IMG/VR virus record: IMGVR_UViG_3300045988_112739
Length of the DNA stretch: 64,000 nt
Reading direction: 5' to 3' (one strand)
Source of the DNA: a virus
Shown here: one piece after another, positions 1-64,000 of the stretch
How positions within the stretch are numbered: the stretch's first letter is position 1
Layout of the letters: every line of letters starts with the position of its first letter
Made by a program: the position numbers and the translations under genes
Notes under the pieces: generated by a model
The model's input: the letters and a program-made list of their open reading frames with translations, nothing else
The model's database searches: none
Told to the model about the DNA's origin: nothing

Positions 1-1064
1 AGAACATTGGTGGGTATCTTGATGAGGGTAAGAGAAACGTAAGAGCTATGGGACTGAGAGGTGAGCGTAGCGAGGGTCTTTTCATGCCGCTTACTTCTCT
101 TGAAAAGTTCTGTGATATTTCTACTCTTAATGTTGGAGACCAGATTACCACTATAAATGGCAACGAAATTTGTTGTAAATATATTCCTAAGAGTGTTAAT
201 CGCCATAAGCCTAATAATAGTAAGAGCAGAAGATTTAAGGCTAATAAGCAGAGACTAGAGGAAAGATACCCTTTCTTTGCCGAACACATTGACACTCCTC
301 AGCTAAAGTATAATCCCGATATGTTTAAGCCCGGAGAACTTATAATAATGACAGAAAAATGCCATGGAAGCTCGCAAAGGGTTGCCAACACCTTTGTTTA
401 TAAGGATAATTTACTCTCTAAGATATTCAAGAGACCTAAGTATGAATATGTTGGAGGAACTCGCAGGCGCATTCGTAGCAAGGGAGATGTCGGATATTAC
501 GGTGATGAAGCTTTCCGAGATAAGTGGGAAGATTTCTTTAAGGGCAAGCTCCAAAAGGGCGAAACGATTTATGGAGAGATAGTCGGTTTTACTGAGAAAA
601 ATTCCCCTATTATGGGCAGAGGAGATAATACCAAGCTCAACGACAAGGATTTTGTCAAGAGATATGGCAAGACCACGACTTTCTCTTATGGCTGTGATGA
701 AGATAAGGGTGAGAATGATTTTTACATCTATCGTATAACTAAGACAGACGAAGACGGAAACGTCATTGAATATCCTTATGATTATATAAAGATAAGAGCA
801 GAGCAGATGGGAGCAAAGGTAGTTCCTGAGTTTGAAAGGTTTATTTATACTACTCATGAGGATATGATGGGAAGAGTAAATAAGTATCTTGAAGGTTGTT
901 CTACTATCGACTCTAGACACACTAGAGAGGGCATTGTATTAAGAGCGGATAGGGCAGATAGATACAAGGTAGCAAAGATAAAATCTTATGCGTTCAGCGT
1001 TCTTGAAGGTCTTATAAAGGAAAACGCAGATGCACCTGACATGGAAGAGGCACAGGAAGTATAA
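1..1064 (+). CDS. RNA ligase, Rnl2/DraRnl-like (5' end upstream of window)
   Basis: The frame is open from nt 3, so the listed ATG at 48 is internal. Nucleotidyltransferase motif I EKCHGSS (KxHG), later GEIVG and KIKS. N-terminal LRGERSEGLF resembles an OB/tRNA-binding type module. Confidence 0.55.
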   Translation, partial: NIGGYLDEGKRNVRAMGLRGERSEGLFMPLTSLEKFCDISTLNVGDQITTINGNEICCKYIPKSVNRHKPNNSKSRRFKANKQRLEERYPFFAEHIDTPQLKYNPDMFKPGELIIMTEKCHGSSQRVANTFVYKDNLLSKIFKRPKYEYVGGTRRRIRSKGDVGYYGDEAFRDKWEDFFKGKLQKGETIYGEIVGFTEKNSPIMGRGDNTKLNDKDFVKRYGKTTTFSYGCDEDKGENDFYIYRITKTDEDGNVIEYPYDYIKIRAEQMGAKVVPEFERFIYTTHEDMMGRVNKYLEGCSTIDSRHTREGIVLRADRADRYKVAKIKSYAFSVLEGLIKENADAPDMEEAQEV

Positions 1065-1091
1065 CCCTGTGCTTTTGCTTTATAAAATGAC

Positions 1092-1120
1092 TTGACAAAA
1101 CGATTAAAACGTGATATAAT
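1092..1120 (+). promoter_or_regulatory. sigma70-type promoter P1 (TTGACA-17 nt-TATAAT, TGn extended -10)
   Basis: aatgaCTTGACAaaa...gTGaTATAAT. One of 8 near-identical copies in the + arm. Confidence 0.75.
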
Positions 1121-1155
1121 ATACCTATAATCTAAAAAGAAATAAAGGAGTTTGT

Positions 1156-2130
1156 ATGAGTTACTTATCTGAACATAGAAATGAAATATTTAAAAAATAT
1201 GATACAAATACTTTACTTAATGATATAAAGAGTTTTCAAACAGGAAAAGGAAGATTAAGCAAAGTATTAAATCACTTTTTTGAAGAAATAATATATGAAT
1301 CTAAAGCTCCTAGGGGAAACAAAACACCAATGGAAGCTTTAGAGAACGCAGATGATATTAATTTTATCATTGAATATACCAAGAGTAAGCCCAACTTTTA
1401 TACTGGCGATGAAATATCTAATATAAAGTCGTTTTTTAGAAACGCAGGAAGGCTTGCGCAAAAGGTAGCAAATTTTTGTCCTAGAACAGCAAGAGAGATT
1501 TATTTTAGATACCACGACATCAATGGAGAAAAAATAAACATTTTAGATACAAGCTGCGGTTTTGGCAGTAGAATGTCGGCAGTTTTATTGTCTGGACATA
1601 ACTATTGTGGCTTTGACCCTAACAAAAAGTTACATGATAAATTGGTGGAATATTGTAATTTTTTAAGAGTAAACAAAGTAATTACACCAGAGCAAAGATG
1701 TGGTTTATACGTTTGTGGTAGTGAAATATACAAACCAGAATTAAAATGTTTATTCGATGTCTCGTTTACATCTCCACCATATTTTGATTTTGAAGTATAT
1801 AGTCAAGATAAAGGTCAGTCAATTTCTATGTTTCCGACATATAATGAGTGGCTAGAAGGATTTGTTAAACCCACGATTCAAAACACTTATGAGTATCTAA
1901 AGGTTGGTGGATATGCCATGATAAATATTAAAAACCTTACTCATGGTAAAAGATATCCGTTGTTTGATGATTGGTTCAAAATATTTGAAAGTATTGACGG
2001 GTTTGAATTCGTAGAAATATTTGAAATGCAACATCAGGCTAAAAAGAATTATACTATGAATTCAAATTATTCCAAAGAACAATATAAGGGTTTTAAAGAG
2101 CCAGTAATGGTTTTCAAGAAAATCAGATGA
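1156..2130 (+). CDS. DNA methyltransferase (SPPY type, N6-A or N4-C)
   Basis: SAM motif I LDTSCGFGSRM followed by catalytic motif IV TSPPYFDFEVY. RBS aaaggag lies upstream. Confidence 0.6.
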   Translation: MSYLSEHRNEIFKKYDTNTLLNDIKSFQTGKGRLSKVLNHFFEEIIYESKAPRGNKTPMEALENADDINFIIEYTKSKPNFYTGDEISNIKSFFRNAGRLAQKVANFCPRTAREIYFRYHDINGEKINILDTSCGFGSRMSAVLLSGHNYCGFDPNKKLHDKLVEYCNFLRVNKVITPEQRCGLYVCGSEIYKPELKCLFDVSFTSPPYFDFEVYSQDKGQSISMFPTYNEWLEGFVKPTIQNTYEYLKVGGYAMINIKNLTHGKRYPLFDDWFKIFESIDGFEFVEIFEMQHQAKKNYTMNSNYSKEQYKGFKEPVMVFKKIR

Positions 2131-2131
2131 G

Positions 2132-2212
2132 TCGAATCGCAATTTTATTGGCATTGAGCTTGATGAGAGATATTTCAATATTGCTAAAGAAAGAATAGAA
2201 TCTTTATTATAA
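2132..2212 (+). pseudogene. relic of the C-terminus of a beta-class DNA methyltransferase
   Basis: A 26-codon frame SNRNFIGIELDERYFNIAKERIESLL-stop starts right after the methyltransferase stop. It matches the typical ...R.fIGiE....Y...A..Ri tail of ParB/N4-N6 MTases. The frame only opens at 2108 and has no start. Confidence 0.4.
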
Positions 2213-2229
2213 CAAAGAGGTGATAAGCT

Positions 2230-2508
2230 ATTACTATAAAAACTCGTTGTCCTGTCTGTGGTCGTGAAAATACAACTCTAATATATTTAGACCCAACAAA
2301 CGATGTAGGAGAAACTATGTATAATTGTGTTTGTTGTGGATATGTAGATGAATTTGCTTATGGTTATTATAAAACTATTGTAAGAAATAAGGAGTTTACA
2401 TACTCTTGCTATGATACCAATTCAAAGCAAGAAAGAATTAAGAGAAAGATATATAGAGCAATATTCATGGCAAGGCGTAACTACAGAAAATTCAAGAAAA
2501 CGACTTGA
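2230..2508 (+). CDS. small zinc-ribbon protein (probable ATT start)
   Basis: The track ORF 2317..2508 lacks the first CxxC. The frame opens at 2227 and encodes CPVC upstream of CVCC. ATT at 2230 sits 7-9 nt after aaagaggtg. The stop TGA lies inside the -35 hexamer of P2. Confidence 0.4.
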   Translation: MTIKTRCPVCGRENTTLIYLDPTNDVGETMYNCVCCGYVDEFAYGYYKTIVRNKEFTYSCYDTNSKQERIKRKIYRAIFMARRNYRKFKKTT

Positions 2509-2533
2509 CAAAATGAAAATTCTGTGATATAAT
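2505..2533 (+). promoter_or_regulatory. sigma70-type promoter P2
   Basis: acgaCTTGACAaaa, 17-nt spacer, TGtgaTATAAT. Confidence 0.75.
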
Positions 2534-2573
2534 ATATATGCAATAATAAAAGTACTTTGAAAGGAAATACGTC

Positions 2574-3869
2574 ATGAGTTTTAAAATTGGTGATAAAGTT
2601 ATATATCATAGACGGGACATCAATTATCTCGCCACTATTTTTGATATCCATATATCGCACGATACAGAATGGTATGATTTACGTTTCGATACTCCCCATG
2701 AATTTGCAAGAGCAATACCAGAGGGAATATCAGACAGTATCAATGATGGAGATAATAAACAATATTATTCTGTAAGAGAAGAAAAGCTTTCTCTTAGTAT
2801 TGAAGTCCCTGTATATGTAGAATATGTTACCACTATAAGTGGTAAGCTTTGCCCTAAAGAGTTTGTAACTTCTATTTTTGGTCGGACAGTTATTACTTAT
2901 CTTTCTTATAAGGATAAGAGTAATTATACTGCTTGTGAGGGTTGTGGAGAATATCACGAACATTTTGAATTAAGGTCTGTATGGGGATATGATGGGAACG
3001 GATATAATAGAGCCGCTCATTATTTCTGTCAGGATTGCGTTGACGTTTATAGTAGAAACTGTTGTGATTGCAATAACAGGTTTCTTCCACGCAACATAAA
3101 TAGCAATGGTAGATGTCCTACTTGTGCTAGACAAGCGAGAAATCTTATTAGAAGTTATCACGATAGTCATTATCGTAGACGTAACTTCTATGGTGATACT
3201 AGAAACAACGTGTATCCTTATATGGGGTTTGAATTAGAAACAGAAAATATAGATGAAGATGATGACAGAACAATTGATTGTGCTTATAATGTACATCAGA
3301 TACTTGGTGATGAGTTTGTAAATACAGAACGTGACGGGAGTCTTGACTATGGATTTGAAACAATATCACAGCCTGCAACACTGCAATTTCACGCAAGTAT
3401 GGGAGATAAGTATAGAACACTTATGGATAATTACCGTGAATATGGCATGGAGGGTACTACAAATTGTGGTATGCACGTTCATTTTAACAGAAACTATTTC
3501 ACAAGCGAAGACAACCTTGTAAATCTCTTCACAATATTTAATAAATTCTGGGATGATATTGTTGAATTTTCAAGAAGAAACACCGAACAGATAGAAAGAT
3601 GGGCAAGAAAGCCATCTGATGATGTTGAAGAGGCAATAGAAGAAAATGAAAACAGATATATAGCTATAAATCTCACTAATACTAATACTATTGAATTTAG
3701 AATCTTTGCTTCTACTACAGATTATGACACATTCATGAAAACATTAACATTTGTAAATAATATAGTAATGTTTTCTAAATATGCTACTAAGGAGCAGATT
3801 GACGGTTTGTCATGGGAAGATTTATTCAATACGAATAATATAACAAATATGGCATTATCAGCCGCATAA
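2574..3869 (+). CDS. amidoligase (glutamine synthetase-like, Amidoligase_2 family) with N-terminal Zn-ribbon region
   Basis: GFELETE, ERDGSLDYGFETISQP, CGMHVHFNR and NTIEFRIF motifs typical of the Amidoligase_2 family. Cys-rich segment CEGCG...CQDC...CCDC...CPTC. Confidence 0.65.
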   Translation: MSFKIGDKVIYHRRDINYLATIFDIHISHDTEWYDLRFDTPHEFARAIPEGISDSINDGDNKQYYSVREEKLSLSIEVPVYVEYVTTISGKLCPKEFVTSIFGRTVITYLSYKDKSNYTACEGCGEYHEHFELRSVWGYDGNGYNRAAHYFCQDCVDVYSRNCCDCNNRFLPRNINSNGRCPTCARQARNLIRSYHDSHYRRRNFYGDTRNNVYPYMGFELETENIDEDDDRTIDCAYNVHQILGDEFVNTERDGSLDYGFETISQPATLQFHASMGDKYRTLMDNYREYGMEGTTNCGMHVHFNRNYFTSEDNLVNLFTIFNKFWDDIVEFSRRNTEQIERWARKPSDDVEEAIEENENRYIAINLTNTNTIEFRIFASTTDYDTFMKTLTFVNNIVMFSKYATKEQIDGLSWEDLFNTNNITNMALSAA

Positions 3870-3882
3870 AGGAGAAATTCTT

Positions 3883-4335
3883 ATTAAGTATATAGCATAT
3901 GGAAGTAATATGAGCGTATACCAAATGTCAAGATTGTGTCCTACTGCAACACTTGTAGGCATAGGAACTTTGCAGAATTGGTCTATGGGGTTTTATAAAA
4001 CCTGTAATTCCAATAGGGCATATGTTTATGCAGATGTCAGAGAGAGCAAGGACAACTTTGCAAATGTAGTGGTTTGGGAAATTACAAACCCTAGCGAACT
4101 GGAAACGCTTGATAGATTTGAGGGATATCCTAGTCTTTACAAGAAAATAGACAATTGTAAAGTAGTTATAAAAAATGGCGAAACAATTGAAGGTTTTCTA
4201 TATAAAATGTCCAATAATGCAGAAAATGGAGTCCCTGACGTTTATTATTTCATGCGTATTTATCAGGCTTATAAAAATTTACATATTCCTACAAAGCAAC
4301 TTGATGATTTTCTAGAGAATTTATCAAGGTCGTGA
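3883..4335 (+). CDS. gamma-glutamyl cyclotransferase-like (AIG2/GGCT) protein, probable ATT start
   Basis: The hallmark YGSNM lies upstream of the first ATG (3910). ATT at 3883 is 8 nt after aaaggag and gives (M)KYIAYGSNMS. LDRFEGYPSLYKK follows later. Confidence 0.6.
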   Translation: MKYIAYGSNMSVYQMSRLCPTATLVGIGTLQNWSMGFYKTCNSNRAYVYADVRESKDNFANVVVWEITNPSELETLDRFEGYPSLYKKIDNCKVVIKNGETIEGFLYKMSNNAENGVPDVYYFMRIYQAYKNLHIPTKQLDDFLENLSRS

Positions 4336-4347
4336 GAGGTACAATAG

Positions 4348-4980
4348 ATGGAAGATATTTTAGGAAGAGAAATACACGATGGAAATATGTGTATTTATAT
4401 GGGAATTGGTCAATATTCGCATATGCACATTGGCGTGTTTATGGGTAAATCTATGTATTTTTTATCAAAAGACAATACATTGTGCAGAGGTAACTACACA
4501 AACAATATGTATTTGCTAGAAAATCTTTCTGAAACGGAGATAAAAATTAAGGATAAAGTCTTAGAGCTTCTTTCAAAAGAAGAAGAAGAGAAAGAAAAGC
4601 GTAAATCCGAGATGAAAGCTATTTCTTCTAGCAAATTAATTGTTGGTGGTGTATATGAAACGGTTACTGGTGAAAAATACATATATTTAGGGAATAGAAC
4701 TTACACATTTGAAATTAAAAACGAAAATTATAAATGTGTAAAGAGTGGGCATTGTTTTTCACATTTATGGCGCTCAGCAGATATATCGAATATATCTCAA
4801 AACGAAATAGTGCGGTTTTGTTATTTCAGAAGAGACGCTCCAACAACAGTGACTGTTATAAAGACAAAAAAGAAGTTTGTAAAGTTTCTTGGAGCTGTAA
4901 ATATTTCTTTTCCTTTTGTTGTAGAAGGAGAGCATACTTTTTTAAACGCCCACTGGAATGCAAAAGTAACTATAGAATAA
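4348..4980 (+). CDS. hypothetical protein
   Basis: Long ORF with an RBS-like gagg upstream. No motif recognised. Confidence 0.5.
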   Translation: MEDILGREIHDGNMCIYMGIGQYSHMHIGVFMGKSMYFLSKDNTLCRGNYTNNMYLLENLSETEIKIKDKVLELLSKEEEEKEKRKSEMKAISSSKLIVGGVYETVTGEKYIYLGNRTYTFEIKNENYKCVKSGHCFSHLWRSADISNISQNEIVRFCYFRRDAPTTVTVIKTKKKFVKFLGAVNISFPFVVEGEHTFLNAHWNAKVTIE

Positions 4981-4995
4981 ATTTTCAAAAATGAC

Positions 4996-5024
4996 TTGAC
5001 AAATCTAGTATTTTGTGATATAAT
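4996..5024 (+). promoter_or_regulatory. sigma70-type promoter P3
   Basis: aatgaCTTGACAaat, 17-nt spacer, TGtgaTATAAT. Confidence 0.75.
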
Positions 5025-5083
5025 ATAAGAGTAGTTGACAACAACTTAAAACAAAAAAATCAGTATGTGAAAGGTGAGTTTTT

Positions 5084-5413
5084 ATGAGAATTAAGTTTGA
5101 TGACGTAAACAAGGCTGTAATTGCAGAGGGATATGTAAAGGGTAGACGAGTTAAGGCTATTGCCGTGTGTGCCCCCGATGATGCTTATGATAAGAAGTTT
5201 GGCGAACAGCTTGCTCTTGCTAAGTACGGCTACAAGGAGACACTCACGAAGATTAAGTGTCACGAAAGCAATATTAAGTCTATGAAGCAGGAAATTGCTA
5301 GTCTTATGGCTTGTATTGCAGATGAAGAGAGAATCATCAATAACCTTGGCGAGAAGCTTAACAAGACCAATGAGATAGCTAATGAGATTATCAATGCTCA
5401 TTACAACAAGTAA
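5084..5413 (+). CDS. hypothetical protein (C-terminal coiled coil)
   Basis: ORF with RBS aaaggtgag. Heptad-like C-terminal half. Confidence 0.5.
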   Translation: MRIKFDDVNKAVIAEGYVKGRRVKAIAVCAPDDAYDKKFGEQLALAKYGYKETLTKIKCHESNIKSMKQEIASLMACIADEERIINNLGEKLNKTNEIANEIINAHYNK

Positions 5414-5428
5414 AAGGAGAAAATAATT

Positions 5429-5668
5429 ATGTCAGAGATTATTACAGAAAACTCTGTAGCAACCACTACAGAAAACACAATTAAGAGAGATTTTGCTCCA
5501 CATCGGAGAGCATCTGCAAGAATTTGTAAGACTTGTGGTAAGTTTTATATTATATCAGACCCAGATGTAATATATTATGTTAAGAACTATGGCACAATGC
5601 CTCTTAGATGTGAAGAGTGCCGTGCAAAGAATAGAACGCAAGAAACAACAGATAGTGTTATACAGTGA
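5429..5668 (+). CDS. zinc-ribbon protein
   Basis: CKTCG...CEECR pairs. RBS aaaggaga. Confidence 0.5.
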   Translation: MSEIITENSVATTTENTIKRDFAPHRRASARICKTCGKFYIISDPDVIYYVKNYGTMPLRCEECRAKNRTQETTDSVIQ

Positions 5669-5679
5669 GGTGATTGCGC

Positions 5680-6666
5680 ATGGGAATGAAGTTTAAGGCT
5701 GTTGAAGCCGTAAGAGAAAAGATTGCCGTAAAGATTGCATTAATGGGGGCAAGCGGCTCTGGCAAAAGTTATACATCTTTGAGGCTTGCAACTGGTATGC
5801 TTGACGAAATGGAAAAGATAGATGGTAAGAGGGGGAAGATACTTCTTGCTAACACAGAGGGTTCTCGTGGTAGATATTATGCTAATGAGTTTAAGTATGA
5901 TATCGTAGACCTTGAATCTCCATATAATCCAGAGCTTTTCATTGACCTTATTAATTACGCAGTTGACGAAAAGTATTCAGTACTTATTATTGATAGTTCG
6001 TCTGCCGAGTGGGAAGGCAAGGGTGGTTGTCTTGAACTCCAGCAACAGCTTGGTGGTAAGTATCAGGATTGGTCGAAGGTCTCGCCAAGGCATGATAGAT
6101 TTATTGATGCCCTTGCTCTATCGCCAATTCATATTATTGCCACTATGAAGGGTAAAGACCAGTACGAAGTCGACAAGGATGATAGGGGCAAGGTTTCTGT
6201 AAAGAAACTTGGTGTCGGAGCTAAGCAAAGAGAAGGATTTGAGTACAACTTTACTTGTACGTTTAATATTGATAGAGATAGTCACGTTGCTAAGAGCGAA
6301 AAGGACAATACGCACATCTTCGAAAAAGAGGGAGATGTTCTTCTGTCAGAAGCTTTTGGCGAAAAGATTATTAAGTGGGCTAACAGTGGCGAGGGCGTAA
6401 GCATATCTGATATAAAGTTTGCAGAAAACAGAGAAGCTACAGGTGATGGCACTGTAACCGAAGCAAATGAACTCGCAAACAAGTTGTCGGAAATCAAGAG
6501 TCTTACAGGCGCACTTACATCTGCTAATGTAGATAGAGAAATCATTGCTACTGCAATTAAGAAGTTTCATATAGTGAACGGAAAGCCTAGTGCAAACTTT
6601 AATTCTATAAAGTCTGTAGATGTAGCTAATAATGTAATCAACGAACTTCTTACACTCAAAGGTTAA
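5680..6666 (+). CDS. Sak4-like/AAA_24 RecA-fold ATPase (recombination)
   Basis: Walker A GASGSGKSYT and Walker B-like LIIDSSS. ATG 5680 is 6 nt after gaggtga. Lies next to ssb. Confidence 0.55.
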   Translation: MGMKFKAVEAVREKIAVKIALMGASGSGKSYTSLRLATGMLDEMEKIDGKRGKILLANTEGSRGRYYANEFKYDIVDLESPYNPELFIDLINYAVDEKYSVLIIDSSSAEWEGKGGCLELQQQLGGKYQDWSKVSPRHDRFIDALALSPIHIIATMKGKDQYEVDKDDRGKVSVKKLGVGAKQREGFEYNFTCTFNIDRDSHVAKSEKDNTHIFEKEGDVLLSEAFGEKIIKWANSGEGVSISDIKFAENREATGDGTVTEANELANKLSEIKSLTGALTSANVDREIIATAIKKFHIVNGKPSANFNSIKSVDVANNVINELLTLKG

Positions 6667-6684
6667 TTAAAAGGAGATAAATAT

Positions 6685-7104
6685 ATGTTTGGAAATAATG
6701 TAGATTTTTTAGGTAGAATTACTCACGACCTTGAGCTTCGTCAGCTTCCTAGTGGAGTAGCGGTTCTTGACTTTAATCTTGCAAGAAACAGAATGAAGCC
6801 AAAGGATGGAGGAAACCCTGAGACAGATTTTGTTCGGTGTACTGCTTTTGGAAAGACGGCAGAAACCATTAATACCTATTTCAGCAAGGGAGACAGAATT
6901 GGTATTGGTGGCAGATTGCAGGTAGACAATTACGAAGACAAGGACGGAAATAAGCGCTCAACTACAAAGATTATTGTAGAGAGTATCGAATTCATTGAGT
7001 CTAAGAAGAATTCTGGTAACAACAGCGCTCCTACAAATACTCCTGCTAAGCCACAGCCTGTAGCAGACGATAGCTCTAGCGATAACGAGGACTATCCTTT
7101 CTAA
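6685..7104 (+). CDS. ssb: single-stranded DNA-binding protein
   Basis: OB-fold SSB pattern (GRITHDLELRQLPSGVAVLDFNLA, TDFVRCTAFGKTAE). Gly/Pro/Ser-rich tail ending in the acidic tip NEDYPF. Confidence 0.85.
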   Translation: MFGNNVDFLGRITHDLELRQLPSGVAVLDFNLARNRMKPKDGGNPETDFVRCTAFGKTAETINTYFSKGDRIGIGGRLQVDNYEDKDGNKRSTTKIIVESIEFIESKKNSGNNSAPTNTPAKPQPVADDSSSDNEDYPF

Positions 7105-7117
7105 AGTGATTTAGGCA

Positions 7118-7141
7118 ATAGCGCCCCGTAAAGGGCGCTAT
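7118..7141 (+). terminator. ssb terminator hairpin separated from its T-tract by the TnpB element
   Basis: atagcgccc-cgtaaa-gggcgctat 9-bp stem. The matching ggcgctata plus TTTTTTT occurs again at 8580..8595. Confidence 0.5.
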
Positions 7142-7211
7142 AAGCTGTTTATAAAAATCTTTACATATGTCAATAGATTTATACAAAATAGCTTATTGAG
7201 GAGGTGAAAAA

Positions 7212-8390
7212 ATGTTGATGTCGAAGAAAATAAGACTTAAACCAACTACTGAACAGGAAATATTATTCATGAAGAGCGTAGACGTTGCAAGATGGGCTTA
7301 CAATTATCTTTTATCTGAAAAGCAAAGGGTGTATGATGAATATTTACAGAATGGAAAAAGTGGTCGCAGAGATATCAGTGAGGGGGAAGTTAGGAAGTAT
7401 ATCAATAATGTCTTAAAACCTACAACGCACACATGGCTCAAAGAAGTTAGCAACAACGTCATGAAACAAGCTGTAAAAGATGCTGACGGTGCTTACAAAA
7501 GGTTCTTTTCTGGACAGAGTGGAAAGCCAAAATTTAAATCTAAGAAAAGAAGCAAGCTATCTTTTTATGTCAATTACGAAAGCCTTTCAAGACAGCCTAA
7601 CGGTTTTCGTGGTGAGAGGATAGGTTTTGTAAAGACATCTGAACCATTACCAAAACTCAAACCTAACGAGAAATATTCTAATCCTCGCATTTCATTCGAT
7701 GGAAAATATTGGTATTTGTCAATAGGCTATAACGTTGAGGATATAGAATGTACTTTAACGGATAAGAGTTTGGGTATTGACTTAGGTATAAAGGATTTGG
7801 CTATTTGTTCTGATGGTAAAATCTTTAAAAACATCAATAAGACTAAACGCGTTAGAGAATTAAAGAAAAGACTAAAAAGAGAACAAAGAAAATTTTCTAA
7901 AATGATTAACGGTAACATAGATAAACTTACAGTTAATCACAAACCAATATACAAAAAACCCTTGGAAGAATGCAAAAACATTCAAAAACAAAAAGAAAGA
8001 ATTAAATTGATTTATCGTAAACTTACAAATATTAGAAATAATTATATTCACCAAACTACATCTGAAATAGTGAAAGCCAAACCATTTCAGATAGTCATGG
8101 AAGGTTTAAACGTTAAGCAAATGATGAAAAATAAACATCTTGCCGAAGCAATTTCTGACGAAAAGTTTTATGAATTTATAAGACAGATGAAATATAAATC
8201 TCAAAGATACGGAATCACATTCATACAGGTTGATAGGTTTTATCCATCAAGCAAAATGTGTTCGCGTTGTGGTAATATTAAGAGAGATTTAAAGCTCTCA
8301 GATAGAACTTATAAATGTGATGTTTGTGGTCTGGTAATTGATAGAGATTATAATGCTAGTATAAACTTAGCAAACTATAAAGCTGTGTAG
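7212..8390 (+). CDS. tnpB: TnpB RNA-guided nuclease (OrfB_IS605 with Zn ribbon)
   Basis: RuvC motifs GIDLGIKDL, VMEGLNVKQM and DRDYNASINL. Zn ribbon CSRCG...CDVCG. N-terminal RLKPTTEQ. Confidence 0.85.
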   Translation: MLMSKKIRLKPTTEQEILFMKSVDVARWAYNYLLSEKQRVYDEYLQNGKSGRRDISEGEVRKYINNVLKPTTHTWLKEVSNNVMKQAVKDADGAYKRFFSGQSGKPKFKSKKRSKLSFYVNYESLSRQPNGFRGERIGFVKTSEPLPKLKPNEKYSNPRISFDGKYWYLSIGYNVEDIECTLTDKSLGIDLGIKDLAICSDGKIFKNINKTKRVRELKKRLKREQRKFSKMINGNIDKLTVNHKPIYKKPLEECKNIQKQKERIKLIYRKLTNIRNNYIHQTTSEIVKAKPFQIVMEGLNVKQMMKNKHLAEAISDEKFYEFIRQMKYKSQRYGITFIQVDRFYPSSKMCSRCGNIKRDLKLSDRTYKCDVCGLVIDRDYNASINLANYKAV

Positions 8391-8588
8391 ATTCATCTGA
8401 AAGAATTACATAGTTATGTACCTGTCGCTGACGGGGAATTTACGTCTATGGAGTGTTATATCAAACATGAGTAGTCAATGACGAAAACAGACATGATGAA
8501 ATAGAAAGTTTGTATCGTGAGGGCAAACACAGCATAGGTATATACAGATTACAATAGATTTGCATATATTTATCTCAGCGGCGCTATA
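8391..8588 (+). ncRNA. candidate omega/right-end RNA scaffold of TnpB (extent uncertain, may begin inside tnpB)
   Basis: About 200 nt without an ORF between the tnpB stop and the element end. This inference rests on the known arrangement of TnpB loci. Confidence 0.35.
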
Positions 8589-8611
8589 TTTTTTTAGAAA
8601 GGAGAAATTAA

Positions 8612-9370
8612 ATGGAAACATATAGTTATAGTAAAATAAAGATGTTTCATAATTGTAAAAAAGCGTTTTATGTTAGATATTTTGAGAATCCTAAAGAGTT
8701 GTTATCTCACGGAACTTCTGAATTTGGCTCTTTCGTACACGAAATATTAGAAAAATATGAGAAGGGCGAACTCCAAGTTTATGAAATGATGTCTTATTAT
8801 ATAGAACACTATGATGAAAATGTTCATTCATCATTTGTGTTGAATATGTCAAAAGATTTCAGCAGAGATTTTTCAGACAGTTATTATGCGGCGGGTCTTA
8901 AATATTTAGAGGGATTTGACGGATTTCCCGATTTTGATATAATACAAGCAGAGTACGAATTTACAATTCCCATAGAAAATAAATTTAATTTTACTGGAAA
9001 AATTGATTTAATTGCTAGAGACAAAGAAGGAAGCCTAATAATATTAGACCATAAATCAAAATCAAAGTTTAAAAGTAAAAAAGAATTAGCCGAATATGCG
9101 AAACAATTATATTTATATTCGTATGCGGTGTATAAAAAGTTTGGAGAACTTCCTAAGAAGTTGTATTTCAATATGTTTAGAACTGATGAACTTATTGAGA
9201 TACCTTTTAATAATGATGACTACAATGAAGCTTATCAATGGCTTGTAGAGTCTGTAGATGAAATTGAGAATTGTTTTGATTTTAGTGAACTAGAAGATAA
9301 GACAGATTTCTATTGTATGAATTTTTGTCCCATAAGAGAACAATGCAGAAAAGAAAATATTGAGGTGTAA
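8612..9370 (+). CDS. PD-(D/E)XK exonuclease, Cas4/RecB-like with 4-Cys cluster
   Basis: IDLIARD...IILDHKS (D...DxK), QLYLYSY (QxxxY). One N-terminal Cys (HNCKK) plus CMNFCPIREQC. Confidence 0.7.
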   Translation: METYSYSKIKMFHNCKKAFYVRYFENPKELLSHGTSEFGSFVHEILEKYEKGELQVYEMMSYYIEHYDENVHSSFVLNMSKDFSRDFSDSYYAAGLKYLEGFDGFPDFDIIQAEYEFTIPIENKFNFTGKIDLIARDKEGSLIILDHKSKSKFKSKKELAEYAKQLYLYSYAVYKKFGELPKKLYFNMFRTDELIEIPFNNDDYNEAYQWLVESVDEIENCFDFSELEDKTDFYCMNFCPIREQCRKENIEV

Positions 9371-9374
9371 TCAA

Positions 9375-9992
9375 ATGAAAAAGGTTTTGTTTTTCACTGG
9401 CGCAGGAATAAGTGCCGAATCAGGTATACCAACTTTTGGCGAACAAGAGGGGCTTAGAGACAAACTGACGCGCTCATTTGCATTAAACCATAAAGAAGAA
9501 TATAGGGAGACTATAAAGCAGATGTGCAATACGGTTGACAACGCAAAACCAAATAATGCCCATCTTGCCATTGCAAAATATAATTTTCCCGTTATTACAA
9601 TGAACATAGACGGATTGCATCAAAAAGCTGGTTCAGAAAATGTAATCTCTATACACGGTAGATTACCTAACCGTTATGAATTATATGATGATGACTTTAA
9701 TAGATTTGCTGGACTTCCTGTCCTTTATGGTGATAAAGCTCCCGAATATGGAACAGCAATAGACAAAGTTAATGAACTTAGAGATGGAGATAAGTTCATT
9801 ATAGTCGGAGTTCCCTTTTATGCCATGATAAGTAAGCAACCAGAATATATAACTACATGTAGAGAAAGTGAGCAACTAAAATATATAGCTACATGTAGAG
9901 AAGCAGAAGTAATAATTATCAATGATAGTGTAACAATCAAAGTTCCTAAAATTTGTGAATTACTTCATGAGGCTGGATATGTAGGATTATAA
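9375..9992 (+). CDS. Sir2-family (sirtuin-like) NAD-dependent protein, minimal form
   Basis: FFTGAGISAESGIPTF, NIDGLHQKAG and ISIHG motifs. No CxxC...CxxC zinc module after the catalytic His. ATG 9375 is 7 nt after tgaggtg. Confidence 0.65.
   Translation: MKKVLFFTGAGISAESGIPTFGEQEGLRDKLTRSFALNHKEEYRETIKQMCNTVDNAKPNNAHLAIAKYNFPVITMNIDGLHQKAGSENVISIHGRLPNRYELYDDDFNRFAGLPVLYGDKAPEYGTAIDKVNELRDGDKFIIVGVPFYAMISKQPEYITTCRESEQLKYIATCREAEVIIINDSVTIKVPKICELLHEAGYVGL
9844..9902 (+). repeat. in-frame 36-nt tandem duplication inside the Sir2-like gene
   Basis: aatatataactacatgtagagaa and aatatatagctacatgtagagaa lie 36 nt apart, giving PEYITTCRESEQ / LKYIATCREAEV. Confidence 0.6.
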
Positions 9993-10001
9993 GGTGATGT
10001 A

Positions 10002-12953
10002 ATGGAGAATTTATATATTAAAATCAATCAGGCAAAAGAAGAACTAGGAACACAGGCGGCGGCAATTATAGCGACAGAACTCCCTATTGAAAATTGGAAT
10101 GCCGAAAAATTAAGTGGAAAATCCCCTTTTAACCCTAACGACAATAATCCTAGTTTTATTTGGAATGCAAAAGATAATTGCTTTAAGGATTTCTCAACTG
10201 GAAAGAATTATGGCATTATAGATTTTTATATGGATAAGTATGGATACAGTTTCGTAACAGCCGCAAAAAAGTTATTTGAACTTGTCGATGTAGAATTTTC
10301 TGATGATGAATTTTCTTTTATGAAGAGTTCCAAGAAAGACTTTTTCGAGAATTATCGTTATCCTAGGGAAGAAAATAATGGTAACAGAGACAAGGTAAAT
10401 AAATATTTAGCAAAGCGGTCTATTAGTTCTGAAACTCTTGATTATATGGGGGTAAAAGAAGATAATCATGGAAATATAGTTTTTGAACTTAGAGATATCA
10501 ACGATAAACTTCTTGCTGTTAAGTATAGACCAGCAAGAGCAATTAACAAAGGCGAACCTAAGATGTGGTGGCAGAAAGATGCGGATATGTGTCCTAGTCT
10601 TTATAATATCAATAAAATTGACATTACACAACCCTTAGTGATTTGTGAAGGTTTCCCTGATTGTCTTTCAATAGTGGAAGCGGGATACAGAAACGTGGTT
10701 TCAATTCCTGGTGGAGCAGAAGATTTATCATGGATAGAATTTAATTATGATTTTCTTGATAGTATAAATGAAATTATTCTTTGGTTTGATAATGATAAAG
10801 CAGGACAAGGCGGTTTACAAAAAGCAGTATCAAGATTAGGGGAGGGTAAATGCAAAATTGTAAAGCCTACATCTATTGACGAAGATGATGTAGAAAAGTA
10901 TTATAAGCGGTATAATGAAAACCTTTCTATACGTAAGACAGATGCCAACAACATATTGATTGCTTGTGGTAAAAATGAAGTTATACGCCTTATCAATACA
11001 GCAGAAGAAATTCCTCTTAGAAATATTATTGACCTTGTAGAAATAGAAGAATTTGATATTAACAAGGTCGAGTATACTCCTACAGGATTTGCAGACTTAG
11101 ATAGAAAATTGTATGGATATATTGATGGCACTGTAAACGCATGGACGGCATATTCAGGTTGTGTGGATTGTGATACAGAGTTTTTTAACGGTAGAGAATG
11201 GAAGAAAATATCTGAATGGCAACCCGATGACAAGGTTCTCCAGTATAACGCAGATGGTACAGCAACGCTTGTTAAGCCACTTGCATATCATAAGTACAGC
11301 TGTAATAACTTGTGGGAATTTAAGAGTAAATATGGCATAAATCAGTGTTTAAGCGATGAACATACCGTGGTATATATAAACTCTATGGGGAATCTTAAAA
11401 CAAAGTCTTTTGCAGAGGTTAAGGCAATACATGAAGCAAACACAGGCGGTTTCCATGGAAAGTTTGTTCGTACTTTTAATTATAGTGGAAGTGGAATTAA
11501 TCTTTCTAATCCGGAAATTGAACTTATGTGTGCGGTTATTTGTGATGGTTCTTTTACCAAGAACAAGACTAATTTATGTCGGTTTCATATTAAAAAAGAC
11601 CGTAAAAAGCAAAAATTAAGAGAGATTTTTAATAAATGTAATATAAGCTATAGAGAGGCTATTTCGGCTAACGAAGGATATACCGATTTTTATTGTTATC
11701 CACCTCGCAGAGAAAAAGTTTTTTCTAGTTGGTGGTTTAATTGCACACATGAACAATTACAAGTTGTAGTTGATAACATTCTTTTTTGGGACGGAAGTAT
11801 TCATGATGGAAGAATGACTTTTTCCACATCATTGAAATCTACTGCTGATTTTGTGCAATTTGCATTTACATCATGTGGATATAGTGTGTCTATCAATACA
11901 TACGATAGAAGGGGCAGGATAAGAACCGTTAATGGTAAATCTTATGAAACAAAATCTGTTGAATATGGACTGAATATATCTGAAAGAAAACTTTCTGGTA
12001 TAGCTGGAGATAGCAAGGTAAAAATAAGCTCATATAAACCTATTGATGGCTTTAAATATTGTTTTACTGTCCCATCTCATATGTGGATAATGCGTAGAGG
12101 AGATAGGATAGTGGTAACTGGTAATTGTGGCAAATCAACACTTTTAACACAATCCTGTGTATTGGAGGCAATTGATAGAGGTGAAAGCGTTTTTTGGTTT
12201 AATGCCGAAAGCACACCCAGTCAGATGTTGAACTGGATTTTAGCACAATCTGCTGGCAGAGACCATACGATAGAGTTCACAAATGATAACGGATTTAAGT
12301 ATTATAAACCAACTACGCAAGCTACGTCAAAAATCAAACAGGTGTATAAAAACAAAATTTTAGTCTACGATAATTTGCTCTTAACGAACCCAGAAGACGT
12401 ATTAAATGAGATGAAAAACGTCTATACACGCCGAGGTACTAAAATTTTTATTTTAGATAACTGGCTTTGTCTCAATTTTCAGGCGGGTAGAGAGGAAGAT
12501 ATTAGTTCAGTCCAGTTGTCATTCCTAAATAAACTTATCCAGTTTACTAAAAAGAATGGACTTCAAGTTCATATCGTAAGTCACCCTAGAAAGCCACAAA
12601 CAGGAGTCCCTCTGAGTATGTATGACATACTTGGAACTTCTAACTTCGTAAATCTTATGGATAGAATTTTTGGACTTGATTTTCCACATGACAAGAAGAT
12701 AAAAGAAGCTGGGTATGACAGACAACTCACAGTGTTTAAGGATAGAGTTTTAGGCGAAGCCGAGTATTGCATGGGGTTGAACTATGACAAAGCTACCAGA
12801 CGATTAACAGGAATGAGCGACAATAAATTTAGAAGATATAATTGGGACGATGGTTCTATAAAATATAATTCTGAACAATTTGGAGAAAATGGTTGGCTTG
12901 TTGGAAAGAGAGTCCTTGATGATATTGATACTGTAAAAGAGTGTCCGTATTAA
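10002..12953 (+). CDS. bifunctional primase-helicase (T7 gp4-like) interrupted by an intein
   Basis: Toprim EGFPDCLS and WFDNDKAG. The helicase P-loop is split as AYSG / CGKSTLL. Downstream DNW (Walker B-like) and HIVSHPRK. Confidence 0.8.
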   Translation: MENLYIKINQAKEELGTQAAAIIATELPIENWNAEKLSGKSPFNPNDNNPSFIWNAKDNCFKDFSTGKNYGIIDFYMDKYGYSFVTAAKKLFELVDVEFSDDEFSFMKSSKKDFFENYRYPREENNGNRDKVNKYLAKRSISSETLDYMGVKEDNHGNIVFELRDINDKLLAVKYRPARAINKGEPKMWWQKDADMCPSLYNINKIDITQPLVICEGFPDCLSIVEAGYRNVVSIPGGAEDLSWIEFNYDFLDSINEIILWFDNDKAGQGGLQKAVSRLGEGKCKIVKPTSIDEDDVEKYYKRYNENLSIRKTDANNILIACGKNEVIRLINTAEEIPLRNIIDLVEIEEFDINKVEYTPTGFADLDRKLYGYIDGTVNAWTAYSGCVDCDTEFFNGREWKKISEWQPDDKVLQYNADGTATLVKPLAYHKYSCNNLWEFKSKYGINQCLSDEHTVVYINSMGNLKTKSFAEVKAIHEANTGGFHGKFVRTFNYSGSGINLSNPEIELMCAVICDGSFTKNKTNLCRFHIKKDRKKQKLREIFNKCNISYREAISANEGYTDFYCYPPRREKVFSSWWFNCTHEQLQVVVDNILFWDGSIHDGRMTFSTSLKSTADFVQFAFTSCGYSVSINTYDRRGRIRTVNGKSYETKSVEYGLNISERKLSGIAGDSKVKISSYKPIDGFKYCFTVPSHMWIMRRGDRIVVTGNCGKSTLLTQSCVLEAIDRGESVFWFNAESTPSQMLNWILAQSAGRDHTIEFTNDNGFKYYKPTTQATSKIKQVYKNKILVYDNLLLTNPEDVLNEMKNVYTRRGTKIFILDNWLCLNFQAGREEDISSVQLSFLNKLIQFTKKNGLQVHIVSHPRKPQTGVPLSMYDILGTSNFVNLMDRIFGLDFPHDKKIKEAGYDRQLTVFKDRVLGEAEYCMGLNYDKATRRLTGMSDNKFRRYNWDDGSIKYNSEQFGENGWLVGKRVLDDIDTVKECPY
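11160..12125 (+). mobile_element. intein (322 aa) with LAGLIDADG homing endonuclease domain
   Basis: Starts CVDCDTEFF (block A) and ends VVTGN followed by +1 Cys. Two LAGLIDADG-like motifs, LMCAVICDGSF and NILFWDGSIH. Removal restores SGCGKST. Confidence 0.7.
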
Positions 12954-12961
12954 CAAATGAC

Positions 12962-12990
12962 TTGACAAAATGAGACAGTTGTGCTATAAT
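12962..12990 (+). promoter_or_regulatory. sigma70-type promoter P4
   Basis: aatgaCTTGACAaaa, 17-nt spacer, TGcTATAAT. Confidence 0.75.
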
Positions 12991-13012
12991 AAATGTAGCA
13001 CAACTATTTTTA
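12978..13012 (+). terminator. intrinsic terminator-like hairpin overlapping the -10 of P4
   Basis: gttgtgcta-9 nt-tagcacaac followed by tattttta. The left arm includes the -10 region. Confidence 0.45.
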
Positions 13013-13026
13013 TAAGGAGTGATTTT

Positions 13027-14659
13027 GTGAGCAATTATTTTATATACCACTTACACAGTGACTATAGTAGTTGCACTACAAATATTGATAGTGTTACTAA
13101 GATAGATATGTATATTAATAAAGCTAAAGAGTGTGGAATGACGGCGTTAGCTTTCTCGGAGCATGGAAATATTCTGAATTGGTATGAGAAAAAGAGCAAA
13201 ATCGAAAAAGCAGGAATGAAGTATGTTCATGCAATGGAAGCTTATGTCACTGAAACCCTTGACGAAGCTATAAGAGATAATTACCATTTTGTCCTAATTG
13301 CAAAAAACTATGATGGGTTTCTGGAATTAAATAGGCTTAACACCAAATCATATAATAGACACGATAACTCATTCTACTATCGTCCAAGAATTTCGCTTGA
13401 CGATATAATGAACACTAGCGATAACATAATTATCACCACAGCTTGTCTTGCCGGACTGTTGAACAGTCAAAAAGATGAATTAAAAGAAAAATTTGTTAAT
13501 TGGGCAATAACCCATAAGGATAGAGTTTTTTTAGAGATACAGCATCATAATGTATCTGAACAAATTTCCTATAACAAAAATTTGTATATTCTGTCCCAAA
13601 AAACAGGACTTAGACTTATAACTGGAACTGATACTCACAGCATAGATGAGCCTCATGCAGAAGCCAGAGTGATTATGCAAAAAGCAAAAAAAGTATATTT
13701 TGATAACGAAGATGGTTGGGATTTAACTTTTAAAACTTACGATGAACTTGTAGAGAGTTATCGTAAGCAAAATAGTTTGCCAATGGATGTAGTTTTTGAA
13801 GCCATCAGGACAACTAAGATTATTGAGGATATGATAGAGCCTTTTGAGCTTGATATGTCTACAAAATATCCTAAGTTGTATGATAATTCTCTTGAAGTAT
13901 TCCGTAAGATGGTTTATGATTCTATTGACACTCACCCATATGCGCTTAAATTTCATACTAAGGAAGAGATTGTAAAGCGCATTGAAGAAGAACTTCCTGT
14001 TTATGAAAAAACACACATGATAGACTTTATGTTGTTCCAGAAATTTGTGCGAGATTGGGAACACGAAAACAACATATATGTTGGTGCAGGTAGAGGTAGT
14101 GTGTCTGGGTCTTATATAGCTTATCTATTAGGCATAACAGAAATGGATAGTATAAGATTTGACCTTAACTTCTTTAGGTTCGCTAATGAATATCGTGTTA
14201 GTAATTGTGATATTGATAGTGATTATTACGACCCCGACAGAGATAAAACGAGAAACTTTCTTTTAACTTGTGATAAAATAAAGTCCGCTGAAATAGCCGC
14301 TTTTGGTACTATTAAATTAAGAGGCGCTATAAGAGATGTAGGTAGAGCTTTAGAACTGTCGCTTGATGAAGTCACAGAAATTTGTGATAAACTTGAAGAG
14401 GTTGAAATTAATGGCAAAAAAGTTGAAATAGCAGGAGAGGCATTAAGAAAGAAATATCCAGAACTTTTTAAGTATGTTGATTTGGTTCAAGATGTGATTG
14501 TTTCTGTAGGTACTCACCCAGCAGGAGTTCTCTGTGCTAGTAGACCTATAGATGAAGAAATAGGTTTATTTAGTTTGTCTACAACAGAACACATGGTTTC
14601 TTGTAATGATATGTATGGTCTTGATGCCTGCTGGTGGACGAAACTTGATTGTTTAGGGT
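13027..14659 (+). CDS. dnaE: DNA polymerase III alpha subunit, exon 1
   Basis: GTG 13027 lies 8 nt after aaggag. The track start 12970 falls inside promoter P4. PHP motif YHLHSDYS. Ends ...KLDCLG within the conserved K.DxLGL motif. Confidence 0.8.
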
Positions 14660-15839
14660 AAACTATCTTGCCCTAGTAAAAACGGGTTATATGCTGGAAA
14701 AACCTTAGAGCTTTTATGCACTTACAGTATTTTGTATTTATTGTAATCGAAACAGTTAAAGGATTGGTTAATCAGCAGGCACGATAAGGTCAGCCTCAAC
14801 GACTATGGGAATATCCCAGTCATACATAAGTGATTATGTATGATAACCCCGTGAAAATGATATAGTCTGAACACTATAGAAATATAGTGAGATAAGCAGA
14901 AATGACTTATCATCTAGTAATTGTCGCATTAATATGAAAGGTGGTGATAAAGATTTCTAAGAAGAAGATTACAAAAGAAATGTTTGTAAATGAACTTGTA
15001 AGGTTGTATAATGAGTTTGGCAAAGTTAATATAAAAATATGGAATGAACACACTATATACAAAGGTTCTTGCTTTAATTGGTATTTGCACCAATATGGAA
15101 AGATTAGGACTTTATTAAACGAAGTTGGGATTACATACATAAACTACAATGAACTTACTGAGGAGCAAGTTCTTGAAAAAGCAAAGTGTATTTATCAAGA
15201 ATATGGATATATAAATAAAACCTTATGTGAACAAAACGGTTTATGGAGTTCGCCAGTTAGACATGTTTTTGGCAATTACAATAATTTATTTAAAGCTATT
15301 AATGCACCTATCAATATGTCTAGAGGTGTAACTAAAGACGAGCTTGTCAGCGATATCAAAGAGTTCATACAAAAATATCGGAGTTATTCAGCCGTTTTAT
15401 ATAGAAAATATGGGAAATATAGTTGTGCGATTGTTAATAAATATGGCGGTTGGGAAAATATACTTAATGAACTAGGGATGCGCTCTACAAGAAATAGTCA
15501 GCCAGAAAACTTTATAGAAACCTTTTTTGAACAAAATCAAGTTGAATTTGAAATACATAAAGGCTTTGAATGGCTTATATCTCCAGATGGGTATAAAATG
15601 TATGTAGACTTCTTTTTAACTAAATATAATTTGGTTATAGAGTATGACGGAGAGCAACATTATAAAATGGTAAAATATTTCCATAAAACACAAGAAAATT
15701 TTGAAAAGTGTTGTGAGCGAGACCGTCAAAAAGCTAAATTGTTAGAGGCACATGGTATAAAAATTTATAGAATAATATATAGCGACAATATATTATTTAA
15801 ACTTCAAGAATTATTAGAATTACTAGATTAACAAATTTG
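14660..15839 (+). mobile_element. group I intron with homing endonuclease ORF in dnaE
   Basis: P1 GGGUa/uGCCC (14656..14660 with 14669..14673). P10 UAUCU (14664..14668) pairs with exon AGAUA (15841..15845). caacgacta at 14797 and gatatagtc at 14859. Terminal G at 15839. The join gives LDCLG-LDNVGII in frame. Confidence 0.75.
14941..15831 (+). CDS. intron-encoded homing endonuclease, PD-(D/E)XK (Vsr/DUF559-like) with N-terminal homing-endonuclease-associated repeats
   Basis: C-terminal VDFFLTKYNLVIEYDGEQH...RDRQK. Four N-terminal repeats of the YGxxxxLLNEVG type. Located after the P7' core, in a peripheral loop. Confidence 0.65.
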   Translation: MVIKISKKKITKEMFVNELVRLYNEFGKVNIKIWNEHTIYKGSCFNWYLHQYGKIRTLLNEVGITYINYNELTEEQVLEKAKCIYQEYGYINKTLCEQNGLWSSPVRHVFGNYNNLFKAINAPINMSRGVTKDELVSDIKEFIQKYRSYSAVLYRKYGKYSCAIVNKYGGWENILNELGMRSTRNSQPENFIETFFEQNQVEFEIHKGFEWLISPDGYKMYVDFFLTKYNLVIEYDGEQHYKMVKYFHKTQENFEKCCERDRQKAKLLEAHGIKIYRIIYSDNILFKLQELLELLD

Positions 15840-17389
15840 TAGATAATGTCGGTATTATCAATAAAACGTGTGAACTTGCGGGTATAGACCGTATTAATCC
15901 TGATAACATTGATTTGGAAGACTGGGAAGTTTGGGACGATATTAGACAGGACACTACAGCGGTATTTCAGATGGAGTCTCCATATGCCGCTCAGACAATG
16001 AAACAAATATTTTCTGATAGTACCATAGCTAAAATAAGAAAAGCTATTCCTAATATCAAGATGTTGAAGTTAATGAGTTATGCAAACGCTCTTATCAGAC
16101 CCTGTGGCGCTTCTGTTAGAGAAGATTCTGTCAATGGTATAATTAAAAAAACTGGCATAAACGATATTGACGATTTGCTTGCACCAGAGCTAGGTAATTG
16201 TATTATTCAAGAGGACATCATGCTCTTCTTGATGAAATTCTGTGGTTTTGATTTGCCGAAGGCAGATTATGCTAGGAAATGCATTGCCAAGAAGCGCGGC
16301 ACAGAACAGTTAATGCCAGAGATTGAAGAAGGCTTTAATAGCAACGCAAAAGTAAAGTATAATTTATCAAATGAAAAAGCTGATGAAATTATAAAGCCTG
16401 TATTAAAATGCATATTAGATGCCACTAGATATGCGTTTAGTTGGAATCACTCTGATGCTTACAGCTTTATAGGATATGCTTGTGGATATCTTAGACATTA
16501 TTATCCTCTGGAATTCCTTACAACTTGTCTTAATGTATGGCAAGATAAAACGGAGAAAACCGCAATGGTTACTAGTAAAATAGCCGAAAGAGGATATAAG
16601 ATTGCTAATGCAAAATTTAGAATGTCTAGGGCAGAATATTTTTGTGATAAATCAACAGGCATAATTTATAAAGGAATAAAGTCTATTAAATACCTCAATG
16701 AAAATGTAGCAGAAATTCTATATTCTTTCAAGGATAATAAATATAATTCCTTTGTAGAACTGCTTTGCGATATCAGTAAAACGGCTATAAATTCAAGACA
16801 GGTAGGGGTTTTAATAGATATAGATTTCTTTGAAGAATTTGGAAATGCTAAACAATTAGCATTAATCTACAATATATTCAATATGTTTAAGCAAGGAAAT
16901 GCTAAACTCATCAAAAAGGAGAGGGTAGCTAATAACCCCATTCTCAATAATATAGTGGCAAGATATTCTAAAGAAACAGCAACAAACTATACACAGCTTG
17001 ATTGTAAAAATATATTATCAGAAGCAGAACAGTATATTATGTGTAGTATAACTGATGATTACCCTATAGGATATAAGATAAAAGTTCGCAAGGAATATTT
17101 AGGATATATTGATTACAAAACTAATAAGCCAGAAGATAGACCTAAAATTCTTATTCAAAGTTTAAAAAAGTGTATAGGTAAATTCGGTAAGGATGCTGGA
17201 AAGCCGTGGTGCTATATGTTTGATGGCTATAGCTTAGGCAGTGGTAAAGTGTCTACTTACAGTATTTTTGCTAAACAGTTTGAGAAAAATTCTTTTGCCG
17301 TTGATGATGTCATTTACATAGATGAATGGCATAGAAACAATAAAGGATATTTCTATATTGATAAATACAAAATATTGCCAAAAATTTAA
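15840..17389 (+). CDS. dnaE: DNA polymerase III alpha subunit, exon 2
   Basis: The frame is open from 15833 and has no proper start. Contains TTAVFQMES (the GVFQ.ES motif of Pol III alpha). Confidence 0.8.
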
Positions 17390-17410
17390 CAATATTTTTC
17401 TGAAAACGAC

Positions 17411-17439
17411 TTGACAAATTTCTCAAAATGTGATATAAT
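17411..17439 (+). promoter_or_regulatory. sigma70-type promoter P5
   Basis: aacgaCTTGACAaat, 17-nt spacer, TGtgaTATAAT. Confidence 0.75.
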
Positions 17440-17474
17440 AGTAGTGTACCTAAAAATGGTACACTACTATTTTT
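17439..17474 (+). terminator. intrinsic terminator immediately after or overlapping the P5 -10
   Basis: tagtagtgtacc-taaaaat-ggtacactacta 12-bp stem followed by ttttt. Confidence 0.55.
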
Positions 17475-17499
17475 AGAAATTATATAAGGAGTGATTTTA

Positions 17500-17730
17500 A
17501 TGGAAGAAATTACAATAAAGCTTCCTAAAGTTAGTGATGTTCATAATTTCTCTTATGCAGCTAACAAGTGTAAGTGTAAAGTAACCGTTGTTCATGGCGA
17601 ATATCAGGTAAATGGCAAGTCTCTTTTAGGACTATTTTCTCTTGACCTTGATAATCCTGTGAAGGTGGTATTCTCAGACCTTAAAGACGGGGAGAGCTAT
17701 ATTGATAACTTTAGGGAGTGGATGGTTTGA
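17500..17730 (+). CDS. HPr-like phosphocarrier-fold protein
   Basis: GEYQVNGKSLLGLFSLDLDNPVKVVFS resembles HPr N.KS(I/L)MG(V/L)MSLG...G....I. A His lies in the N-terminal SDVHNF. ATG is 8 nt after aaggag. Confidence 0.45.
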   Translation: MEEITIKLPKVSDVHNFSYAANKCKCKVTVVHGEYQVNGKSLLGLFSLDLDNPVKVVFSDLKDGESYIDNFREWMV

Positions 17731-18341
17731 TTATTAATTGGATTTCAGATAGTTGGACTAGAGTTAAGAACCACTGTCGCACAACAGTAAATAAAAAGTT
17801 TACTGATAAAGAACCCACTGACGAGTTTAAGAGAAAGCTTCTTATTTCAGAACATTCTCCTATTAGATTACTTGAAATAGATTGGACTTGGGAGAAAATC
17901 CCATATTGGGTTAGTACGGAGTGGAGTAGACATAAGTTTGAAAAATTTATCACTTCTCAGCGTGATGATAGAATGATTGACGAAACTCCTAGAGGTAAAA
18001 AACCACAAGAAGCTCCAGTCAATTTTGACGGATATGCAAACGCCCAAAACACAATAGACAGTTGGCGTAAAAGATTGTGTTATCAGGCTACCCCAGAAGC
18101 CAGAGAACTTGCAGAAGAGTTTAAGGCTCAGTTACACGAAGTAGAACCCGAATGGGCTGATGTATTACAAAAGAACTGTGTTTATAGAGGCGGTTGTCCT
18201 GAATTTAACCAGTGCCCTTATTGGAAAAACTTTTGTGAAAAACATAAAGGCGAAAATTTACTTGATATACAAACGAGATATGATTTAGCAAACAAAGACT
18301 TCTATGAAAGTCGTAAAAAGAGAAGTGAGAAAAATGGATAA
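17718..18341 (+). CDS. ThyX-like (flavin-dependent thymidylate synthase fold) protein, divergent motif
   Basis: SEHSPIRLLEIDWTWEKIPYWVSTEWSRHKFEKFITSQRDD parallels the ThyX pattern HxSxxEH...SR....RHRxxSxxxxSxR, but reads RHK and is one residue shorter. Confidence 0.4.
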   Translation: MDGLIINWISDSWTRVKNHCRTTVNKKFTDKEPTDEFKRKLLISEHSPIRLLEIDWTWEKIPYWVSTEWSRHKFEKFITSQRDDRMIDETPRGKKPQEAPVNFDGYANAQNTIDSWRKRLCYQATPEARELAEEFKAQLHEVEPEWADVLQKNCVYRGGCPEFNQCPYWKNFCEKHKGENLLDIQTRYDLANKDFYESRKKRSEKNG

Positions 18342-18876
18342 ACCTAATAAGTTATTAGTAATAGTTGGGGAAAGCGGTTGTGGCAAAACAAGCATTGCAG
18401 AAAAGCTACAACAGTATGGACTCAAATTAATACAAAGCTATACTACAAGACCCAAAAGAAAACCGCTTGAAACAGGACACACATTTATCACTAAAGAAGA
18501 TTTTGATAAGATTAGTGATAAGGTAGCATATTTAAAGAAATATGGTGCAGAATATTGCACAACTAAGCAACAGGTTGAAGATTGTGATATTTGTATATTA
18601 GACCCTAATTCAGCAAGGGTTCTTAAAAAGAATTATGATGGTGATAAAAAGATACTCACTATATACATAAAGACTAGTATAGATACTAGATATACTAATA
18701 TGACGAGAAGAAGAAAAGATAGTGAGAGAGCTGCAATGAACAGGATATTAGAAGATAATGACATCTTTAAAGGAGTAAGTGAAATTGCAGACTGTATCAT
18801 AGAAAATGAAAACACAGATTTAGATGTTCTCTGTGCCTATATATATAATGAAATTTATAAGGGTGATAATATATGA
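18334..18876 (+). CDS. guanylate kinase-like deoxynucleoside monophosphate kinase
   Basis: P-loop GESGCGKTS and YTTRPKRKPLETGHTF. The ATG overlaps the upstream stop (ATGGATAA). Confidence 0.65.
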   Translation: MDKPNKLLVIVGESGCGKTSIAEKLQQYGLKLIQSYTTRPKRKPLETGHTFITKEDFDKISDKVAYLKKYGAEYCTTKQQVEDCDICILDPNSARVLKKNYDGDKKILTIYIKTSIDTRYTNMTRRRKDSERAAMNRILEDNDIFKGVSEIADCIIENENTDLDVLCAYIYNEIYKGDNI

Positions 18877-21074
18877 TTAAGGTCATCAAACGTAATGGCA
18901 ATACAGTCCCTTTTGAAAGGCAAAAGATTAATAACGCCATATTAAAAGCATATAACGAAATCTACCCTGATAGAAGTGATAACATTGAATTATCAAATAA
19001 CGATGCCAATATAATTTCTTTGCATATAATGAACTGTGATAACGAAAAAATTGATGTAGAAGAAATACAGAACATGGTAGAAGACCATTTAATGGGAATG
19101 GATAAATCTGTCGCAAGGGCTTATATTAGATATAGATATAAAAGGCTATTAGCAAGAAATATGAAGCAAACCGATAATGAAATGTTATCTCTTATTGATT
19201 GTGAGAACGAAACTATAAAGGAAGAAAACTCAAATAAAAATCCGGCATTACTTCCTACTCAAAGAGATTATATGGCGGGTACAGTCTCAAAGGATTTAAC
19301 AAACAGAGTCCTTCTCCCGGAAGATATTGTGAAAGCTCATAACGAAGGGATTATTCATTTTCACGATGCAGATTATTTTGCTCAGCATATGCATAACTGC
19401 GATTTAATTGACCTCAATGATATGCTACAAAATGGGACAGTTATCAGCGGCACAATGATTGAAAAGCCACATAGTTTTGCAACTGCGTGTACCATTGCTA
19501 CACAAATTATCGCACAGGTAGCTAGTAATCAGTATGGCGGTCAGAGTATAACTTTGTCGGCACTTGCGCCATTTGTCGATATTTCACGACAAAAAATCCG
19601 CAAAGAGGTTGAACATTTTTTTAAATCTTTTAATTGGGAGATTAAAGATGGTGATTTACCTACTATTGATGATATTGTAGAAGAAAGAGTACAAGAAGAA
19701 ATTAAGCGCGGTGTTCAAACTATTCAATATCAAATAGTTACACTTATGACAACAAATGGTCAGTCCCCATTCGTAACCGTATTTATGTATCTTAACGAAG
19801 TACAGAACAAGCAAACAAAACACGACCTTGCACTTATTATTGAAGAGGTACTTAAACAGCGTTATCAGGGAGTTAAGAATGAAGTTGGTGTTTGGATAAC
19901 ACCTGCTTTCCCGAAACTTATTTATGTCCTTGAAGAAGATAATATTCACGAGAACTCACCTTATTATTATCTTACCAAACTTGCTGCAAAGTGTACTGCA
20001 AAAAGGCTTGTTCCAGATTATATTAGTGAAAAGGTAATGAAACAGCTTAAAGATGGTCATTGCTTTACAAGTATGGGTTGCAGAAGCTTTCTTTCACCTT
20101 GGAAAGATGAAAACGGAAATTATAAATTCTATGGTAGATTTAATAAAGGTGTCGTAACAATTAATCTTGTTGATGTTGCGCTCACAGCAAAGAAGAATAA
20201 CCCAAATAATATAATGACAGAATTTTGGAAGATATTTGATGAACGTCTGGAACTTTGTCATAGAGCTTTGATTTGTAGATATGAAAGACTCAAGGGTACA
20301 CCGTCAGATGTTGCACCTATTCTTTGGCAATATGGAGCATTGACAAGACTTAAAAAGGGTGAAGTAATTGATAAATACCTTACAGGTGGTTATTCAAGTA
20401 TTTCTCTTGGCTATGCAGGTCTGTGGGAATGTGTTTATGCTTTAACTGGTCACAAACTTACTGAAAAAACAGGTCGGGATATCGGCAAGAAAATAATGCA
20501 GTATATGAACGATAAGTGTGACGATTGGAATAAAGACCTTAATCTCGGATTTTCAATTTACGGTACACCTCTTGAATCGACAACATATAAGTTCGCCAAG
20601 TGTTTACAGAAGCGTTTTGGTATTATAAAGGGTGTAACCGATAAGAATTACATAACCAATAGTTATCATATACACGTTACAGAACCTATTGATGCTTTCA
20701 CAAAGCTTTCTATAGAATCTGAGTTTCAGTCTCTTTCAACCGGAGGAGCAATTAGCTATGTAGAAGTTCCTAATCTAAATAATAATATTGAAGCAGTGCT
20801 TGAAGTAATCAAGTTTATTTATGACCATATAATGTATGCTGAACTCAATACAAAATCTGATTATTGTCAAGTATGTGGATTTGATGGCGAGATACAGATT
20901 ATTGAAGATAAAGAAACAGGTAAACTTGTATGGGAATGTCCCAATTGTGGCAATAGAGATGAAAAGAAACTAAACGTGGCTAGAAGAACTTGTGGTTATA
21001 TAGGAAGTAATTTTTGGAACGCAGGGCGAACTCAAGAAATAAAAGAAAGAGTTATACATATAGGAGACAATTAA
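18873..21074 (+). CDS. nrdD: anaerobic ribonucleoside-triphosphate reductase
   Basis: N-terminal ATP-cone (VIKRNGNTVPFERQKI). C-terminal Zn site CQVCG...CPNCG. Glycyl radical motif RRTCGYIG. Confidence 0.85.
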   Translation: MIKVIKRNGNTVPFERQKINNAILKAYNEIYPDRSDNIELSNNDANIISLHIMNCDNEKIDVEEIQNMVEDHLMGMDKSVARAYIRYRYKRLLARNMKQTDNEMLSLIDCENETIKEENSNKNPALLPTQRDYMAGTVSKDLTNRVLLPEDIVKAHNEGIIHFHDADYFAQHMHNCDLIDLNDMLQNGTVISGTMIEKPHSFATACTIATQIIAQVASNQYGGQSITLSALAPFVDISRQKIRKEVEHFFKSFNWEIKDGDLPTIDDIVEERVQEEIKRGVQTIQYQIVTLMTTNGQSPFVTVFMYLNEVQNKQTKHDLALIIEEVLKQRYQGVKNEVGVWITPAFPKLIYVLEEDNIHENSPYYYLTKLAAKCTAKRLVPDYISEKVMKQLKDGHCFTSMGCRSFLSPWKDENGNYKFYGRFNKGVVTINLVDVALTAKKNNPNNIMTEFWKIFDERLELCHRALICRYERLKGTPSDVAPILWQYGALTRLKKGEVIDKYLTGGYSSISLGYAGLWECVYALTGHKLTEKTGRDIGKKIMQYMNDKCDDWNKDLNLGFSIYGTPLESTTYKFAKCLQKRFGIIKGVTDKNYITNSYHIHVTEPIDAFTKLSIESEFQSLSTGGAISYVEVPNLNNNIEAVLEVIKFIYDHIMYAELNTKSDYCQVCGFDGEIQIIEDKETGKLVWECPNCGNRDEKKLNVARRTCGYIGSNFWNAGRTQEIKERVIHIGDN

Positions 21075-21556
21075 TGATTATATCTGAAAATTTTAAATCT
21101 TTGTGGATTGAAAATTATGGGTATATTCAGGTTGGAACAGATGGAACGATTATTGGCAAAAAAGGCGTCTTAAAACCTAATAATCAAAACACTAAAGGTT
21201 ATTATAGAGTTCATCTTGGAAAACATATGTATTCTGTGCATAGACTTGTTGCTGAAGCTTTTATACCGAATCCTAATAATTATCCACAAGTAAACCATAT
21301 TGATGGTGATAAAAATAATAACACTGTTTATAATTTAGAGTGGTGCAACAATAAATACAATCGAAGACACGCAGTAATTAATAATCTATCCAGTGCAAAA
21401 ATCACTTTAGAACAAGCAAATGAAATAAGAAACAAATATAATAATGAAAAGATAACATACCAACGGTTAGGAACTATGTATAATCTTGATAGCAGTATGA
21501 TAGGATATATTATTCGAGGCGATAGTTGGAATTATGAATTACATAAAAATCAGTAA
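21074..21556 (+). CDS. free-standing HNH homing endonuclease between nrdD and nrdG
   Basis: ATG overlaps the nrdD stop (TAATG), with RBS taggag. VHRLVAEAFIPNP...VNHIDGDKNNNTVYNLEW (HNH_3 type). C-terminal helix-turn-helix-like tail. Confidence 0.7.
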   Translation: MIISENFKSLWIENYGYIQVGTDGTIIGKKGVLKPNNQNTKGYYRVHLGKHMYSVHRLVAEAFIPNPNNYPQVNHIDGDKNNNTVYNLEWCNNKYNRRHAVINNLSSAKITLEQANEIRNKYNNEKITYQRLGTMYNLDSSMIGYIIRGDSWNYELHKNQ

Positions 21557-22070
21557 ATATGATACTGCCAATGGTATAGGCATAGGAGTTGTACTCTGGG
21601 TCTCGGGGTGCAACCGCCACTGCTTTGGTTGTCACAATCCTCAAACTTGGAATTTTATTGCAGGGCAACCCTTTACAGAGAATACAATGCAAGAACTTCT
21701 CGAAGCACTTGATAAGCCTTATATCTCTCGACTAACTCTTTCTGGAGGACATCCTCTTGAGTTTCAAAATATTAATACAGTTTATAGAATTGTTAAAACT
21801 GTTAAAGAAAAGTTTCCTGACAAGACAATCTGGCTTTACACGGGTTACACTTGGGAAGAGATTTTAGAGCAATATAAGATATGGGAAGACCATGAAGTTA
21901 ATGGTATCTGCTCATTAGATGTCGTAAGATACTGTGACGTTCTTGTTGATGGCAGATATGAAGATGATAAAAGAGACATTTCTCTCGCTTGGAGGGGGTC
22001 GTCTAATCAGAGAGTTATTGATATTAAAGAAAGCCTAAATCAAAGCAAAGTAGTTCTTTATTGTGAATAA
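21534..22070 (+). CDS. nrdG: anaerobic ribonucleotide reductase activating protein (radical SAM)
   Basis: DTANGIGIGVVLWVSGCNRHCFGCHNPQTW is the typical NrdG CxxxCxxC region. Confidence 0.8.
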   Translation: MNYIKISKYDTANGIGIGVVLWVSGCNRHCFGCHNPQTWNFIAGQPFTENTMQELLEALDKPYISRLTLSGGHPLEFQNINTVYRIVKTVKEKFPDKTIWLYTGYTWEEILEQYKIWEDHEVNGICSLDVVRYCDVLVDGRYEDDKRDISLAWRGSSNQRVIDIKESLNQSKVVLYCE

Positions 22071-22103
22071 TCACACCAATTTCAAAGTAAAGTAAGACAG
22101 ATA

Positions 22104-22150
22104 ATATATAGTGTATGCCATTATAGCTTGTTTTGACTTACACTATATAT
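22104..22150 (+). terminator. long-loop inverted repeat after nrdG
   Basis: atatatagtgta-23 nt-tacactatatat. No clean T-tract, so its function is uncertain. Confidence 0.3.
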
Positions 22151-22191
22151 TAAATTTTACCATAAAGCAAAAATTTCATTGACAGAAGGAG

Positions 22192-23055
22192 ATGTTAAAA
22201 ATAAATCAGAAATACATAAAATCACCTATAAATTATGTAGGTAATAAATATCGTCTAATCAAGCAGATTATACCTTTGTTTCCTAAAAAAATTTCAATGT
22301 TTGTAGATATTTTCGGCGGTTCAGGAACAGTCTTAATGAACACAGAAGCAGACCATTATATATATAACGAAGTTAATCCTTATGTTTCAGATATTGTGTC
22401 GGGATTGTTCTCAACGCCTTATGATGAAATAATCGAACAGATTGAAAACATCATTTCAGAATACGATTTGAGTATGATAAATAAGGAAGGCTTTGAAAGA
22501 CTTCGTGATAGTTATAATAATGGCAGAAAAGATTGGATTGCACTATATACTTTGATGTGCCATTCATTTAATCATCAGTTCCGTTTTAATAACAAGCACG
22601 AATATAATAGCAGTTTCGGTAAAAATCGCAGTTATTTTTCTGACAGGCAAAGACAGGACTTACTTGCTTTGAAACAGAGATTTGAGAATAAAGACCCTAT
22701 AATAGTATCGTCTAAAAACGCTTTCGATTTTGATTTTTCAGACTTTAACGAGAACGATTTGGTATATTTTGACCCACCTTATTTTAACTCTGTTGGTAAT
22801 TATAACGATGGAAAACGTGGTTTTGAGGGTTGGACTGCCGAACACGAAAAGAAACTTTACGAATTACTGGATAGATTGGATGAACAGGGAACAAGATGGG
22901 CTTTATCAAATAACTTAAAATACAATAATGGATTTTTAGATGCTTGGAAAGATAAATATAATATTCACTATTTATCTGGAGACTATCTAAATTGTAGTTA
23001 TCATAAGAAAGACCGAGAAACCAAAGATATAGAAGTGCTGATAACAAATTATTAA
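22192..23055 (+). CDS. dam: Dam-like N6-adenine DNA methyltransferase (D12 class)
   Basis: FVDIFGGSGTV (motif I) and VYFDPPYF (DPPY motif IV). Confidence 0.75.
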   Translation: MLKINQKYIKSPINYVGNKYRLIKQIIPLFPKKISMFVDIFGGSGTVLMNTEADHYIYNEVNPYVSDIVSGLFSTPYDEIIEQIENIISEYDLSMINKEGFERLRDSYNNGRKDWIALYTLMCHSFNHQFRFNNKHEYNSSFGKNRSYFSDRQRQDLLALKQRFENKDPIIVSSKNAFDFDFSDFNENDLVYFDPPYFNSVGNYNDGKRGFEGWTAEHEKKLYELLDRLDEQGTRWALSNNLKYNNGFLDAWKDKYNIHYLSGDYLNCSYHKKDRETKDIEVLITNY

Positions 23056-23112
23056 AAAGCATACTATATATAGCGCTTTGTGCTCGAAATATTGTTTTAT
23101 TTCAGAAATGAC

Positions 23113-23141
23113 TTGACAAAACAGTTCCGTTGTGATATAAT
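23113..23141 (+). promoter_or_regulatory. sigma70-type promoter P6
   Basis: aatgaCTTGACAaaa, 17-nt spacer, TGtgaTATAAT. Confidence 0.75.
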
Positions 23142-23166
23142 ATAATCACAACGGAATTTATCTTTT
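23125..23166 (+). terminator. terminator-like hairpin enclosing the -10 of P6
   Basis: ttccgttgtgat-ataatata-atcacaacggaa 12-bp stem followed by tttatctttt. Confidence 0.5.
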
Positions 23167-23176
23167 AGGAGGTTTT

Positions 23177-23479
23177 ATGGAAAAATTTTGTAAATACTGT
23201 GGGAAGCCACTAAAGGAAAGAGTTGCTTGTTACGATAGAGAACTTTATTGTGACTGCGAACAAACTCAGTTAGCAAATGAATTAGGTCGTAAAATAAGAA
23301 CCACACAAGATGTTTTAAATGCTGATATAGAAGATTATGAACATATGCCATATACTAGTGACAAAGGGAAAGAGTTTATTGCTCTTATAAAGCAAAGAAA
23401 TGCACTTAATTACCAAATTCACAATATGGAAAACGATTATGGCTTTTCAGAAGAAACGGTAAAGAAGTGGTGTTGGTGA
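23177..23479 (+). CDS. zinc-ribbon protein
   Basis: CKYCG...CYDRELYCDC. RBS taggagg. Confidence 0.5.
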   Translation: MEKFCKYCGKPLKERVACYDRELYCDCEQTQLANELGRKIRTTQDVLNADIEDYEHMPYTSDKGKEFIALIKQRNALNYQIHNMENDYGFSEETVKKWCW

Positions 23480-23515
23480 ACAAAATCAGAGAGGGTCTGA
23501 GAGGAGATAATCAAA

Positions 23516-23725
23516 ATGATTCGAGTATTATTTGAAAATTCAAATGGCAAAACAAGAATTATCGGAGAAGTAATTACACAGAAAGAGGCGTTTAAGGTAG
23601 TCGGCAGTTTTCTTGACGAACATAATTATAAGTCTTACTATAAGAGGACATGGAAAACCGATGACAAGACCACTGCTGTTGACGTAGGAAGTTATACGGA
23701 GAGATTTTATTTTAAGGAGATATAG
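23516..23725 (+). CDS. hypothetical protein
   Basis: ORF with RBS gaggag. Confidence 0.5.
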   Translation: MIRVLFENSNGKTRIIGEVITQKEAFKVVGSFLDEHNYKSYYKRTWKTDDKTTAVDVGSYTERFYFKEI

Positions 23726-23900
23726 AACGGCTAAATATAAATGTATAGATTGTAAGAAAAGTAAATCCTGCATAAATAAAAAGGGCAGTTATCAATATTG
23801 TTTTGAACCACGGGATGGCAATGTTGATAAGAATTCCTATAAGTATATTCATGTTTTAGACCGAGCTATAGTTGACTTTAATTGTGGAAAAAGGAAATGA
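23709..23900 (+). CDS. Cys-rich small protein, possible ATT start
   Basis: Open frame with no ATG/GTG/TTG. ATT at 23709 is 5 nt after ggagag. Encodes KCIDCKKSKSC...YCFEP...FNCG. Confidence 0.3.
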   Translation: MLRRYRTAKYKCIDCKKSKSCINKKGSYQYCFEPRDGNVDKNSYKYIHVLDRAIVDFNCGKRK

Positions 23901-23906
23901 TGTTTT

Positions 23907-24062
23907 ATGTTATTCTGTAAGCACAAATATAATTATGTAAAAACAATAGATGTTTATGGTTCTTTTAGTGATGGTACTTGTACAGCAAATCCCGTAAGCA
24001 TTATAATTGTACAACGTTGTGAAAAGTGTGGTAGAATTAAGAAAGTGAGGATAAAGGCGTGA
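23907..24062 (+). CDS. small Cys-containing protein (51 aa)
   Basis: ATG 9 nt after aaggaaa. FCKH...QRCEKCG. Below the track size cut-off. Confidence 0.35.
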   Translation: MLFCKHKYNYVKTIDVYGSFSDGTCTANPVSIIIVQRCEKCGRIKKVRIKA

Positions 24063-24694
24063 GCTTAACACCAGAAGAATTTATAAAAAAGCATAATCTA
24101 AATAATATTGTAATTAATAGCAATGAAATGCCATTTGGTGAATTACCTGAAATAATAGTAAATGATGCCGATAAAAATAACCTTGTCATTGTATATGGTT
24201 ATTCAGATGACCTTTGTGAACTCCGTGGAGCTATTGTCGAAGAACACGATTGTTATGATGGTGGTAAAATCACAGTATATGGTAAGCCAATAAAGATAAT
24301 TTGGCACAATGATTATAGTAAATATTCATGGACATATGAAACGGATATTCCTCATGCTTGTTTTGATATTAACGAAATGAATGATACAATATATAGTTAT
24401 TGCCAAGCTATTGTATTTTCGTTAGAAAAGTTAGATAATACAGATAATATACCAATTCTTCTTCCCTGTCCTATTTGTGAAGGAAAAGTAAGAGTATCTT
24501 TTGTAGACGAAGACGAAAAACACGCATATTCTATAATAAAATGTGATTATTGCAAATTATCAATGAAAGGTAATGGCTATTATTTGCAGTCTGATAATGT
24601 TTCAGAAGCACGACTGCAATCATTGAGTATATTAGTAAATAATTGGAATGATAGAAGAAAGAAAAATAACACATCTATAAAAGGAGAAATATAA
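24059..24694 (+). CDS. hypothetical protein with C-terminal Lar-like (restriction alleviation) zinc ribbon
   Basis: LLPCPICEGKV...IKCDYCKLSMKG...EARLQSLSILVNNWNDR resembles the Lar family pattern CPFCG...C..C....a...WN.R. Confidence 0.4.
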   Translation: MSLTPEEFIKKHNLNNIVINSNEMPFGELPEIIVNDADKNNLVIVYGYSDDLCELRGAIVEEHDCYDGGKITVYGKPIKIIWHNDYSKYSWTYETDIPHACFDINEMNDTIYSYCQAIVFSLEKLDNTDNIPILLPCPICEGKVRVSFVDEDEKHAYSIIKCDYCKLSMKGNGYYLQSDNVSEARLQSLSILVNNWNDRRKKNNTSIKGEI

Positions 24695-24765
24695 ATGAAC
24701 TTCATATGGAATAAGAATTAATTTTTACGATAAAACACAAATTTGATTTTTGATAAGGAGAAATT

Positions 24766-25233
24766 ATGACTATTGAAGAACTTGAAAAGCAGATAGCAAG
24801 CCTGCGAGAGGAAGTTAGGAAACTGAAAGAAACCAAGACTGCCAAGCCGTGGAGGGCGGCTAAGGGAGGCTGGTATTACTACATTGATTCAGACGGAATT
24901 GTTGTGAAAGACTTAGACGATTATAGCGAGGCGCATTTACGCAGATTCCAATTCGGCAATTATTACCGTTGTAAAGAACTTGCTCATCTGGGTGTAAATG
25001 AACTGCGTCTTAGAGGCAGAATAAGACAACTTCGTGATACGATGTGTGAGGGGTATCGGTTTACTCCGAACGCATGCAATTACTTTATATTTTTCTCAGT
25101 AGTTGACATGAAATATTGCAAATGTTGGGAACGCGTTTGCCAAAGGGAATACACGGTTTATTTTGACACAGAAGAACATGCTCAACAGGTCTGTGATATT
25201 CTGAATGCTGAACTAAAAGATACAAATATATAA
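24766..25233 (+). CDS. hypothetical protein
   Basis: ORF with RBS aaggag. N-terminal coiled coil. Confidence 0.5.
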   Translation: MTIEELEKQIASLREEVRKLKETKTAKPWRAAKGGWYYYIDSDGIVVKDLDDYSEAHLRRFQFGNYYRCKELAHLGVNELRLRGRIRQLRDTMCEGYRFTPNACNYFIFFSVVDMKYCKCWERVCQREYTVYFDTEEHAQQVCDILNAELKDTNI

Positions 25234-25351
25234 GGTGATACATAATGATTGTATATGAATATATGTGTGTAGATTGCCCTCCAGATATATGTCGTGGAGG
25301 TTGTCAATATTGCAAACCCAATACCTAATTCATTTTAGAAAGGACATAAAA

Positions 25352-26146
25352 ATGGCAAACGCAAATGCACTTCCACAAAAAGTAGGTGATTTTATTCGAT
25401 TTAGAGACAACAAAGATATCATTTTTCGTGTAGCATTTCATATGGCGTTAATAGTTCTTTTGGGCATAGCTGATGGAACAATGATTTATAAGAAATGTAC
25501 TAAAGAAAAGCAAGAACAGCAGCAAACACAAATAAGTAATGTTCTTAATAATGATTATACTCAAATCAGAAGCTCATTTGATTTAGATGTTCCCGACATT
25601 AATGTCGGGAACATAACCGCTACTAGTAATACATATCTTAATAACATGGCTGAATCATCAGAACCGATAAATTCAATAATCGTACAGACTGCCTCTGATA
25701 ATAAAAATGATACTACAACAAACCCAGTCACGCTTTATGATACCTTGTCTGAAAATGAAATAACAATGATTGAAATTACCATTCAACATGAAGTTGGTAA
25801 TTTCTCAAAAGAATACAAAACCTATGTAGCAGAGTTAATAAGAAACAGACTTGTTTCAGAGGATTTCCCTAATACAATCACAGAGGTCTTGTTCCAAAAG
25901 GGACAGTTCCAAGGAATATCAAACTGGTTATATTCAGGGATAACTCCTGATGAAGAAACCAAAGAGGTAGTTAAGGAAGTATTTAGTGCCGAAGGCACTT
26001 CACATTCAGCAACATATTACTACAATCCAGAGCTAAGCGAATACGATAGCATTATATGGTTTGAATATAGTGGAGATATAGAATATTTGTTTGAATATAG
26101 TGAAGATAGCTGGGGTACTACTTACACAACAAGGTTTTTTGTGTAA
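25352..26146 (+). CDS. SleB-like cell wall hydrolase with N-terminal membrane anchor
   Basis: Start MANANAL after aaagga. TM segment VAFHMALIVLLGIADG. HEVGNFSKEYKTYVAELIRNRL...FPNTITEVLFQKGQFQG matches the Hydrolase_2 pattern. Confidence 0.6.
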   Translation: MANANALPQKVGDFIRFRDNKDIIFRVAFHMALIVLLGIADGTMIYKKCTKEKQEQQQTQISNVLNNDYTQIRSSFDLDVPDINVGNITATSNTYLNNMAESSEPINSIIVQTASDNKNDTTTNPVTLYDTLSENEITMIEITIQHEVGNFSKEYKTYVAELIRNRLVSEDFPNTITEVLFQKGQFQGISNWLYSGITPDEETKEVVKEVFSAEGTSHSATYYYNPELSEYDSIIWFEYSGDIEYLFEYSEDSWGTTYTTRFFV

Positions 26147-26369
26147 GTTAATGTGAATATGAAAAAGATAAAATTTAGAAAAGGATAAAAGTAATCATAA
26201 CAAAAATGATAGAAAAAAATAGTAAATTATAAGGTAAGGTTAATAACTTATAATAAATCAGAAACATATATTTATCTTAAAATTATCTTTACCAAAGACA
26301 TTCCTAACGAAGAAGTTGTATATAAATATATAATTTAAAAGTTTGGTTTAAATATTGTTTAGATATGCT

Positions 26370-26391
26370 GGAGATGTAATTTTACATCTCC
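26370..26391 (+). terminator. hairpin at the end of an AT-rich 245-nt spacer
   Basis: ggagatgta-attt-tacatctcc 9-bp stem. Confidence 0.35.
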
Positions 26392-26412
26392 ATGTTTATT
26401 AAGGAGCTAATT

Positions 26413-26994
26413 GTGTCGAACTGGACTGATATAGATATAAGTAGTATAGAGTATGTTGAATATAGTAAGAGATTTTATGGACAGCCTAAATTAGTCAAAC
26501 CTAAAGAGTTAAAAAATATAAATTCTATTGGTTCTGTAAGTTTCATACAAAAGCGTTGTAATCCACAAATATTTATAAAAGATGATGATATTTGGATAGA
26601 ACATACGGATTATTTTTCTGCTAGATGGAATCCACCGCAAGGTGAAAGAATAGATATGCCATTGAATTATTATTTAAATAAATATTTTAATATTGATAGA
26701 AAAGAAAAATTTGTTTATTCAGATTGTTGGGGAGAAATAATTTTAAGAAATGAAGCATGGCTTAAAATTACAAATGTTGTTGATTTGATACGAAAATGCA
26801 ATTATAACCGCTATCAAGCAGAACTGAGAATGGCTCATGAAATATTAAATAAACAAATTTCTAACCTTGGGTTTGAAGATTATTCTTGTGAATGGGAACG
26901 ATACTGGGAAAATGTAATGCGATTTGTTAATAAATATTTATATGAACACAAAAATGACGTGGTTCAATTAAATTTCTTTTCAGAAATGACTTGA
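26413..26994 (+). CDS. hypothetical protein
   Basis: GTG 26413 lies 6 nt after aaggag. The track ATG 26392 lies at the hairpin edge. The stop TGA is inside the -35 hexamer of P7. Confidence 0.5.
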   Translation: MSNWTDIDISSIEYVEYSKRFYGQPKLVKPKELKNINSIGSVSFIQKRCNPQIFIKDDDIWIEHTDYFSARWNPPQGERIDMPLNYYLNKYFNIDRKEKFVYSDCWGEIILRNEAWLKITNVVDLIRKCNYNRYQAELRMAHEILNKQISNLGFEDYSCEWERYWENVMRFVNKYLYEHKNDVVQLNFFSEMT

Positions 26995-27019
26995 CAAACA
27001 AATATTTTTATGATATAAT
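26991..27019 (+). promoter_or_regulatory. sigma70-type promoter P7
   Basis: aatgaCTTGACAaac, 17-nt spacer, TGaTATAAT. Confidence 0.75.
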
Positions 27020-27045
27020 ATAGCTAATAAAAAGAGGTGGTTATA

Positions 27046-27459
27046 TTGAGAATTTGGCATTATAAACTATTAGAAGTCCTGCCCGATTTACAATTTAAAG
27101 GACAGCTAAGAGAACTAGTTGCTATTATGCATGATTGGAGAGATAAGGGCAAAACCAATCATGTCTTAATCAATGCAGTTATGGAATATCCTAAGAGCCA
27201 TTTATCAACCTATTTTGACTTATATAGAGCAGAATATAAAAGAAGATATCTCAAAGATATAAAATCCAGTATTGTTAAAGAGTTTTCAGATTTTGCTCCC
27301 AGTATTTCAAAAGTTGATAATTTACTCTGGCATAATGATGAATATATCTTAGTATGCGTATATAATTTATACGAAAAATATAAGTTTGGCAGAGGAAAAT
27401 CGAAAATATCCGAAGAAGATTGGCAAAGGATAGAAAATTATGCAAAGGATTTGATGTAA
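27046..27459 (+). CDS. TIGR02328/pyrimidine-dimer glycosylase (DenV)-like protein
   Basis: TTG 27046 lies 8 nt after agagg and gives MRIWHYKLLEVLPDLQFKGQLRELVAI, like the MRLWH..L...LP...L.GQ.RE family start. Confidence 0.4.
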   Translation: MRIWHYKLLEVLPDLQFKGQLRELVAIMHDWRDKGKTNHVLINAVMEYPKSHLSTYFDLYRAEYKRRYLKDIKSSIVKEFSDFAPSISKVDNLLWHNDEYILVCVYNLYEKYKFGRGKSKISEEDWQRIENYAKDLM

Positions 27460-27618
27460 CTTTATGAAAACAATACAGCGGTTTGGGAAATAAATTGTGA
27501 TGGATATTATGTATATTGTACAAACTGCTGGTATGAGCCAAGAGAATACAATCTTGATGAATTACCAGACTTTTGTCCTAAATGTAATTCTAAAATGAAG
27601 AAACCATATAAGTCAATG
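27460..27618 (+). other. start-less zinc-ribbon reading frame continuing in frame after the TAA at 27457
   Basis: 52 codons (..CDGYYVYCTNCWYE...FCPKCNSKM..) with no ATG/GTG/TTG before codon 46. Same frame as the upstream ORF. Confidence 0.3.
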
Positions 27619-27637
27619 AATAAGGAGAAAAGATATT

Positions 27638-27862
27638 ATGGAATGGATATGCGTTAGAAATAAACAGCCCGAAAGAAAAGGTTGGTATATTGTTTGCTAC
27701 GAATATAAAGGTTTTGATGGACGCTATTTTAATAGCGTCACATATAGCTATTTTAATGGCAAAAGTTGGAAAGAACAACGTGGCATCGGCTGGATTACTT
27801 ACTGGATGCCATTTCCTAATCCACCTAAAGAGGCTAATAAAGAAAACTATCAAAGGCTGTGA
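27638..27862 (+). CDS. DUF551-like phage protein
   Basis: WICVRNKQPERKGWYIVC...WITYWMPFPNPP matches the DUF551 pattern (W...d.lP...v.v.....v.HWmPlP.pP). Confidence 0.55.
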   Translation: MEWICVRNKQPERKGWYIVCYEYKGFDGRYFNSVTYSYFNGKSWKEQRGIGWITYWMPFPNPPKEANKENYQRL

Positions 27863-27865
27863 TTA

Positions 27866-28243
27866 ATGAATAATATATTTATAATTCTAGCTATGATATT
27901 TTGTCATATAGTAGATGATTATTATTTACAAGGTATTTTCGCAAATATGAAGCAAAAGAAATGGTGGCAAGAAAACGCTCCACAAAAGTTATATAAATAT
28001 GATTATATAGTTGCATTGATAATGCACTCTATGAGTTGGTCGTTTATGATAATGTTGCCTATTGCTATTAGTATGAATTTTGATGTATCTATAATTTTCG
28101 CTATTGTTTTTGTTGGTAACACCATAATTCATGCAGTTGTAGACAATCTAAAAGCAAATAGGCTTAAAATAAATCTTGTCGTAGACCAAAGTATTCATAT
28201 ATTGCAAATAATTATAACTTATATAATATTATATATAATATAA
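27866..28243 (+). CDS. membrane protein (DUF3307-like)
   Basis: About four hydrophobic segments. HIVDDYYLQG near the N-terminus. Confidence 0.45.
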   Translation: MNNIFIILAMIFCHIVDDYYLQGIFANMKQKKWWQENAPQKLYKYDYIVALIMHSMSWSFMIMLPIAISMNFDVSIIFAIVFVGNTIIHAVVDNLKANRLKINLVVDQSIHILQIIITYIILYII

Positions 28244-28266
28244 GCTAAACAAACTGGAGGATATTT

Positions 28267-28662
28267 ATGAGTGATGAAATAATTAAAGTTTTCGATACAC
28301 TTGGTGAAAAATTTGGAATTGTAATTGATTGGGGTCAAGAAAATATTTATCCATATATGCAAGATTTATGTCAAAGAACTGCACAGTGCAAGATTACTAA
28401 TAACATTATAGTATTAATTGTTTGGACAATTATATTTGTATTTAGTATGTGTGGAATTATTTTTATAATAAAGAAATTTCCAAAAGATGTTGGTATGGAC
28501 GCGATAGAAGAAACCTTTCTTGGACTATCTCTATTTGGATTTATTATTTTTAGTGTATTAATCATATTGAGTTTAGTTATGTCGATACAAAATATTAACA
28601 GTATATGCATGTATGTATATGTCCCCGAAAGGGCTTTGCTCGATATGTTGCATTCAATATAA
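28267..28662 (+). CDS. membrane protein
   Basis: Two long hydrophobic segments. RBS tggagga. Confidence 0.5.
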   Translation: MSDEIIKVFDTLGEKFGIVIDWGQENIYPYMQDLCQRTAQCKITNNIIVLIVWTIIFVFSMCGIIFIIKKFPKDVGMDAIEETFLGLSLFGFIIFSVLIILSLVMSIQNINSICMYVYVPERALLDMLHSI

Positions 28663-28676
28663 GGAGATATTGTGTT

Positions 28677-28913
28677 ATGAAAATGTTTACTTGTCTTAAC
28701 ATTGCAGATAGTTGTGAACTACAAACTGTCGCAGAAGCAATAAGAAATATACGGCTTCACTCAAGCTGGACTTTTGATTATGATAAACTTTGGGAAGAGT
28801 TAATTGAGCTAGACGATGAGTTTTTTTATTACGATTTAGATTATGATGATAGCATTGTCACAGCTCTTGAAAAAATAAACAAGAAAGACGACACCAATCT
28901 CAAATTTGGATAA
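28677..28913 (+). CDS. hypothetical acidic protein
   Basis: ATG 28677 lies 9 nt after aaggag. The track start 28605 overlaps the upstream gene. Confidence 0.45.
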   Translation: MKMFTCLNIADSCELQTVAEAIRNIRLHSSWTFDYDKLWEELIELDDEFFYYDLDYDDSIVTALEKINKKDDTNLKFG

Positions 28914-28992
28914 ATATGAAAAATATGGGAATATAGTTAACACTATATTCCCATAAAATATTTTTATAAAAATCAAGAAATTAAAAAATGAC

Positions 28993-29021
28993 TTGACAAA
29001 ATTAATCTTTTGTGATATAAT
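28993..29021 (+). promoter_or_regulatory. sigma70-type promoter P8 (no ORF downstream)
   Basis: aatgaCTTGACAaaa, 17-nt spacer, TGtgaTATAAT. Faces the 3' end of the late arm. Confidence 0.7.
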
Positions 29022-29027
29022 ATAATT

Positions 29028-29152
29028 GTAAGGAACTTCTACACATTCCTTACAAGGCAATTCACTCAAACTATAGAGTGATAAGCTTTATTTCATTTCA
29101 CCGAAATGTCTCCGGCTCTTTTCTTTTCACTGGGGACGTTTTCTTTTTTTTT
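29028..29152 (+). ncRNA. candidate small RNA (~125 nt) transcribed from P8
   Basis: 5' hairpin ttgtaaggaa-10 nt-ttccttacaa (29026..29055). Small hairpin catttc-acc-gaaatg. Terminal stem gtctcc/ggggac followed by gttttcttttttttt. No RBS-preceded ORF. Confidence 0.35.
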
Positions 29153-29174
29153 ATTTAAATATCATTTTTATTCC

Positions 29175-30140
29175 CACCAGCGAAATCACCGCTACGATTA
29201 CACTGCTGTCCATTTAAACCCCCAGTCCCGCAAGTTCCTTGCGGAGTGCGGTCGCCCTAGCTTCTAGTCCAGCAAGCCTGTTTCTGTCCTCATCGGTGGC
29301 ACTTCCGGAAACTATTGCCGCAAGCGGGCGTACGCGCTCACGGTCTATCGCCGCAAATTCCCGTGCTATCTCTGCGGCTCTGAGCCTGCTTTCACGCGCG
29401 GCACGCTCCTCATCGGTCTCGCGCGGTTCGATGATTTCATCATAATTCTGCGACATATGCGTATCCTCCTGTTACCTGTTTGATGTCCGTTATGGTTCTC
29501 ATGCTGGGGCGCATGTCCAGCGGGTCGATGTCGTTTGTGGTGCGCACCTGGTAGTAGCGCTGGCACTTCGCGAGTTCCGTTGCCGGGTCGGGTGGGACGA
29601 ATGATGTTGCCAGTGACCCACTTTCCAGTTTTGTCCACGCGAGTTTCACGGAATCCCCGGCTTCGGTGCCCTTGTTGAACCCGATGGAGACTGCGGAGAT
29701 GTATTCGCCATCTGGCAGGTCGACCGATACCTTGTTCACTCCCTCGCGAAGCGCCAAAGTATAGTAGCTGTCAACGTAATCCCCCGAAGCGTTCACAGTG
29801 CGGATTCTCGCCGACCAGACACCGGATACCTCTGAAACGTTCAGCGAGAGTGTGTACTTCCCGGGCGCAAGAGGGAATTCGATGTTCTGCCAGAACGCAT
29901 GGGTATTTGAAGTCAGCGTTGCTGTAGCAGTCAGGCGGATTCCATTGGTTTCCGGAGCAGCTTTGCACTTATCAGTGGAGATGTACCACCTGTCCACGGT
30001 GTAACCGTCGCTGTACTCACTCAGTCCGCGCTGATTCACCTTGAAATTCGGGTTTATCAGCAGGTTCGGATTGCTTGCTATCTCATTTGCGTGAAGTCCG
30101 TCAAGTGTATCCGCATTGCCGCCATTTGCGGGGAGCGTTG
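29175..30140. other. G+C-rich foreign cassette (fibre distal domain plus small downstream gene)
   Basis: Sampled 60-nt lines give 57-63% G+C here versus 30% just upstream at 30181. The switch falls at the codons for GGNADTLDGLHA. Confidence 0.8.
29214..29456 (-). CDS. small Arg/Ala/Glu-rich protein, possible fibre assembly or chaperone factor
   Basis: G+C-rich ORF overlapping the fibre gene end by 17 nt. Helical, charged sequence. The function is inferred from position only. Confidence 0.45.
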   Translation of the reverse strand: MSQNYDEIIEPRETDEERAARESRLRAAEIAREFAAIDRERVRPLAAIVSGSATDEDRNRLAGLEARATALRKELAGLGV

Positions 30141-30717
30141 TCGGTATATCTTCTTTAGTAGCAATTTCTTTATCAAATAATTTACCTGTAGTTTTAGTTA
30201 TTTCAAAAGCATTGCTTCTATCTTCAGTAGATGTACCATTACCAACGGAAAAAAGAGTGTCAGCATTACTCTTGTTAAACGTTCCAAAAGCTATCTCGTA
30301 ATCATTTTTGTCGGCTATGACATTGTTACCATGCACAAAAGCCCCTTCTTTTAGCGCACTTGAAGTATTTCCTCCCGCATGAGCAAAAAACTTTGATGCT
30401 GTTGTACTATAACCTTCAGTATGAGAATAATCCCCGGTGGCGTCGGTATACGCACCTTCCGAATGGCTTGCCGAGCCATCAGCTTTCGTATATAATCCCT
30501 CTGCATGAGAGTAATTACCATTTGCTTTATTTTGAGTATAATCATTGAAGATTTCAGCATTCACACCTGTACCAGCTTTACCAACACCAGTAACTTCATT
30601 AGCCCCTAAATACAATTTTTTAGTATCAGTTGTATAATAAAAAACATCGTTGTCTTTAGTACTCGCTGCATATTCTGCGGCAGTACCACGAAGAAATTTG
30701 ACTTTATTATCAGCCAT
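29440..30717 (-). CDS. chimeric tail fibre / receptor-binding protein
   Basis: N-terminal KVKFLRGTAAEY...DTKKLYLG fibre motif. Hep_Hag-like repeats (SHAEG, SHSEG, SHTEG). NADTLDGLHA collar. G+C-rich jelly-roll-like distal domain containing ELAKCQRYY. Confidence 0.7.
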   Translation of the reverse strand: MADNKVKFLRGTAAEYAASTKDNDVFYYTTDTKKLYLGANEVTGVGKAGTGVNAEIFNDYTQNKANGNYSHAEGLYTKADGSASHSEGAYTDATGDYSHTEGYSTTASKFFAHAGGNTSSALKEGAFVHGNNVIADKNDYEIAFGTFNKSNADTLFSVGNGTSTEDRSNAFEITKTTGKLFDKEIATKEDIPTTLPANGGNADTLDGLHANEIASNPNLLINPNFKVNQRGLSEYSDGYTVDRWYISTDKCKAAPETNGIRLTATATLTSNTHAFWQNIEFPLAPGKYTLSLNVSEVSGVWSARIRTVNASGDYVDSYYTLALREGVNKVSVDLPDGEYISAVSIGFNKGTEAGDSVKLAWTKLESGSLATSFVPPDPATELAKCQRYYQVRTTNDIDPLDMRPSMRTITDIKQVTGGYAYVAEL

Positions 30718-30802
30718 TAGGCATTTCTCCTTTCATATTCATAATTTAATAAGGGTAATAATTCAACGTTATTAACCTTATTAATATTTTATCTTTTAGT
30801 AA

Positions 30803-31678
30803 TTAAGAAATAGCATCCCAAGTAAGAGCCTCGTCTGCACCATTAATTTTTGTAGCAAGAGTATCAGCAAGGTTCTCCTCTGCAACAGCCTTACCAGCAA
30901 GAGTAGCAGAAATTTCATTGCTTGCAGAAATAGTAACACTTATGCCAGTAGTTTCAGCCTTACCAGTATAGACATCAGCTAAGTCTTTCACATCAATATA
31001 TACGGGTGCTGTCTGATTGGCGATAGTCAGTTTAAGATATGTACCATTGGTAAGACCTGTAACGGGAGCATCATCACTGACAACAATAACTTCACCAGCA
31101 GTTACAACTAAATCCTTGGGAATATCTACTTCAAAAGGAGTACCAGTTCCATAAGTAAACTGATAAGTTTTAAGATATCCCTCGGTAGGAGTTTCCTTTA
31201 CTGTCATTACAAGGTCAGGAACAGTAATTGTACCAACAGTAGTCTCCTCTCCTGCCTTACCCTGTTTAATAGTCTGCTTAGACTTCTCTCCCGCACCAGC
31301 AGTTTCATTAGTAATAGTTACTGTATAATCTACAGCCGCAGGAATTTTAGCAAGTTCAGCAGCTACAAAATCCTTAATTGCCTTTACAGAAGCAAGAGCG
31401 GTGTCAGCAGTAGAATCACCAATTGCAGCTACGGTTTCGGGAACTACAACTGTAGAAGCAGTACCATCATAATAAGTTACAGACTTGTCAGTTGTATTTA
31501 CATAAACCTTTCCTGCAACCATAGTTACGGGAAGAGTATCAACAACCTCAATCTGGTTTGTATAAGATGTTTCGCCCTTAAAAAGCTGTCCCTCAATAAA
31601 ATAAAGGGTGTTAGCATCCTTAGTAGCAAGACCCTTATACTGCGCATAAGTGCCTGTTAAAAACTTTACATTAGCCAT
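30803..31678 (-). CDS. tail fibre-like protein (paralogous N-terminus)
   Basis: MANVKFLTGTYAQYKGL...NTLYFI shares its N-terminal motif with 29440..30717. Confidence 0.55.
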   Translation of the reverse strand: MANVKFLTGTYAQYKGLATKDANTLYFIEGQLFKGETSYTNQIEVVDTLPVTMVAGKVYVNTTDKSVTYYDGTASTVVVPETVAAIGDSTADTALASVKAIKDFVAAELAKIPAAVDYTVTITNETAGAGEKSKQTIKQGKAGEETTVGTITVPDLVMTVKETPTEGYLKTYQFTYGTGTPFEVDIPKDLVVTAGEVIVVSDDAPVTGLTNGTYLKLTIANQTAPVYIDVKDLADVYTGKAETTGISVTISASNEISATLAGKAVAEENLADTLATKINGADEALTWDAIS

Positions 31679-31698
31679 AATAAAATCTCCTTCTTAAA

Positions 31699-31950
31699 TT
31701 AAACGATAGTATCCCAATCAACAGTAGCCATACCGTCACCAACTAATACATAGCTGCTATCTTTATAAATATAGGACTTACTTGTATCAGTATCTATATA
31801 TATTTTATCAGCAAGACCCTGTGTAGGAAATTCAGACTTTTTAGAAAATATAACTTGTGATGTTGCACTTCCACCACTACCGCCAACAGGCGCGTTGCCA
31901 GCAATCTGTTTTAATTCACCCGTTGACTTCTGAAAAATATTTACCGACAT
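31699..31950 (-). CDS. small fibre-associated protein
   Basis: ADKIYIDTDTSKSYIYKDS is related to the fibre N-terminal motif. Confidence 0.45.
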   Translation of the reverse strand: MSVNIFQKSTGELKQIAGNAPVGGSGGSATSQVIFSKKSEFPTQGLADKIYIDTDTSKSYIYKDSSYVLVGDGMATVDWDTIV

Positions 31951-31961
31951 TTAATCACCCC

Positions 31962-34877
31962 TTAAACTATTTCTTCCATTTCATAAATGTATGCTGTACC
32001 AGAACCAACTTGAACAGTAAGTAATCCAGCTGTGGTATATGTAGCAGAGGCAACTACTCCAGAAGTCATTCCATAAAGTTTACCTCTATTAGCAGGAACA
32101 CCGTTACCAAAACAAAATACTCCAGAACTATGATATACACAGAAAGGATTGCCACCCGACATTGTTTGCTTAAAGGTGTTATTCGACGCTTCTCCTGTTT
32201 CTGGAGTAGAAGTTCCTATTAACTTCCATTTAAAAGGGAACATAGATAACATATCGTTTATCTTTTTTACAGAATAAGTTTCTGTTTCAGATGTAGTAGA
32301 TTTATCATTAATCGTTGCCATCTGTTTCCAACCATACCAAGCTTTTGAAGTGGAATTATATCTGTTGGTATATATTTCACCTGAGTTAAACTTAATAGCT
32401 GTAACACCGTATGTAGTTCCCATTTTGCGGACATCAACGATAAAATAAGTTCCAACAACAGGAGTATCAGTAACATTACCGTTGCAATAAATAAATCCCG
32501 AAGCAGGAAGTGTTAATATATAATCTAACAAGCTACCAGAGGTTAAAGTTCCTAAATTCTGAAGTAAATCGGTTGCCTTCTTACCATCAATGCTTCCCGC
32601 ATCAATCTTAGTCCAAGCACTCCAAGTCTGAGTTGAAGCATTATAAATTTTACTATAAAGCAAACTGGGACTACCAAAAGGCTGTACCGAAATTTGACGG
32701 TGAGTAGATGTCGCATTAACAGTACCTATCCAAGCTGCACTATCAATAGGCATACCTGTTACAGCAGAAGATATAGTTACTAAACCCGAAACAGATTCCA
32801 ACGCAAGTGTTTCTATATCTCCAGTAGACCACATTTTTAAATTCTGAACGAAATCGTCAGAATTAGGAATACTCTCGTTTATCTTCTTTGCACTCCAAGT
32901 CTTGTCGGTTGCATCAGCGACACTATCATCAATTAATGCATCAACAGGGGAATACTTCCACGATAAAATTCCAGTTTCATTAACCGCATATTCATAGAAA
33001 TAACCGCGCTGATAGTCCGATGAATTTTCTCCTATATACTGAACGACATCACCCTCGGTAGCAGTGTCAGGCATAACTTTGACCTGTACAGGGTTCTCTA
33101 CGAAGTCATCGGTTATATTAATAACTGCTCCATCTGCAAGAGTGGTTTTATCAAGTGTATTCCACTGTGCCTTAGTCCCGCTCCAAACAGAAATGTATTC
33201 AGGATTCTCTGCAAAGTCATCAGTTATGTTGATAATCGTCCCATCTGCAAGAGTAGTTTTGTCGAGCGCATCCCACTGTGCCTTTGTACCACTCCAAGCG
33301 GGTATATATTCAGATATATCCTTGCCACTTGCTTTGATATTTCCAGTGCCATCATCAAGAAGTATCTGGTTCTCTTTAATGTCAGTATCAGTCAGCTTAT
33401 CAGCTTTACTAGTGATATCAGTAGCCTTTGCATAAAGACCACCATCTGTGCCAACTTCAAGCAAGTTACCCTCGTCAGCAGAGATATTAACTTCGCCTGA
33501 AATTGTATTAGTAGCATCATTAATAGTAAGGGTAACTGTGCTTACCACTGTGCTTGCCTTGTAAATTTTGACGAGTTCATTCATAGACACAAAACTATAA
33601 GATATCTCTGTGTCTCCCTTAACAGCAAGAACTAAAACTGGTTGCCCATCAAGATTAGGGTTAATTGAGTTTGGATAAATCTCTTCACTCCAAATAAAAC
33701 TATTCACAAATGTAGTGTTAGCTTGGTCTAAAAACTGCTCCACAGGAAGATTTATTGTAAAATCAGCTACATCTGTTATTGTTGCATTGGGTTTTTTATA
33801 AAACATTAAAATGTTGTTTGCATATAAAACTGTTTTAATACCAAGACTTTCATCACCATTAACCCATGTTTTCAACTCTGTGGTTAAGTCTGTTATTTTA
33901 GTATCAACTTCGGTGTTGCTATAAGTCTCTGTTTTCTTATAGTAACTGCTTAATTTTGTATCAACTTCCGTTGTTTTTGCATAATCTTTCAGCTTATTAT
34001 CAACGTCTTCCGAAGTATCATAGTTAGTCAAAGCATCGGTAATCTTTTTATCGACAACAGTTGACTTGTCATATTCGGCAAGCTTATTATCTACGTCTTC
34101 GGTTTTTTCGTAACCAGTAAGAGCGGTTGCTATCTTACTATCAACTTCGGTAGAAGTATCATAATTAGCAAATTTGGCGTTTGTGTTAGTAATAGACTGT
34201 TTAGTTTCCTCAAACATATCGTTGGTTTTCTTTGCAGACCAAACCTTGTCAGTTGCTGTAATTGTAGTATCATCTATTTCAACAGAGCCTTTAATAGCAT
34301 TACCATTAAACAGGAGGGTATCGCCTGTATCGTTTGTAGTAAGTTTATCAAGAACTGTTTCTTTATTGTCGTGGGTATGCTTTGCTTTGTCAAGCGGCTC
34401 TATAAAAGCATCTATCTGTGTCTTGTCATAATATTTATCAGGGTCAAGTCCACCACCAGCGCCTTTAAGATTTGGCGTAGTAAACACACCATCTTCATTT
34501 GTTATGTCAAGTTTATATATTTCATTTGTGTTGTTGGGATTTTCTGTGATAGTTGGTGTAAAGCCATTATCACCTTTATCCCCTTTAATTGTATTAATAG
34601 TGCCAGCATCAATTTCAGAGCCATCAGATAATGTCACTATTAATTTATTGTTAGAATCAATGGTAGTACCAACAATAGATACACCATTCTTAACCTCAAA
34701 ACTGGTGGTCTCAACTGTACCACCAGTTCCAGTCCAAGAAAGTGTTACCTTGTTGCCATCAGTAGTAGGCGTTACACTATCAACCCTACAATCTGCACCT
34801 TTAATTGCACCAAGACCCTCAACAGCCTTGTCGGTATATTTTTTAGCTAATGCATAAGTACTAGCAGAAAAAGGCAT
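31962..34877 (-). CDS. large tail fibre protein (971 aa) with internal repeats
   Basis: Repetitive (T/S)EDVDNKL..Y.K.T.VD.K units, a 37-aa tandem duplication, and a beta-rich C-terminus. Confidence 0.6.
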   Translation of the reverse strand: MPFSASTYALAKKYTDKAVEGLGAIKGADCRVDSVTPTTDGNKVTLSWTGTGGTVETTSFEVKNGVSIVGTTIDSNNKLIVTLSDGSEIDAGTINTIKGDKGDNGFTPTITENPNNTNEIYKLDITNEDGVFTTPNLKGAGGGLDPDKYYDKTQIDAFIEPLDKAKHTHDNKETVLDKLTTNDTGDTLLFNGNAIKGSVEIDDTTITATDKVWSAKKTNDMFEETKQSITNTNAKFANYDTSTEVDSKIATALTGYEKTEDVDNKLAEYDKSTVVDKKITDALTNYDTSEDVDNKLKDYAKTTEVDTKLSSYYKKTETYSNTEVDTKITDLTTELKTWVNGDESLGIKTVLYANNILMFYKKPNATITDVADFTINLPVEQFLDQANTTFVNSFIWSEEIYPNSINPNLDGQPVLVLAVKGDTEISYSFVSMNELVKIYKASTVVSTVTLTINDATNTISGEVNISADEGNLLEVGTDGGLYAKATDITSKADKLTDTDIKENQILLDDGTGNIKASGKDISEYIPAWSGTKAQWDALDKTTLADGTIINITDDFAENPEYISVWSGTKAQWNTLDKTTLADGAVINITDDFVENPVQVKVMPDTATEGDVVQYIGENSSDYQRGYFYEYAVNETGILSWKYSPVDALIDDSVADATDKTWSAKKINESIPNSDDFVQNLKMWSTGDIETLALESVSGLVTISSAVTGMPIDSAAWIGTVNATSTHRQISVQPFGSPSLLYSKIYNASTQTWSAWTKIDAGSIDGKKATDLLQNLGTLTSGSLLDYILTLPASGFIYCNGNVTDTPVVGTYFIVDVRKMGTTYGVTAIKFNSGEIYTNRYNSTSKAWYGWKQMATINDKSTTSETETYSVKKINDMLSMFPFKWKLIGTSTPETGEASNNTFKQTMSGGNPFCVYHSSGVFCFGNGVPANRGKLYGMTSGVVASATYTTAGLLTVQVGSGTAYIYEMEEIV
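33091..33311 (-). repeat. two diverged ~111-nt tandem repeats inside the fibre gene
   Basis: They encode YIPAWSGTKAQWDALDKTTLADGTIINITDDFAENPE and YISVWSGTKAQWNTLDKTTLADGAVINITDDFVENPV. Confidence 0.7.
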
Positions 34878-34890
34878 CTTTCATCACCTC

Positions 34891-35082
34891 TTATACTACT
34901 ATCCATGACTGGTCTGCTTCATCATAGAAATAAACCATACCTGTGTCCATTTCTACAAAGGTGCTTCCATTCATGATACGATAACCTTCATACGAACCAA
35001 CAGGTTTCTCGTCTGTACTTTTGCCACTAAGTTCTAATATGCCAGTAAGTGTTCTGCCATTAAAACTTGTTACTGAAACCAT
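34891..35082 (-). CDS. hypothetical protein
   Basis: Short ORF tightly packed upstream of the fibre gene. Confidence 0.45.
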   Translation of the reverse strand: MVSVTSFNGRTLTGILELSGKSTDEKPVGSYEGYRIMNGSTFVEMDTGMVYFYDEADQSWIVV

Positions 35083-35096
35083 GTTATTTCACCTCT

Positions 35097-36239
35097 TCAT
35101 AAATTAGTATTGAACAAGAAGGTATCTTGTTCCTCATTAGAAAGCTCAATAAGTTTATCATAGTACATCCATTTAAGAGGAACACCATTGAGTCTTCCCG
35201 CAGTTTTTTGTTTCCCTTTGCAACAATTACCAATGCATCCTCTTTGTATTTTGTAATGGCGTGCTGCATCAGCTGCCGAATCAAAAACAGCTCCTGTTGT
35301 AATACAAATAACCTTAATGCAATTTTTATTTCTTGACTGTTGCAAAAATCTTTCCACATCGTTATCAGACATTTGTATGTATTCGTCATACCATAATAAA
35401 TGGTGTCCAAGTACATGATTTATTATAGCATCATAATAACTAATTTCTCCATTATTTTTAACATATTTTATTTTTCTTGTTTTGTGATTACAACAAGCAT
35501 AAATCTCCGTTTGCTGTACTTTGTGTGTCCTAGAATATTCTATCGCAGAATTATATACTTTGTTTTCTTCTATGTCATATACCATTTTTGCCATAGGGAT
35601 TTTCTCGTTGTAATCATTCGATAAGATATTTGTCATTTCTATAAATTCTAAAAACTGTTCTTTTGTGTTATTGCCACTGCCATATTTAGCGTGAAAAGCT
35701 TTGTGTAAATCTTTAGTGACAGTTATAGCATTTGTAACATCAAGCCGTTTGTTAATACACCAATTATATCCATCAAGATGATGGACTTCCAACTCAGTCT
35801 CTTTACTTGTTTTACCTGATACTACACAAGTATAGTTATCTCTTGCCATCACACGCTTCACAAAATCTTTATATTCTTGAAGACATCTTTTGTTTTCTCG
35901 TTCATTATCAGACATATCCTTATTCCATCGGTAATTATTTTCTTTAGAATTGAATGTATCACAAGCACATTTGTGACAATAGTATTTCCCATTATGGTTA
36001 CACTGGACATAGTTACGATATGGCAGTTCTAATATTTCGTTACATTTATCACATTTTATCTTAACAGATATTAATGAACTTTTAGGTAAATCTATTACCT
36101 TTACCATAAGTTTTGTGCCGCTAGTTGTAGTCACACCCCACGGCTTTTCGCTTTGTGGTATAATATACCCTAAATTTCTATAATATCGAATGCTGTTGGT
36201 TGATAAACTTACTTCGACCTCTTTTGTAATAAGCCCCAT
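35097..36239 (-). CDS. free-standing HNH homing endonuclease with C-terminal NUMOD/IENR-like DNA-binding repeats
   Basis: HHLDGYNWC...TKDLHKAFHAKYG (HNH). N-terminal Cys pairs. Repeats SAIEYSRTHKVQQTEIYACC and SAADAARHYKIQRGCIGNCC. Confidence 0.7.
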   Translation of the reverse strand: MGLITKEVEVSLSTNSIRYYRNLGYIIPQSEKPWGVTTTSGTKLMVKVIDLPKSSLISVKIKCDKCNEILELPYRNYVQCNHNGKYYCHKCACDTFNSKENNYRWNKDMSDNERENKRCLQEYKDFVKRVMARDNYTCVVSGKTSKETELEVHHLDGYNWCINKRLDVTNAITVTKDLHKAFHAKYGSGNNTKEQFLEFIEMTNILSNDYNEKIPMAKMVYDIEENKVYNSAIEYSRTHKVQQTEIYACCNHKTRKIKYVKNNGEISYYDAIINHVLGHHLLWYDEYIQMSDNDVERFLQQSRNKNCIKVICITTGAVFDSAADAARHYKIQRGCIGNCCKGKQKTAGRLNGVPLKWMYYDKLIELSNEEQDTFLFNTNL

Positions 36240-36455
36240 TTGCTTTACTTCCTTTCTTTATGCAAAAGGAGTTAATCATGACTTTTGCTTAACCAATTCT
36301 CAAAACATTTGTTAAAGTCCTCGTTTCTTTCATATACCCAAAAATGTTTATATGTTATTTTATGTAATCCAGTTAATACATCTTTAAAGCTATGATTTTC
36401 AAAATATTTTTTGATTTATGCTATAATAAATAAATATACTCATTTCTTATTTCCT

Positions 36456-36827
36456 TTACTGAAAAATGTTAGGTAATATAGAATGCAACAAGTATGCAAG
36501 AATCCCTGTCCCTAACGCCCCTAAAACGGCGGCAACAGCCCTGTCTACCCATGCAGCCTTGATTTTGTTTGAATTGGTTTTTAAATCCAGAACCTGCTCT
36601 GTTAAGCCAGACTGCGTTTCTTTGACGGCGGCAATGTCTGTCTTAATATAAGTCATATCTTGTGCAATTAATCTAACAGATGTAGCAATTTCATGTATAG
36701 TCTTGTTTTCCTCTTTAATTGTTTTAATATCGTCTTCAAGGTTATTAATTTTTTCAGTGTTGCTTTTCGCTCTTTCTGCGGTCTCGGTAAGTATCTTTAT
36801 AATGGTTTCATTATCCATTATCATCAC
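36456..36827 (-). CDS. XhlA-like lysis-associated membrane protein
   Basis: Long coiled coil followed by a C-terminal TM segment AVAAVLGALGTGILAYLL. Adjacent to the holin. Confidence 0.45.
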   Translation of the reverse strand: MMIMDNETIIKILTETAERAKSNTEKINNLEDDIKTIKEENKTIHEIATSVRLIAQDMTYIKTDIAAVKETQSGLTEQVLDLKTNSNKIKAAWVDRAVAAVLGALGTGILAYLLHSILPNIFQ

Positions 36828-37185
36828 TTCCTAAAATCTTTTTCAATTTATCAATAGCTTGTTTAGTATAACTAATAATTGAAGTTATAAAAATACTAAC
36901 AATTAAAAGAATACTAATAATCTCGTAAGCCTCTTGTGGTAAATCGACCCCACTATACTGGGCGTAGCTAGGAAGCAATGTTACCAAAATAGAAAGAGAA
37001 CCTAGTCCTACAACAAAGACCAAGAACTTTAATAAACTTTGAAGCAATTTCTTACAATCAAACTTCTTGCGCAGAGATTTCACATTATACCAAAGACCGA
37101 AACAAGTATTCGATAACATTGCTAACCCAAGCAAAATCACTGCAAATCCGACTAACATAAGGTTGTGTAATACTAAATCAACCAT
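36811..37185 (-). CDS. holin-like membrane protein
   Basis: Three hydrophobic segments and a charged C-terminus. Located directly downstream of the endolysin and a 100-aa ORF (37203..37505). Confidence 0.55.
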   Translation of the reverse strand: MVDLVLHNLMLVGFAVILLGLAMLSNTCFGLWYNVKSLRKKFDCKKLLQSLLKFLVFVVGLGSLSILVTLLPSYAQYSGVDLPQEAYEIISILLIVSIFITSIISYTKQAIDKLKKILGSDDNG

Positions 37186-37202
37186 GTTTATCCCTCGCTT
37201 TC

Positions 37203-37505
37203 TTAAATTAAGCTAAAGGACAGTTCCGCATAATTTTTTATCTTATTATACAACTCTTTGGCTTTCGCCTTAGTCATCTTGTCTGTTGCTACAATTTGAT
37301 ATTTAACACCATTGTCAAAAACTAATCTTATTTCAAATCCATTTACACCATGTGCAAGTATTTGAGAAAGGACAATTCTTGCTTTGGGTTCTGTTAAACA
37401 CGTTGCAACACAAAGAGTATATAACTCGTCTAAAATATTGTTTGGCGAAATCTGCTCTTTAATAACCGTAGTTTCTTTCGCACTTTTATTTCTAATAGAT
37501 GGCAT
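37203..37505 (-). CDS. hypothetical protein
   Basis: ORF between the endolysin and the holin. Confidence 0.45.
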   Translation of the reverse strand: MPSIRNKSAKETTVIKEQISPNNILDELYTLCVATCLTEPKARIVLSQILAHGVNGFEIRLVFDNGVKYQIVATDKMTKAKAKELYNKIKNYAELSFSLI

Positions 37506-37511
37506 GAACCA

Positions 37512-38561
37512 TCACCCCTTTAAACTCTGAATATATTGAAACGGAATATAAGCGAACTTGTTTGGAAATTTCTCACATTCCGGACTAGTAAATTTAACCC
37601 ATATTGTGCCGTTTTCTGCTGTAACATTACTACCTAAGTAAACTATAATTTCTGTATTTTTAGGCAATCTTGATATAGTTTTAGCATTGCGTTCTGGCAC
37701 ATATTTAATAGGTGTTCTATCTTTAGTGGTAATATATTTAGAATAATAAACACTAGGTTTGTATACTAAATTTCCTAAATTGTCAAAAACTTTATATCCT
37801 CTATTATAATCAGCAATATTTTTTGCTGTTTCCAGATTGTTATAAGCACCTATTTGGCTCTCAACATTATCTTTGCTTCTTCTGATTTTATAGGGTATAT
37901 TTTCTACTGGTTTTTCATATTCTGATAAATATTTCTTGACTGTTGTTTTGAATTTATCCCAATGTGGCATAATATAAAGAGGACAAACTTTCGTTACTCC
38001 TTTTTCAATATGAGTATTGAGATAATCCACACTACCGTCAAGTCCTAAATTTTTATTTATCCAGTAAGTATGAGTTCTTAACGCAGAAACGCCTAAATCA
38101 TTTTCGTGGAGAAAATATGCTGCTAATCTAGCAGTTTTGTCTTCTGCTATAACATCTGATTGTTTATTTTCATTCATAATGCACTCAATAGCAATATCAT
38201 CTATTGCGCCAGTATTATAAGTACCTCTTGCATTACACCATGCTACCTCATCAAATTCAAGTAACTGCCATACAGAACTTTCATCTACATACAAGTGCGG
38301 TCTAACTGAACCCATATTTTCATTATATGTAGCAAGAGTATATCTTTCAGCATCATCTTGAATATTATCTAGGTCAGCGGTATTATGAATTGTAACTGTA
38401 TTCACTTTAGACATTTTTACATTCGCTTTATACAATGCATTAGGAGAAAATTTTGCATTTCTAGCTTTAGTAGGGTCTTTCCATTTGAGACCATCTGGAA
38501 TAATTTTTTGTTTAATCTGTATTCCTGCTATTGTAATTATTTTGTCAGGAGTAATCGTCAT
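37512..38561 (-). CDS. endolysin, N-acetylmuramoyl-L-alanine amidase (Amidase_2/PGRP) with C-terminal wall-binding region
   Basis: TIHNTAD, PHLYVDESSVWQ, AWCNA and THTYW...KVCP. ATG 38561 follows aaaggtga. Confidence 0.7.
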   Translation of the reverse strand: MTITPDKIITIAGIQIKQKIIPDGLKWKDPTKARNAKFSPNALYKANVKMSKVNTVTIHNTADLDNIQDDAERYTLATYNENMGSVRPHLYVDESSVWQLLEFDEVAWCNARGTYNTGAIDDIAIECIMNENKQSDVIAEDKTARLAAYFLHENDLGVSALRTHTYWINKNLGLDGSVDYLNTHIEKGVTKVCPLYIMPHWDKFKTTVKKYLSEYEKPVENIPYKIRRSKDNVESQIGAYNNLETAKNIADYNRGYKVFDNLGNLVYKPSVYYSKYITTKDRTPIKYVPERNAKTISRLPKNTEIIVYLGSNVTAENGTIWVKFTSPECEKFPNKFAYIPFQYIQSLKG

Positions 38562-38583
38562 ATGTTTCACCTTTTTAACTATC

Positions 38584-40035
38584 CTATGATTCAATTAAAT
38601 CGTAAGTTATCTTCATCGTCTGGGCACTAGTTTTTGTTACTGGAGTGGCTAGATTATTAATAGTAGCCAAATAAGTGAAGTCTTTATTAAGATACAGTTT
38701 TGGCGCATTATAATAGTTGTAACGAGATATAAAATATGGGTATATATCTGTATATGTATAAATTTGCATATTATCCATATTCGAAATGTTATCTTGCCAA
38801 TATCCTAGCCTAATAATATCCCCATCTTCGGTTATACATTGGTTGTTCTGTAAGAAATGTGCTTTACGTTTCAAATCATAAAGCCTTTCCCATCTCCTAT
38901 CGCTATAGCTACTGGTCAAATCAAAATTTTTTATGAAATTTCCGTTAAAATCCACAGCAGCCAAGCGATAGGAATTCGTGTCAAGTTGAAACCATGCTAT
39001 AATAAAATTATTCATCAAACAAAATGGTTTATAACCGTTATATTTGTAATGAAAATAACTGTTCCCAGTACCCACATTGGCGAATCTTTTGATATAAAAA
39101 TCATCAGGAAAACTTTGAACATTAATAAGTATTTTTTTATCAAGGGCAACAGCTCCTGTTAAAGCATTAATTCTATTACAATTAAACCAAATGTCGTAGT
39201 GTATCTTATCTTCTTGTTCTTGATGACCATATCCAATGCAACGTATAAAACCATCCGAATCTGTATAACTAGTATAATCTCCTGGGTTTGTAATAGATAT
39301 GTCCTGTGTCTTATATGGCGAACTTGCAGAACTACCACAATCACCCCAATTTAATTCTATCTTTTCTGTGTTAAGTATTTTATAATAAGAAAGTCTAAAT
39401 GTTGTTGTAGACGGATTTGACAAAGAAACAATGGTATCTTTAGCTACTATCCCTCTAACTCCACCAAATTCGCTTGTTGGAACATCTCCTGGGATATTGT
39501 ATAAAAGTCTTGACAGGTTGTTATCAAAATTATAAAAATTAGTTATCTTAGGATTATAATTATCTGCTACCGAGTCCCAATATTCATTAAGTCCTATATA
39601 TCCACCTGTGCGACTTGTTAAACAAACGCAAGCGATTGTCCCGTTTGCACGGTCTGTAGCAAAATCCCACACCAACCGATATCCGTTGCTAAGAGTTCTA
39701 CACTCTGTCTCATTCAACGTTCCAGTCCATGGGTTAGTTCCAGAATATACTCTTCCAGCATGTCCAACTGCGCCCTCACCATTTGCATATATCAAATTTG
39801 AGTTTTCTTCCTTTTTATTACTAAAAAGAAGTACTCCACCCATGGCGTTAGTAGATATAGGTAAAGTGTTGTCAAGAATCGTTTTTATACTTGTATTACA
39901 CGACACAAATTCAACCGGAAGATTTAAAAGCTTCTGTACGGCACTTGTAACCATATTATTTTCTTCTACTACTTGTTCTAACTCCCCGGTTTCCGCGTTA
40001 AATAATTCTATTTTTGTACGCCCTTTGATTTTCAT
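38584..40035 (-). CDS. baseplate/tail structural protein (hypothetical)
   Basis: Large ORF in the tail-tip module. No motif recognised. Confidence 0.45.
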   Translation of the reverse strand: MKIKGRTKIELFNAETGELEQVVEENNMVTSAVQKLLNLPVEFVSCNTSIKTILDNTLPISTNAMGGVLLFSNKKEENSNLIYANGEGAVGHAGRVYSGTNPWTGTLNETECRTLSNGYRLVWDFATDRANGTIACVCLTSRTGGYIGLNEYWDSVADNYNPKITNFYNFDNNLSRLLYNIPGDVPTSEFGGVRGIVAKDTIVSLSNPSTTTFRLSYYKILNTEKIELNWGDCGSSASSPYKTQDISITNPGDYTSYTDSDGFIRCIGYGHQEQEDKIHYDIWFNCNRINALTGAVALDKKILINVQSFPDDFYIKRFANVGTGNSYFHYKYNGYKPFCLMNNFIIAWFQLDTNSYRLAAVDFNGNFIKNFDLTSSYSDRRWERLYDLKRKAHFLQNNQCITEDGDIIRLGYWQDNISNMDNMQIYTYTDIYPYFISRYNYYNAPKLYLNKDFTYLATINNLATPVTKTSAQTMKITYDLIES

Positions 40036-40036
40036 A

Positions 40037-40723
40037 TCATTCTCCCTCCAAATAGTTCATAGTATAAGTAAAAGCCCTATTAAAGCTCTTAATGTAAGTA
40101 TCATAAGCACTTTCTTTAATATTTCCTAATTCGTTCTTATACAAAATATTTACCTCACCAGATACTTGACCCATATCAGCAACCGTAAGTTTAATCCTAG
40201 ACACATCTGATATTTCTACTTTTACAGGGTTAAACGTATATTTAACTCCGCCAAATGTAGCAGTTATTTCAAAAGCTTTTATATTTTCGTTGGCAGAAAT
40301 ACTTGTGATTGGGTTTGTCATTTCAATATATATAGTGGTGCTATCAGTGCTATACACACTCCCAGTAACACAAGGCATGTTATCTGTTATCCTTGAGGTT
40401 GTTAAAACAAAAGAATTAATATAGTGATAAGCCACATTCTCTGTAAAAGAAATATCTATTGGGGTTTGAACATCATATATAAGTTCATCTTCGATATCCA
40501 TGGTTTTTAACGCAAAGGGATTAATTTTAAAATACCCAGTTTTTTCTCTGAAATGCAAATATCCGTCCCATAAATTAGAGGTGTCAATTTTTCTTGCAAT
40601 GGTTACAGCCATAGCAATAGCATTATTCCATCTCAAGTCTGTTGCGGCTGTTTTCCAACGCACAGGAATGCTAACATCTGTGTCACTGACAAATTCTATT
40701 TTTTTCTCGTTTACATCAGACAT
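40037..40723 (-). CDS. tail structural protein (hypothetical)
   Basis: ORF packed 1 nt from the next gene. Confidence 0.45.
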   Translation of the reverse strand: MSDVNEKKIEFVSDTDVSIPVRWKTAATDLRWNNAIAMAVTIARKIDTSNLWDGYLHFREKTGYFKINPFALKTMDIEDELIYDVQTPIDISFTENVAYHYINSFVLTTSRITDNMPCVTGSVYSTDSTTIYIEMTNPITSISANENIKAFEITATFGGVKYTFNPVKVEISDVSRIKLTVADMGQVSGEVNILYKNELGNIKESAYDTYIKSFNRAFTYTMNYLEGE

Positions 40724-40886
40724 TTTTCCCTACTCCTCTCGCTGTTATGACTATTGTGACGACAAAATTGCAAAAATCTATATCTGCATCTTCGTTTGCC
40801 CACTCAATAGTTGCATAGTTATCCCCTCTTATTGCTTTTATAATACGACCTTTTTCATCTTTATAAAATTTCAAATCAGGTATCAT
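40716..40886 (-). CDS. hypothetical protein (56 aa, below the track cut-off)
   Basis: ATG 40886. The stop overlaps the next start (AATGTCTGATG). Fills an otherwise empty 165-nt gap. Confidence 0.4.
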   Translation of the reverse strand: MIPDLKFYKDEKGRIIKAIRGDNYATIEWANEDADIDFCNFVVTIVITARGVGKNV

Positions 40887-40888
40887 AT

Positions 40889-41293
40889 TTATTCGCCCTC
40901 AAAAATCCCAATATATCTTTCAATGCCAGCGTTTGTATGCACAGAATAATCTATATTGGAATTTATAGTAATTGACGTAATTGGTTCAAGAGAATAACCG
41001 CCATCATATCTTGGTTCACCGCAACGCTCTCCAATCCAACCTTTTGCAGGATTGCTAGTATAAAAGACTTTTACGCTGTCACCAGACGATAATAGTTCAC
41101 CTGTCTTATTAAAAAATGTATACTGCGTTTTATTTTCGTCATCTACAAAGTAAACAAAAGCTTTTAAAGTATTATTATCATATTCTGTTACCACTGCGGC
41201 TCTTTGCCGCAAATATCCACAATTATTATTATTTAAATGTTTTTCTATTCTGTTATCAATTATATCAAGAAATTGCCCCACAGAATCAGCCAT
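40889..41293 (-). CDS. tail structural protein (hypothetical)
   Basis: ORF in the tail-tip module. Confidence 0.45.
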   Translation of the reverse strand: MADSVGQFLDIIDNRIEKHLNNNNCGYLRQRAAVVTEYDNNTLKAFVYFVDDENKTQYTFFNKTGELLSSGDSVKVFYTSNPAKGWIGERCGEPRYDGGYSLEPITSITINSNIDYSVHTNAGIERYIGIFEGE

Positions 41294-41297
41294 AAAC

Positions 41298-42548
41298 TCA
41301 TGTCACCCCCGAAGAATAATATGGTAATACCGCTACATTAGTAGCAGAAATTTTCATCGAACTTTTATTAAAAGGGAAAGTAATGCTCTGTATTATATGT
41401 TTTTCAACAGATTTACTATAGAACTCATCATATATATCAATAACTCTATTTACATCTAAATGTGGTAAAAACGTACATTCAATATCCGCGCTAAGTTGTA
41501 TAATAGACTTCATTTTAAGATAGTATTTAGCATAATCTTCGCATTTTTGTGGAGAATATGCCATAGCAGTCTCTATGCTTTCTCCTTGCCTAATACCCAC
41601 TAAAGACACTCTTACAGGAGATTTAGGGTTATCATTAGTTACAGTGGCGTAGTTGTATACACCTTCATACCCTTCACCAAAAACCATTATCTTATTAATT
41701 GCCTTAGATATATCATAAGAAGCAGTATAAGAAATATAGTCTGATTTATCAGGAGAAAAAAACCACTGAACACCCTGACCTACATACAAATAATCAGTAG
41801 TGCCTTTTGTCAGGTTTAAATGTCCATCTGTATCATAATAGATATCTGCTCCCAACATCATGGCAAGTTCTATCATCATATCTCCTAAAAAACCGCCAGC
41901 ACCAACAGTTAAGTCGTATGGTATTGGTTCGTCTTCTAACCTACTATCTATAATTGGTATAACAGGGTCAATAGCATATCCATTACCCTTATCTATAGTT
42001 AAAATATTACGAATTACATCAGCTATTTTAGGTGTTTGTTGCTGTAGTTTTTTAAGTTCTTCATCGCTAAGTTGTTCACTATATCTATCTTCTGGTATAA
42101 CAGAGATTTTATAGTCTACATCAAGAATGGAAGCACCTAAATCACTAGTAAATGCGGCAAACTTATCAATTCCAGTTATATGAGTTATTTTCTTCTCGCA
42201 TGAAATATTTTGTACAAAAAATACTCCTTGACTAAACCAATAAATATCTCCTGTCGCTTGGTCTTTCAATCCAGTGTAAAGCCTAAATTTTCTATGATAC
42301 CAAAACATAGAGTTTTCATTAGGTAAATATTTTTGGTCTATATTTATTACAGAAAATTCACAAGTTCTACGAACACCTTGTTGATATTTAACAGATATAC
42401 TACCCTCGCTATCAAGGCTAATATCTTGAGTAATATCCATAATAGTAAACTCACTATAATCCAATATCTCAATTTTAAATACTGGATATTTTTGAGGGCG
42501 TTTACAAATATCAATATATTTCTGATTATAAAAATTGGTATATTCCAA
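41298..42548 (-). CDS. Tal-like tail tip/baseplate hub protein (tentative)
   Basis: Second gene after the tape measure gene. Call is based on size and position only. Confidence 0.35.
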   Translation of the reverse strand: MEYTNFYNQKYIDICKRPQKYPVFKIEILDYSEFTIMDITQDISLDSEGSISVKYQQGVRRTCEFSVINIDQKYLPNENSMFWYHRKFRLYTGLKDQATGDIYWFSQGVFFVQNISCEKKITHITGIDKFAAFTSDLGASILDVDYKISVIPEDRYSEQLSDEELKKLQQQTPKIADVIRNILTIDKGNGYAIDPVIPIIDSRLEDEPIPYDLTVGAGGFLGDMMIELAMMLGADIYYDTDGHLNLTKGTTDYLYVGQGVQWFFSPDKSDYISYTASYDISKAINKIMVFGEGYEGVYNYATVTNDNPKSPVRVSLVGIRQGESIETAMAYSPQKCEDYAKYYLKMKSIIQLSADIECTFLPHLDVNRVIDIYDEFYSKSVEKHIIQSITFPFNKSSMKISATNVAVLPYYSSGVT

Positions 42549-42561
42549 TTAAAACGCCCCC

Positions 42562-44709
42562 TTAATTACTTAATATTCTAACCTTACTTATAGGATAAGT
42601 TTCTACAAAATCTAATTTTTCTGTTATAGAACGTTCTACTGGTTGTGTATTGTCTATTTCGCTATTATGGCTAACTATACTACCAAACCATTTATTTCCT
42701 CGATAATCTTTAATCATAACAGGAATACCACTAGCAATCAACTCTTTTAGATGTTTATAATACACCTCGTCTTTATTAATAACTTCGTTCCAACCATAAT
42801 TGATAGAGTTCGCAAAATCTTGAGTAAAATTTCTATCAAAAGTTGTTCCGTCTGGATATTTAACTTCTGTATTGCCTAACTGGAAAGATAATGAAAATGT
42901 ATCATAAGTCGTTTCCCATGCGGCTGTACTAGCTTTTACAGCATAACCCACATAAGTATTCCTGCCAAGATTATGAGATATGCTATGTTTATCTACTACA
43001 TTAAGTTCAGGTCTGACGATATCTATTACATTGAAACTTCTTTCAGCATACATATAATCATAATCTATACGTTTATCAGTTTGAACATCAAATCTAGTAT
43101 AAGCCTGTTCTTGCAAAAAGTAGATTGAATATGTATAAAAATCTGTATCATAATATTGAGATATCGCGGGAAGATACATTAAACTTGTAGAAGAATCTCC
43201 AGTAGATACAAAATCGCAAATATAATACCTATATTTCTTTCTACTAACAGAATCATAATCTATAAATGTGTTCGTTTGATTGGCTTTAATACTGTTGTAT
43301 GTTAAAGTAGCTACATAAATGATTTCGTTGCTACCATATTCTTGTCTTAATATTTTAGTACCACATAAACCTTTGCTCGGAGCAGTTAGGGCTTTAATAT
43401 GTTTATATGTTAATTCTATTGCGTTTTTTTCTTTATTATATTTCATAGCAATTGAATTTATATTAGTTTCTGCACTACCACTTGTTATTGCATTAGGCGT
43501 TTCTGCCTCAACGTCCCAATTTGTTTGTGTAGTAACATATAGTTTTGCTTTATAACTATGCCCTGTAACATATCCTCTAAAAACATATTCTAAAGCACCA
43601 ATATACATTTTTTCAGAAGTATCAACTAATAAAGAATTGCTAGTTATATTCCCACTAGTATTTGTTACATCATATATTTCCCATTTTTGATATTTAGTAA
43701 AAGATTTAGAATTTAGACTAGCAGTAAATTTAATAACTTCTGCATCAAACACTCCTTGTAGATTTTCAATTACAGGGGTAGGTTCTGTTTCAAAATAGAA
43801 AAATGGACTTTCTATATAACTACAATATAACGTATAATCTGTACCAACATCAGGAGTTGTACTAAAAGCACTAATTAATTCTACATAACCTAACGATTTT
43901 TTATAGGTCTTAATTGCCCGAAACTCTCCATTAATCTCTAAATAGTAACATGGCTGATTTGTGGTAGGATATGGTAAATCAGTTCTTCCACCAATATGCC
44001 CTACTCTATGGTCTGTTGTCTCAGATTCGTCAATAGCTATATCTGGAGCGATAAACAAACCATTTTCACTTACTTGAAGTTTAACATTTCTATAAGGTGA
44101 TATGGTATATTCTGTCCCCTCTGCCACTTCATCAGTTGTTTCGTTTTTTAATCTTATTCTCGTTTTAACTGGTTTTTGATTTTGGTCTACTCCCACTCTG
44201 GCTTCTAATATAATTCTACGTTCGCCATTTACAGTTATCCAAGATGGTAGTGTTATTGTTTCTGTAGTATCTAAATCTAACATTTTTTTATTTGCTTTCC
44301 CATCAGAGCCTAGAACTGTAGCAAGAGTCTTGCCAGAAATAAAAGGACTGGCTTTAGTTGTTCCACTTACAACCCTAATATTTGGATTTTTGCTATTTGC
44401 AATATCAACATCATCATAAACTCTAACTTTCCATACAAATTGTTTATTGTTATTACTTGAAACATTTGTTGCTAACGTGTCTATTTCTTCTGTATTATAG
44501 TAGTAAAGCTTTTTTGCTCCTGCGGCGTAATCAGAATAGATATTATTGTTCCAAAGATTATTAGTATTCATTTCGTAAATAAAGTAGTCTGCACCAATAG
44601 TTCTATCACCATAGAACGTAAATTTAAAAGCGTTTCTTGCTCTATTAGTCATAGTAGCTGCGTCTATGCTAACATTTTGAGGATAAGCATTTACTATTGA
44701 ACAATTCAT
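42562..44709 (-). CDS. distal tail protein-like (enlarged Dit, tentative)
   Basis: First gene after the tape measure gene. Position-based call. Confidence 0.35.
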   Translation of the reverse strand: MNCSIVNAYPQNVSIDAATMTNRARNAFKFTFYGDRTIGADYFIYEMNTNNLWNNNIYSDYAAGAKKLYYYNTEEIDTLATNVSSNNNKQFVWKVRVYDDVDIANSKNPNIRVVSGTTKASPFISGKTLATVLGSDGKANKKMLDLDTTETITLPSWITVNGERRIILEARVGVDQNQKPVKTRIRLKNETTDEVAEGTEYTISPYRNVKLQVSENGLFIAPDIAIDESETTDHRVGHIGGRTDLPYPTTNQPCYYLEINGEFRAIKTYKKSLGYVELISAFSTTPDVGTDYTLYCSYIESPFFYFETEPTPVIENLQGVFDAEVIKFTASLNSKSFTKYQKWEIYDVTNTSGNITSNSLLVDTSEKMYIGALEYVFRGYVTGHSYKAKLYVTTQTNWDVEAETPNAITSGSAETNINSIAMKYNKEKNAIELTYKHIKALTAPSKGLCGTKILRQEYGSNEIIYVATLTYNSIKANQTNTFIDYDSVSRKKYRYYICDFVSTGDSSTSLMYLPAISQYYDTDFYTYSIYFLQEQAYTRFDVQTDKRIDYDYMYAERSFNVIDIVRPELNVVDKHSISHNLGRNTYVGYAVKASTAAWETTYDTFSLSFQLGNTEVKYPDGTTFDRNFTQDFANSINYGWNEVINKDEVYYKHLKELIASGIPVMIKDYRGNKWFGSIVSHNSEIDNTQPVERSITEKLDFVETYPISKVRILSN

Positions 44710-44737
44710 AAAATCACCACCATTCTAAATATTAAAA

Positions 44738-44770
44738 GTATCACCACTGTTTACTGCACAGTGGTGATAC
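44738..44770 (-). terminator. intrinsic terminator overlapping the tape measure stop codon
   Basis: Minus-sense GTATCACCACTGT-gcagtaa-ACAGTGGTGATAC followed by TTTTAATATTT. Confidence 0.6.
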
Positions 44771-47700
44771 CATTTTTGTTTTGTATCTTAGTAACAATTT
44801 CAGACCAGAAACTTTCAGCGTCAATGTTTTTGTCAAACTTAAATTCCATATCACCTGTAAAGGTATAGTTGTTTTTAACTTCTCCTGTGTTAGTAACGTT
44901 TGTTATCATATTAGTAGTTGGCTTAGTTTCTGCGAAAGATGTAGGTTTAAGTATTTCTGCATATTTGTCAAGGCTAGTCGCCAATGTGGTTACAGAAGTG
45001 CCTAATGCAGTCATAATAGACTTCCAGTCAAAAGCAAATCCGCTTTTCCCATTAGTAGCATAGCCACCAGAAATAAGATTTGCTTTTGCTTTGTTAAGTT
45101 CTTTTTGACTTTGAGCGTCCTCAAATCCTAAATTGATGTCAACCGCTTTACCATAACGACTACGGAAAGCTTGTTGTTCTTTATCACTTAGATTAAGTAA
45201 ATCTTTAGCACTTAATGTACTAGCATTTACTCCACGATATTGTGCAAGCCAACTTAAAGCAGATTTGACATCTCTTTGATTTTGTATTGTTTCAGGAATG
45301 TTACTGAAACTCTCTCCGTATTTCTCTAACCATTCTTTACTATCTTCTAAATCTTGTTTTCTATTTTCTTCAAGTTGTTGGTCATATTCCTGTTGTGCTT
45401 TCTTAATATCTTTCTTATTAGTAGTCCACTCAAATTGACCTGTTTCAGCATTGTATTCACGAACACTTCTTTGTGTCTTAGCTTTATTAAGAGCCTCAAG
45501 TTTTTCTTGTAAAGCAATTTGTCTTTGTTGAGCTTCATTCTTTTTATCAAGCAAATCTATCTCTTTATCTAAAGCATCAATTTCAAGCTGTGCCGCTGCA
45601 ACAATACCGTTGGCAATATCTTCATAGTATTCTACTTGTTTAGATAGTACAGTAGATATATCGGATAAAGCGTCCTCAACGGAATAAACAGATTTTTCTA
45701 TAGTATCTACTATACCATCAGCAGTATCTTCTGCTACTTCCCCTGTTGCTTCTAGCAAGTCTTTTATTGCACTAATAGAATCAACAACCTGTTGACCGCC
45801 AATTATTAGAGATGGATTCTTGGCAATTGTTTCATACCACGCTGTAGTGTCTAATGTGTTTAAATCAATAAAATCACTTATTGTTAATTTGCCCGTCAAT
45901 GCTTGCGCTTCCGTTAGCTTATTAAAATTGTTTAGTATTTCCTCTTTTGCCGCTGTAACTGTAGCAAAATTCTTTAAATCTATATGATACTGTTTGTTGA
46001 ATTTGTCCACTAATTCTTTATTACCTAAGATGGCGTTTTTATAAAAATCGCTACTATAGCTTAATTTTTCAATTTGTGCATTTTTGTAATTTGTTTTATC
46101 TTGTTCATATAACTCTTTAAATTTAGAAATAAGTTCTTGTCTAGTCATTTCTTTACGAAGATACCTGTCAATATATTCTGTTATAGCAGGATAAGCGGAT
46201 TTCATAGAATCGAGAGTATCTAATGTAATTTGACTGCTCTCTTGTCCTAATTCATGCATTAGACTATAAGCATCTTTCATACGAGATGTTACAACGTCTA
46301 ATCGAGAATCAAGCTCCTCGTCAAGATTGACGGAGGCTGTAGAAGACCCTTGGTCAAACTTATTTGCGAACTCTTCGATAATTTTAGGATAATCTTTTAA
46401 GTATTCTTGACATTCTTTTAGTATTTCTATATACCAGCTTGGAGCATTAGACATTGCTCCTCTCAGCTCTGGCTTTAAGTTGTTGTCCTCGTCAAAAAGC
46501 TCGGCAAGTTGATATTTTTCGGCATCGGCTCGTGTTTTAGAATATTTATTTTCTATTGCAGACTTTGCATCAATGTAATTAGTGTAATTTTTCAAATCAA
46601 TTCCGTATTTGTTTTTAAATTCTTCCACAAAGCTGGAATTCTCGTTAAGCCAACTAGAATAATACTCATCTGTTTTCATATACTTCTTTTGCTGATAATC
46701 ATAAAAATTATCAATATCGTTATTATAGAACTGCTTAAATGCTTTTAATAACTCATCGTTATCAATCATACCCAAACGATATTTCTCAACAATAGAAGCC
46801 ATACCAGAATACTGGTCTACCATACTACTAAGAATATCTTCGCTTATAGTACTATCTCCATATCCAGCAACTTCCGCTATAAGTTCACCAGCAGATTTTA
46901 TAGCTGTGACATATTCGTTGGCAGTAGTTTTAACACCATCAACAGCATTGCTAACAATCTGTTTTTCAAGTTCTAATAGTTTGTTTTGGTTTGTTATTTC
47001 TAATCTTTGTTCATCAGTAATATCTTTTTGTTTTACCATTGTGGCATTATTAATATTCAACTGCTCATCTAAGGTGTCTAACATAGACTGTACATAATCG
47101 TTACGAACAGCCTCTATTTTTGCAATATTATCCAATCCACCCTGAGTAAGATTTGTTATATCTACACCAGCAGTTTTTAACTCAAACAGTTCCTCTATAT
47201 CAGGAGTTGTCCCCTCTGAAAGAGCTTTTATTGCATTGTTAAGTTTTTCTATGTTGTCTACTGCGTTAGTAATTTGTTTTGCATCTGTAGGGAATCCGGC
47301 AATTAAATCCGTTGCTGTAATCGTTTCGGTTTTTTGATAAGTATATCCTAATAGTTCAAGGGAATCCACTATTTCAGAGATACTCATATCAATATCGTTT
47401 TTGTCTTTTAAACTTTCTCTAATTCCACCAAGTAAATCAGTAATTTCTTTATCTTGTGTTTGCTTAATATCTGTAGCAAACATACCTTTTATTTTTTCAG
47501 ACAACCCGCTACTTTCTACTGCTTTATCAATTAGTATATTAGCTTGTGCTTTTTGTTGAGATTTTTCAAATTCTTGTCCTGCTTCTGTAATACTTCTGCC
47601 AACAAGTTCTGCAATTCTTTCGTTGCTAGTTAATCCTGTTGCAGTAGATAATGTTTGCAATAAATTATCTGCAACGGTCTTTAAATCATTGTATGCTTTC

Positions 47701-49430
47701 TCATCAACTTCTCCAGAACCTGCCAAAGTGTTCATTTGAGAAGTAATTTCTGTATACTGGTCTAAAACTTCCCTTACAGTTTGACCCGCATAATCTCCCT
47801 CTGTAAACGTTTTAGACAACGAGTCTATCGCTATATTTTTTGCATTGTCAAGTATTTGTTTGTTTTGCTGATATTCAGTATCTTTTTCTATTGCTTTGAT
47901 TTCTTGTGAAAGCACGTCTCTAAAACTTTGATAGGCTTCTTGGTTTTCTTTCGTAATTTCTCCACTAGAAATTTTCTCGTCAATAATTGTTAATAATTGT
48001 TTCATATTTTCAACAGTTTGAAAATATGATTCTGACCCAAACATAAGAGCCTCGTTTGCCAAATAGACCTTGCCACCAAATCCGCTAATTTCTGATTGTA
48101 AATCATTTATTACATCAAAATATTTTCTGGCAGCACCACTGTCTCCAATTTGTGTGACTGCTCCGTGAAGCTTACCAGTGGTAATGTCTCCGTAATTCCA
48201 AAAGCCGATGCTCTTTTCGTAGTCAAAAGCCGTTGCTACTTCATCGGAAATATCAGTCCACGTTTCACTCGCACGTTGCTGTGAAATTTGTTTAAGTGTA
48301 GCCAAAGTTGTTTCAAGTTTGCCATTTACTACATCAATTCCGTCTGCTTCTGAACCGTAAGTCTCAACTATTTGGTCTCTACTAGTTAATAATTCTTCTG
48401 CCTTTTCGTTTTTAAGAGACGTATCAGATATAGAATCATATTCTTTTTTGAGGTTTTTATATTTTTCTATAAGCTCATCTATAGAAGAAGATGTATCATT
48501 ATAGGTGTTTATGGTTTCAATCGCGTTATCACGAGCCTGTTCTGCGGCTTGACGAGCACTCATAATGGCTGTCGCTATGCCTGAAATTGCAATAGATACA
48601 ATTCCCAAAACTAAATTCAACGTTGACATAGCCGTTGTCAATCCTTGTGTCGTAAATTGCATTGTCTTTTGTTTTGCTATTGCCCCAGCTAAACTTATAG
48701 TTTCCTGCTGGTTGAGTTGTATATTATTTTTTTTTGCCATTGCAAAAAGTATTGCCGCTATTTTACCTTGCTTTTGACTTTCTGTTAAACTGTTGTTTGA
48801 TATTATAGCCTGCATATTAGCAGCAGTTTGCGCATCTGTGTTTAACAACAGTTGTGCTTGTGCAGTTGTCAACCCCATATCAACTAATTTTTGAGCTTTC
48901 TTTTCTGCATTTAAAGCCTTGCTGCTTACAATAACTGCAATCTGTTGTTTTTCGTACGCACTTAATGTTTCCCCGTTTTTAGAGATTATTGTATCTAATG
49001 TAGCCCAGCTACTTTTTAATCCTGTAATTGTTTGTCTTAAATTTTTTGTAGGAAGGACTACGTTGTTTAACAAACCTTTAAATCCTTTGCTTAAACTAGA
49101 TACTAACGCAGGTATTCCTTTAAGAGCCTTAAAAGCAAGAAAAAACCCTAAAACATTTTGCAATACAGGTGCTTTTGCTGATAAAGCATCTAATACACTA
49201 AGCATTCCACTCAATAATGAAACTCCAATTTTAATAGTTCCACTTTGGTTAAGACCCTGTATAAATTGTTCCCATTGTACAGTTAATTCGTTTATTTTAG
49301 CTTCAAGGCTACTCATATAGTGAGTATACTTCTGAGCAGATGTACCAGAAGCTTCCATTGTTTTGTTTGTATATTCAAGAACTTTGTCGTAGTTCTGCAT
49401 TACTGCAATAAAGGTATTTCTTTGATGTAC
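44751..49430 (-). CDS. tail tape measure protein, exon 3
   Basis: Begins VHQRNTFIAVMQNYDK.., the usual continuation after the ..IAG motif of TP901-type TMPs. The track start MKVTEL (49448) is interpreted as intron 3' sequence. Confidence 0.7.
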   Translation of the reverse strand, partial: VHQRNTFIAVMQNYDKVLEYTNKTMEASGTSAQKYTHYMSSLEAKINELTVQWEQFIQGLNQSGTIKIGVSLLSGMLSVLDALSAKAPVLQNVLGFFLAFKALKGIPALVSSLSKGFKGLLNNVVLPTKNLRQTITGLKSSWATLDTIISKNGETLSAYEKQQIAVIVSSKALNAEKKAQKLVDMGLTTAQAQLLLNTDAQTAANMQAIISNNSLTESQKQGKIAAILFAMAKKNNIQLNQQETISLAGAIAKQKTMQFTTQGLTTAMSTLNLVLGIVSIAISGIATAIMSARQAAEQARDNAIETINTYNDTSSSIDELIEKYKNLKKEYDSISDTSLKNEKAEELLTSRDQIVETYGSEADGIDVVNGKLETTLATLKQISQQRASETWTDISDEVATAFDYEKSIGFWNYGDITTGKLHGAVTQIGDSGAARKYFDVINDLQSEISGFGGKVYLANEALMFGSESYFQTVENMKQLLTIIDEKISSGEITKENQEAYQSFRDVLSQEIKAIEKDTEYQQNKQILDNAKNIAIDSLSKTFTEGDYAGQTVREVLDQYTEITSQMNTLAGSGEVDEKAYNDLKTVADNLLQTLSTATGLTSNERIAELVGRSITEAGQEFEKSQQKAQANILIDKAVESSGLSEKIKGMFATDIKQTQDKEITDLLGGIRESLKDKNDIDMSISEIVDSLELLGYTYQKTETITATDLIAGFPTDAKQITNAVDNIEKLNNAIKALSEGTTPDIEELFELKTAGVDITNLTQGGLDNIAKIEAVRNDYVQSMLDTLDEQLNINNATMVKQKDITDEQRLEITNQNKLLELEKQIVSNAVDGVKTTANEYVTAIKSAGELIAEVAGYGDSTISEDILSSMVDQYSGMASIVEKYRLGMIDNDELLKAFKQFYNNDIDNFYDYQQKKYMKTDEYYSSWLNENSSFVEEFKNKYGIDLKNYTNYIDAKSAIENKYSKTRADAEKYQLAELFDEDNNLKPELRGAMSNAPSWYIEILKECQEYLKDYPKIIEEFANKFDQGSSTASVNLDEELDSRLDVVTSRMKDAYSLMHELGQESSQITLDTLDSMKSAYPAITEYIDRYLRKEMTRQELISKFKELYEQDKTNYKNAQIEKLSYSSDFYKNAILGNKELVDKFNKQYHIDLKNFATVTAAKEEILNNFNKLTEAQALTGKLTISDFIDLNTLDTTAWYETIAKNPSLIIGGQQVVDSISAIKDLLEATGEVAEDTADGIVDTIEKSVYSVEDALSDISTVLSKQVEYYEDIANGIVAAAQLEIDALDKEIDLLDKKNEAQQRQIALQEKLEALNKAKTQRSVREYNAETGQFEWTTNKKDIKKAQQEYDQQLEENRKQDLEDSKEWLEKYGESFSNIPETIQNQRDVKSALSWLAQYRGVNASTLSAKDLLNLSDKEQQAFRSRYGKAVDINLGFEDAQSQKELNKAKANLISGGYATNGKSGFAFDWKSIMTALGTSVTTLATSLDKYAEILKPTSFAETKPTTNMITNVTNTGEVKNNYTFTGDMEFKFDKNIDAESFWSEIVTKIQNKNGITTVQ

Positions 49431-49720
49431 CAATTCTGTTACTTTCACCTAAAAGGTTACTGACTATGTATTAAACATAGCGGTCGAAGTTCTTCCAAAA
49501 GTGTCTTTACACTTGACCTCAACTCTATATATTTCTATATAGTTCAGACTGTATTTTCATCTTTACAGATGTTATCCTCTGCGGTCGTTACGATGAGATT
49601 ATAAATAATCTTTATCTCGGTATTGTCTACAGCATTATCTGTTTAGAGTTTCACCGATATAGGATAATTCTGATATCTAAAAGATATCCATATATTTCTA
49701 TATGTTCGGGCATACATTTT
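49431..49720 (-). ncRNA. group I intron B in the tape measure gene (290 nt, no ORF)
   Basis: P1 GGGUa/uGCCC (49724..49720 with 49712..49708). P10 AUGUAU (49717..49712) pairs with exon GUACAU (49430..49425). The P7'/P9 segment auacagucugaacuauauagaaauauauag is nearly identical to the dnaE intron. Terminal G at 49431. Confidence 0.65.
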
Positions 49721-50282
49721 ACCCGCTATTGCAGTCGCAATTTGTGCCTGTTCTACGGTATCAAATTCATTCCATCTACGCCCAACATCATCTAGAACAT
49801 CTTCAAGATTTCTAAATTCTGTTGCACTATTTCTAAGAGTAATATTATAACGTTTAAGAACCTTTTCGGAATCGTTAATAGCTTCTCCCTCGTCATCAAT
49901 ACTCTTACCAGCTTTTACATTCTGCAAACGAGAGAACATTGACTTAAATGCCTGACCTACTGTTTCTGCTGACAATCTAGTGGTTTCACTTGCTGTAGTG
50001 AGCATACCCACCATTTTATCAAAGCTAACGCCAGCAGCACTAGCAAATGAAGCAGAATACTGGAATGCAGTAGCAAGTTCTTCTGTACTTGTTGCCGCAA
50101 TAAGGTCGGCATTAACAAGTTTATCTACTACTTCTGCCGCATCGTCTGCTTCTAATTTATATGAGTTTAAAATTGCAGTTAATTTTTCTGTAGCTTCGCT
50201 TGATTCCATTGCACCAAGCGTTGCCATCATAGTAGATGCTTTAAGTAATTTAGCAGTTTCCTCTGCTGTCTTACCCTGTCTC
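49721..50282 (-). CDS. tail tape measure protein, exon 2 (TP901-type core)
   Basis: RQGKTAEETAKLL...ATSTEELATAFQYSASFASAAGVS...TVEQAQIATAIAG. It has no start of its own. The track ORF 49643..50230 runs into intron B. Confidence 0.7.
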
Positions 50283-50622
50283 CTGTTATATTAACTAGAG
50301 TTCGTCACACTCTAATCTTATAGTTTCCTATAAGCATAGACTATATCTTCAATCTAAAAAAGATTGTCCCCCACTTCGATTTAAGGGGTTCTCACCCACG
50401 CCATATGACGATTGCGCCCTACTTCTATTGTCCACAAGGACTTACGAATAGTCGTTGAACCTTTCTCCTAATAGGAGACTTGGTTGCGGATTGTCCAATA
50501 TTGATACTTTTTACTATACCTTAATAATTAGTTAAGCCATTATAATATTGCTATTATAATTTAGTATATCAATCTCTAAGGAGTTTCCCGCAGTTAAAGG
50601 GATTTATAATGACCTAATTAAA
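50283..50622 (-). ncRNA. group I intron C in the tape measure gene (about 340 nt, no ORF)
   Basis: Minus-sense AAGAUAUAGUC (50349..50339), CAACGACUA (50458..50450) and GGACAAUCCGCA (50496..50485). P1 GGCUu/AGGUC has a U.G pair. The join gives SGSVEW-L-RQGKTAEE in frame. Boundaries are good to a few nt. Confidence 0.65.
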
Positions 50623-53429
50623 AGCCATTCAACAGACCCAGAACTCACAATTTCTGTTGTAGTTCCAAGTTCTTTTGCAAGTTCAGAATAACTAGCTAAA
50701 GTTTTCCTAACACTAGTATCAGTCTGATTAGTTACCATTTGTACTTCTGTCATGGTCTTATCGAATTCTTTAGTTTTTTCGATAACGTTTGACAAGCCTT
50801 GTCTCATTTCCATGAACAGTCTATTAAATATATTAAAACTAAAAGCAACAGCCGCAGTACGTTGGAAACTTGCTTTTAATCTTTCTAACAGTGTCAGTTG
50901 CTTACTATTACTCTGATTACTACGAGTTACATTATCTGCCATTTTAGCATTGGCTTCCGCTACCATATTTGTATAAGTTGAAGTTTTAGCTAATGCATCA
51001 TTGTCTTTAAGTAGTGCATTATACTGCGCTTGTAACCTATCAACAACTGCTTGTTGCTGATTTACAGTAGCATCATTATATGCTCTTGCTTTATACTCTT
51101 GAAGTGTAGATTGTGCTTTCTTCAAATTAGTATAAGCAGTAATCATTTTATTAAGGGTTGCCAAATCACTTTCTTGCTTTGCTTTTATAGTATCGTCTTT
51201 TATAGTGGCGTTAGCTTCTGCTACTACGGTTCTTAACTTTTCATATTGTTCTCTTGTAATACCTAAAGTGGCATTGAAACTCTTCAAAGACATTTGTCCA
51301 CTTGAAAAATCAATTAAATTTCCAAGTCCACTAGTGCCAATTATAGCAGACATCTTATCTTGTACATTTTGATAAGCGGCAGTGTATATACCTTTGTCGC
51401 CCTTGCCAGCCTTATTAGTAAGTTTGCCTTGTTCTCTGCGTAATTCTACATATTCTTGCAAAGATTTAGTTGCTTTAGAATAAACTTCGTTTTCTTGCTT
51501 TTGACGTTGAATATCTTTTTCTTTACTATTTGCTACTCTCTGTAATGTCTGATTATATTCAATATAATTGTTTAGTAATTCTCTTACTCTGTTTGTTAAT
51601 AACTGAGTGTTTTCAGCACTTCTTAATTCTGTATTATATTCAGATAGTTTGGCTTGTGCGATTTTTTGATACTCTGTGGCTTCTTCTATATTTCCTTTTT
51701 GCATAGCAGAACGAGATTTTTGCCAAGCCTGATACCTTTCATTTTCTAATCTTGTTAATTTTGTCACTAAGTTTTGCTGTTGTACGTTTGTATCGCTAGA
51801 CGTAATTCTATTATATGTATCTGTTGGTATGCGACCATTATAAGATTCTATCTGAGTATTTACTTGATTAAGCCTGTTCTGTGTAGTTACAAATTTTTGA
51901 CTACCCGTTGTCTGTCCAGAAAGTCTACTTTCTAATTTAGCCCTTTCTGATACTAAATTTGTAAGCTCCTGCTCTAATTGAATTTGTTCTCTTATAACGT
52001 TATCTTCGTTTGCTCTTGTTTGAATAGCCCGTTGAATGTTTTGATTACGTTCCTGTAATTGCCGATTAAGAAAAGAAATACTTTCTGGGTCTTCGGCGTT
52101 CCCGTAACCGCTAAAAATAGGGTCTCTACCGCCAGCCACCCTACCAGCATTTAATGCGCTTTTCTGAATATTGTTTATTTCAAGCTGATATCTTATTTTG
52201 TTTTGTAAAAGATTATCTTCGTTGGCTTCTGCCTCGTATAATTTTAATTTCAAATCATACTCTTCTGTGAGTAGTGTTTTATATCTTTCTACCTGGCTGA
52301 CCTCATCCACATACGTTCTGCTCAAACTAGATGTCCCACCACGGCTTAACATCATATCATTAAGTGCTTTAGGGTTTACATTTTGTGGCGTTTTCCCAAA
52401 TTTATTTGTAATTGTCTGTATATCCTCAGGAGATAAAGTTATATTTGCACTTTCTCGTCCGCTTATTCTTAATCTAGCGTTTGCTTTTACTAAATTGCCT
52501 GTATCGTCAAATACGCCAGTAATCTGCCTAAACAAATTGCTATAGTTTTTTTTAAATTCGTCAAACCTTTTTCTTGCGTTGATAATTGCGGCATCCGCTT
52601 TTTGAGACGCATCTGCTGATATTTTTAATCCCTCTGCTGTATTTCTATTAAATTCAGACAATTTGGCTCTAGGGTCTTTACTTGCTATAGAGGAATTGTC
52701 ACTTTCCCCATTATTGCCGCCGCCAGACGGTGAATTTGTAGATGGATTGCCAGCGTTTTGAGCCGCACCACTTAAAGCATTAGCCGCGTTGCTAACCGCT
52801 TGTGCCGCAGTATTTAATGTGGTAGAAGCCCCACTTATACTTTGGGAAGTGTTTCCTAAATTAGCATTAGCTGTACCTAAAGCAGAAGCACTATTACCTA
52901 TATTAGTAGCACTAGTATTTAAACTAGAAGAAGCAGAATTAAGGTTCTGAACAGTGGTGTTAAGATTATCAACAGTCTGCATTAATGTTTTATTTAGAGC
53001 GTCTGCGTTGGTTGATGTACTCTTCTTATCAGCAGGAGTTGTTTTTGTCTTTTGAGCTGTAATTACTTTTTCCACTTCTTTAGTAATTGTGGCTAGGTCA
53101 GAAGACTTATATCCTGTGCCGCCTATCGTAGCTCTTCCAGCTTTTGTGTTATAAGTAAACTTTAGACTTTGGTCTGTAATCTGCCTATTGATATCCGTAA
53201 CGAATTCTGCAAAGTTCTGATAGTCTTTCTTAGATTGTTCAATCGCCTTTTGTATTGGTTCTCTAAACAGACTTTCTCCTATATTTTTAGTTCCAGAATA
53301 TTTATTTAAAGCATCAAAAAGCTTCATAATATCATTAGGAAACTTTGATACTAAATTCTGAAATTGCTGTTCAAATGTACTTGTATCTAATCCTAATTGA
53401 ACCTTGGCAATTTCTATTTTTTCTGCCAT
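50623..53429 (-). CDS. tail tape measure protein, exon 1
   Basis: Coiled-coil, Ser/Asn/Ala-rich N-terminal part ending ..ELAKELGTTTEIVSSGSVEW. The listed C-terminal LLIRSL-stop is read-through into the intron. Confidence 0.7.
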
Positions 53430-53445
53430 ATACTATCTCACCACC

Positions 53446-54189
53446 TTATTTCTTCATATCTTTAGCAAAAGCATTAATTTGTGTTTCAGCAATTTGCCAT
53501 ACTTCTTTTCTAACCTTATTTAACTCAGTATCAATCCATTTTTGTACTCTCTTAGTGGCATTGGTTGGGTGAATTATCCTGTTCTTAGGGAATTTACCCA
53601 AATTACGCCAGCTTTCTCCACCTGTTTCAATGAAGTCTATATATGCGCTAAAATCCAAACCCTTATTGATTTTTTGAGTTTGACCGAATAGAGAAGCACT
53701 ATAATCTACAAACTTTCTGGTATTTCCAGACTGTTTACTTTCATACATTTTGCTCTCTGTGGCTCTTGCTCTCTTCCCCGATTTTCCTGCAAGCCACCCG
53801 GCATGCTCTCCCCATGTTTGTCCAAAACCGGAAAGCTGGCGATAAGAAGCATTACCATACTCACCATGGTCGCTTGCGCTTATGTCATCTTTGTAGTATA
53901 CAGTCACAGAATTTTCTCCAACATCATAGCTATAACCTGTTAAATGAAGTATATCCCCGTGCCCTCTGCTTTGTGCTCTTCTATATTTTTTTGATATACC
54001 ATTTTTTCTATACCACTCTTTGTTTATTGTATTAGTTTTGTGTTGAATATCTTTACCAAGTTTATTCAAAAGAATATCGAGGTCATCTTGCGATTTCTTA
54101 TTTATAACCCTCATACGTCTTTCGACATCTGTGAAAGTATATCTATAACGTTTTTCATCAAGTCCCCATGTAATGAATCCGTTTGCCAT
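53446..54189 (-). CDS. hypothetical protein (immediately upstream of the tape measure gene)
   Basis: ORF. The position is compatible with a tail assembly factor, but no slippery site was recognised. Confidence 0.4.
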   Translation of the reverse strand: MANGFITWGLDEKRYRYTFTDVERRMRVINKKSQDDLDILLNKLGKDIQHKTNTINKEWYRKNGISKKYRRAQSRGHGDILHLTGYSYDVGENSVTVYYKDDISASDHGEYGNASYRQLSGFGQTWGEHAGWLAGKSGKRARATESKMYESKQSGNTRKFVDYSASLFGQTQKINKGLDFSAYIDFIETGGESWRNLGKFPKNRIIHPTNATKRVQKWIDTELNKVRKEVWQIAETQINAFAKDMKK

Positions 54190-54193
54190 AAAA

Positions 54194-54817
54194 TCACTCC
54201 TGATTTCTATTCATTACCTCATTAGCAGTTTCCTTTTGAAGATTATTTACAAGCGTATTTAATGTCGGACTGGTTAATAACTGAACTGCATTCAATTTAT
54301 CCAACACATCTTTATCTAATCCGTTATTAATAATATCAGCAATTTTTTCAATGTTCTGTAAATTACCATTGGAACAGAATATATCATGTAATTCATTTAA
54401 TATCCAAACGGTTTCAATTCCACAAATTCTACGAGAAAGCTTTTTGAATTCATCAACATCGTTTTTACACTGGTCTACTATCATATCATAGAAGCCGCTC
54501 GACATTACTAAATCATAATTTTCTGCACTACGTTCCTCGTTGGCTGAAATAATTCCTGCATACGCATTTAATATAACAAACATACTTTCTACATCATAAG
54601 TAATATAGTACGCTTGAACATCTTCATTAGTACTTCTATCTGCATCACTTATCAGTTCTGTTAATCTTTTGTTAAACACATTAATCTGTGCATACTTCTG
54701 AATAATAGGAAGATAGAATTTAACATCTAATCCTTTGACGAGTTCTATGAGTTTGTCAATTCCTACTTCTCCCTTAACATACTGTTCTAATATTAATTTA
54801 ATATCCCTAAAAAGCAT
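54194..54817 (-). CDS. hypothetical acidic protein (possible tail assembly chaperone by position)
   Basis: ORF. Position-based call only. Confidence 0.35.
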   Translation of the reverse strand: MLFRDIKLILEQYVKGEVGIDKLIELVKGLDVKFYLPIIQKYAQINVFNKRLTELISDADRSTNEDVQAYYITYDVESMFVILNAYAGIISANEERSAENYDLVMSSGFYDMIVDQCKNDVDEFKKLSRRICGIETVWILNELHDIFCSNGNLQNIEKIADIINNGLDKDVLDKLNAVQLLTSPTLNTLVNNLQKETANEVMNRNQE

Positions 54818-54832
54818 ATTAATTCCCTTTCA

Positions 54833-55870
54833 TTACAAATCGCCAAGTTGACTTTGCTTAACTTCTTTAATTCCGTTTTCATCAAAATAATCAGCAAAAC
54901 TATCCATAGCTTCGTTATCATCGTAAATCGAAATCATCGCACCGCCACTAGCTTTATTCCAACCTATAAGTTCAATTATTACAGGGTCAGGCAGTTTTTT
55001 AGCCCTTAACTGAGAAATTAAGAAGTGTCTAAGGCTATGGAAATAGAAATCGCAACCCAGTACACTCTCAATTGTTCTAGCCCAGACACTAGCAGTGCTA
55101 ATTTGTGCCTGACGATAACCCTCTGGGGTTCTGGAAACAAACAGCCACTCGCTATCTATGCCTAACCGCTTACGCTCTTCCATCCATAAATCATAATATC
55201 TCTTAAACTGTTGTATAAAAACATATTTGTACAATAGTTTGCCACGACTACCTCTACCCTTAGTGGTTATTTTCTCTGGCGTTTTATATAGACAACCAAA
55301 AACAATATTGTCATCTGTGAACCAATTAGCCTTAAACCTTAATAACTCTGCTTTTCTAGCGCCACTAGCACAAGCCAAAGCCATAAAGCAAGCAGCTTGA
55401 TATTTGCCAAGCTCAACTAATTTTTCAAGACAAGTATCTACTTGCTCTTGTGTTAATACGGTCTTTTCTCTTACTGGTTCAATAGCCACCGTTTCTATCT
55501 TCTTGACATTATTACGATATCCCTCGTAATCTTCGTCTAATATATTTTCTATGAAATTACTAAACGAACTTATAATTGCTCTGACTGTTTTTAACCTATT
55601 AGGAGAGGCATCAAGCTCGTTTGTCATATAACTAAAGAAGCGAACAAACTCTCTCTTCTTAATATCTACAAACACTTTGTTTGCATTGTGTTCTACGTTC
55701 CAACAGAAAAACAATTTAAGCACCGCTGTATACTGATAAACAGTTTGTGCAGATTTATCAGTACTTATCTTATACTCCCTAAACTCATTCAGCAAATCTT
55801 TGTTTTCTTGGTCTACTTGCGCCCAAAGTTCTTCTGAAAAAGTGGAAGTTCTTTTTGTAGTTCTACTCAT
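54833..55870 (-). CDS. tyrosine recombinase / integrase (XerC/D-like)
   Basis: ASGARKAELLRF (Arg box), HSLRHFLIS (HxxR) and GGAMISIYDD (catalytic Tyr region). Confidence 0.75.
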   Translation of the reverse strand: MSRTTKRTSTFSEELWAQVDQENKDLLNEFREYKISTDKSAQTVYQYTAVLKLFFCWNVEHNANKVFVDIKKREFVRFFSYMTNELDASPNRLKTVRAIISSFSNFIENILDEDYEGYRNNVKKIETVAIEPVREKTVLTQEQVDTCLEKLVELGKYQAACFMALACASGARKAELLRFKANWFTDDNIVFGCLYKTPEKITTKGRGSRGKLLYKYVFIQQFKRYYDLWMEERKRLGIDSEWLFVSRTPEGYRQAQISTASVWARTIESVLGCDFYFHSLRHFLISQLRAKKLPDPVIIELIGWNKASGGAMISIYDDNEAMDSFADYFDENGIKEVKQSQLGDL

Positions 55871-55877
55871 TCAAAAA

Positions 55878-56387
55878 TCATTCCCTTTCACTCAGTGCCC
55901 ATAATAATTTATTGACATCATATTTATAGTTTTTAATCTTTTTAGTTTTTTCAATTACAATACCACCATTATCAATTACATCTTTTTCATTGATTGATTT
56001 CTTAGTAGTTCTTGATAAAAAAGAATTAAATTTGTCAATACTCATAAACCAAGTTTTACTGTTTCTGAAATCAAATACAAATCCAGCAGTGACTTTGTTG
56101 TATTTTTGAGCATCTGTAAGACCATCTATTTGATGTTTTTTAATCATTTTACTAGTATCTTTTTTATCGAATTGTATTGAAAAACTTGTTCCGCTTGTGC
56201 TTTTTAATTCAAAGCAGAACAGATTAATTCCATTAAACATTAATATATCATATGGATTTCTTAGTGTAAACCTAGTGGCAACACTATCCTGTCCGAATGA
56301 TGTTGCACTGTCCTTTAGTCGCAAATAAAATATATCACTCGGAACAGATTTTCTAAAATTACTTTCGAAAATCTTACCTTCGTTCAT
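55878..56387 (-). CDS. RecU-like Holliday junction resolvase
   Basis: PYDILMF...LFCFELKST...IKKHQIDGL...AGFVFDF follows the RecU pattern (D...E.K...hQ). Confidence 0.55.
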   Translation of the reverse strand: MNEGKIFESNFRKSVPSDIFYLRLKDSATSFGQDSVATRFTLRNPYDILMFNGINLFCFELKSTSGTSFSIQFDKKDTSKMIKKHQIDGLTDAQKYNKVTAGFVFDFRNSKTWFMSIDKFNSFLSRTTKKSINEKDVIDNGGIVIEKTKKIKNYKYDVNKLLWALSERE

Positions 56388-56389
56388 AA

Positions 56390-56827
56390 TCACATTTCCT
56401 TTATTATATCCTGTAACGCCGAAATATTTTTTAATATATTAAGGCTTTTTCCGTAGTCAACGTTTTGTGAAGAAATAAGTTTATTATATGACACAGATAA
56501 CTCTTCTACGTTCTTTTCCAATATTTTCTTAGTACCTCCAAAGTGAGTTTCGGAAGATAATGATATTGTATCTATCTTACCAAAAATATTTCTTAAAAAT
56601 AACTCCGCATCATCAATGACATATATGGTCTTATCTTTTCTATTTTTAACGTCTTCCCACAATGCAAAACTTACATCATTTTTAGATATGCCAAGTTCTA
56701 ACATTTTATTAACCTTGTTGTAGTATTCTGATTTATCTCGACAGAGAATTGTGTATCCGTTCTCGTAAGCACATTTAATAATTTCTTCTGTCTTACCAGT
56801 ACCACGACTTCTATAAATTATATTCAT
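56390..56827 (-). CDS. small P-loop NTPase
   Basis: ATG 56827 follows aaggaga. Walker A SRGTGKTEE and Walker B-like IYVIDDAE. Confidence 0.5.
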   Translation of the reverse strand: MNIIYRSRGTGKTEEIIKCAYENGYTILCRDKSEYYNKVNKMLELGISKNDVSFALWEDVKNRKDKTIYVIDDAELFLRNIFGKIDTISLSSETHFGGTKKILEKNVEELSVSYNKLISSQNVDYGKSLNILKNISALQDIIKEM

Positions 56828-57028
56828 AATATTCTCCTTGATGGTTCGGTCATCACCCATATATTTTGGCAGTCTATTTATCTTCATGCAGACCAAACAG
56901 ACATATCAGGCTCAACTAACTTAATGTTGAGCCACTTTCACAGAAATTCAAAATTTTGAACCCTTATAAATAAAGGATTTTGAGCTTGATTTTGTGAATA
57001 AAATTTAATTTAATATTTTTTAATAAAA

Positions 57029-57547
57029 TTACTCGATTTTCTTTTCCACAGTTACTATAGTATCATTATGCCACCCACCATGTGCCACCAATAAAATCTC
57101 TACTATCTCAAATCCATATTTCTTACCTATTCCACCAGAATTCCAACAACAAGTTACTACATAACCATCTTTCTTCATTACCCTGCCTATTTGCTCCTTT
57201 TGTTTCGACCAATAACTTGACTGTGTGGTTTCCATATTAACTGTCTGACCCATCTTTTTATAGCACTCTGAAACCTGTCTTGGACTATAAGGAGCGTCAA
57301 ACAGAACCATATCGCAAGATTTATCATCAAACAACTTAAAAAACTCCAATGAATCTAAATGATAATCTGTATCATATGCAGTATCTAAGTCATTTGTAAT
57401 CGTACCTAATTTACTTGAATTTGCAAAAGGGTCTAATATAATATGCTTCTCAGGCAACTTAGCTATGTACTTATTTATTATCTCTTCAATAGGCTTAATA
57501 CTAAAAGTATTACTATTTGGCATACACCACACTCTATTAATTTCCAT
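57029..57547 (-). CDS. small DNA methyltransferase (DAPY motif)
   Basis: IILDPFANSS (motif I-like) and VLFDAPYSPRQ (motif IV variant). Confidence 0.55.
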   Translation of the reverse strand: MEINRVWCMPNSNTFSIKPIEEIINKYIAKLPEKHIILDPFANSSKLGTITNDLDTAYDTDYHLDSLEFFKLFDDKSCDMVLFDAPYSPRQVSECYKKMGQTVNMETTQSSYWSKQKEQIGRVMKKDGYVVTCCWNSGGIGKKYGFEIVEILLVAHGGWHNDTIVTVEKKIE

Positions 57548-57659
57548 TTTATTTTTCTCCTTTTCTTAAAATTTTGTAATACTTTACAAAATTTTCACTC
57601 TTTTATGAAATAAAATAAAATGCTTATTTTAGTCATCATAGCCCTAAAAGAAGACGAAG

Positions 57660-58070
57660 TTACTCGTCAGATGTTTCAGACTCAGCAACTTCGTTCTTTT
57701 TGTTAATCTTTTTCGGTTTTTCTACTTTATCATAAAGTCGTTCAGAAAGATTCTTCATCTCATCTACAGGAACGATAAAGTAATCGAACTCGTCTATTGT
57801 ACGGGTTTTACCATCTGTACAATCAAATTTTCCAAGTTCAAGGTCGTAACCAGTAATACTAATAGTAAGACCAGAAGTTAATCCCGCTCTTAATACAGTC
57901 ATACCGTTTCCTCCTTCCAATTCGATTGGAGAATTTTCTTCTCTTTTTGCTATCATTTGACGATAGCACTCTCTGGAACAACAAAAGTTCTTCCAAGAGT
58001 TTTTCTTAATACAATTACTACAAGCGTAGTACTTTTCTCCACAATTATTACAAATACGATTATAAGTCAT
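57660..58070 (-). CDS. Cys-rich hypothetical protein
   Basis: ATG 58070 follows ggtga. CNNCG..YYACSNC...CCSREC. Confidence 0.45.
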   Translation of the reverse strand: MTYNRICNNCGEKYYACSNCIKKNSWKNFCCSRECYRQMIAKREENSPIELEGGNGMTVLRAGLTSGLTISITGYDLELGKFDCTDGKTRTIDEFDYFIVPVDEMKNLSERLYDKVEKPKKINKKNEVAESETSDE

Positions 58071-58087
58071 TGCGTTCACCAACAATA

Positions 58088-58123
58088 TTTATGCAGACAC
58101 CCCTAAAAGAGTGTCTGCATAAA
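58088..58123 (-). terminator. strong stem-loop after the intron-containing tail protein gene
   Basis: 13-bp stem tttatgcagacac / gtgtctgcataaa with a 10-nt loop. The T-tract is weak. Confidence 0.5.
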
Positions 58124-58140
58124 TGCACCTGAAATTATTA

Positions 58141-58797
58141 TCAGGTTGTCTCGTCCTCAGTATATACCTTGAAGGTATAAAGAGTTCTGTCAAGACAGCC
58201 CTTAACAAATTCAAGACCAAGGTTCTGTACAACAGGCTCACCATCAGCAGAAACGTCAAAGTTCCAGTTACCGTCAACCTGTGCCTGACCCTCAATCTCG
58301 CAAGGGAATAACTCACCAGTACATACGTCCTTTGCAATACCATAAGCGGTAGCAAGAACAACCGGAGGAATACCGTCAGAGTTTACGGTGATAGTCTGTG
58401 CATTAGTATCAGACTTGAAGCTATATGCACAAGCAATCATGTCTCCAGCGGTGGGAGCATCTGTGCCAAAAGTAATCTCCTTAGTACCAGAGTCATAAGA
58501 GAAAGTCTCTGTTCCAGTAGCAGTAGCAGCTTGTTTATAAGTCTTAGAATAAGTGCCATCAGCACCTACAATATAAACAAATTTGATTTCGCTACCAGCA
58601 GTACCAGTAGCAGTAAACTTAGTCTTGTACTTACCATCACTACCTGCCTCAATTACATCATAATATGTAATAGGGGTAGAACCAGTAACAACCTCAGTAC
58701 CATTCTGAATAGCCAGTACCTCAGTATTAAATGTAGCAACAGTTACATTCATAGTGGCTCTACGAGAGTGTGAGAAGCCACCGCCGATATATACGTC
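58141..58797 (-). CDS. probable major tail (tube) protein, exon 3
   Basis: The frame is open from 58797 (DVYIGGGFSHSRRAT) before the listed Met. Beta-rich, Thr/Gly-rich sequence. The function call is positional. Confidence 0.55.
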   Translation of the reverse strand, partial: DVYIGGGFSHSRRATMNVTVATFNTEVLAIQNGTEVVTGSTPITYYDVIEAGSDGKYKTKFTATGTAGSEIKFVYIVGADGTYSKTYKQAATATGTETFSYDSGTKEITFGTDAPTAGDMIACAYSFKSDTNAQTITVNSDGIPPVVLATAYGIAKDVCTGELFPCEIEGQAQVDGNWNFDVSADGEPVVQNLGLEFVKGCLDRTLYTFKVYTEDETT

Positions 58798-59165
58798 CTT
58801 GGTATTTATATGTATTCGCTAAATACATACCATACAACAAATGTATGCTCATGCTTTCACATGAGAGTAGGTCATATCACAGACTTATTAAAAGTCTTTC
58901 CCCATTTCACAGTCGCTTGACTGTTACGCACCGCCGTGCTGACCGTCGAACCTTACTTGAATAATTTATTCAAGTCTTGGCGGCTGATTGTCCATTATTA
59001 CAGTACTTAGGCTTGCACCATATACTATCCACATTATTCTTTCTACTTTCGTCACATTCACGCTTGTTAATTAAAACTACGTTGTAGTTAATGTGGCTCT
59101 TAGGAGTTTCCAGCCATTAAAGGAATTTTTCGATACTTTTCACAAAGTAAAGGGAACGTTATATT
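58798..59165 (-). ncRNA. group I intron E2 (368 nt, no ORF)
   Basis: P1 GGAAU/GUUCC with a terminal U.G pair. GGCUGGAAACUCCUAAGAG...GGACAAUCAGCC (P4/P5 type). Variant P7 GGUCA/UGACC. Terminal G at 58798. Confidence 0.6.
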
Positions 59166-59186
59166 ATTCCTGCACCCAATATCTTC
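59166..59186 (-). CDS. probable major tail protein, 21-nt micro-exon (EDIGCRN)
   Basis: This is the only segment left between the 3' end of intron E1 and the 5' end of intron E2. It keeps exons 1 and 3 in frame. Confidence 0.5.
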
Positions 59187-59544
59187 CAATAGGTCGTTAA
59201 TCTATTGCGTTTTTAAAACAGCTCTATATTTCTATAGACGTTGAGACTATATCTTCATACATTTTATGTATGCACTCCATTTCGATTTAAAGGGTTCTCA
59301 CCTACGCACTTGCGCCCTACTCTTATTGCAATTAACCCATTGCTAAAAAAGATAGTCGTTGAACCTTTCTCCTAATAGGAGACTTGGTTGCGGATTATCC
59401 AATACCAATACTTATTACCATACCTTAGTAGTTAATTAAGCCATTACTATATTACTATAATAACTTGGTATATTGGTCTCTAAGGAGTTTCCCGCAATTA
59501 AAAGTGTTTTCAAATACCAATCAGTATTTGGAGCAGTATTATTT
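59187..59544 (-). ncRNA. group I intron E1 (358 nt, no ORF)
   Basis: P1 GGGUa/uGCUC. Minus-sense AAGAUAUAGUC (59255..59245), CAACGACUA (59362..59354) and GCGGGAAACUCCUUAGAG. P9 cuauagaaauauag. Terminal G at 59187. Confidence 0.65.
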
Positions 59545-59694
59545 ACCCGTGGGATATACCATTTCCATTGTATTTTCAAGAGAAGTTGTCTTACAGTTAG
59601 TAAGATATGCAATAATGCTCTTGTCAACAGGCTTTCTTAAAAGAATCTCAAATGCCTGCTGCATAGAGAACTGTTTAGGTGTAGCTAAAGCCAT
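59545..59694 (-). CDS. probable major tail protein, exon 1
   Basis: ATG 59694 follows ggag. MALATPKQFSMQQAFEILL...EMVYPTG, 50 codons ending in GGU. Confidence 0.55.
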
Positions 59695-59723
59695 AAATTT
59701 TCAACTCCATTCATAACATTAGA

Positions 59724-60557
59724 TTAATTAATACTAGAAGCCCAATTAATCTTTTCCCAATTAATAGGGTGTTTCTTCGTATCAATACAACCAGCATTTA
59801 ATTTATTCAATGTATCTTGGTAATTACTCATTTTGTTATACCTAAAATACATATCATACAGTGTATAAACAGGCAAATCCCACACAGACGTAGGATTACC
59901 CAAATGGCACTCAACAAATGAAACTATAGTGTCAAAGGTTATATATTGTTTCCTTTGAACTTTTCGTTCATCGTAATCATGCTTTAAGATATATTTCTTT
60001 GCTCTTTTGTTGCCACCCTTTAAGAAATCAAAATCCTGATTAATCCAATTAATCTGTCTCAACATTTGAGACAAAAGGTTATAACTCATTTCAGCAAATA
60101 CTATACTATCTTCATTTATAATATAAATATCATTCTCATTTTTTACATTATATAATACAGTCTGTTGTGTGTTCTCCCTAGTGATAACAGACAAGGCATA
60201 TTCGCCTGTTAAACCTAAGAAAAAGTTTAAGGCATCTCTATATATATCAGAAACTAAAACACCATCAACTGTAATATCATATTCTTTTAAATATAATTTA
60301 CAATCCTTTTTCTGACCTACAGCCATACTAAGGAATAATGTCCAATCACTTTCTATATCTTCATACCAAACTTGATTTTCACACCATAAAATATCTGCGT
60401 ATTCTATTCTGCCACAAGTCAATACGCTAACATATGCCCTATAATTACTATAACCTAGTTTCTCTATATCTCCTAATGTAGGCTGATATAGTGTGAGAAA
60501 TTTGGTTATACTTTGGGCTGTACCCCTCATCAAAGAAAGAGTTTCTACTTTATTCAT
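59724..60557 (-). CDS. hypothetical structural-module protein
   Basis: ATG 60557 overlaps the upstream stop (ATGAATAA). The longer track ORF start is an overlap artefact. Confidence 0.45.
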   Translation of the reverse strand: MNKVETLSLMRGTAQSITKFLTLYQPTLGDIEKLGYSNYRAYVSVLTCGRIEYADILWCENQVWYEDIESDWTLFLSMAVGQKKDCKLYLKEYDITVDGVLVSDIYRDALNFFLGLTGEYALSVITRENTQQTVLYNVKNENDIYIINEDSIVFAEMSYNLLSQMLRQINWINQDFDFLKGGNKRAKKYILKHDYDERKVQRKQYITFDTIVSFVECHLGNPTSVWDLPVYTLYDMYFRYNKMSNYQDTLNKLNAGCIDTKKHPINWEKINWASSIN

Positions 60558-61221
60558 TTTGATTCTTGCTATGAAAATTTCTAGGCAGATAAGATATTTT
60601 AGGGATTTCGACTGCATTTTTGTCAATTTCTTCAACAGGATAAACAAGTTTACTATTAATATTTTGGTTCTTAGGCAATCCACCACAGTCAATGTTGCTA
60701 TTAACACTAACCTCATAAATCATCTGCAAACCGTAGAAATAGTTACTATAATCTCTTGGTTGAAAACCACGAGAGTATGGCGCACCAGTAATAGGCAAAT
60801 CTGTTATCTTGCTATTAAGTATTTTGTCTATTTCAGACATAATAAGGTAAGGGCGATATCCCTCTTTTACTTTCCAACATTTTAAATGAGAAATAATATC
60901 TATCAAAATATTTACTCTCCTAAACCCAGTATTTTCATCAACATCATAGCCACCACTTAAATTTACTAAAATAAATGTTTGCTGTTTAGTTTCTGCTTCT
61001 GGTATTTTAGGAAGAGGAAATACATTTTTATAAAAAAGAACGTCTGTATTCTTTATATCAGGTTGAGAATATACCGAATAATTTAAATCAGGAAAATCGT
61101 TCATATTATCAGAACCACTTTCGGGATAATAATAGAGCAATTTGCATATATTTTGATTTCTCAAAATCTTTTCTCCGATTATATTATCTACAATTTTAGA
61201 CAACTCTGAATAATATGGCAT
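60550..61221 (-). CDS. hypothetical structural-module protein
   Basis: ORF translationally coupled to its neighbours. Confidence 0.45.
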   Translation of the reverse strand: MPYYSELSKIVDNIIGEKILRNQNICKLLYYYPESGSDNMNDFPDLNYSVYSQPDIKNTDVLFYKNVFPLPKIPEAETKQQTFILVNLSGGYDVDENTGFRRVNILIDIISHLKCWKVKEGYRPYLIMSEIDKILNSKITDLPITGAPYSRGFQPRDYSNYFYGLQMIYEVSVNSNIDCGGLPKNQNINSKLVYPVEEIDKNAVEIPKISYLPRNFHSKNQNE

Positions 61222-62477
61222 TATACTAACCCTCCTAATTCTATTTCAAATTCAGTTATTCTAGTATCACTTGTATCACTAACACAAGACACTATTAATC
61301 TTTCATCGCTAGGTCTTAAATTAAGCACAGTGAAATGGTTGCCATCGACATCACTAATTTTGTAATATCTGCTATTCGCACCACTAAAAGTAAATGTGAA
61401 TACAGCATTTGTGGCAACATTATTTACATATTCATAAACGCCAAACGTTTGTCTCGCATTCAACTTAACGAACCTAGAGATAGGACTAATTACTATTTTA
61501 GAAACCATAGGTAACACATTAGAAACTTTGACTTGTACTGCCGAGGTCACATCAGGTTTATTTACCATTGTGGCTATGAAGCCACACTCGCCTAATTTCA
61601 ACAGTTTAAATTCGCCTGTATATGGGTCTATTTCGGCGACACTAGGAGACGTACTCTCCCAAATTACTTCCTCGTCAGTTTCTTCTCCGTCAAGTAAAAC
61701 TCGTGCGTTTAATTTTCCTGTGAAACCTATAACATTTTCTATATTACCAGTAGGAATAATAGCAGTATAATTATGTTCAACATAATTAGCTATTCCTAAG
61801 TCAAACCTGTCATCGTCAGATATATTGTCAAGGTCAATATAAAAATTTATAATCTTTTGAGACTCAGAATTAAATGTCTCTCTTAAATCATAATCTCCAC
61901 GACTACGAATTTTATAAACACTAGACCCGAATATAAATCTATTATTTATAGAAACCCTGTCGCTGTAAACATTGTCTTGACAAAAAACTTGCAGTCTACT
62001 ATTAGCTACTTCCATTTCTGTACTTCTCTGCAACTGTGTTTCATTAATCTTATAATCAATCACACACGGTTCTTTATGAATGTTTCCATATTTATCCTCT
62101 GTATTTATAGTGTTATTACAACGCCTTACATAAACACTAGAAGTTGCAGTAAGTATATTTTCCAAAGAGTAAACTATCCAAATATTGTTTTCAAACCTAT
62201 ATCTTGTACCCAATTCAGGACAATGTTTAATGTCTGGAAATATAATTTTACGATAATCGTCATTAACCCTTTGTCCAGTAGTAGCATCTATAAGAGTTGT
62301 AACTCTACATATAATGGGTTTAAATTCTAATGTACCAAAAGCAATTTCTTCTTCTATACCATTTTTCTGGTATGTAGAAGAATTGGTAAAAGTTTTATCA
62401 ATTAATGCTTGCATGGCATCGTGCCATCTGTCATACGGTTCGGGAGTGTTGCTTATAAACGTATCATAATATTTCAT
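61221..62477 (-). CDS. structural protein with C-terminal Ig-like (Big_2-type) domains
   Basis: VIWESTSPSVAEIDPYTGEFKLLKLGECGFIATM is a Big_2-like pattern, followed by a second beta-rich repeat. Confidence 0.45.
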   Translation of the reverse strand: MKYYDTFISNTPEPYDRWHDAMQALIDKTFTNSSTYQKNGIEEEIAFGTLEFKPIICRVTTLIDATTGQRVNDDYRKIIFPDIKHCPELGTRYRFENNIWIVYSLENILTATSSVYVRRCNNTINTEDKYGNIHKEPCVIDYKINETQLQRSTEMEVANSRLQVFCQDNVYSDRVSINNRFIFGSSVYKIRSRGDYDLRETFNSESQKIINFYIDLDNISDDDRFDLGIANYVEHNYTAIIPTGNIENVIGFTGKLNARVLLDGEETDEEVIWESTSPSVAEIDPYTGEFKLLKLGECGFIATMVNKPDVTSAVQVKVSNVLPMVSKIVISPISRFVKLNARQTFGVYEYVNNVATNAVFTFTFSGANSRYYKISDVDGNHFTVLNLRPSDERLIVSCVSDTSDTRITEFEIELGGLV

Positions 62478-62791
62478 ATGTTTCTCCCTTTCTTAACAGC
62501 ATCAATGCAATAGAATATATTAGACTTCATTTCTTTATGATTGATTGTTGATAAATTTTCATTTATCCCGTTTAGTGTACTCACAAGAGAAATGAAGTTT
62601 TCAGCTTCTATTAAGTCATTAAACCCTTGAAATTCAAGAATTAAATGCTCAATATATGTAGATAACTGCTCATAGTTATCTGTAGACTTTTCATATATTT
62701 TTAAGCATGCGAATATTTTTCCAATAATTTTATTAAAATAACTATCTATTTCTTCTTCGCTCAAATTTTTAAAATAATCCTTACAAACCAT
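62474..62791 (-). CDS. hypothetical head-tail joining module protein
   Basis: ATG 62791 (MVCKDYF..) overlaps the stop of connector exon 2. The upstream part of the track ORF is exon 2 read in another frame. Confidence 0.45.
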   Translation of the reverse strand: MVCKDYFKNLSEEEIDSYFNKIIGKIFACLKIYEKSTDNYEQLSTYIEHLILEFQGFNDLIEAENFISLVSTLNGINENLSTINHKEMKSNIFYCIDAVKKGRNI

Positions 62792-62927
62792 AGTCACCCA
62801 CCGCCCACTGTTTGAAATTAGTGTTTGCGAGACCATAATCTGTCATATCCTGAGAAGCTATTTCTCTTAGCTTATCTGCATATTCTCTTTTCTCTTTAAG
62901 GTTTTTCTCTTCGGAATAATGCTTAAA
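62781..62927 (-). CDS. head-tail connector-like protein, exon 2
   Basis: FKHYSEEKNLKEKREYADKL...QWAVGDYGL-stop. It has no start codon of its own. Confidence 0.55.
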   Translation of the reverse strand, partial: FKHYSEEKNLKEKREYADKLREIASQDMTDYGLANTNFKQWAVGDYGL

Positions 62928-63263
62928 CTTTTCATTACTTTTATATTTAGCTTATCATATAAAAGACCGTTTGGTTTTCTCATAATTTCTTATGAGCATA
63001 GACTATATCTTTACCCTGTTACGGGTATTCCCCACTTCGGAACGCTTGTTCCTAACGGTATCTCAACCGATAGTCGTTGAGGGTTTTCCTTTTCGGAACT
63101 TCCCTGCTGATTGTCCAATCTTATAACTTTTCAAACATTTACATATAAGCGTATTTCATCTTTCTGCTTTAGTATATAAGCTCTAAGGAGTTTCCAGCAT
63201 TTCAAGGAATTTATGTATAAACTTCCGTATTATACAAGACTTTAAACAACGTTGTGTTCTCAA
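62928..63263 (-). ncRNA. group I intron F (336 nt, no ORF)
   Basis: P1 GAUuu/AAGUC with a U.G pair at the splice site. Minus-sense AAGAUAUAGUC (63011..63001) and CAACGACUA (63080..63072). P9 cucauaagaaauuaugag. Terminal G at 62928. Exons are 312 + 147 nt, in frame. Confidence 0.6.
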
Positions 63264-63575
63264 ATCATTATCGTTAAGATTTAATTCCATTTGTACAATA
63301 TCATTGATATTGTATTCTACCCAAGAAATAACCATAAGTTCAGAGAGAATATTCTTCTCTTTAATACTAAGAGTAAAATTAAACTCTTTTGAGGTAGTAT
63401 CTACATCTTCTATATTAGGACAATTATGGAATTTGGCTATAGCCTTTATAAGAAATGTCTCTAGTAAATCTTCACCAAGTTCAAAATTTTCCTTAAATAA
63501 ATTCTTTAAGTGATAATCCTGTATAGAGTTTAAAAATATGTGATAAATCTCACTAAATTCTGTATTAGCACTCAC
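63264..63575 (-). CDS. head-tail connector-like protein, exon 1
   Basis: ATG 63575, ending ..MELNLNDND. The listed tail LRTQRCLKSC.. is intron read-through. Confidence 0.55.
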
Positions 63576-63600
63576 ATACTTAACCCCCTCTCAATATGGA

Positions 63601-64000
63601 TTACTTGCGACCATCTATCAGTTTCTGTATAGCATTATATCCTGCTAATTCATCATTGATATTGATTTTTGTAAGTTTACTAATAAGATTCACTTTGTTA
63701 AGGTCAAAACTTTCACCACTAGCTGTTCTATAAACAATATTCTGTACAAGAACCTGTTTTTGAGCATCGTTCATAGTGCTAACAATTTCCTCAATCTCTT
63801 TGTTAGAACGAGAACAAATATGTGTAATCACATCAAGATTAAACAATCTACTATAAACATCTGAAAGCCCTAAATGATATACTGCACTAGGGTCACAAAT
63901 GTAAAACAGTCCGTTCTCTGCAAAACTACTATCATTATTAACAATATCAGTTAAACGAGAATATAAGCAACTCTTAGTTTGACCGAATTTATCAAAATGC
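63601..64000 (-). CDS. hypothetical protein, 5' end outside the window
   Basis: The minus-strand frame is open all the way to nt 64000. The listed TTG start at 63846 is internal. Confidence 0.5.
   Translation of the reverse strand, partial: HFDKFGQTKSCLYSRLTDIVNNDSSFAENGLFYICDPSAVYHLGLSDVYSRLFNLDVITHICSRSNKEIEEIVSTMNDAQKQVLVQNIVYRTASGESFDLNKVNLISKLTKININDELAGYNAIQKLIDGRK

Follow-up and report, generated by a model that had tools for sequence, protein, structure and literature searches.

Group I Introns in Phage Genes

The closest described systems are prophages of the Bacillus cereus group, in which group I introns interrupt tape-measure, tail-tube, and terminase genes (Tourasse & Kolstø 2008, PMC2504315). 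A second one is orf142, the tail-tube gene of Staphylococcus phage Twort, in which a 23-nt exon and three IA2 introns are described (Landthaler & Shub 1999, via PMC10136302 and PMC11878797). Six introns in a single-genome genus have already been published as well. Finally, Vsr-like (DUF559) homing endonucleases are known both from group I introns and from fractured phage genes (Dassa et al. 2009, PMC2677866), and phrog_559 is found in the terminase introns of Bastillevirinae (PMC11878797).

The window, i.e., the whole 64-kb stretch of DNA analyzed here, originates from an SPβ-like siphovirus of gut Firmicutes, and contains six group I introns across four genes: dnaE (one intron), the tape-measure protein (TMP) gene (two), a YomU-type tail-tube gene (two), and a phrog_3853 gene of the head-tail region (one). 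As in the B. cereus-group prophages (PMC2504315), IA-type introns occupy the conserved siphovirus TMP region, with up to two per gene, the tail-tube gene is interrupted, most introns lack an endonuclease gene, their distribution among relatives is sporadic, with co-conversion tracts, and stop codons occur at or near the intron start. Unlike these prophages, the present phage belongs to an SPβ-like gut lineage with different host-gene sequences, and carries six introns in a single 64-kb stretch, dnaE included. It shares with orf142 the crowding of introns in a short tail-tube stretch, a micro-exon between them, and a potential for exon skipping; Twort is, however, a myovirus, whose tube protein family may differ, and the micro-exon of the window is 10 nt long in the revised model presented below. 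The arrangement is, therefore, dense but of an already known kind, and the first-pass annotation, which had called it unusual, overstated the point, since multiple introns in phage structural genes, including those of the tape measure and the tail tube, were already documented.

Detection of the Ribozyme Cores

The same annotation had proposed six group I introns in four genes, on both strands. Each of the six inserts indeed matches the full-length Rfam model RF00028 (gathering score, 50 bits), with model positions 1-253 covered in all cases; three matches lie above the gathering score and three below:

62979-63257 (-): phrog_3853-gene intron, 83.0 bits, E 1.6e-21
50317-50659 (-): TMP intron A, 73.8 bits
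59222-59570 (-): tube intron E1, 73.2 bits
14603-14889 (+): dnaE intron, 48.8 bits, E 6e-11
49525-49730 (-): TMP intron B, 38.0 bits, E 7e-8
58848-59175 (-): tube intron E2, 33.9 bits, E 6.5e-7

The E values of the three sub-gathering matches (6e-11 to 6.5e-7) were obtained from local scans. Whole-window Rfam scans recovered two of the six introns in gathering mode and four in E-value mode, the rest requiring scans of sub-regions, and the best-scoring intron (83 bits) was invisible in both. With a 3'-core model (R1), TMP-B reaches 55 bits and E2 70 bits. An unfiltered scan of the window with the family-specific 3'-core model yielded no convincing seventh intron; a candidate at 4530-4586 (+), with 17.5 bits and an E value of 0.04, falls within an intact ORF and was dismissed as a chance match.

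The core motifs quoted in the first-pass annotation are all present where it placed them. TAGTCGTTGA occurs 4 times, for 0.07 expected, and GACTATATCTT, with at most one mismatch, 8 times, for 2.05 expected; no shuffle gave as many of either. In P8 and P9, 91.9% of the cells of 12 distinct copies are paired, versus 66.7% in shuffles and at most 56% with register slides, these pair counts being biased upward by an alignment fitted to the model. For P8, double-sided changes affect 6/6 pairs in five introns. This hairpin, located between P3' and J8/7, is found in five of the six introns, the exception being that of dnaE. The subgroup IA helices P7.1/P7.2 are represented between P7 and P3' by inserts of 37-75 nt with one or two hairpins, again in five of six; TMP-B has 8 nt at this place and falls outside subgroup IA on that criterion.

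The 5' exon of group I introns ends almost universally in U, which pairs in P1 with the internal guide sequence as a U.G wobble. At the splice sites first proposed, each insert is preceded by T and has G as its last base. The terminal omega G holds for all six introns, revised boundaries included, and the exon-terminal U for dnaE, TMP-A, TMP-B, tube E1, and the phrog_3853 gene, for which the boundaries come from empty alleles or homologs.

Intron Boundaries and Host Genes

Nine of the twelve splice boundaries initially drawn are borne out by empty-site alleles or uninterrupted homologs, at the nucleotide level for dnaE, TMP-A, and the phrog_3853 gene, and at the protein level for TMP-B; the remaining three, all located in the tube gene, are probably wrong. 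The empty-site alleles for dnaE, TMP-A, and the phrog_3853 gene come from a ~90-94% identical relative, and are collinear with the ligated exons. The features of the TMP and phrog_3853 genes are as follows:

50623..53429 (-): TMP exon 1, spliced ORF of 2682 aa, PhageMin_Tail domain, E 9e-31
50283..50622 (-): TMP intron A, 340 nt, RF00028 73.8 bits, close paralog of tube E1
49721..50282 (-): TMP exon 2, continuous spliced ORF
49431..49720 (-): TMP intron B, 290 nt, RF00028 38.0 bits, compact core devoid of P7.1/P7.2
44751..49430 (-): TMP exon 3, continuous spliced ORF
63264..63575 (-): phrog_3853 gene exon 1, phrog_3853 matched in a single stretch across the junction, E 1.7e-27
62928..63263 (-): phrog_3853 gene intron, 336 nt, RF00028 83.0 bits
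62781..62927 (-): phrog_3853 gene exon 2, spliced ORF, homolog alignment

A precise empty site for TMP-A is found in relative L002, where EWL/RQG aligns without gap (the slash marking the junction), and the exon immediately upstream of this intron is strongly diverged. The TMP-B junction, IAG/VHQ, is gapless against the TMPs of phages Perkons and Stills, which are uninterrupted. For the phrog_3853 gene, L003 offers a precise empty site with identical flanks, and the protein alignment with L001 is gapless. The label 'connector-like' given to this gene is only a positional guess, phrog_3853 being a family of unknown function; a PDB sequence search with its protein returned nothing significant.

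In-frame stops occur 0-26 codons into each intron, and splicing is predicted to yield a DnaE of 1079 aa, a TMP of 2682 aa, a 152-aa protein for the phrog_3853 gene, and, in the revised splice model, a tube protein of 271 aa. Pfam and PHROG profiles run across the exon junctions. The sites first chosen do restore the reading frame and give four continuous ORFs, although the frame does not discriminate between sites in the tube gene. Inteins and split inteins were rejected, owing to the stops at the beginning of each insert and to the alignment of the empty alleles without extra residues.

If the phage were defective, or a prophage remnant, the inserts could be relics of decayed introns and the four genes simply broken, which could account for three cores scoring under the Rfam gathering threshold, for one intron devoid of P8, and for five devoid of an endonuclease gene. 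Nevertheless, the helices are maintained by compensatory changes, the exons are intact and conserved right up to the junctions, and the same arrangement recurs in independent metagenomes; an identical protein of the same phage is encoded on at least nine metagenome contigs, with the same split gene calls in the three shown. Intron-bearing tube alleles are, moreover, abundant among database clusters, and such decay is considered very improbable. The inserts are, judging from their sequences, real group I introns, and all six are predicted to be spliced.

The dnaE Intron and Its Endonuclease

An endonuclease-size ORF is present in the dnaE insert only, in agreement with the single homing endonuclease ORF reported at first.

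12970..14659 (+): dnaE exon 1 (PHP, Pol III alpha NTPase/palm), Pfam PHP at residues 26-193, DNA_pol3_alpha at 327-563
14660..15839 (+): dnaE group I intron, 1180 nt, RF00028 match, ribozyme core ~14660-14935, endonuclease ORF in the 3' loop
14912..14922 (+): 5' strand of the ORF-closing long-range helix (P9.2-like), pairing with 15818-15828
14941..15831 (+): predicted Vsr-like (DUF559/phrog_559) homing endonuclease ORF, profile matches, start codon uncertain
15818..15828 (+): 3' strand of the helix that closes the ORF loop, 11 nt before the 3' splice site
15840..17389 (+): dnaE exon 2 (finger, HhH, and C-terminal domains), Pfam DNA_pol3_finger beginning 5 residues past the junction

Exon 1 ends in T, and the empty allele of the close relative L010, from which the intron is missing, is collinear. 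About 50 dnaE relatives are uninterrupted; in L051 and L052, with 50% amino acid identity, the very same codon is occupied by a homologous intron with its endonuclease. The minimum free energy fold of the intron has a z score of -3.1, and P1, P3, P7.2, P9, and P9.1 covary with the homologs of L051, L064, and L066. For example, P3 exists in four forms (ACGGG/CCCGU, GCGAG/CUCGC, UCGGG/CCCGA, and GCGGG/CCCGC). The helix closing the ORF loop is a perfect 11-bp one in the window, and a perfect 12-bp one of wholly different sequence at the same place in L051. In the dnaE intron and its L051/L052 orthologs, P8 is absent, P3' running straight into GAAA(A)U-GAUAUAGUC, while the relatives in L064 and L066 have retained it. 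As P8 is a core helix, the self-splicing competence of the dnaE intron is uncertain, and a protein cofactor may be needed.

The product of the intron ORF is predicted to be a Vsr-like homing endonuclease, with matches to phrog_559 (E 2e-17) and phrog_9084 (E 4e-17), a marginal one to Pfam DUF559 (20.9 bits for a cutoff of 20.6), and a weak one to HNH_repeat. The motif IEYDGEQHY is common to this protein and its homolog in the L051 intron; a PDB sequence search with it gave no match. It belongs to the same family as the known Vsr-like enzymes (phrog_559, DUF559, E-x-D-x-E-x-H motif), likewise as an intron passenger in a phage DNA-metabolism gene, and its ORF lies in the 3' (P9.2-type) loop, versus the P1 loop in recA introns. 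An IStron was rejected, as this ORF encodes a Vsr-like endonuclease instead of an IS200/IS605-type transposase, and the other five introns have no ORF.

Phage DnaE genes fractured by Vsr-like endonucleases are also known from metagenomes (PMC2677866); in such a gene, a free-standing enzyme, with or without split-intein halves, would separate two polypeptides that are translated independently and reassemble, and the TTG start of the ORF at 15914-17389 fits this reading. However, a group I core precedes the endonuclease ORF and a covarying helix closes its loop, the gapless alignment with the empty allele leaves no room for intein halves, and conserved finger-domain residues are located upstream of 15914, before which exon 2 offers no in-frame start codon. 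A fractured dnaE is considered very improbable, and an intron is the preferred reading. No published group I intron in dnaE was found in a limited literature search.

Splice Sites and Micro-Exon of the Tail-Tube Gene

The gene initially described as a probable tail-tube gene could be identified as such by PF27173 (YomU_Tube), present in 120/120 homologs among the matches listed, and in the exon-3 ORF of the same phage, with YonD_N, YomX_C, YomW, and YomV upstream. The tube protein also matches phrog_2729, and a PDB sequence search with it gave nothing significant. The preferred splice model (model B) is as follows:

59545..59694 (-): tube exon 1, PF27173 on homologs and on the exon-3 ORF of the same phage, phrog_2729
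59177..59544 (-): tube intron E1, 368 nt, RF00028 73.2 bits, 3' end revised from 59187
59167..59176 (-): tube micro-exon GGTGCAGGAA, 10 nt, from homology; 21 nt (59166-59186) in the first-pass annotation
58797..59166 (-): tube intron E2, 370 nt, RF00028 33.9 bits, boundaries shifted by 1 nt at each end
58141..58796 (-): tube exon 3, start revised by 1 nt from allele comparison

The first-pass sites for the 3' end of E1 and for both ends of E2 conflict with the allele series. The 3' site of E1 is probably located 10 nt further downstream, and E2 is probably shifted by one nt at each end. The exon following E1 reads GGUGCAGG..., as set by L075, an allele without E1, and by L003 and L074, and a 4-bp P10 (GGUG/UACU) is, from a reading of the sequence, possible only with the revised site. 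The resulting 10-nt micro-exon corresponds to GGUGCAGGAA and restores the conserved motif YPTGGAGNVYIG, as found in 18 uninterrupted homologs, giving the best alignment score of five models. At the E2 site, GGTGCAGGCAACGTATAT is the sequence of the empty allele L074, against GGAA[TAAT...AAGG]ACGTAT in the window and in two further filled alleles, L073 and L075. The revised intron, accordingly, begins with U and ends in AGG, after an exon ending in A; its P7 is, from a reading of the sequence, compensated to GGUCA/UGACC. A U.G-compatible site (GGAAU/GUUCC) is present, but in the allele series the exon stops one nt earlier, after A, which implies either unusual chemistry or that some alleles are non-functional. 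A P7-signature search of IMG/VR found no further copies of E2, and the annotated relatives phiIPLA-RODI and Thomasclavelia TR-TP1 are devoid of curated splice joins.

The initial junctions (E1 at 59544-59187, a 21-nt micro-exon, and E2 at 59165-58798) have the merit of following both rules, with U before the 5' site of E2 (GGAAU/GUUCC P1) and a terminal G, and of keeping the frame; the Rfam alignment of E2 also puts the splice-site U there. The tube protein would then contain a 4-residue insertion (YPTG-EDIGCRND-VYIG), against YPTGG(A/R)GNVYIG in 18/18 uninterrupted homologs. Furthermore, the sequence immediately following E1 in L003 and L074 is, in that frame, GGT GCA GGC AAY GT., and the frame in which E2 is entered is set by L075, which lacks E1. 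Removal of the canonical E2 leaves +2 nt and is not frame-neutral alone; alleles nevertheless exist with E1+E2, E2+E3, E1+E3, and E1+E2+E3, and the E3 offset that would rescue L075 (+4) is incompatible with L074. This model also scores lowest of the five against P0001 (1147 versus 1183 for model B), and is distinctly unlikely to be correct. The spliced junctions expected are CCCACGGGT/GGTGCAGGAA/ACGTATAT for model B, and ...GGGT/GAAGATATTGGGTGCAGGAAT/GACGTA for the initial sites.

All five tube splice models, exon skipping included, are in frame, which would fit alternative splicing, by micro-exon skipping or the use of several 3' sites, into more than one in-frame isoform. Exon skipping is documented for the Twort tail-tube gene (23-nt exon) and SIOphi (PMC10136302 and PMC11878797). 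The skipped or alternative products would, however, lose residues nearly invariant in the family, and alternative isoforms are rather unlikely.

In relatives, as many as three introns fall within 25 nt of the tube coding sequence, with four distinct sites across alleles. A broader joint reading is tentative and somewhat improbable: E2, and its relatives E0 and E3 in sister alleles, would be excised after A or G instead of U, the dnaE intron would be functional without P8 in two lineages whose dnaE genes are 50% identical, and the four tube sites within ~50 nt, with 10-18-nt micro-exons, would constitute the most crowded group I hotspot described. A limited search of the literature for natural introns lacking P8, or for splice sites without the usual U, found nothing useful, which does not prove novelty.

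Relatedness and Spread of the Introns

The six introns had been described as one family. The common P1 and P9 features were described correctly, but similarity among the six as a whole is limited, and the term holds only loosely, TMP-B lacking P7.1/P7.2 and the dnaE intron lacking P8. As global pairwise identity is uninformative (65% in the shuffled control), local alignments were used: TMP-A and tube E1 are the only near full-length paralogs (75% over 298 nt), and TMP-B and tube E2 share no more than short core segments. The latter two were mis-registered in a whole-intron MAFFT alignment, which was excluded from the structure work.

No close relative turned up in a megablast of the window against phage genomes, the only hits being fragments of intron cores. 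A segment of the TMP-A core aligns with the SPβ bnrdF region at 92% identity over 49 nt, and introns of kayviruses, c-st/D-1873, and Enterocloster phages are 70-80% identical to the P3-P6 half of tube E2. Unlike the introns of SPβ bnrdE/bnrdF, kayviruses, and Clostridium phage c-st, those of the window are found in other host genes with other P1 guides, and align only partially.

In the proposed mechanism, each intron RNA would fold after transcription into a P3-P9 catalytic core and remove itself by two guanosine-dependent transesterifications, and intact DnaE, TMP, tube protein, and 152-aa protein would result. The dnaE intron would be a mobile unit, with its endonuclease in the loop closed by the long-range helix, and probably spreads when dnaE alleles lacking it are cleaved and then repaired by recombination. 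This mobility is inferred from its sporadic distribution, from its identical site in diverged genes, and from the synonymous changes clustered beside that site (nine differences within ~26 nt). The five ORF-less introns would be passengers, spread by recombination between co-infecting relatives, and presumably persist because precise loss is rare. Taken as a whole, this explanation, with six self-removing group I introns in four genes, a mobile unit in dnaE, and ORF-less passengers, is held with high confidence.

Significance

With these results, the range of group I introns takes in an SPβ-like lineage of gut phages, as well as dnaE. Standard annotation, and even default Rfam filters, misses most of them. 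The allele series, in which each intron is present or absent in some relative, constitutes a system for studying intron gain and loss and co-conversion, and is suited to the question of how ribozymes packed around 10-18-nt exons avoid mis-splicing. If true at the RNA level, the P8-less core and the non-U 5' site would be natural variants of interest for ribozyme mechanism, and would also be useful for engineering compact self-splicing or circularising RNAs.

Six group I introns

The first-pass annotation had read six inserts in the window as group I introns, and this is confirmed: each of them matches the Rfam model RF00028 over its full length.

RF00028 matches in the window
62979-63257 (-): connector intron, 83.0 bits
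50317-50659 (-): TMP-A, in the tape-measure gene, 73.8 bits
59222-59570 (-): tube E1, 73.2 bits
14603-14889 (+): dnaE intron, 48.8 bits
49525-49730 (-): TMP-B, in the tape-measure gene, 38.0 bits
58848-59175 (-): tube E2, 33.9 bits

Three of the six exceed the gathering score of 50, and the three below it have E-values of 6e-11 to 6.5e-7 in local scans. Whole-window Rfam scans returned two introns in gathering mode and four in E-value mode, and missed the 83-bit match; the Rfam speed filters, therefore, lose real introns here. The core motifs quoted earlier are present at their positions, far above chance: the window holds four copies of TAGTCGTTGA (0.07 expected) and, allowing up to one mismatch, eight of GACTATATCTT (2.05 expected). 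Our own covariance model of the shared 3' core (P3'-P8-J8/7-P7'-P9), run unfiltered on both strands, recovered its five training copies and, independently, the J8/7-P7'-P9 part of the dnaE intron, with no convincing seventh intron on either strand of the window. Its weak match at 4530-4586 (+) (17.5 bits, E 0.04), within the intact ORF 4348-4980, is probably due to chance.

Host genes and phage

Splicing at the sites first chosen by RNA pairing gives, as claimed, four continuous ORFs. The dnaE product is a genuine DnaE in which PHP, Pol III alpha NTPase, finger, and HhH domains follow in order, the junction separating the NTPase domain from the finger domain; its nearest genome-database relatives (about 50% identity) come from fecal Clostridia, Lachnospiraceae, and Bacilli MAGs. 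The spliced tape-measure protein (TMP) has 2682 aa and a single conserved domain, PhageMin_Tail, with TMP-A and TMP-B both within or adjoining it. The tail-tube assignment was right: the product falls in the SPβ tail-tube family, Pfam PF27173 YomU_Tube, and YonD_N, YomX_C, YomW, and YomV domains are found in the upstream neighbours, so the phage is SPβ-like. The fourth gene matches only phrog_3853 (unknown function), and its "connector-like" label was a guess from its position.

A 418-aa protein of this phage occurs, identical in sequence, on at least nine metagenome contigs, and the split gene calls are identical at the three listed places carrying it. Samples containing this phage include the sources of ERZ28579284, SRR21858454, and ERR321480. 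Between the tube and tape-measure genes, 54833-57547 (-) holds a tyrosine-recombinase-like gene (phrog_1, Phage_integrase), kept at the same position in relatives, and a DNA methyltransferase gene. A RAGATH-18 RNA motif (RF03064, 60.3 bits against a gathering score of 44.9, E 1.9e-9) is located at 8445-8507 (+), where 221 nt separate ORF 7212-8390 from ORF 8612-9370.

Splice junctions outside the tube gene

Proposed junctions (last exon nucleotide/first nucleotide of the next exon)
14659/15840 (+): dnaE
50623/50282 (-): TMP-A
49721/49430 (-): TMP-B
63264/62927 (-): connector

The related IMG/VR contig IMGVR_UViG_3300045988_131220 (about 90-94% nucleotide identity to the window) is devoid of the dnaE, connector, and TMP-A introns, and is collinear, without gaps, with the ligated exons exactly at these three junctions. 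The intron-less dnaE site of locus L010 reads ...CTTGGGCTTGACAACGTAGG..., and some 50 more distant dnaE relatives are uninterrupted. No empty TMP-B allele was found among close relatives; across the TMP-B junction (IAG/VHQ) the protein aligns gaplessly with the TMPs of phages Perkons and Stills, which are uninterrupted. The connector protein likewise shows no gap against its uninterrupted homolog in MT835481.1. Because empty alleles and uninterrupted homologs align gaplessly at them, nine of the twelve proposed boundaries are confirmed, while three, all in the tube gene, are revised.

In MT835481.1, an unannotated human-gut phage, the TMP gene is interrupted at the same two positions as in the window (inserts 12117-12473 and about 13060-14334). 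A recognisable 3' core (39 bits) is present at site A, and the 1.24-kb, ORF-containing insert at site B gives no match to our 3'-core model.

Revised boundaries in the tube gene

The 3' end first proposed for E1 and both ends proposed for E2 conflict with a natural series of tube alleles and with 18 uninterrupted YomU homologs, all of which (18/18) read YPTGG(A/R)GNVYIG. The original model gives YPTG-EDIGCRND-VYIG, four residues longer and without the conserved G-x-G-N. Allele L075, without E1, reads ...CCA ACA GGT GGC GCA GGA A[T AAT ATA ACG TTC CC...], which fixes the frame into E2. Directly after E1, L074 (without E2) continues with GGT GCA GGC AAC GTA TAT ATC and L003 with GGT GCA GGC AAT GTG TAC ATA GGA; the uninterrupted L071 has GGT AAC GTA TAT. 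This series places the 3' end of E1 10 nt downstream of the original site, at ...GAUAUUG/GGUGCAGG, where a P10 of 4 bp (GGUG/UACU) is possible; at the original site it is impossible. The E2 segment is then U-AAUAUAACG...ACCAAGG, flanked by GGAA and ACGUAUAU.

Revised tube-gene features, from the allele series
59544-59177 (-): E1
59176-59167 (-): micro-exon, 10 nt
59166-58797 (-): E2
58796 (-): start of exon 3

Tube splice junctions (slashes mark junctions)
Revised, homology-based model: ...CCCACGGGT/GGTGCAGGAA/ACGTATATATC
Original model: ...CCCACGGGT/GAAGATATTGGGTGCAGGAAT/GACGTATAT
Exon skipping: ...CCCACGGGT/GACGTATAT

The revised product (271 aa) scores highest when aligned with the uninterrupted homolog P0001: 1183, compared with 1147 under the original model. 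All five splice models tested are in frame, and a restored frame thus cannot discriminate between them.

A possible unorthodox 5' site in an intron hotspot

With the revised boundaries, the exon upstream of E2 ends in A, and the U of the canonical U.G pair becomes the first intron nucleotide. The guide sequence of E2 is GUUCC. Combining the canonical U with a terminal G leaves 2 extra nt and is not frame-neutral, and an E3 offset (+4) that would rescue canonical E2 splicing in L075 would break L074. The intron most closely related to E2 is E0, a further tube intron found in L003 (72% identity over 193 aligned nt, identical guide sequence). It repeats the pattern at another site, ATGGAA[TAAAC...TTAGG]ATGG; spliced canonically there, it would produce GAA UGA. 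E3, another intron of the sister alleles, is bounded by GGAG/CAAUGG...AAAAG/GC, and its sole candidate U is an A in L073. Judging from these alleles, either an unorthodox 5' site would be used, or some alleles would be non-functional, or splicing would be heterogeneous.

E2 (5' end at window 59150-59166) and E0 (5' end at L003 4226-4245) share the GUUCC guide and follow GGAA at two different places of one and the same gene; both introns begin with U and end with AGG. The pair would be consistent with ectopic transposition, by reverse splicing for instance.

The YomU tube gene is a hotspot for introns: across alleles, the E0, E1, E2, and E3 sites crowd into about 50 coding nt.

Intron sets of the tube alleles
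Window: E1, E2
L075 60-1460: E2, E3
L074 1-1160: E1, E3
L073 1240-2510: E1, E2, E3, separated by 10- and 15-nt exons
L003 4180-6040: E0, E1, E3, with an 18-nt exon

HNH endonuclease ORFs are carried by some copies of E2 (L075) and E3 (L003, L074); the copies in the window have none.

RNA structure

Among 12 distinct copies of the 3' core, in an alignment itself fitted to the model, 91.9% of cells pair, compared with 66.7% in shuffles and at most 56% with the register slid; double-sided changes affect 6/6 pairs of P8 and 3/7 of P9. Direct reading of the sequences adds P7 of E2, GGUCA/UGACC versus GACUA/UAGUC in the others, with three compensated pairs.

The dnaE intron stands apart from the other five. 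A signature search for its relatives yielded L051 and L052 at the same dnaE codon, and L064 and L066, in other genes. In these dnaE-type introns, P3 covaries (four forms), as do P7.2, P9, and P9.1, and P7.1 is invariant. L064 and L066 have a P8 hairpin before AAU-GAUAUAGUC; in the two dnaE-site introns, P3' leads straight to GAAA(A)U-GAUAUAGUC, with no P8. A perfect long-range helix closes the loop that holds the 0.9-kb ORF of the dnaE intron: in the window 14912-14922 pairs with 15818-15828, and in L051 2880-2891 pairs with 3976-3987. The two helices differ wholly in sequence and end 11-14 nt before the 3' splice site. Helices kept paired despite diverging sequence argue for selection on the dnaE-intron RNA, with or without P8.

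Endonuclease and mobility

As stated in the first-pass annotation, only the dnaE intron, among the six, contains a predicted endonuclease ORF (14941-15831); it matches phrog_559 and phrog_9084, with a marginal hit to Pfam DUF559. A dnaE sharing only 50% identity carries this intron and endonuclease too, at the identical codon, and the site is empty in most relatives, a distribution that, from sequence comparison, is the classic signature of homing. Filled and empty dnaE sites (window 14633-14659 and 15840-15853 against L010 4182-4222) show nine differences within about 26 nt, all synonymous, versus about one in the rest of the 80 nt. Some 30 nt of the TMP-A upstream exon (50623-50650) are also strongly diverged from the empty locus L002. 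Both patches look like those expected from co-conversion during homing or from selection for endonuclease-resistant sites.

A strong Shine-Dalgarno-like AAAGGTGGTGA, in 14936-14960, precedes the endonuclease ORF and is conserved in L051, where a 9-codon ORF follows, then a long ORF starting at TTG. In the window, no ATG, GTG, or TTG is found at normal spacing from it, and the listed GTG overlaps it. Elsewhere around dnaE, the close relative L010 carries roughly 1.6 kb (899-2503) after the upstream ORF and ahead of the dnaE start codon that the window does not have at 12953-12955. The dnaE relative L053 has an insert of about 1 kb (2980-4001) at a different site, near residues 15-23 of the 235-aa query, an indication of a second site for introns in dnaE.

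Relationships and precedents

The introns had been described as one family, which holds only loosely. Only TMP-A and tube E1 are near full-length paralogs (75% identity over 298 nt, E 6e-56). A moderate relationship links the connector intron to TMP-A, E1, and the dnaE core, and TMP-B and tube E2 have only short core stretches in common with the rest, TMP-B having 8 nt in place of P7.1/P7.2. Introns of SPβ bnrdF, kayviruses, Clostridium phage c-st, and Enterocloster phages, and a Thomasclavelia phage TMP-gene intron, match pieces at 70-92% identity, so these introns belong to a large Firmicute-phage group I pool rather than to a private family. Two relatives are unannotated: one in phiIPLA-RODI (52646-54980), with a nuclease gene, immediately following the sheath gene of the kayvirus region, and one in Thomasclavelia phage TR-TP1 (24719-24984), splitting the TMP gene and followed by a DUF2726/HNH endonuclease.

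Multiple introns in structural genes had been regarded as unusual, which was overstated. In the B. cereus group, group I introns were reported in 2008 at three prophage TMP-gene sites, with up to two per gene, and also in a tail-tube gene and in terminase genes (PMC2504315). Exon skipping, three introns, and a 23-nt exon are documented for Twort orf142, since recognised as the tail-tube gene (PMC10136302, PMC11878797), and in the one Siophivirus genome analysed, two genes hold six introns between them (PMC11878797). Given these precedents, the arrangement is not unprecedented. The initial interpretation, thus, stands for the intron class, and is amended as to a tight family, three boundaries, and novelty of arrangement.

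A limited literature search for a missing P8 or a non-U 5' exon end returned nothing useful, which is weak evidence of novelty. Four points appear to go beyond the literature searched: dnaE as host gene, the density of intron sites in the tube gene, a core without P8, and a 5' exon that does not end in U. The main value of these introns lies in the natural allele series and in the last two, the RNA anomalies.

Follow-up and report, generated by a model that had tools for sequence, protein, structure and literature searches.

A G+C-rich tail-fibre tip cassette, probably of Oscillospiraceae/Clostridia prophage origin, in a low-G+C gut phage

How does a phage genome of low G+C content come to encode a tail fibre whose distal half is G+C-rich, with the change inside one reading frame? 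The question is raised by a 64,000-nucleotide stretch of virus DNA (IMG/VR record IMGVR_UViG_3300045988_112739), here called the window. The initial annotation, made from the sequence alone, read the locus as a recent in-frame capture of the distal fibre half and a small partner gene from a G+C-rich donor. Our analysis indicates that positions 29171..30147 are very probably a horizontally acquired host-recognition cassette from a prophage of Oscillospiraceae/Clostridia, exchanged recurrently. It is a clear but ordinary case of receptor-binding module swapping between phages. The features of the locus are:

29440..30717, minus strand: tail-fibre gene (425 aa), last long gene of the leftward structural/late arm, a chimera of native stalk and foreign tip
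30148..30717, minus strand: native N-terminal stalk, aa 1-190 (37% G+C, GC3 0.22)
30098..30147, minus strand: collar-coding crossover zone (..IPTTLPANGGNADTLDG..), the 5' recombination joint, change point 30146
29443..30097, minus strand: foreign distal domain, aa 208-425, predicted beta-sandwich and presumed receptor-binding tip
29440..29456, minus strand: 17 nt (ATGTCGCAGAATTATGA) in which the 80-aa ORF begins before the fibre stop, with GGAGGA upstream
29214..29456, minus strand: Ala/Arg/Glu-rich 80-aa ORF from the ORF list, intact, co-transferred with the tip
29151..29213, minus strand: 20-codon stub ORF (MDSSVIVAVISLVGIKMIFK, then stop), from the alignment with donor L109
29026..29055, minus strand: terminator-like hairpin immediately 3' of the cassette, where the leftward arm ends, from a pattern scan (consensus match only)
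28924..28955, both strands: palindromic terminator-like hairpin with a 14-bp stem between the two convergent arms, from a pattern scan

A three-segment change-point fit places the G+C-rich block at 29172..30146 (55.5% G+C), between a left flank of 27.9% and a right flank of 37.7% G+C. Compared with all 2,443 other 975-bp windows (mean 0.335, sd 0.027, maximum 0.413) the block reaches z = 8.2, and every other 1-kb bin of the 64 kb has at most 40.4% G+C. The jump reported in the initial annotation is therefore real (55.5% against a background of 33.5%), and so is its position within a single ORF at the collar codons: GC3 inside 29440..30717 rises from 0.216 (aa 1-190) to 0.634 (aa 191-425), and the ..DIPTTLPANGGNADTLDGLHA.. 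codons mark the boundary. The coordinates first proposed were correct to approximately 20 bases, but foreign DNA past the 80-aa ORF had been overlooked; it runs 43 nt further, into the start of a truncated third gene (29171..29213). In composition and codon usage the cassette departs from the resident genome and fits the donor pool that holds the homologues; its G+C content of 56.2% falls inside the 55-60% seen in donors.

Homologues of the distal half number 1,694 proteins (approximately 90% protein identity) in prophages of 55% G+C. The best homologues are proteins of 337-370 aa, 80-90% identical, on contigs as long as 296 kb. Those with a named source come from a Ruminococcaceae bacterium, Oscillospiraceae UBA10671 and an uncultured Clostridia MAG; CAMELR01 and UBA10671 are among the MAG lineages with donor prophages. 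The donor loci sit in chromosomal contigs of 55% G+C, in siphovirus-like prophages of Oscillospiraceae/Clostridia, with the gene order tape measure, tail proteins, fibre, 80/81-aa ORF, holin (PF05105) or small membrane proteins, and Amidase_2 endolysin. Identity of the window to donors at the DNA level is 81-88% over 30151/30054..29207/29171. Homologues, gene order and the 17-nt overlap thus agree with the original proposal that the distal fibre and the gene 3' of it were captured in frame from a G+C-rich donor. The sampled donors include none nearly identical to the window cassette (best DNA identity 86-88%, dS 0.28-0.42), and a metagenome scan with a 41-nt probe over the boundary of the 80-aa ORF and the stub returned three donors (79-86%) and three recipients, with no close donor for the window's own allele. 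The only near-identical G+C-rich match to a recipient cassette is L149, a metagenomic scaffold of 4.4 kb that is possibly chimeric itself; it is 98.9% identical to the recipient L028 over 784 bp of the cassette.

The fibre matches PHROG 4492 'tail fiber protein' (E 2e-25 over aa 32-399) and its gene adjoins tail-protein genes; the identical 425-aa protein is present on 6-7 other contigs. Its stalk carries SH(A/S/T)EG repeats that recall a trimeric autotransporter adhesin head; against PDB sequences a weak match to such an adhesin, 3wp8 (E 0.3), is a lead only. The stalk is conserved at 91-98% protein identity in 17 related IMG/VR contigs of 70-133 kb. The foreign share of the fibre comprises the distal 235 codons and ends in a short C-terminal tail, ..CQRYYQVRTT..YVAEL; against donors the tip has a dN/dS of 0.14, indicating purifying selection. 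The AlphaFold2 model has a pLDDT of 73.6 overall and 80-94 in the core, obtained with 40%-identical relatives in the alignment (a shallow alignment of near-identical sequences gave 47). Foldseek searches with the tip model matched CBM4/16/61/29 and tailspike C-terminal domains in the PDB (E 5e-5) as well as predicted phage tail fibres (E 2e-7) and CenC-like CBMs, with a probability of 1.0, modest TM-scores of 0.4-0.58 and sequence identities of 12-25%. The beta-sandwich of approximately 130 residues is predicted to resemble the CBM (CenC / CBM4-16-61) jelly-roll tips of tail fibres and tailspikes, but differs from them at this level of identity and has no Pfam CBM match. On the basis of this modelled fold the tip presumably binds a cell-surface glycan. 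Pfam searches with the fibre and the 80-aa ORF gave no match, and PDB sequence searches with both and with a profile gave insignificant matches only. Among phage records, megablast of 28500..31000 against 50,697 entries and tblastn of the window's 941-aa structural protein returned no match, and tblastn of the fibre gave distant matches only (<40% identity), with no cultured relative carrying such a fibre. A tRNA scan found none.

Directly 3' of the fibre lies the 80-aa ORF, present at 29214..29456 as first described and overlapping the fibre stop by 17 nt; its product is probably helical. The overlap ATGTCGCAGAATTATGA is identical in 34 of 34 donor loci examined and in all recipients, and this arrangement suggests translational coupling of the two genes. 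In the same 34 loci the 80-aa ORF always follows the fibre, and the gene after it varies. The position directly 3' of the fibre, the coupling and the co-transfer with the tip are chaperone-like, and the ORF may encode a fibre-specific assembly partner. The term 'partner gene' of the initial annotation is thus borne out by linkage and by purifying selection, but no family match accompanies it: searches of Pfam, PHROG, NCBIfam and PDB sequences gave none, nor did the ORF fall into a known chaperone family. The distant relatives L010 and L011 are an exception; they have a similar short fibre C-terminus followed by a different ORF of 146 aa, so the pairing is not absolute.

The two ends of the cassette differ in kind. 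At the 5' end, the alignment with the cassette-free relative L037 stops at 30098, and that with the collar-bearing donor L002 begins at 30151. L002 and the native alleles have collar DNA in common, including an identical run of 17 nt; the crossover, as located by these alignments, thus falls within collar-coding sequence that is conserved in both gene pools. A string search of the literature for the collar motif gave no match. The 3' join, a short way ahead of the late-arm terminators, is illegitimate. Homology to donors and to related recipients stops exactly at 29171. Bases 29213..29171 of the stub correspond to codons 1-14 of a donor gene and the remainder is native A+T-rich sequence; in donor L109 the full-length gene (MDSSIIVAVISLIGTLGG..) encodes a membrane-anchored protein of 76 aa at the head of the lysis module. 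This protein has no significant Pfam match, and an assignment of the truncated gene to the PF05105 holin/XhlA family was rejected for want of a significant profile match. The stub of L023 is decayed and stems from another donor gene; it corresponds to the beginning of a PF05105 holin. The GC skew switches sign at the hairpin 28924..28955.

The cassette is common to a clade of gut phages of 70-133 kb with approximately 8-9% DNA divergence. L037/L021 lacks it: it is homologous to the window at 32267..30098 and again at 28980..27865, and 500 bp takes the place of 1,118 bp between these blocks. Related phages had been named as a possible refutation, should they show the same composition throughout the gene; those with the cassette show the same jump, and L037 is without the cassette. 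Among the 17 relatives with 91-98% identical stalks, at least five different tips follow the same collar, so that a conserved N-terminal part is joined to a variable part distal to a fixed joint. GC3 of the five tip alleles is 0.41-0.65, against 0.22-0.25 for the stalk. The two 3' stubs, the five tip alleles and a block-wise mosaicism of the cassettes (below) indicate repeated exchange with the prophage pool. A DGR- or shufflon-like cassette was rejected in the absence of a second copy of the variable region; there is no repeat of the cassette as DNA or protein anywhere in the 64-kb window and no reverse transcriptase in the part of the ORF set that was scanned.

Four other explanations have been weighed against recurrent acquisition from prophages. 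Least probable is a mis-assembly in which the conserved collar sequence served to link a low-G+C phage with a co-occurring prophage of high G+C content. Collar DNA is indeed common to both pools, the short scaffold L149 looks like a possible mis-join, and the IMG/VR contigs L030, L031, L033, L034 and L036 terminate inside the cassette, from which it is evident that assemblers struggle here; contigs of this clade often break within the cassette, a warning for metagenomics. Two mis-joins would be required, however, one of them in frame. A contig of another sample, L001, spans both junctions with 99.994% identity over 17,096 bp, and the same junctions recur in at least seven datasets built with different assemblers (IMG/VR, ENA and WGS assemblies), which disposes of the chimera that the initial annotation wished to see excluded. 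Recipient copies have furthermore diverged by 1-10% from each other and the stub has decayed, and therefore the parts have replicated as one molecule. Only marginally less improbable is the reverse direction, in which the tip would be native to the low-G+C phages and exported into G+C-rich prophages. Collar-bearing prophage fibres (P0001, P0002) are rare singletons, and P0002, on L149, is 98.9% identical to a recipient and followed by an 80-aa ORF truncated to 31 aa, so that occasional back-transfer is possible. Against this stand the composition and codon usage of the cassette, which are those of the donors and not of the phage, and the hundreds of diverse homologues in G+C-rich contexts compared with a single low-G+C clade. 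The downstream lysis gene is full length in prophages and cut after 14 codons in the window, and hence the direction is from prophage to phage.

A single ancient capture followed by vertical descent only, with all later variation due to point mutation, is improbable, if less so than the two preceding readings. It would account for the 3' end point shared within approximately 1 nt by the window, L024/L028 and L145, and for a cassette identity among recipients of approximately 91%, similar to that of the flanks. It fits poorly with the 3' stub of L023, which comes from another donor gene, and with the four other tip alleles at the same site. When recipients are compared in 60-bp blocks, their identity varies between 53% and 100%, and some blocks are nearer to donors than to sister phages: over 30054-29935, L024 is 100% identical to donor L124 and 88% to the window, and over 29814-29695 the window is 93% identical to L003 and 79% to L024. 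The composition is barely ameliorated; the window cassette has a weak excess of S>W over W>S changes (57:38), which does not date the event, and the excess is clearer in L023 (77:39). The capture as one event, as first conceived, thus does not hold, and its description as recent holds in part: the nearly unchanged composition agrees with it, but the clade-wide sharing of the cassette at its 8-9% divergence and the dS to the best donors do not. The remaining alternative concerns the 80-aa ORF alone, as a hitch-hiker (e.g. the first gene of a donor lysis or accessory module) caught between the tip and the illegitimate 3' break. This is unlikely, though it carries considerably more weight than the other three: the ORF resembles no chaperone family, lysis genes adjoin it in donors, another ORF follows a similar fibre C-terminus in L010 and L011, and it is truncated in L149. 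Yet it remains next to the fibre where the lysis genes differ, its overlap and the upstream GGAGGA are invariant in 34 donors, its dN/dS against donors is 0.10-0.18, and it is intact and 99-100% identical among recipients, where the very next gene is cut and decaying.

Under recurrent acquisition from prophages, a large Bacillota gut phage of approximately 33% G+C would have had all DNA distal to the collar of its last fibre gene replaced by DNA of a siphovirus-like Oscillospiraceae/Clostridia prophage of approximately 55% G+C. The import would have consisted of a CBM-like beta-sandwich tip, the coupled 80-aa ORF and 14 codons of the next gene as a dead stub. The 5' join may have arisen by homologous (homeologous) recombination in the approximately 50 nt of collar-coding sequence present in both pools, and the reading frame was kept because the join lies in this shared sequence; the 3' join would have formed illegitimately just before the terminators. 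The collar would then act as a fixed socket into which G+C-enriched tips or patches are plugged repeatedly from the prophage pool.

Swapping of tail-fibre tips is textbook biology. Distal fibre or adhesin cassettes are reportedly exchanged in T-even phages (gp37-gp38) and in the stf-tfa genes of P2, Mu and lambda. As in these systems, the N-terminal fibre part at our locus is conserved, the distal part and a small downstream gene are swapped together, and crossovers fall at short conserved motifs within the fibre gene. The locus differs from them in having no sequence relationship to gp37/gp38 or Tfa, in its joint at a ..GGNADTLDG.. collar, in its unclassified Ala/Arg/Glu-rich 80-aa protein in place of gp38 or Tfa, and in a gap of more than 20 points G+C between donor and recipient, owing to which the event is visible by eye and donors and recipients can be distinguished by composition alone. 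It is a clean natural example, with the joint mapped to a 50-nt collar and the direction set by a truncated donor gene. Unrelated Alteromonas phages share host-recognition modules of a tail fibre and its cognate chaperone, whose function was tested experimentally (PMC10579305). In those modules, as here, a fibre and a small downstream gene move together across different phage architectures (PMC10579305); in the window, by comparison, the chaperone role is a putative one and only the distal fibre half moved, with an in-frame join.

The donor's host may also be the host of the window phage. For a lineage of large, uncultured human-gut phages this offers Oscillospiraceae as a concrete host hypothesis, and it implies that a very A+T-rich phage and G+C-rich prophages occupy the same cells. 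Since the two genomes must meet in one cell to recombine, a switch of receptor or strain inside one host group is no less likely than the change in host range suggested initially. The endolysin offers a single named homologue, from an Oscillospiraceae MAG, at 34% identity, too weak for host inference. More tentatively, and with somewhat the worse of the odds, the clade may use the collar as a permanent socket and draw all its tips, repeatedly and patchwise, from the resident prophages of its Oscillospiraceae host, more than 20 points richer in G+C. If so, the prophage pool would be a standing library of receptor-binding modules, and foreign tips a direct, sequence-readable host marker for an otherwise unassignable phage lineage. 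The collar ..IPTTLPANGGNADTLDG.. could serve as a natural frame-preserving splice site for fibre engineering in the same family, and the 80-aa ORF, constantly linked to the fibre, may represent a new class of fibre partner proteins.

Virulent lactococcal phages recombine with prophages. Acquisition of DNA from resident prophages by relaxed homologous recombination has been described (PMC3945230), and as would be the case at the collar, the infecting phage gains prophage DNA through short imperfect homology. Two genes of the window bear on this comparison:

5674..6666, strand not given: candidate annealing/recombination protein (AAA_24, Sak4-like) with a putative part in the exchange
54833..55870, strand not given: tyrosine recombinase gene, from the ORF scan, with which the recipient may be either virulent or temperate

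G+C content in 200-bp windows is 23-32% at 28900-29200, 55-60% at 29200-30000 and 37-44% thereafter. A three-segment maximum-likelihood fit sets change points at 29172 and 30146 and gives a block of 55.5% G+C between flanks of 27.9% and 37.7%. The other 975-bp windows (n = 2,443) reach at most 41.3% (mean 33.5%, sd 2.7%; z = 8.2 for the block), and the highest other 1-kb bin of the 64-kb window has 40.4%, so the G+C jump described in the initial annotation is real. As also claimed there, it falls inside a single ORF, the fibre gene (29440..30717, minus strand, 425 aa), which contains the upper composition boundary: GC3 is 0.216 in codons 1-190 and 0.634 in codons 191-425, with the switch at the codons for ..DIPTTLPANGGNADTLDGLHA.., the collar joining the native N-terminal stalk to the foreign tip. 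The 80-aa ORF is likewise present (29214..29456, minus strand), overlapping the fibre stop by 17 nt. The initial annotation had limited the block to half a fibre and this small gene; both are there, but the cassette has three parts, namely the distal 235 fibre codons, the 80-aa ORF and a truncated third gene:

29213..29151, minus strand: stub ORF, MDSSVIVAVISLVGIKMIFK then stop, 20 codons, ATG directly after the stop of the 80-aa ORF

Codons 1-14 of the stub are still G+C-rich and correspond to the beginning of MDSSIIVAVISLIGTLGG.., a 76-aa gene that is complete in the G+C-rich phage contig L109. This donor homology ends exactly at 29171. Homology between the window and two cassette-bearing relatives (L024, L145) ends at the same nucleotide, and the DNA leftwards differs, which makes the end of the late arm a second mosaic boundary.

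An assembly chimera, which the initial annotation had proposed to exclude, is ruled out. Over 17,096 bp that include both junctions, the window is matched at 99.994% identity by a contig of a different human-gut sample (ERZ916239). The exact 425-aa fibre protein occurs on 6-7 contigs of 20-200 kb, and at least seven datasets (IMG/VR, ENA and WGS assemblies) contain both junctions at 1-10% divergence. Five related IMG/VR contigs (L030, L031, L033, L034 and L036) end inside the cassette, 130-1,000 bp beyond the collar, which suggests that assembly breaks systematically here, probably because the sequence is common with co-occurring prophages or polymorphic, and calls for caution with assemblies of this phage clade.

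The distal half of the fibre has 1,694 homologues in a collection of 5.8 billion proteins, the best being 80-90% identical, 337-370 aa long and encoded on contigs as large as 296 kb, with one labelled Ruminococcaceae bacterium. Relatives in a scan of species-representative genomes are found in an uncultured Clostridia MAG (88% identity) and Oscillospiraceae UBA10671 (78-86%), more distant ones in other Oscillospiraceae and Christensenella. The donor setting is a siphovirus-like prophage within chromosomal DNA of 55% G+C, with head and connector genes, tape measure, two tail proteins and a 337-aa fibre, followed by an 80- or 81-aa ORF that overlaps it in the same way, then either a PF05105 holin or small membrane proteins, and an Amidase_2 endolysin. 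Donor and window DNA are 81-88% identical over 30151/30054..29207/29171. The cassette (56.2% G+C) lies inside the donor range of 55-60%, with only a slight excess of G/C-to-A/T over reverse changes (57:38) relative to the donor consensus. Matching composition, a large and diverse donor family (5,063 clusters at 50% identity) and the gene downstream of the 80-aa ORF, intact in donors but truncated in the window, fix the direction of transfer as prophage to low-G+C phage. Donor prophages L002 (2057..2308) and L109 (4437..4694) also carry a Tad2-like (Thoeris anti-defence) gene in the lysis module, between holin-like genes and endolysin.

In a cassette-free syntenic relative, the 98-kb contig L037/L021, homology to the window covers 32267..30098, breaks off and returns over 28980..27865, with 500 bp standing in for 1,118 bp of the window. 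A rare donor fibre class (P0001 of L002, and P0002) bears the same collar, ..IPTTLPANGGNADTLDGLHANEIA.., and its DNA homology to the window starts at 30151. Collar DNA is conserved between G+C-rich donor and native alleles, and a 17-nt run, ATACCAACAACGCTCCC, is identical in L002 and recipients L024 and L035. These limits of homology place the 5' crossover within about 50 nt of shared collar sequence, 30098..30147, which keeps the reading frame. No shared sequence is found at the 3' end of the cassette, and this join is taken to be illegitimate. Two terminator-like hairpins close the leftward late arm, and a candidate recombination gene is encoded elsewhere in the window:

29055-29026, minus strand: terminator-like hairpin just downstream of the 3' end of the cassette
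28924-28955, both strands: terminator-like hairpin
5674..6666, plus strand: AAA_24 (Sak4-like) ORF, candidate single-strand annealing/recombination protein

The AAA_24 protein could promote relaxed recombination at the fibre collar, an activity that recombinases of other phages have been shown to exert on prophages (PMC3945230). Just below the cassette, in an A+T-rich spacer, lies a perfect 12/12 sigma-70-like promoter match (28993..29021, plus strand; TTGACA, 17 nt, TG-TATAAT), a consensus match only, antisense into the 80-aa ORF and fibre.

The window phage belongs to a clade of gut phage contigs of 70-133 kb whose fibre stalks are 91-98% identical. At least five different tips follow the same collar, all five G+C-enriched (GC3 0.41-0.65) versus the stalk (0.22-0.25).

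Fibre tips following the shared collar in the clade
Type 1: 425-aa fibre; window, L024, L028 and L023; 80-aa ORF next
Type 2: 493-aa fibre; L026; diverges after ..CQRY, extra C-terminal domain, other downstream ORF
Type 3: 506-aa fibre; L035; diverges after NPDFRVNQRG
Type 4: 324-aa fibre; L037; short tip
Type 5: 515-aa fibre; L038; another type

A single old capture of the cassette is less favoured than repeated, patchwise exchange with the prophage pool. In L023 the terminal stub comes from another donor gene, a PF05105 holin of which it is the beginning, and has decayed through an ATG-to-ATA change, a frameshift and G/C to A/T changes. Identity between recipients swings from 53% to 100% in 60-bp blocks, and some blocks of a recipient resemble a donor more than they resemble the sister phages: over 30054-29935, L024 is 100% identical to donor L124 and 88% to the window, and the window over 29814-29695 is 93% identical to L003 and 79% to L024. 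Furthermore, 784 bp of cassette in the G+C-rich scaffold L149 (ERZ28659499 scaffold_6860, 4.4 kb, ~50% G+C), which encodes a prophage-type fibre N-terminus, match L028 at 98.9% identity; this stretch (3500..4282, 98.9% identical to L024/L028) begins at the collar and reaches about 90 nt into the 80-aa ORF, there truncated to 31 aa. L149, a short scaffold, stems either from a recent back-transfer or from a chimeric assembly. The stub, the block-wise swings, the donor-closer blocks and the L149 match together favour repeated exchange.

The C-terminal ~100 aa of a 971-aa tail protein (31962..34877, minus strand; ..LLQNLGTLTSGSLLDYILTLPASGF..) resemble the short L037 fibre tip (6620..6975; ..FLQNIGGLTSGSLLEYALTLPTSGW..), so that the same small tip domain occurs on two different tail proteins in the clade.

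The cassette is a classic exchange of a distal tail-fibre module including a small downstream gene, and the mechanism is not new: a distal fibre part and the small gene after it are likewise exchanged in T-even gp37/gp38 and in stf-tfa of P2, Mu and lambda. Alteromonas host-recognition modules (PMC10579305) and prophage DNA acquisition by relaxed homologous recombination (PMC3945230) are further parallels. The window cassette has no sequence relationship to any of these, and differs from all in its joint (the GGNADTLDG collar), its unclassified partner ORF and a donor-recipient difference in G+C that exceeds 20 points. The cassette is useful as a host marker, the collar as a natural splice site.

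The fibre matches PHROG 4492 'tail fiber protein' (E 2e-25), and tail proteins adjoin it. Its distal domain is modelled as a beta-sandwich (AlphaFold2, diverse alignment; core pLDDT 80-94). Foldseek hits in the PDB comprise CBM4, 16, 61, 29 and 6 and phage tailspike C-terminal domains (E from 5e-5, TM about 0.4), besides predicted phage tail fibres and CenC-like modules (E from 2e-7, TM 0.5-0.58). The domain is best read as a putative receptor tip that would bind glycans. Purifying selection acts on both foreign ORFs (dN/dS 0.14 for the tip, 0.10-0.18 for the 80-aa ORF). The 80-aa ORF follows the fibre directly, with an identical 17-nt overlap, in 34/34 donor loci examined, where the next gene varies; all recipients keep it whole, at 99-100% conservation, while the following gene was cut. 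Constant linkage and conservation suggest, with moderate confidence, a fibre-specific partner, assembly factor or cap. Against this role, distant relatives L010 and L011 have a different, 146-aa ORF after a similar fibre C-terminus, and searches of Pfam, PHROGs, NCBIfam and PDB sequences give no family match for the 80-aa ORF.

The window encodes a split DnaE-type polymerase, a primase, NrdD with its activase, a SleB-like hydrolase and an Amidase_2 endolysin. Polymerase and mobility-related ORFs are arranged as follows:

7212..8390, plus strand: TnpB/IS605 OrfB-type ORF (HTH_OrfB_IS605, OrfB_IS605 and Cas12f1-like TNB domains), among replication genes
12970..17389, plus strand: DnaE-type polymerase region, two ORFs
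12970..14661, plus strand: polymerase ORF with PHP and NTPase domains
14941..15831, plus strand: 296-aa ORF between the polymerase halves, which may be an intervening mobile element
15914..17389, plus strand: polymerase ORF with finger and HhH domains
35097..36239, minus strand: ORF resembling an HNH/I-TevI-type homing endonuclease, inserted among tail genes
54833..55870, minus strand: tyrosine recombinase (Phage_integrase and SAM-like N domain), mid structural arm

A tyrosine recombinase in that position suggests that the phage may not be virulent but temperate or plasmid-like. Clostridioides, Thomasclavelia and Bacillus phages have polymerases 44-47% identical to its own, which places it in an uncultured lineage of Bacillota phages. 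The DNA shared with Oscillospiraceae prophages implies that phage and prophages shared a cell. A host in this family is weakly hinted at by one endolysin homologue, 34% identical, from an Oscillospiraceae MAG. Compared with the change of host range that the initial annotation suggested, a switch of receptor or strain inside a single host group is no less likely.

Follow-up and report, generated by a model that had tools for sequence, protein, structure and literature searches.

Does the tape measure locus of this phage encode three proteins, or one protein whose gene is interrupted? The window, by which we mean the whole stretch of DNA analyzed, covers the first 64 kb of a metagenomic scaffold 77.5 kb long, and it contains three head-to-tail ORFs on the minus strand (53429..50604, 50230..49643 and 49448..44751). 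Gene callers annotate the tape measure protein (TMP) as three genes, of which the outer two receive no name.

The initial annotation had read the three ORFs as pieces of one TP901-type TMP, separated by two group I introns that lack ORFs (A and B below). An in-frame join, a continuous HMM match and a gapless alignment to homologues agree with this reading. With both introns cut out, exons of 2807, 562 and 4680 nt add up to 8049 nt in frame and encode a spliced TMP of 2682 aa with zero internal stops. Removal of intron A gives ..SGSVEW-L-RQGKTAEE.. and removal of intron B gives ..ATAIAG-VHQRNTF.., the same junction peptides that the initial annotation had quoted. Unspliced, the exon 1 ORF runs into intron A and stops at 50604, and the exon 3 ORF as listed starts with a GTG at 49448, located within intron B. 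The introns are indeed devoid of ORFs as claimed, the longest in either being at most 28 aa, and no endonuclease ORF is found inside them. It is very probable, judging from the sequence, that both introns splice and that the locus yields a single 2682-aa TMP, with the activity of intron B as the main remaining doubt. Coordinates are collected in Table 1.

Table 1. Features of the TMP locus, other group I introns in the window, and intron sites in the TMP core of the window phage and its relatives (a caret marks a splice junction).
Feature	Position	Strand	Description
TMP exon 1	50623..53429	-	codons 1-935 plus 2 nt
Intron A	50283..50622	-	340 nt, ORF-less group I, ends in G50283
P1 of intron A	50608..50629	-	read directly from sequence
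TMP exon 2	49721..50282	-	562 nt; central PhageMin_Tail / TP901 core
Intron B	49431..49720	-	290 nt, ORF-less group I, ends in G49431
P1 and P10 guide of intron B	49707..49725	-	read from sequence
3'-exon half of intron B P10 (GUACAU)	49425..49430	-	6/6 pairing
TMP exon 3	44751..49430	-	1559 codons plus stop
Spliced RNA junction A (predicted)	50623/50282	-	..GAAUGGCU^GAGACAGG..
Spliced RNA junction B (predicted)	49721/49430	-	..AGCGGGU^GUACAUCA..
Tail tube intron 1	59222..59570		Rfam 73.2 bits
Tail tube intron 2, in tandem with intron 1	58848..59175		Rfam 33.9 bits
Further upstream group I intron	62979..63257		Rfam 83 bits
Intron site	core ~81 (tentative)		L078
Intron site	core 86		window
Intron site	core 122		L052
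Intron site	core 139		L076
Intron site	core 158-161		L044, L079
Intron site	core 196-201		L079, L042
Intron site	core 219-222		L038, L081, L044, L076
Intron site	core 273		window, L003, L048, L049-51, L079

At the protein level, we refer to residues 851-1300 of the spliced TMP (450 aa) as the core, in which the two junctions lie at positions 86 and 273. The HMM check proposed in the initial annotation returned a single TIGR01760 (tape_meas_TP901) match across both junctions, with 137.8 bits (cut-off 28.8) over core positions 24-364 and profile positions 3-334 of 349. PF10145 matched with 108.6 bits over profile positions 2-201 of 201, an end-to-end coverage that was obtained only after splicing. 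By both profiles, the spliced core belongs to the TP901-family tape measure proteins. The unspliced middle ORF (49643..50230) gave partial matches of 89.2 bits to TIGR01760 (profile 86-243) and 93.5 bits to PF10145, and neither of these TMP models matched the two outer unspliced ORFs. The last ~60 aa of exon 1 enter the TIGR01760 match only upon splicing.

The spacing at the junctions, which the initial annotation had held to be that of other TMPs, is confirmed by uninterrupted homologues, against which neither junction has an alignment gap. This applies to homologues of ~40-50% identity (P0001, P0002, P0003, P0005 and P0010) and likewise to more distant ones of 24-29% identity (P0048, P0050, P0052 and P0054). 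Junction 1 (EWL^RQG) adjoins the best-conserved alignment columns R87, Q88 and G89. Junction 2 (IAG^VHQRN) follows the homologue pattern IATAIAG^xxQxN, and the start of exon 3, VHQRNTFIAVMQNYDK, aligns to the uninterrupted homologues without gaps. Among the matches listed, cultured-phage TMPs that reach the core are unbroken at both junctions, the best having only 35% identity. Megablast of the TMP locus against GenBank phages found a 49-nt intron-core stretch as the sole match, and there is therefore no close cultured relative.

Are the two spacers group I introns? Both end in a G (G50283 and G49431) whose position restores the reading frame exactly, and both have a P1 helix with a U·G pair at the 5' splice site. 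The group I assignment of the initial annotation stands for intron A by its score above the Rfam threshold, and for intron B by a sub-threshold but significant score that is backed by comparative structure.

Intron A matched Rfam RF00028 (Intron_gpI) over the full length of the model (1-253) with 73.8 bits, above the gathering score of 50; the match covers 50317..50659. In P1, exon AAUGGCU (50629..50623) and intron U1 pair with the guide AGGUCAUU (50615..50608), such that AAUGGCU faces GGUCAUU and U50623·G50614 forms the wobble at the 5' splice site. The first in-frame stop of the intron, a UAA, lies six codons in (intron nt 17-19, 50606..50604). The intron borders can slide by 1 nt without a change in the protein (CU^U...CAG^G or CUU^...CAGG^). 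The borders given by the initial annotation are favoured by the U·G rule, and their nucleotide precision comes from this rule only. No P10 was evident on inspection of intron A. Its Rfam alignment contains an insertion of ~74 nt between P7 and P3', and the layout points to an IA2-like architecture with a P7.1/P7.2-type insertion. Part of this inserted stretch, 49 nt (50375..50423), is 92% identical to the SPbeta/phi3T bnrdF intron region, and tail tube intron 1 of the window has 77% identity to intron A.

For intron A, an allele without the intron is available. In the IMG/VR contig L003, whose TMP is 93% identical to that of the window phage, the TMP is unbroken through junction 1, which is an exact intron-A-less site. 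Its DNA (..GAGTGGCT^CAGGCAGGG..) aligns without gaps to the join of exon 1 and exon 2 of the window; a second excerpt of the downstream side of this empty site reads ..GAGTGGCT^CAGGCAGGGCAAA... A relative of 89% identity (L052) is also without intron A and carries another intron 36 codons further downstream. In other relatives, the TMP ends at junction 1, as it does in the window (P0026 with 98% identity, P0051 with 67% and possibly P0043). Since L003 and L052 are without the intron and P0026 and P0051 are like the window, the presence of intron A varies among close relatives. Exon identity between the window and L003 is 92% in the background but 68% in the 60-nt bin that spans the site of intron A, and positions -40 to +90 around it contain 33 mismatches. 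This local drop is probably a co-conversion tract left by homing.

The match of intron B to RF00028, which spans the full-length model, falls short of the gathering score of 50, at 38.0 bits and with an E-value of 1.1e-7 in a search of 1.7 kb. As this score is significant but sub-threshold, membership of intron B in the group rests on structural tests. In a larger multi-locus Rfam search, the near-identical copy of intron B in L003 was not recovered, which we attribute to speed filters. The missed copy is also a sign of the weakness of the hit.

The minimum free energy fold of the 290 nt had a z-score of -3.6, and none of 200 shuffled sequences folded as well. It contains P2 (GAAA loop), P2.1, P3 (UUAUCC/GGAUAA), P4, P5/P5a and P6/P6a, and in the 3' part P8 (GUAA loop), P9 (GAAA loop) and further hairpins. 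The overall layout is P1, P2, P2.1, P3-P9 and a 3' extension of ~95 nt (P9.1 and beyond). P1 is formed by exon CGGGU (49725..49721) and the guide GCCCG (49711..49707), and its U49721·G49711 wobble marks the splice site. In L048 and L049, homologous introns at this site combine the exon sequence CUGGU with the guide GCCAG, a compensatory change in P1 relative to the CGGGU and GCCCG of the window. The 6-bp P10, which the initial annotation had put forward as independent support for the 3' splice site, was found as described: AUGUAU (49717..49712, intron nt 4-9), directly 5' of the guide GCCCG, pairs at 6/6 positions, one of them G·U, with the first six nucleotides of exon 3, GUACAU. Hexamers that fit this P10 guide occur at 0.3% of the TMP-locus positions. 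Of the two candidates preceded by G that lie 150-800 nt past the 5' splice site, the proposed one is in frame and the other is not.

Comparative evidence for the core of intron B came from a scan of viral contigs for its P4/P5 motif, which yielded 19 loci. Ten introns that share the P4-P6 motif of intron B, taken from these loci and from the TMP relatives, were compared, after removal of endonuclease ORFs where present. Helices were taken with an anchor-based extraction script and not with a formal pair-count tool, because MAFFT placed the 3' strand of the window's P3 one column out of register. P3 occurs in 10 sequence variants in the 10 introns, and all of them pair (nine at 6/6 positions and one at 5/6). 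For P6, there are four variants with 3/3 pairs each, and P7 has compensatory variants (GACUA/UAGUC, GAUCA/UGAUC and GACUG/CAGUC). P8 and P9 are hairpins throughout, with differing sequences. The core helices P3-P9 of intron B are supported by this covariation.

We propose that a single pre-mRNA would bear both introns, each of which would fold into a group I ribozyme core and excise itself by two transesterifications. In the first step, an external guanosine would attack after the U of P1 (U50623 for intron A, U49721 for intron B). In the second, the freed 5' exon would attack after the terminal G (G50283 and G49431), guided for intron B by the 6-bp P10. Ligation would rebuild the most conserved parts of the TMP core around EWL^RQG and IAG^VHQRN. 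Ribosomes on unspliced RNA would halt within the introns, 6 codons into A and 25 into B. The stop of intron B lies 75 nt in, past P3 and P4, and translating ribosomes could disturb its folding.

The remaining doubt about intron B amounts to the idea that intron A splices and intron B is a decaying relic without efficient self-splicing, in which case the TMP would end with exon 2, or its full length would require a splicing factor of the host or the phage, or the genome would be defective. We consider this improbable. The Rfam score of 38 bits, below the gathering score of 50, and the late in-frame stop (intron nt 76-78, 49645..49643) would fit decay, and so would the lack of an endonuclease ORF, as the intron life-cycle model puts ORF loss before decay. 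The same is true for P7, the guanosine-binding site, where GACCG/CAGUC makes 4/5 pairs with an internal C·A mismatch that is shared by L003 but absent from the relatives (5/5 pairs, GACUG/CAGUC or GACUA/UAGUC). However, the window and L003 share 98.6% identity in intron B, whereas the surrounding exons of these two phages are 92% identical. Two of the four substitutions between these copies were examined, and both preserve base pairing: in P6a an A-U pair becomes G·U, and in P9.1 a G·U pair becomes G-C. The remaining core helices are intact and thermodynamically favoured, P1 and P10 suit this exact site, and the remainder of the tail module is intact, TMP being essential for tail assembly. No intron-B-less allele was found among close relatives; the empty site B is seen only in homologues of at most 50% identity.

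Two further explanations would do away with splicing altogether. According to one, three polypeptides make up a split tape measure and the spacers are merely intron-like, in line with the three genes annotated by gene callers and with the occurrence of split cores in relatives, some of which have their TMP core divided otherwise, by a 1-nt frame change. We judge this very improbable: the breaks fall within the most conserved motifs of a single domain, the sole start of ORF 3 is a GTG inside an intron, the spacers fit the group I model with the U·G pair and the terminal G at exactly the frame-restoring positions, and exons 1 and 2 are fused in a 93% identical relative. According to the other, a metagenome assembler misinserted repeated intron-like sequence. 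The similarity of intron A to a tail tube intron on the same contig (77% identity) and the low-coverage contig L078, possibly a chimera across such repeats, would speak for an artefact, but four contigs share the identical exon-intron arrangement, and at least two of these were assembled independently from different samples (ENA ERZ28579284 and Logan ERR209469). This recurrence rules out an artefact for practical purposes, and we give it next to no probability; intron B is also present in the IMG/VR contig L003, and the guide of each intron is specific to its own TMP exon.

Pfam matches to YomU_Tube, YomV_2nd and YomN identify an SPbeta-like phage, and at least some of its relatives come from human gut metagenomes. 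A host scan of species-representative genomes gave six matches only, all in metagenome bins of inconsistent taxonomy. While the two TMP introns of the initial annotation were upheld, it had missed at least three more introns in the window: a pair within the tail tube gene and a single one located further upstream (Table 1). It had likewise passed over the sub-threshold score and the P7 mismatch of intron B, and the multi-intron TMP genes described earlier (PMC2504315). The 83-bit upstream intron had also been missed in a whole-window Rfam run and was recovered in a short search; Rfam searches over many loci at once lose sub-threshold introns. In addition, a 296-aa ORF divides the DNA polymerase III alpha gene; nhmmer suggests an intron there, and an Rfam search of the split region found no match.

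The site of intron B is occupied in several relatives by introns with endonuclease ORFs. L049 and L051 have a 1330-nt intron with an HNH-repeat ORF at this site, and L050 has the same intron with a sequence gap at that place and no ORF called. An ORF in the equivalent position in L048 is cut by the contig end, and L079 has a LAGLIDADG ORF just past a B-like 5' half. In L048 and L049 the ORF is located in the P6 loop, where the window has a small hairpin. Based on these relatives, intron B is the ORF-less form of an endonuclease-carrying intron family. Introns A and B would be selfish insertions that encode no homing endonuclease themselves. We infer that they probably arrived by homing, either from relatives that bear an endonuclease or with the help of an endonuclease acting in trans, and they would persist because splicing renders them harmless.

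Among the relatives, about eight intron sites fall into the same 190-aa part of the TMP core, with up to three introns per gene. B-type introns are found at core positions ~200, 220 and 273, and the guide of each copy is retargeted. It is conceivable, though we lean somewhat against it, that the TMP core in this group of phages is an unusually dense landing zone for group I introns, in which two lineages move from site to site and, as the likeness of intron A to a tail tube intron would suggest, from one tail gene to another within a genome. ORF-less copies would then be mobilized in trans by endonucleases of sister introns or by reverse splicing, and if so, these phages would be a natural system for the retargeting of endonuclease-free introns.

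Two groups of candidates were not accepted as intron sites. Truncated TMP homologues that end with ..STIRRI(F/I) and a stop near core position 195 have a 1-nt frame change and overlapping ORFs, and were excluded from the site list. L078 would have an intron 15 nt upstream of site A and three tandem introns. It is possibly chimeric, as its coverage is 3x and its downstream part is a copy of the two tube-gene introns, down to the 46-nt spacing between them; only its 5' junction was retained, as tentative.

How does this locus compare with known systems? SPbeta bnrdE and bnrdF carry group I introns, and the 49-nt match of intron A falls under the bnrdF annotation in SPBc2. Intron A appears to share its type of insertion between P7 and P3' with the bnrdF intron, and the phage type also matches. 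In contrast to bnrdF, intron A is in a structural gene and not in a ribonucleotide reductase gene, and the likeness is confined to the core. The cultured SPbeta-like TMPs that were matched (for example SPbetaL5) are continuous at both junctions, unlike the TMP of the window.

TMP genes of B. cereus-group prophages have group I introns at three sites (IVS1, IVS2, IVS3a and IVS3b), of types IA1 and IA2 and with two or three per gene (PMC2504315). These introns are in frame with early stops, and some are without a complete endonuclease gene; related introns occur at different sites with adapted P1 and P10, different introns occur at the same site, and the same kind of phage has a tail tube intron (PMC2504315). 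All these features of the system of Tourasse and Kolsto (2008) recur in the window phage and its relatives. However, the window phage is of a different lineage, uncultured and SPbeta-like, with a TMP at most 35% identical to cultured TMPs, and its relatives have about eight sites in the TMP core versus three in the B. cereus group. Multiple ORF-less group I introns in TMP genes have thus been known since 2008, and the present case is a repetition in another, uncultured lineage.

Splicing of a TMP intron was shown by RNA-seq and RT-PCR for the Vibrio phage ICP1, in a study that counts TMP among the genes that are often interrupted (Barth et al., 2023, PMC10448857). Both phages have an interrupted TMP gene, which splicing restores in ICP1, as we infer for the window. 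The ICP1 intron has an HNH endonuclease gene, whereas the window introns have none, and the phages are unrelated. A TMP group I intron is also given for Lactobacillus delbrueckii phage JCL1032 in a table of the earlier study (Table 3, PMC2504315); as described there, and by description only, it resembles the window in having a group I intron in a siphovirus TMP gene.

General knowledge of group I introns is unchanged by this case. What it adds is a phage lineage, so far from metagenomes only, with at least five introns in structural genes, and a clear pair of intron-plus and intron-minus alleles in which exon identity falls locally around the intron site. TMP length is the usual basis for estimates of tail length. 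Once the introns are recognized, such an estimate no longer starts from a 195-aa domain protein but from a 2682-aa ruler. In this group, many of the database TMP entries with 470-750 aa are exon fragments with translated-intron tails, an example being ..FNCGK.LR.. from the conserved AAUUGCGGGAAA. Tails of this kind, such as ..NCGK.LR.., flag further TMP fragments in the protein database.

Group I introns in the window are not confined to the tape measure protein (TMP) gene. Two tandem introns, separated by approximately 46 nt, interrupt the tail tube gene, and the first of them is 77% identical to intron A, one of the two TMP introns. A further intron is preceded by an ORF of unknown function (63183..63575, phrog_3853); it was found by Rfam in a 1.5-kb search and was not recovered by the whole-window Rfam search at the gathering threshold. 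Because this 83-bit intron was missed, whole-window runs at that threshold under-count introns.

When the same intron was used as an nhmmer query, it matched 14688..14872 (E 2.8e-8), between the two pieces of a DNA polymerase III alpha gene, where an Rfam search of the split polymerase region returned nothing. The ORF separating the polymerase pieces had no Pfam match. The interruption of the polymerase gene is probably an intron carrying a putative endonuclease.

Features of the window outside the TMP gene
Feature	Position	Strand	Evidence
TnpB-type gene and RAGATH-18 RNA	7212..8507	plus	
TnpB-type gene	7212..8390	plus	OrfB_IS605 and Cas12f1-like TNB domain
RAGATH-18 RNA, directly after TnpB-type gene	8445..8507	plus	60.3 bits
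DNA polymerase III alpha (DnaE-type) gene, two pieces	12970..17389	plus	
Polymerase piece 1	12970..14661	plus	PHP and NTPase domain, reaching profile end
296-aa ORF between polymerase pieces	14941..15831	plus	
Polymerase piece 2	15914..17389	plus	Finger domain from profile position 29, and HHH
Tyrosine-recombinase/integrase-like gene	54833..55870	minus	phrog_1; PF00589
Tail tube gene region, two tandem group I introns	58848..59693	minus	Rfam
Tail tube C-terminal ORF	58141..58752	minus	YomU_Tube match
Tube intron 2	58848..59175	minus	Rfam, 33.9 bits, E 1.2e-6
Tube intron 1	59222..59570	minus	Rfam, 73.2 bits
Tail tube exon 1	starts at ATG 59693	minus	
Further group I intron	62979..63257	minus	Rfam, 83 bits, 1.5-kb search

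In some relatives, two or three introns lie inside the same 190-aa TMP core (L079:4333-6890 and L044:4369-5518). Those of L079 are found at core positions 161, 196 and 273 (numbered along residues 851-1300 of the spliced TMP); a 286-aa ORF and a LAGLIDADG ORF accompany the latter two. Both introns of L044 are ORF-less and above the Rfam threshold. In L078, a relative with a 93% identical exon 1 (L078:930-2063), an A-like intron starts 15 nt upstream of the intron A insertion site, after ..GTGAGTGCGGGT, and its guide GCUCGC matches its own exon. Downstream follow a copy of the two tail tube introns, again 46 nt apart, and a third intron-like element. Coverage of the contig is 3x, so the arrangement may have arisen by chimeric assembly at the intron repeats; genuine recombination of introns with one another is a possible alternative.

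A conserved extra nucleotide, and not an intron, splits the TMP core across a sizeable group of relatives (for example, L080:4380-4425 and L041:4500-4545). Approximately 12 protein clusters have the ending RRII, RRSL or RRIF, and P0020 by itself occurs on 22 contigs. At the split, which reads ..AGT ACA ATA C GGA GAA TC(T/A) TTT AAA.., the zero frame ends after STIRRI(F/I), and the +1 frame goes on with GESFKTIFARMSNV. Candidate explanations are a programmed +1 frameshift at AUA-CGG and a TMP that truly consists of two pieces.

Elements of other types were also found in the window. The TnpB-type gene and the RAGATH-18 RNA together look like an IS605-family element with its own guide RNA, inside a phage genome. 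The tail gene block contains the tyrosine-recombinase/integrase-like gene at its middle; the TMP gene lies three genes downstream of it, and the relatives L079 and L081 share this placement.
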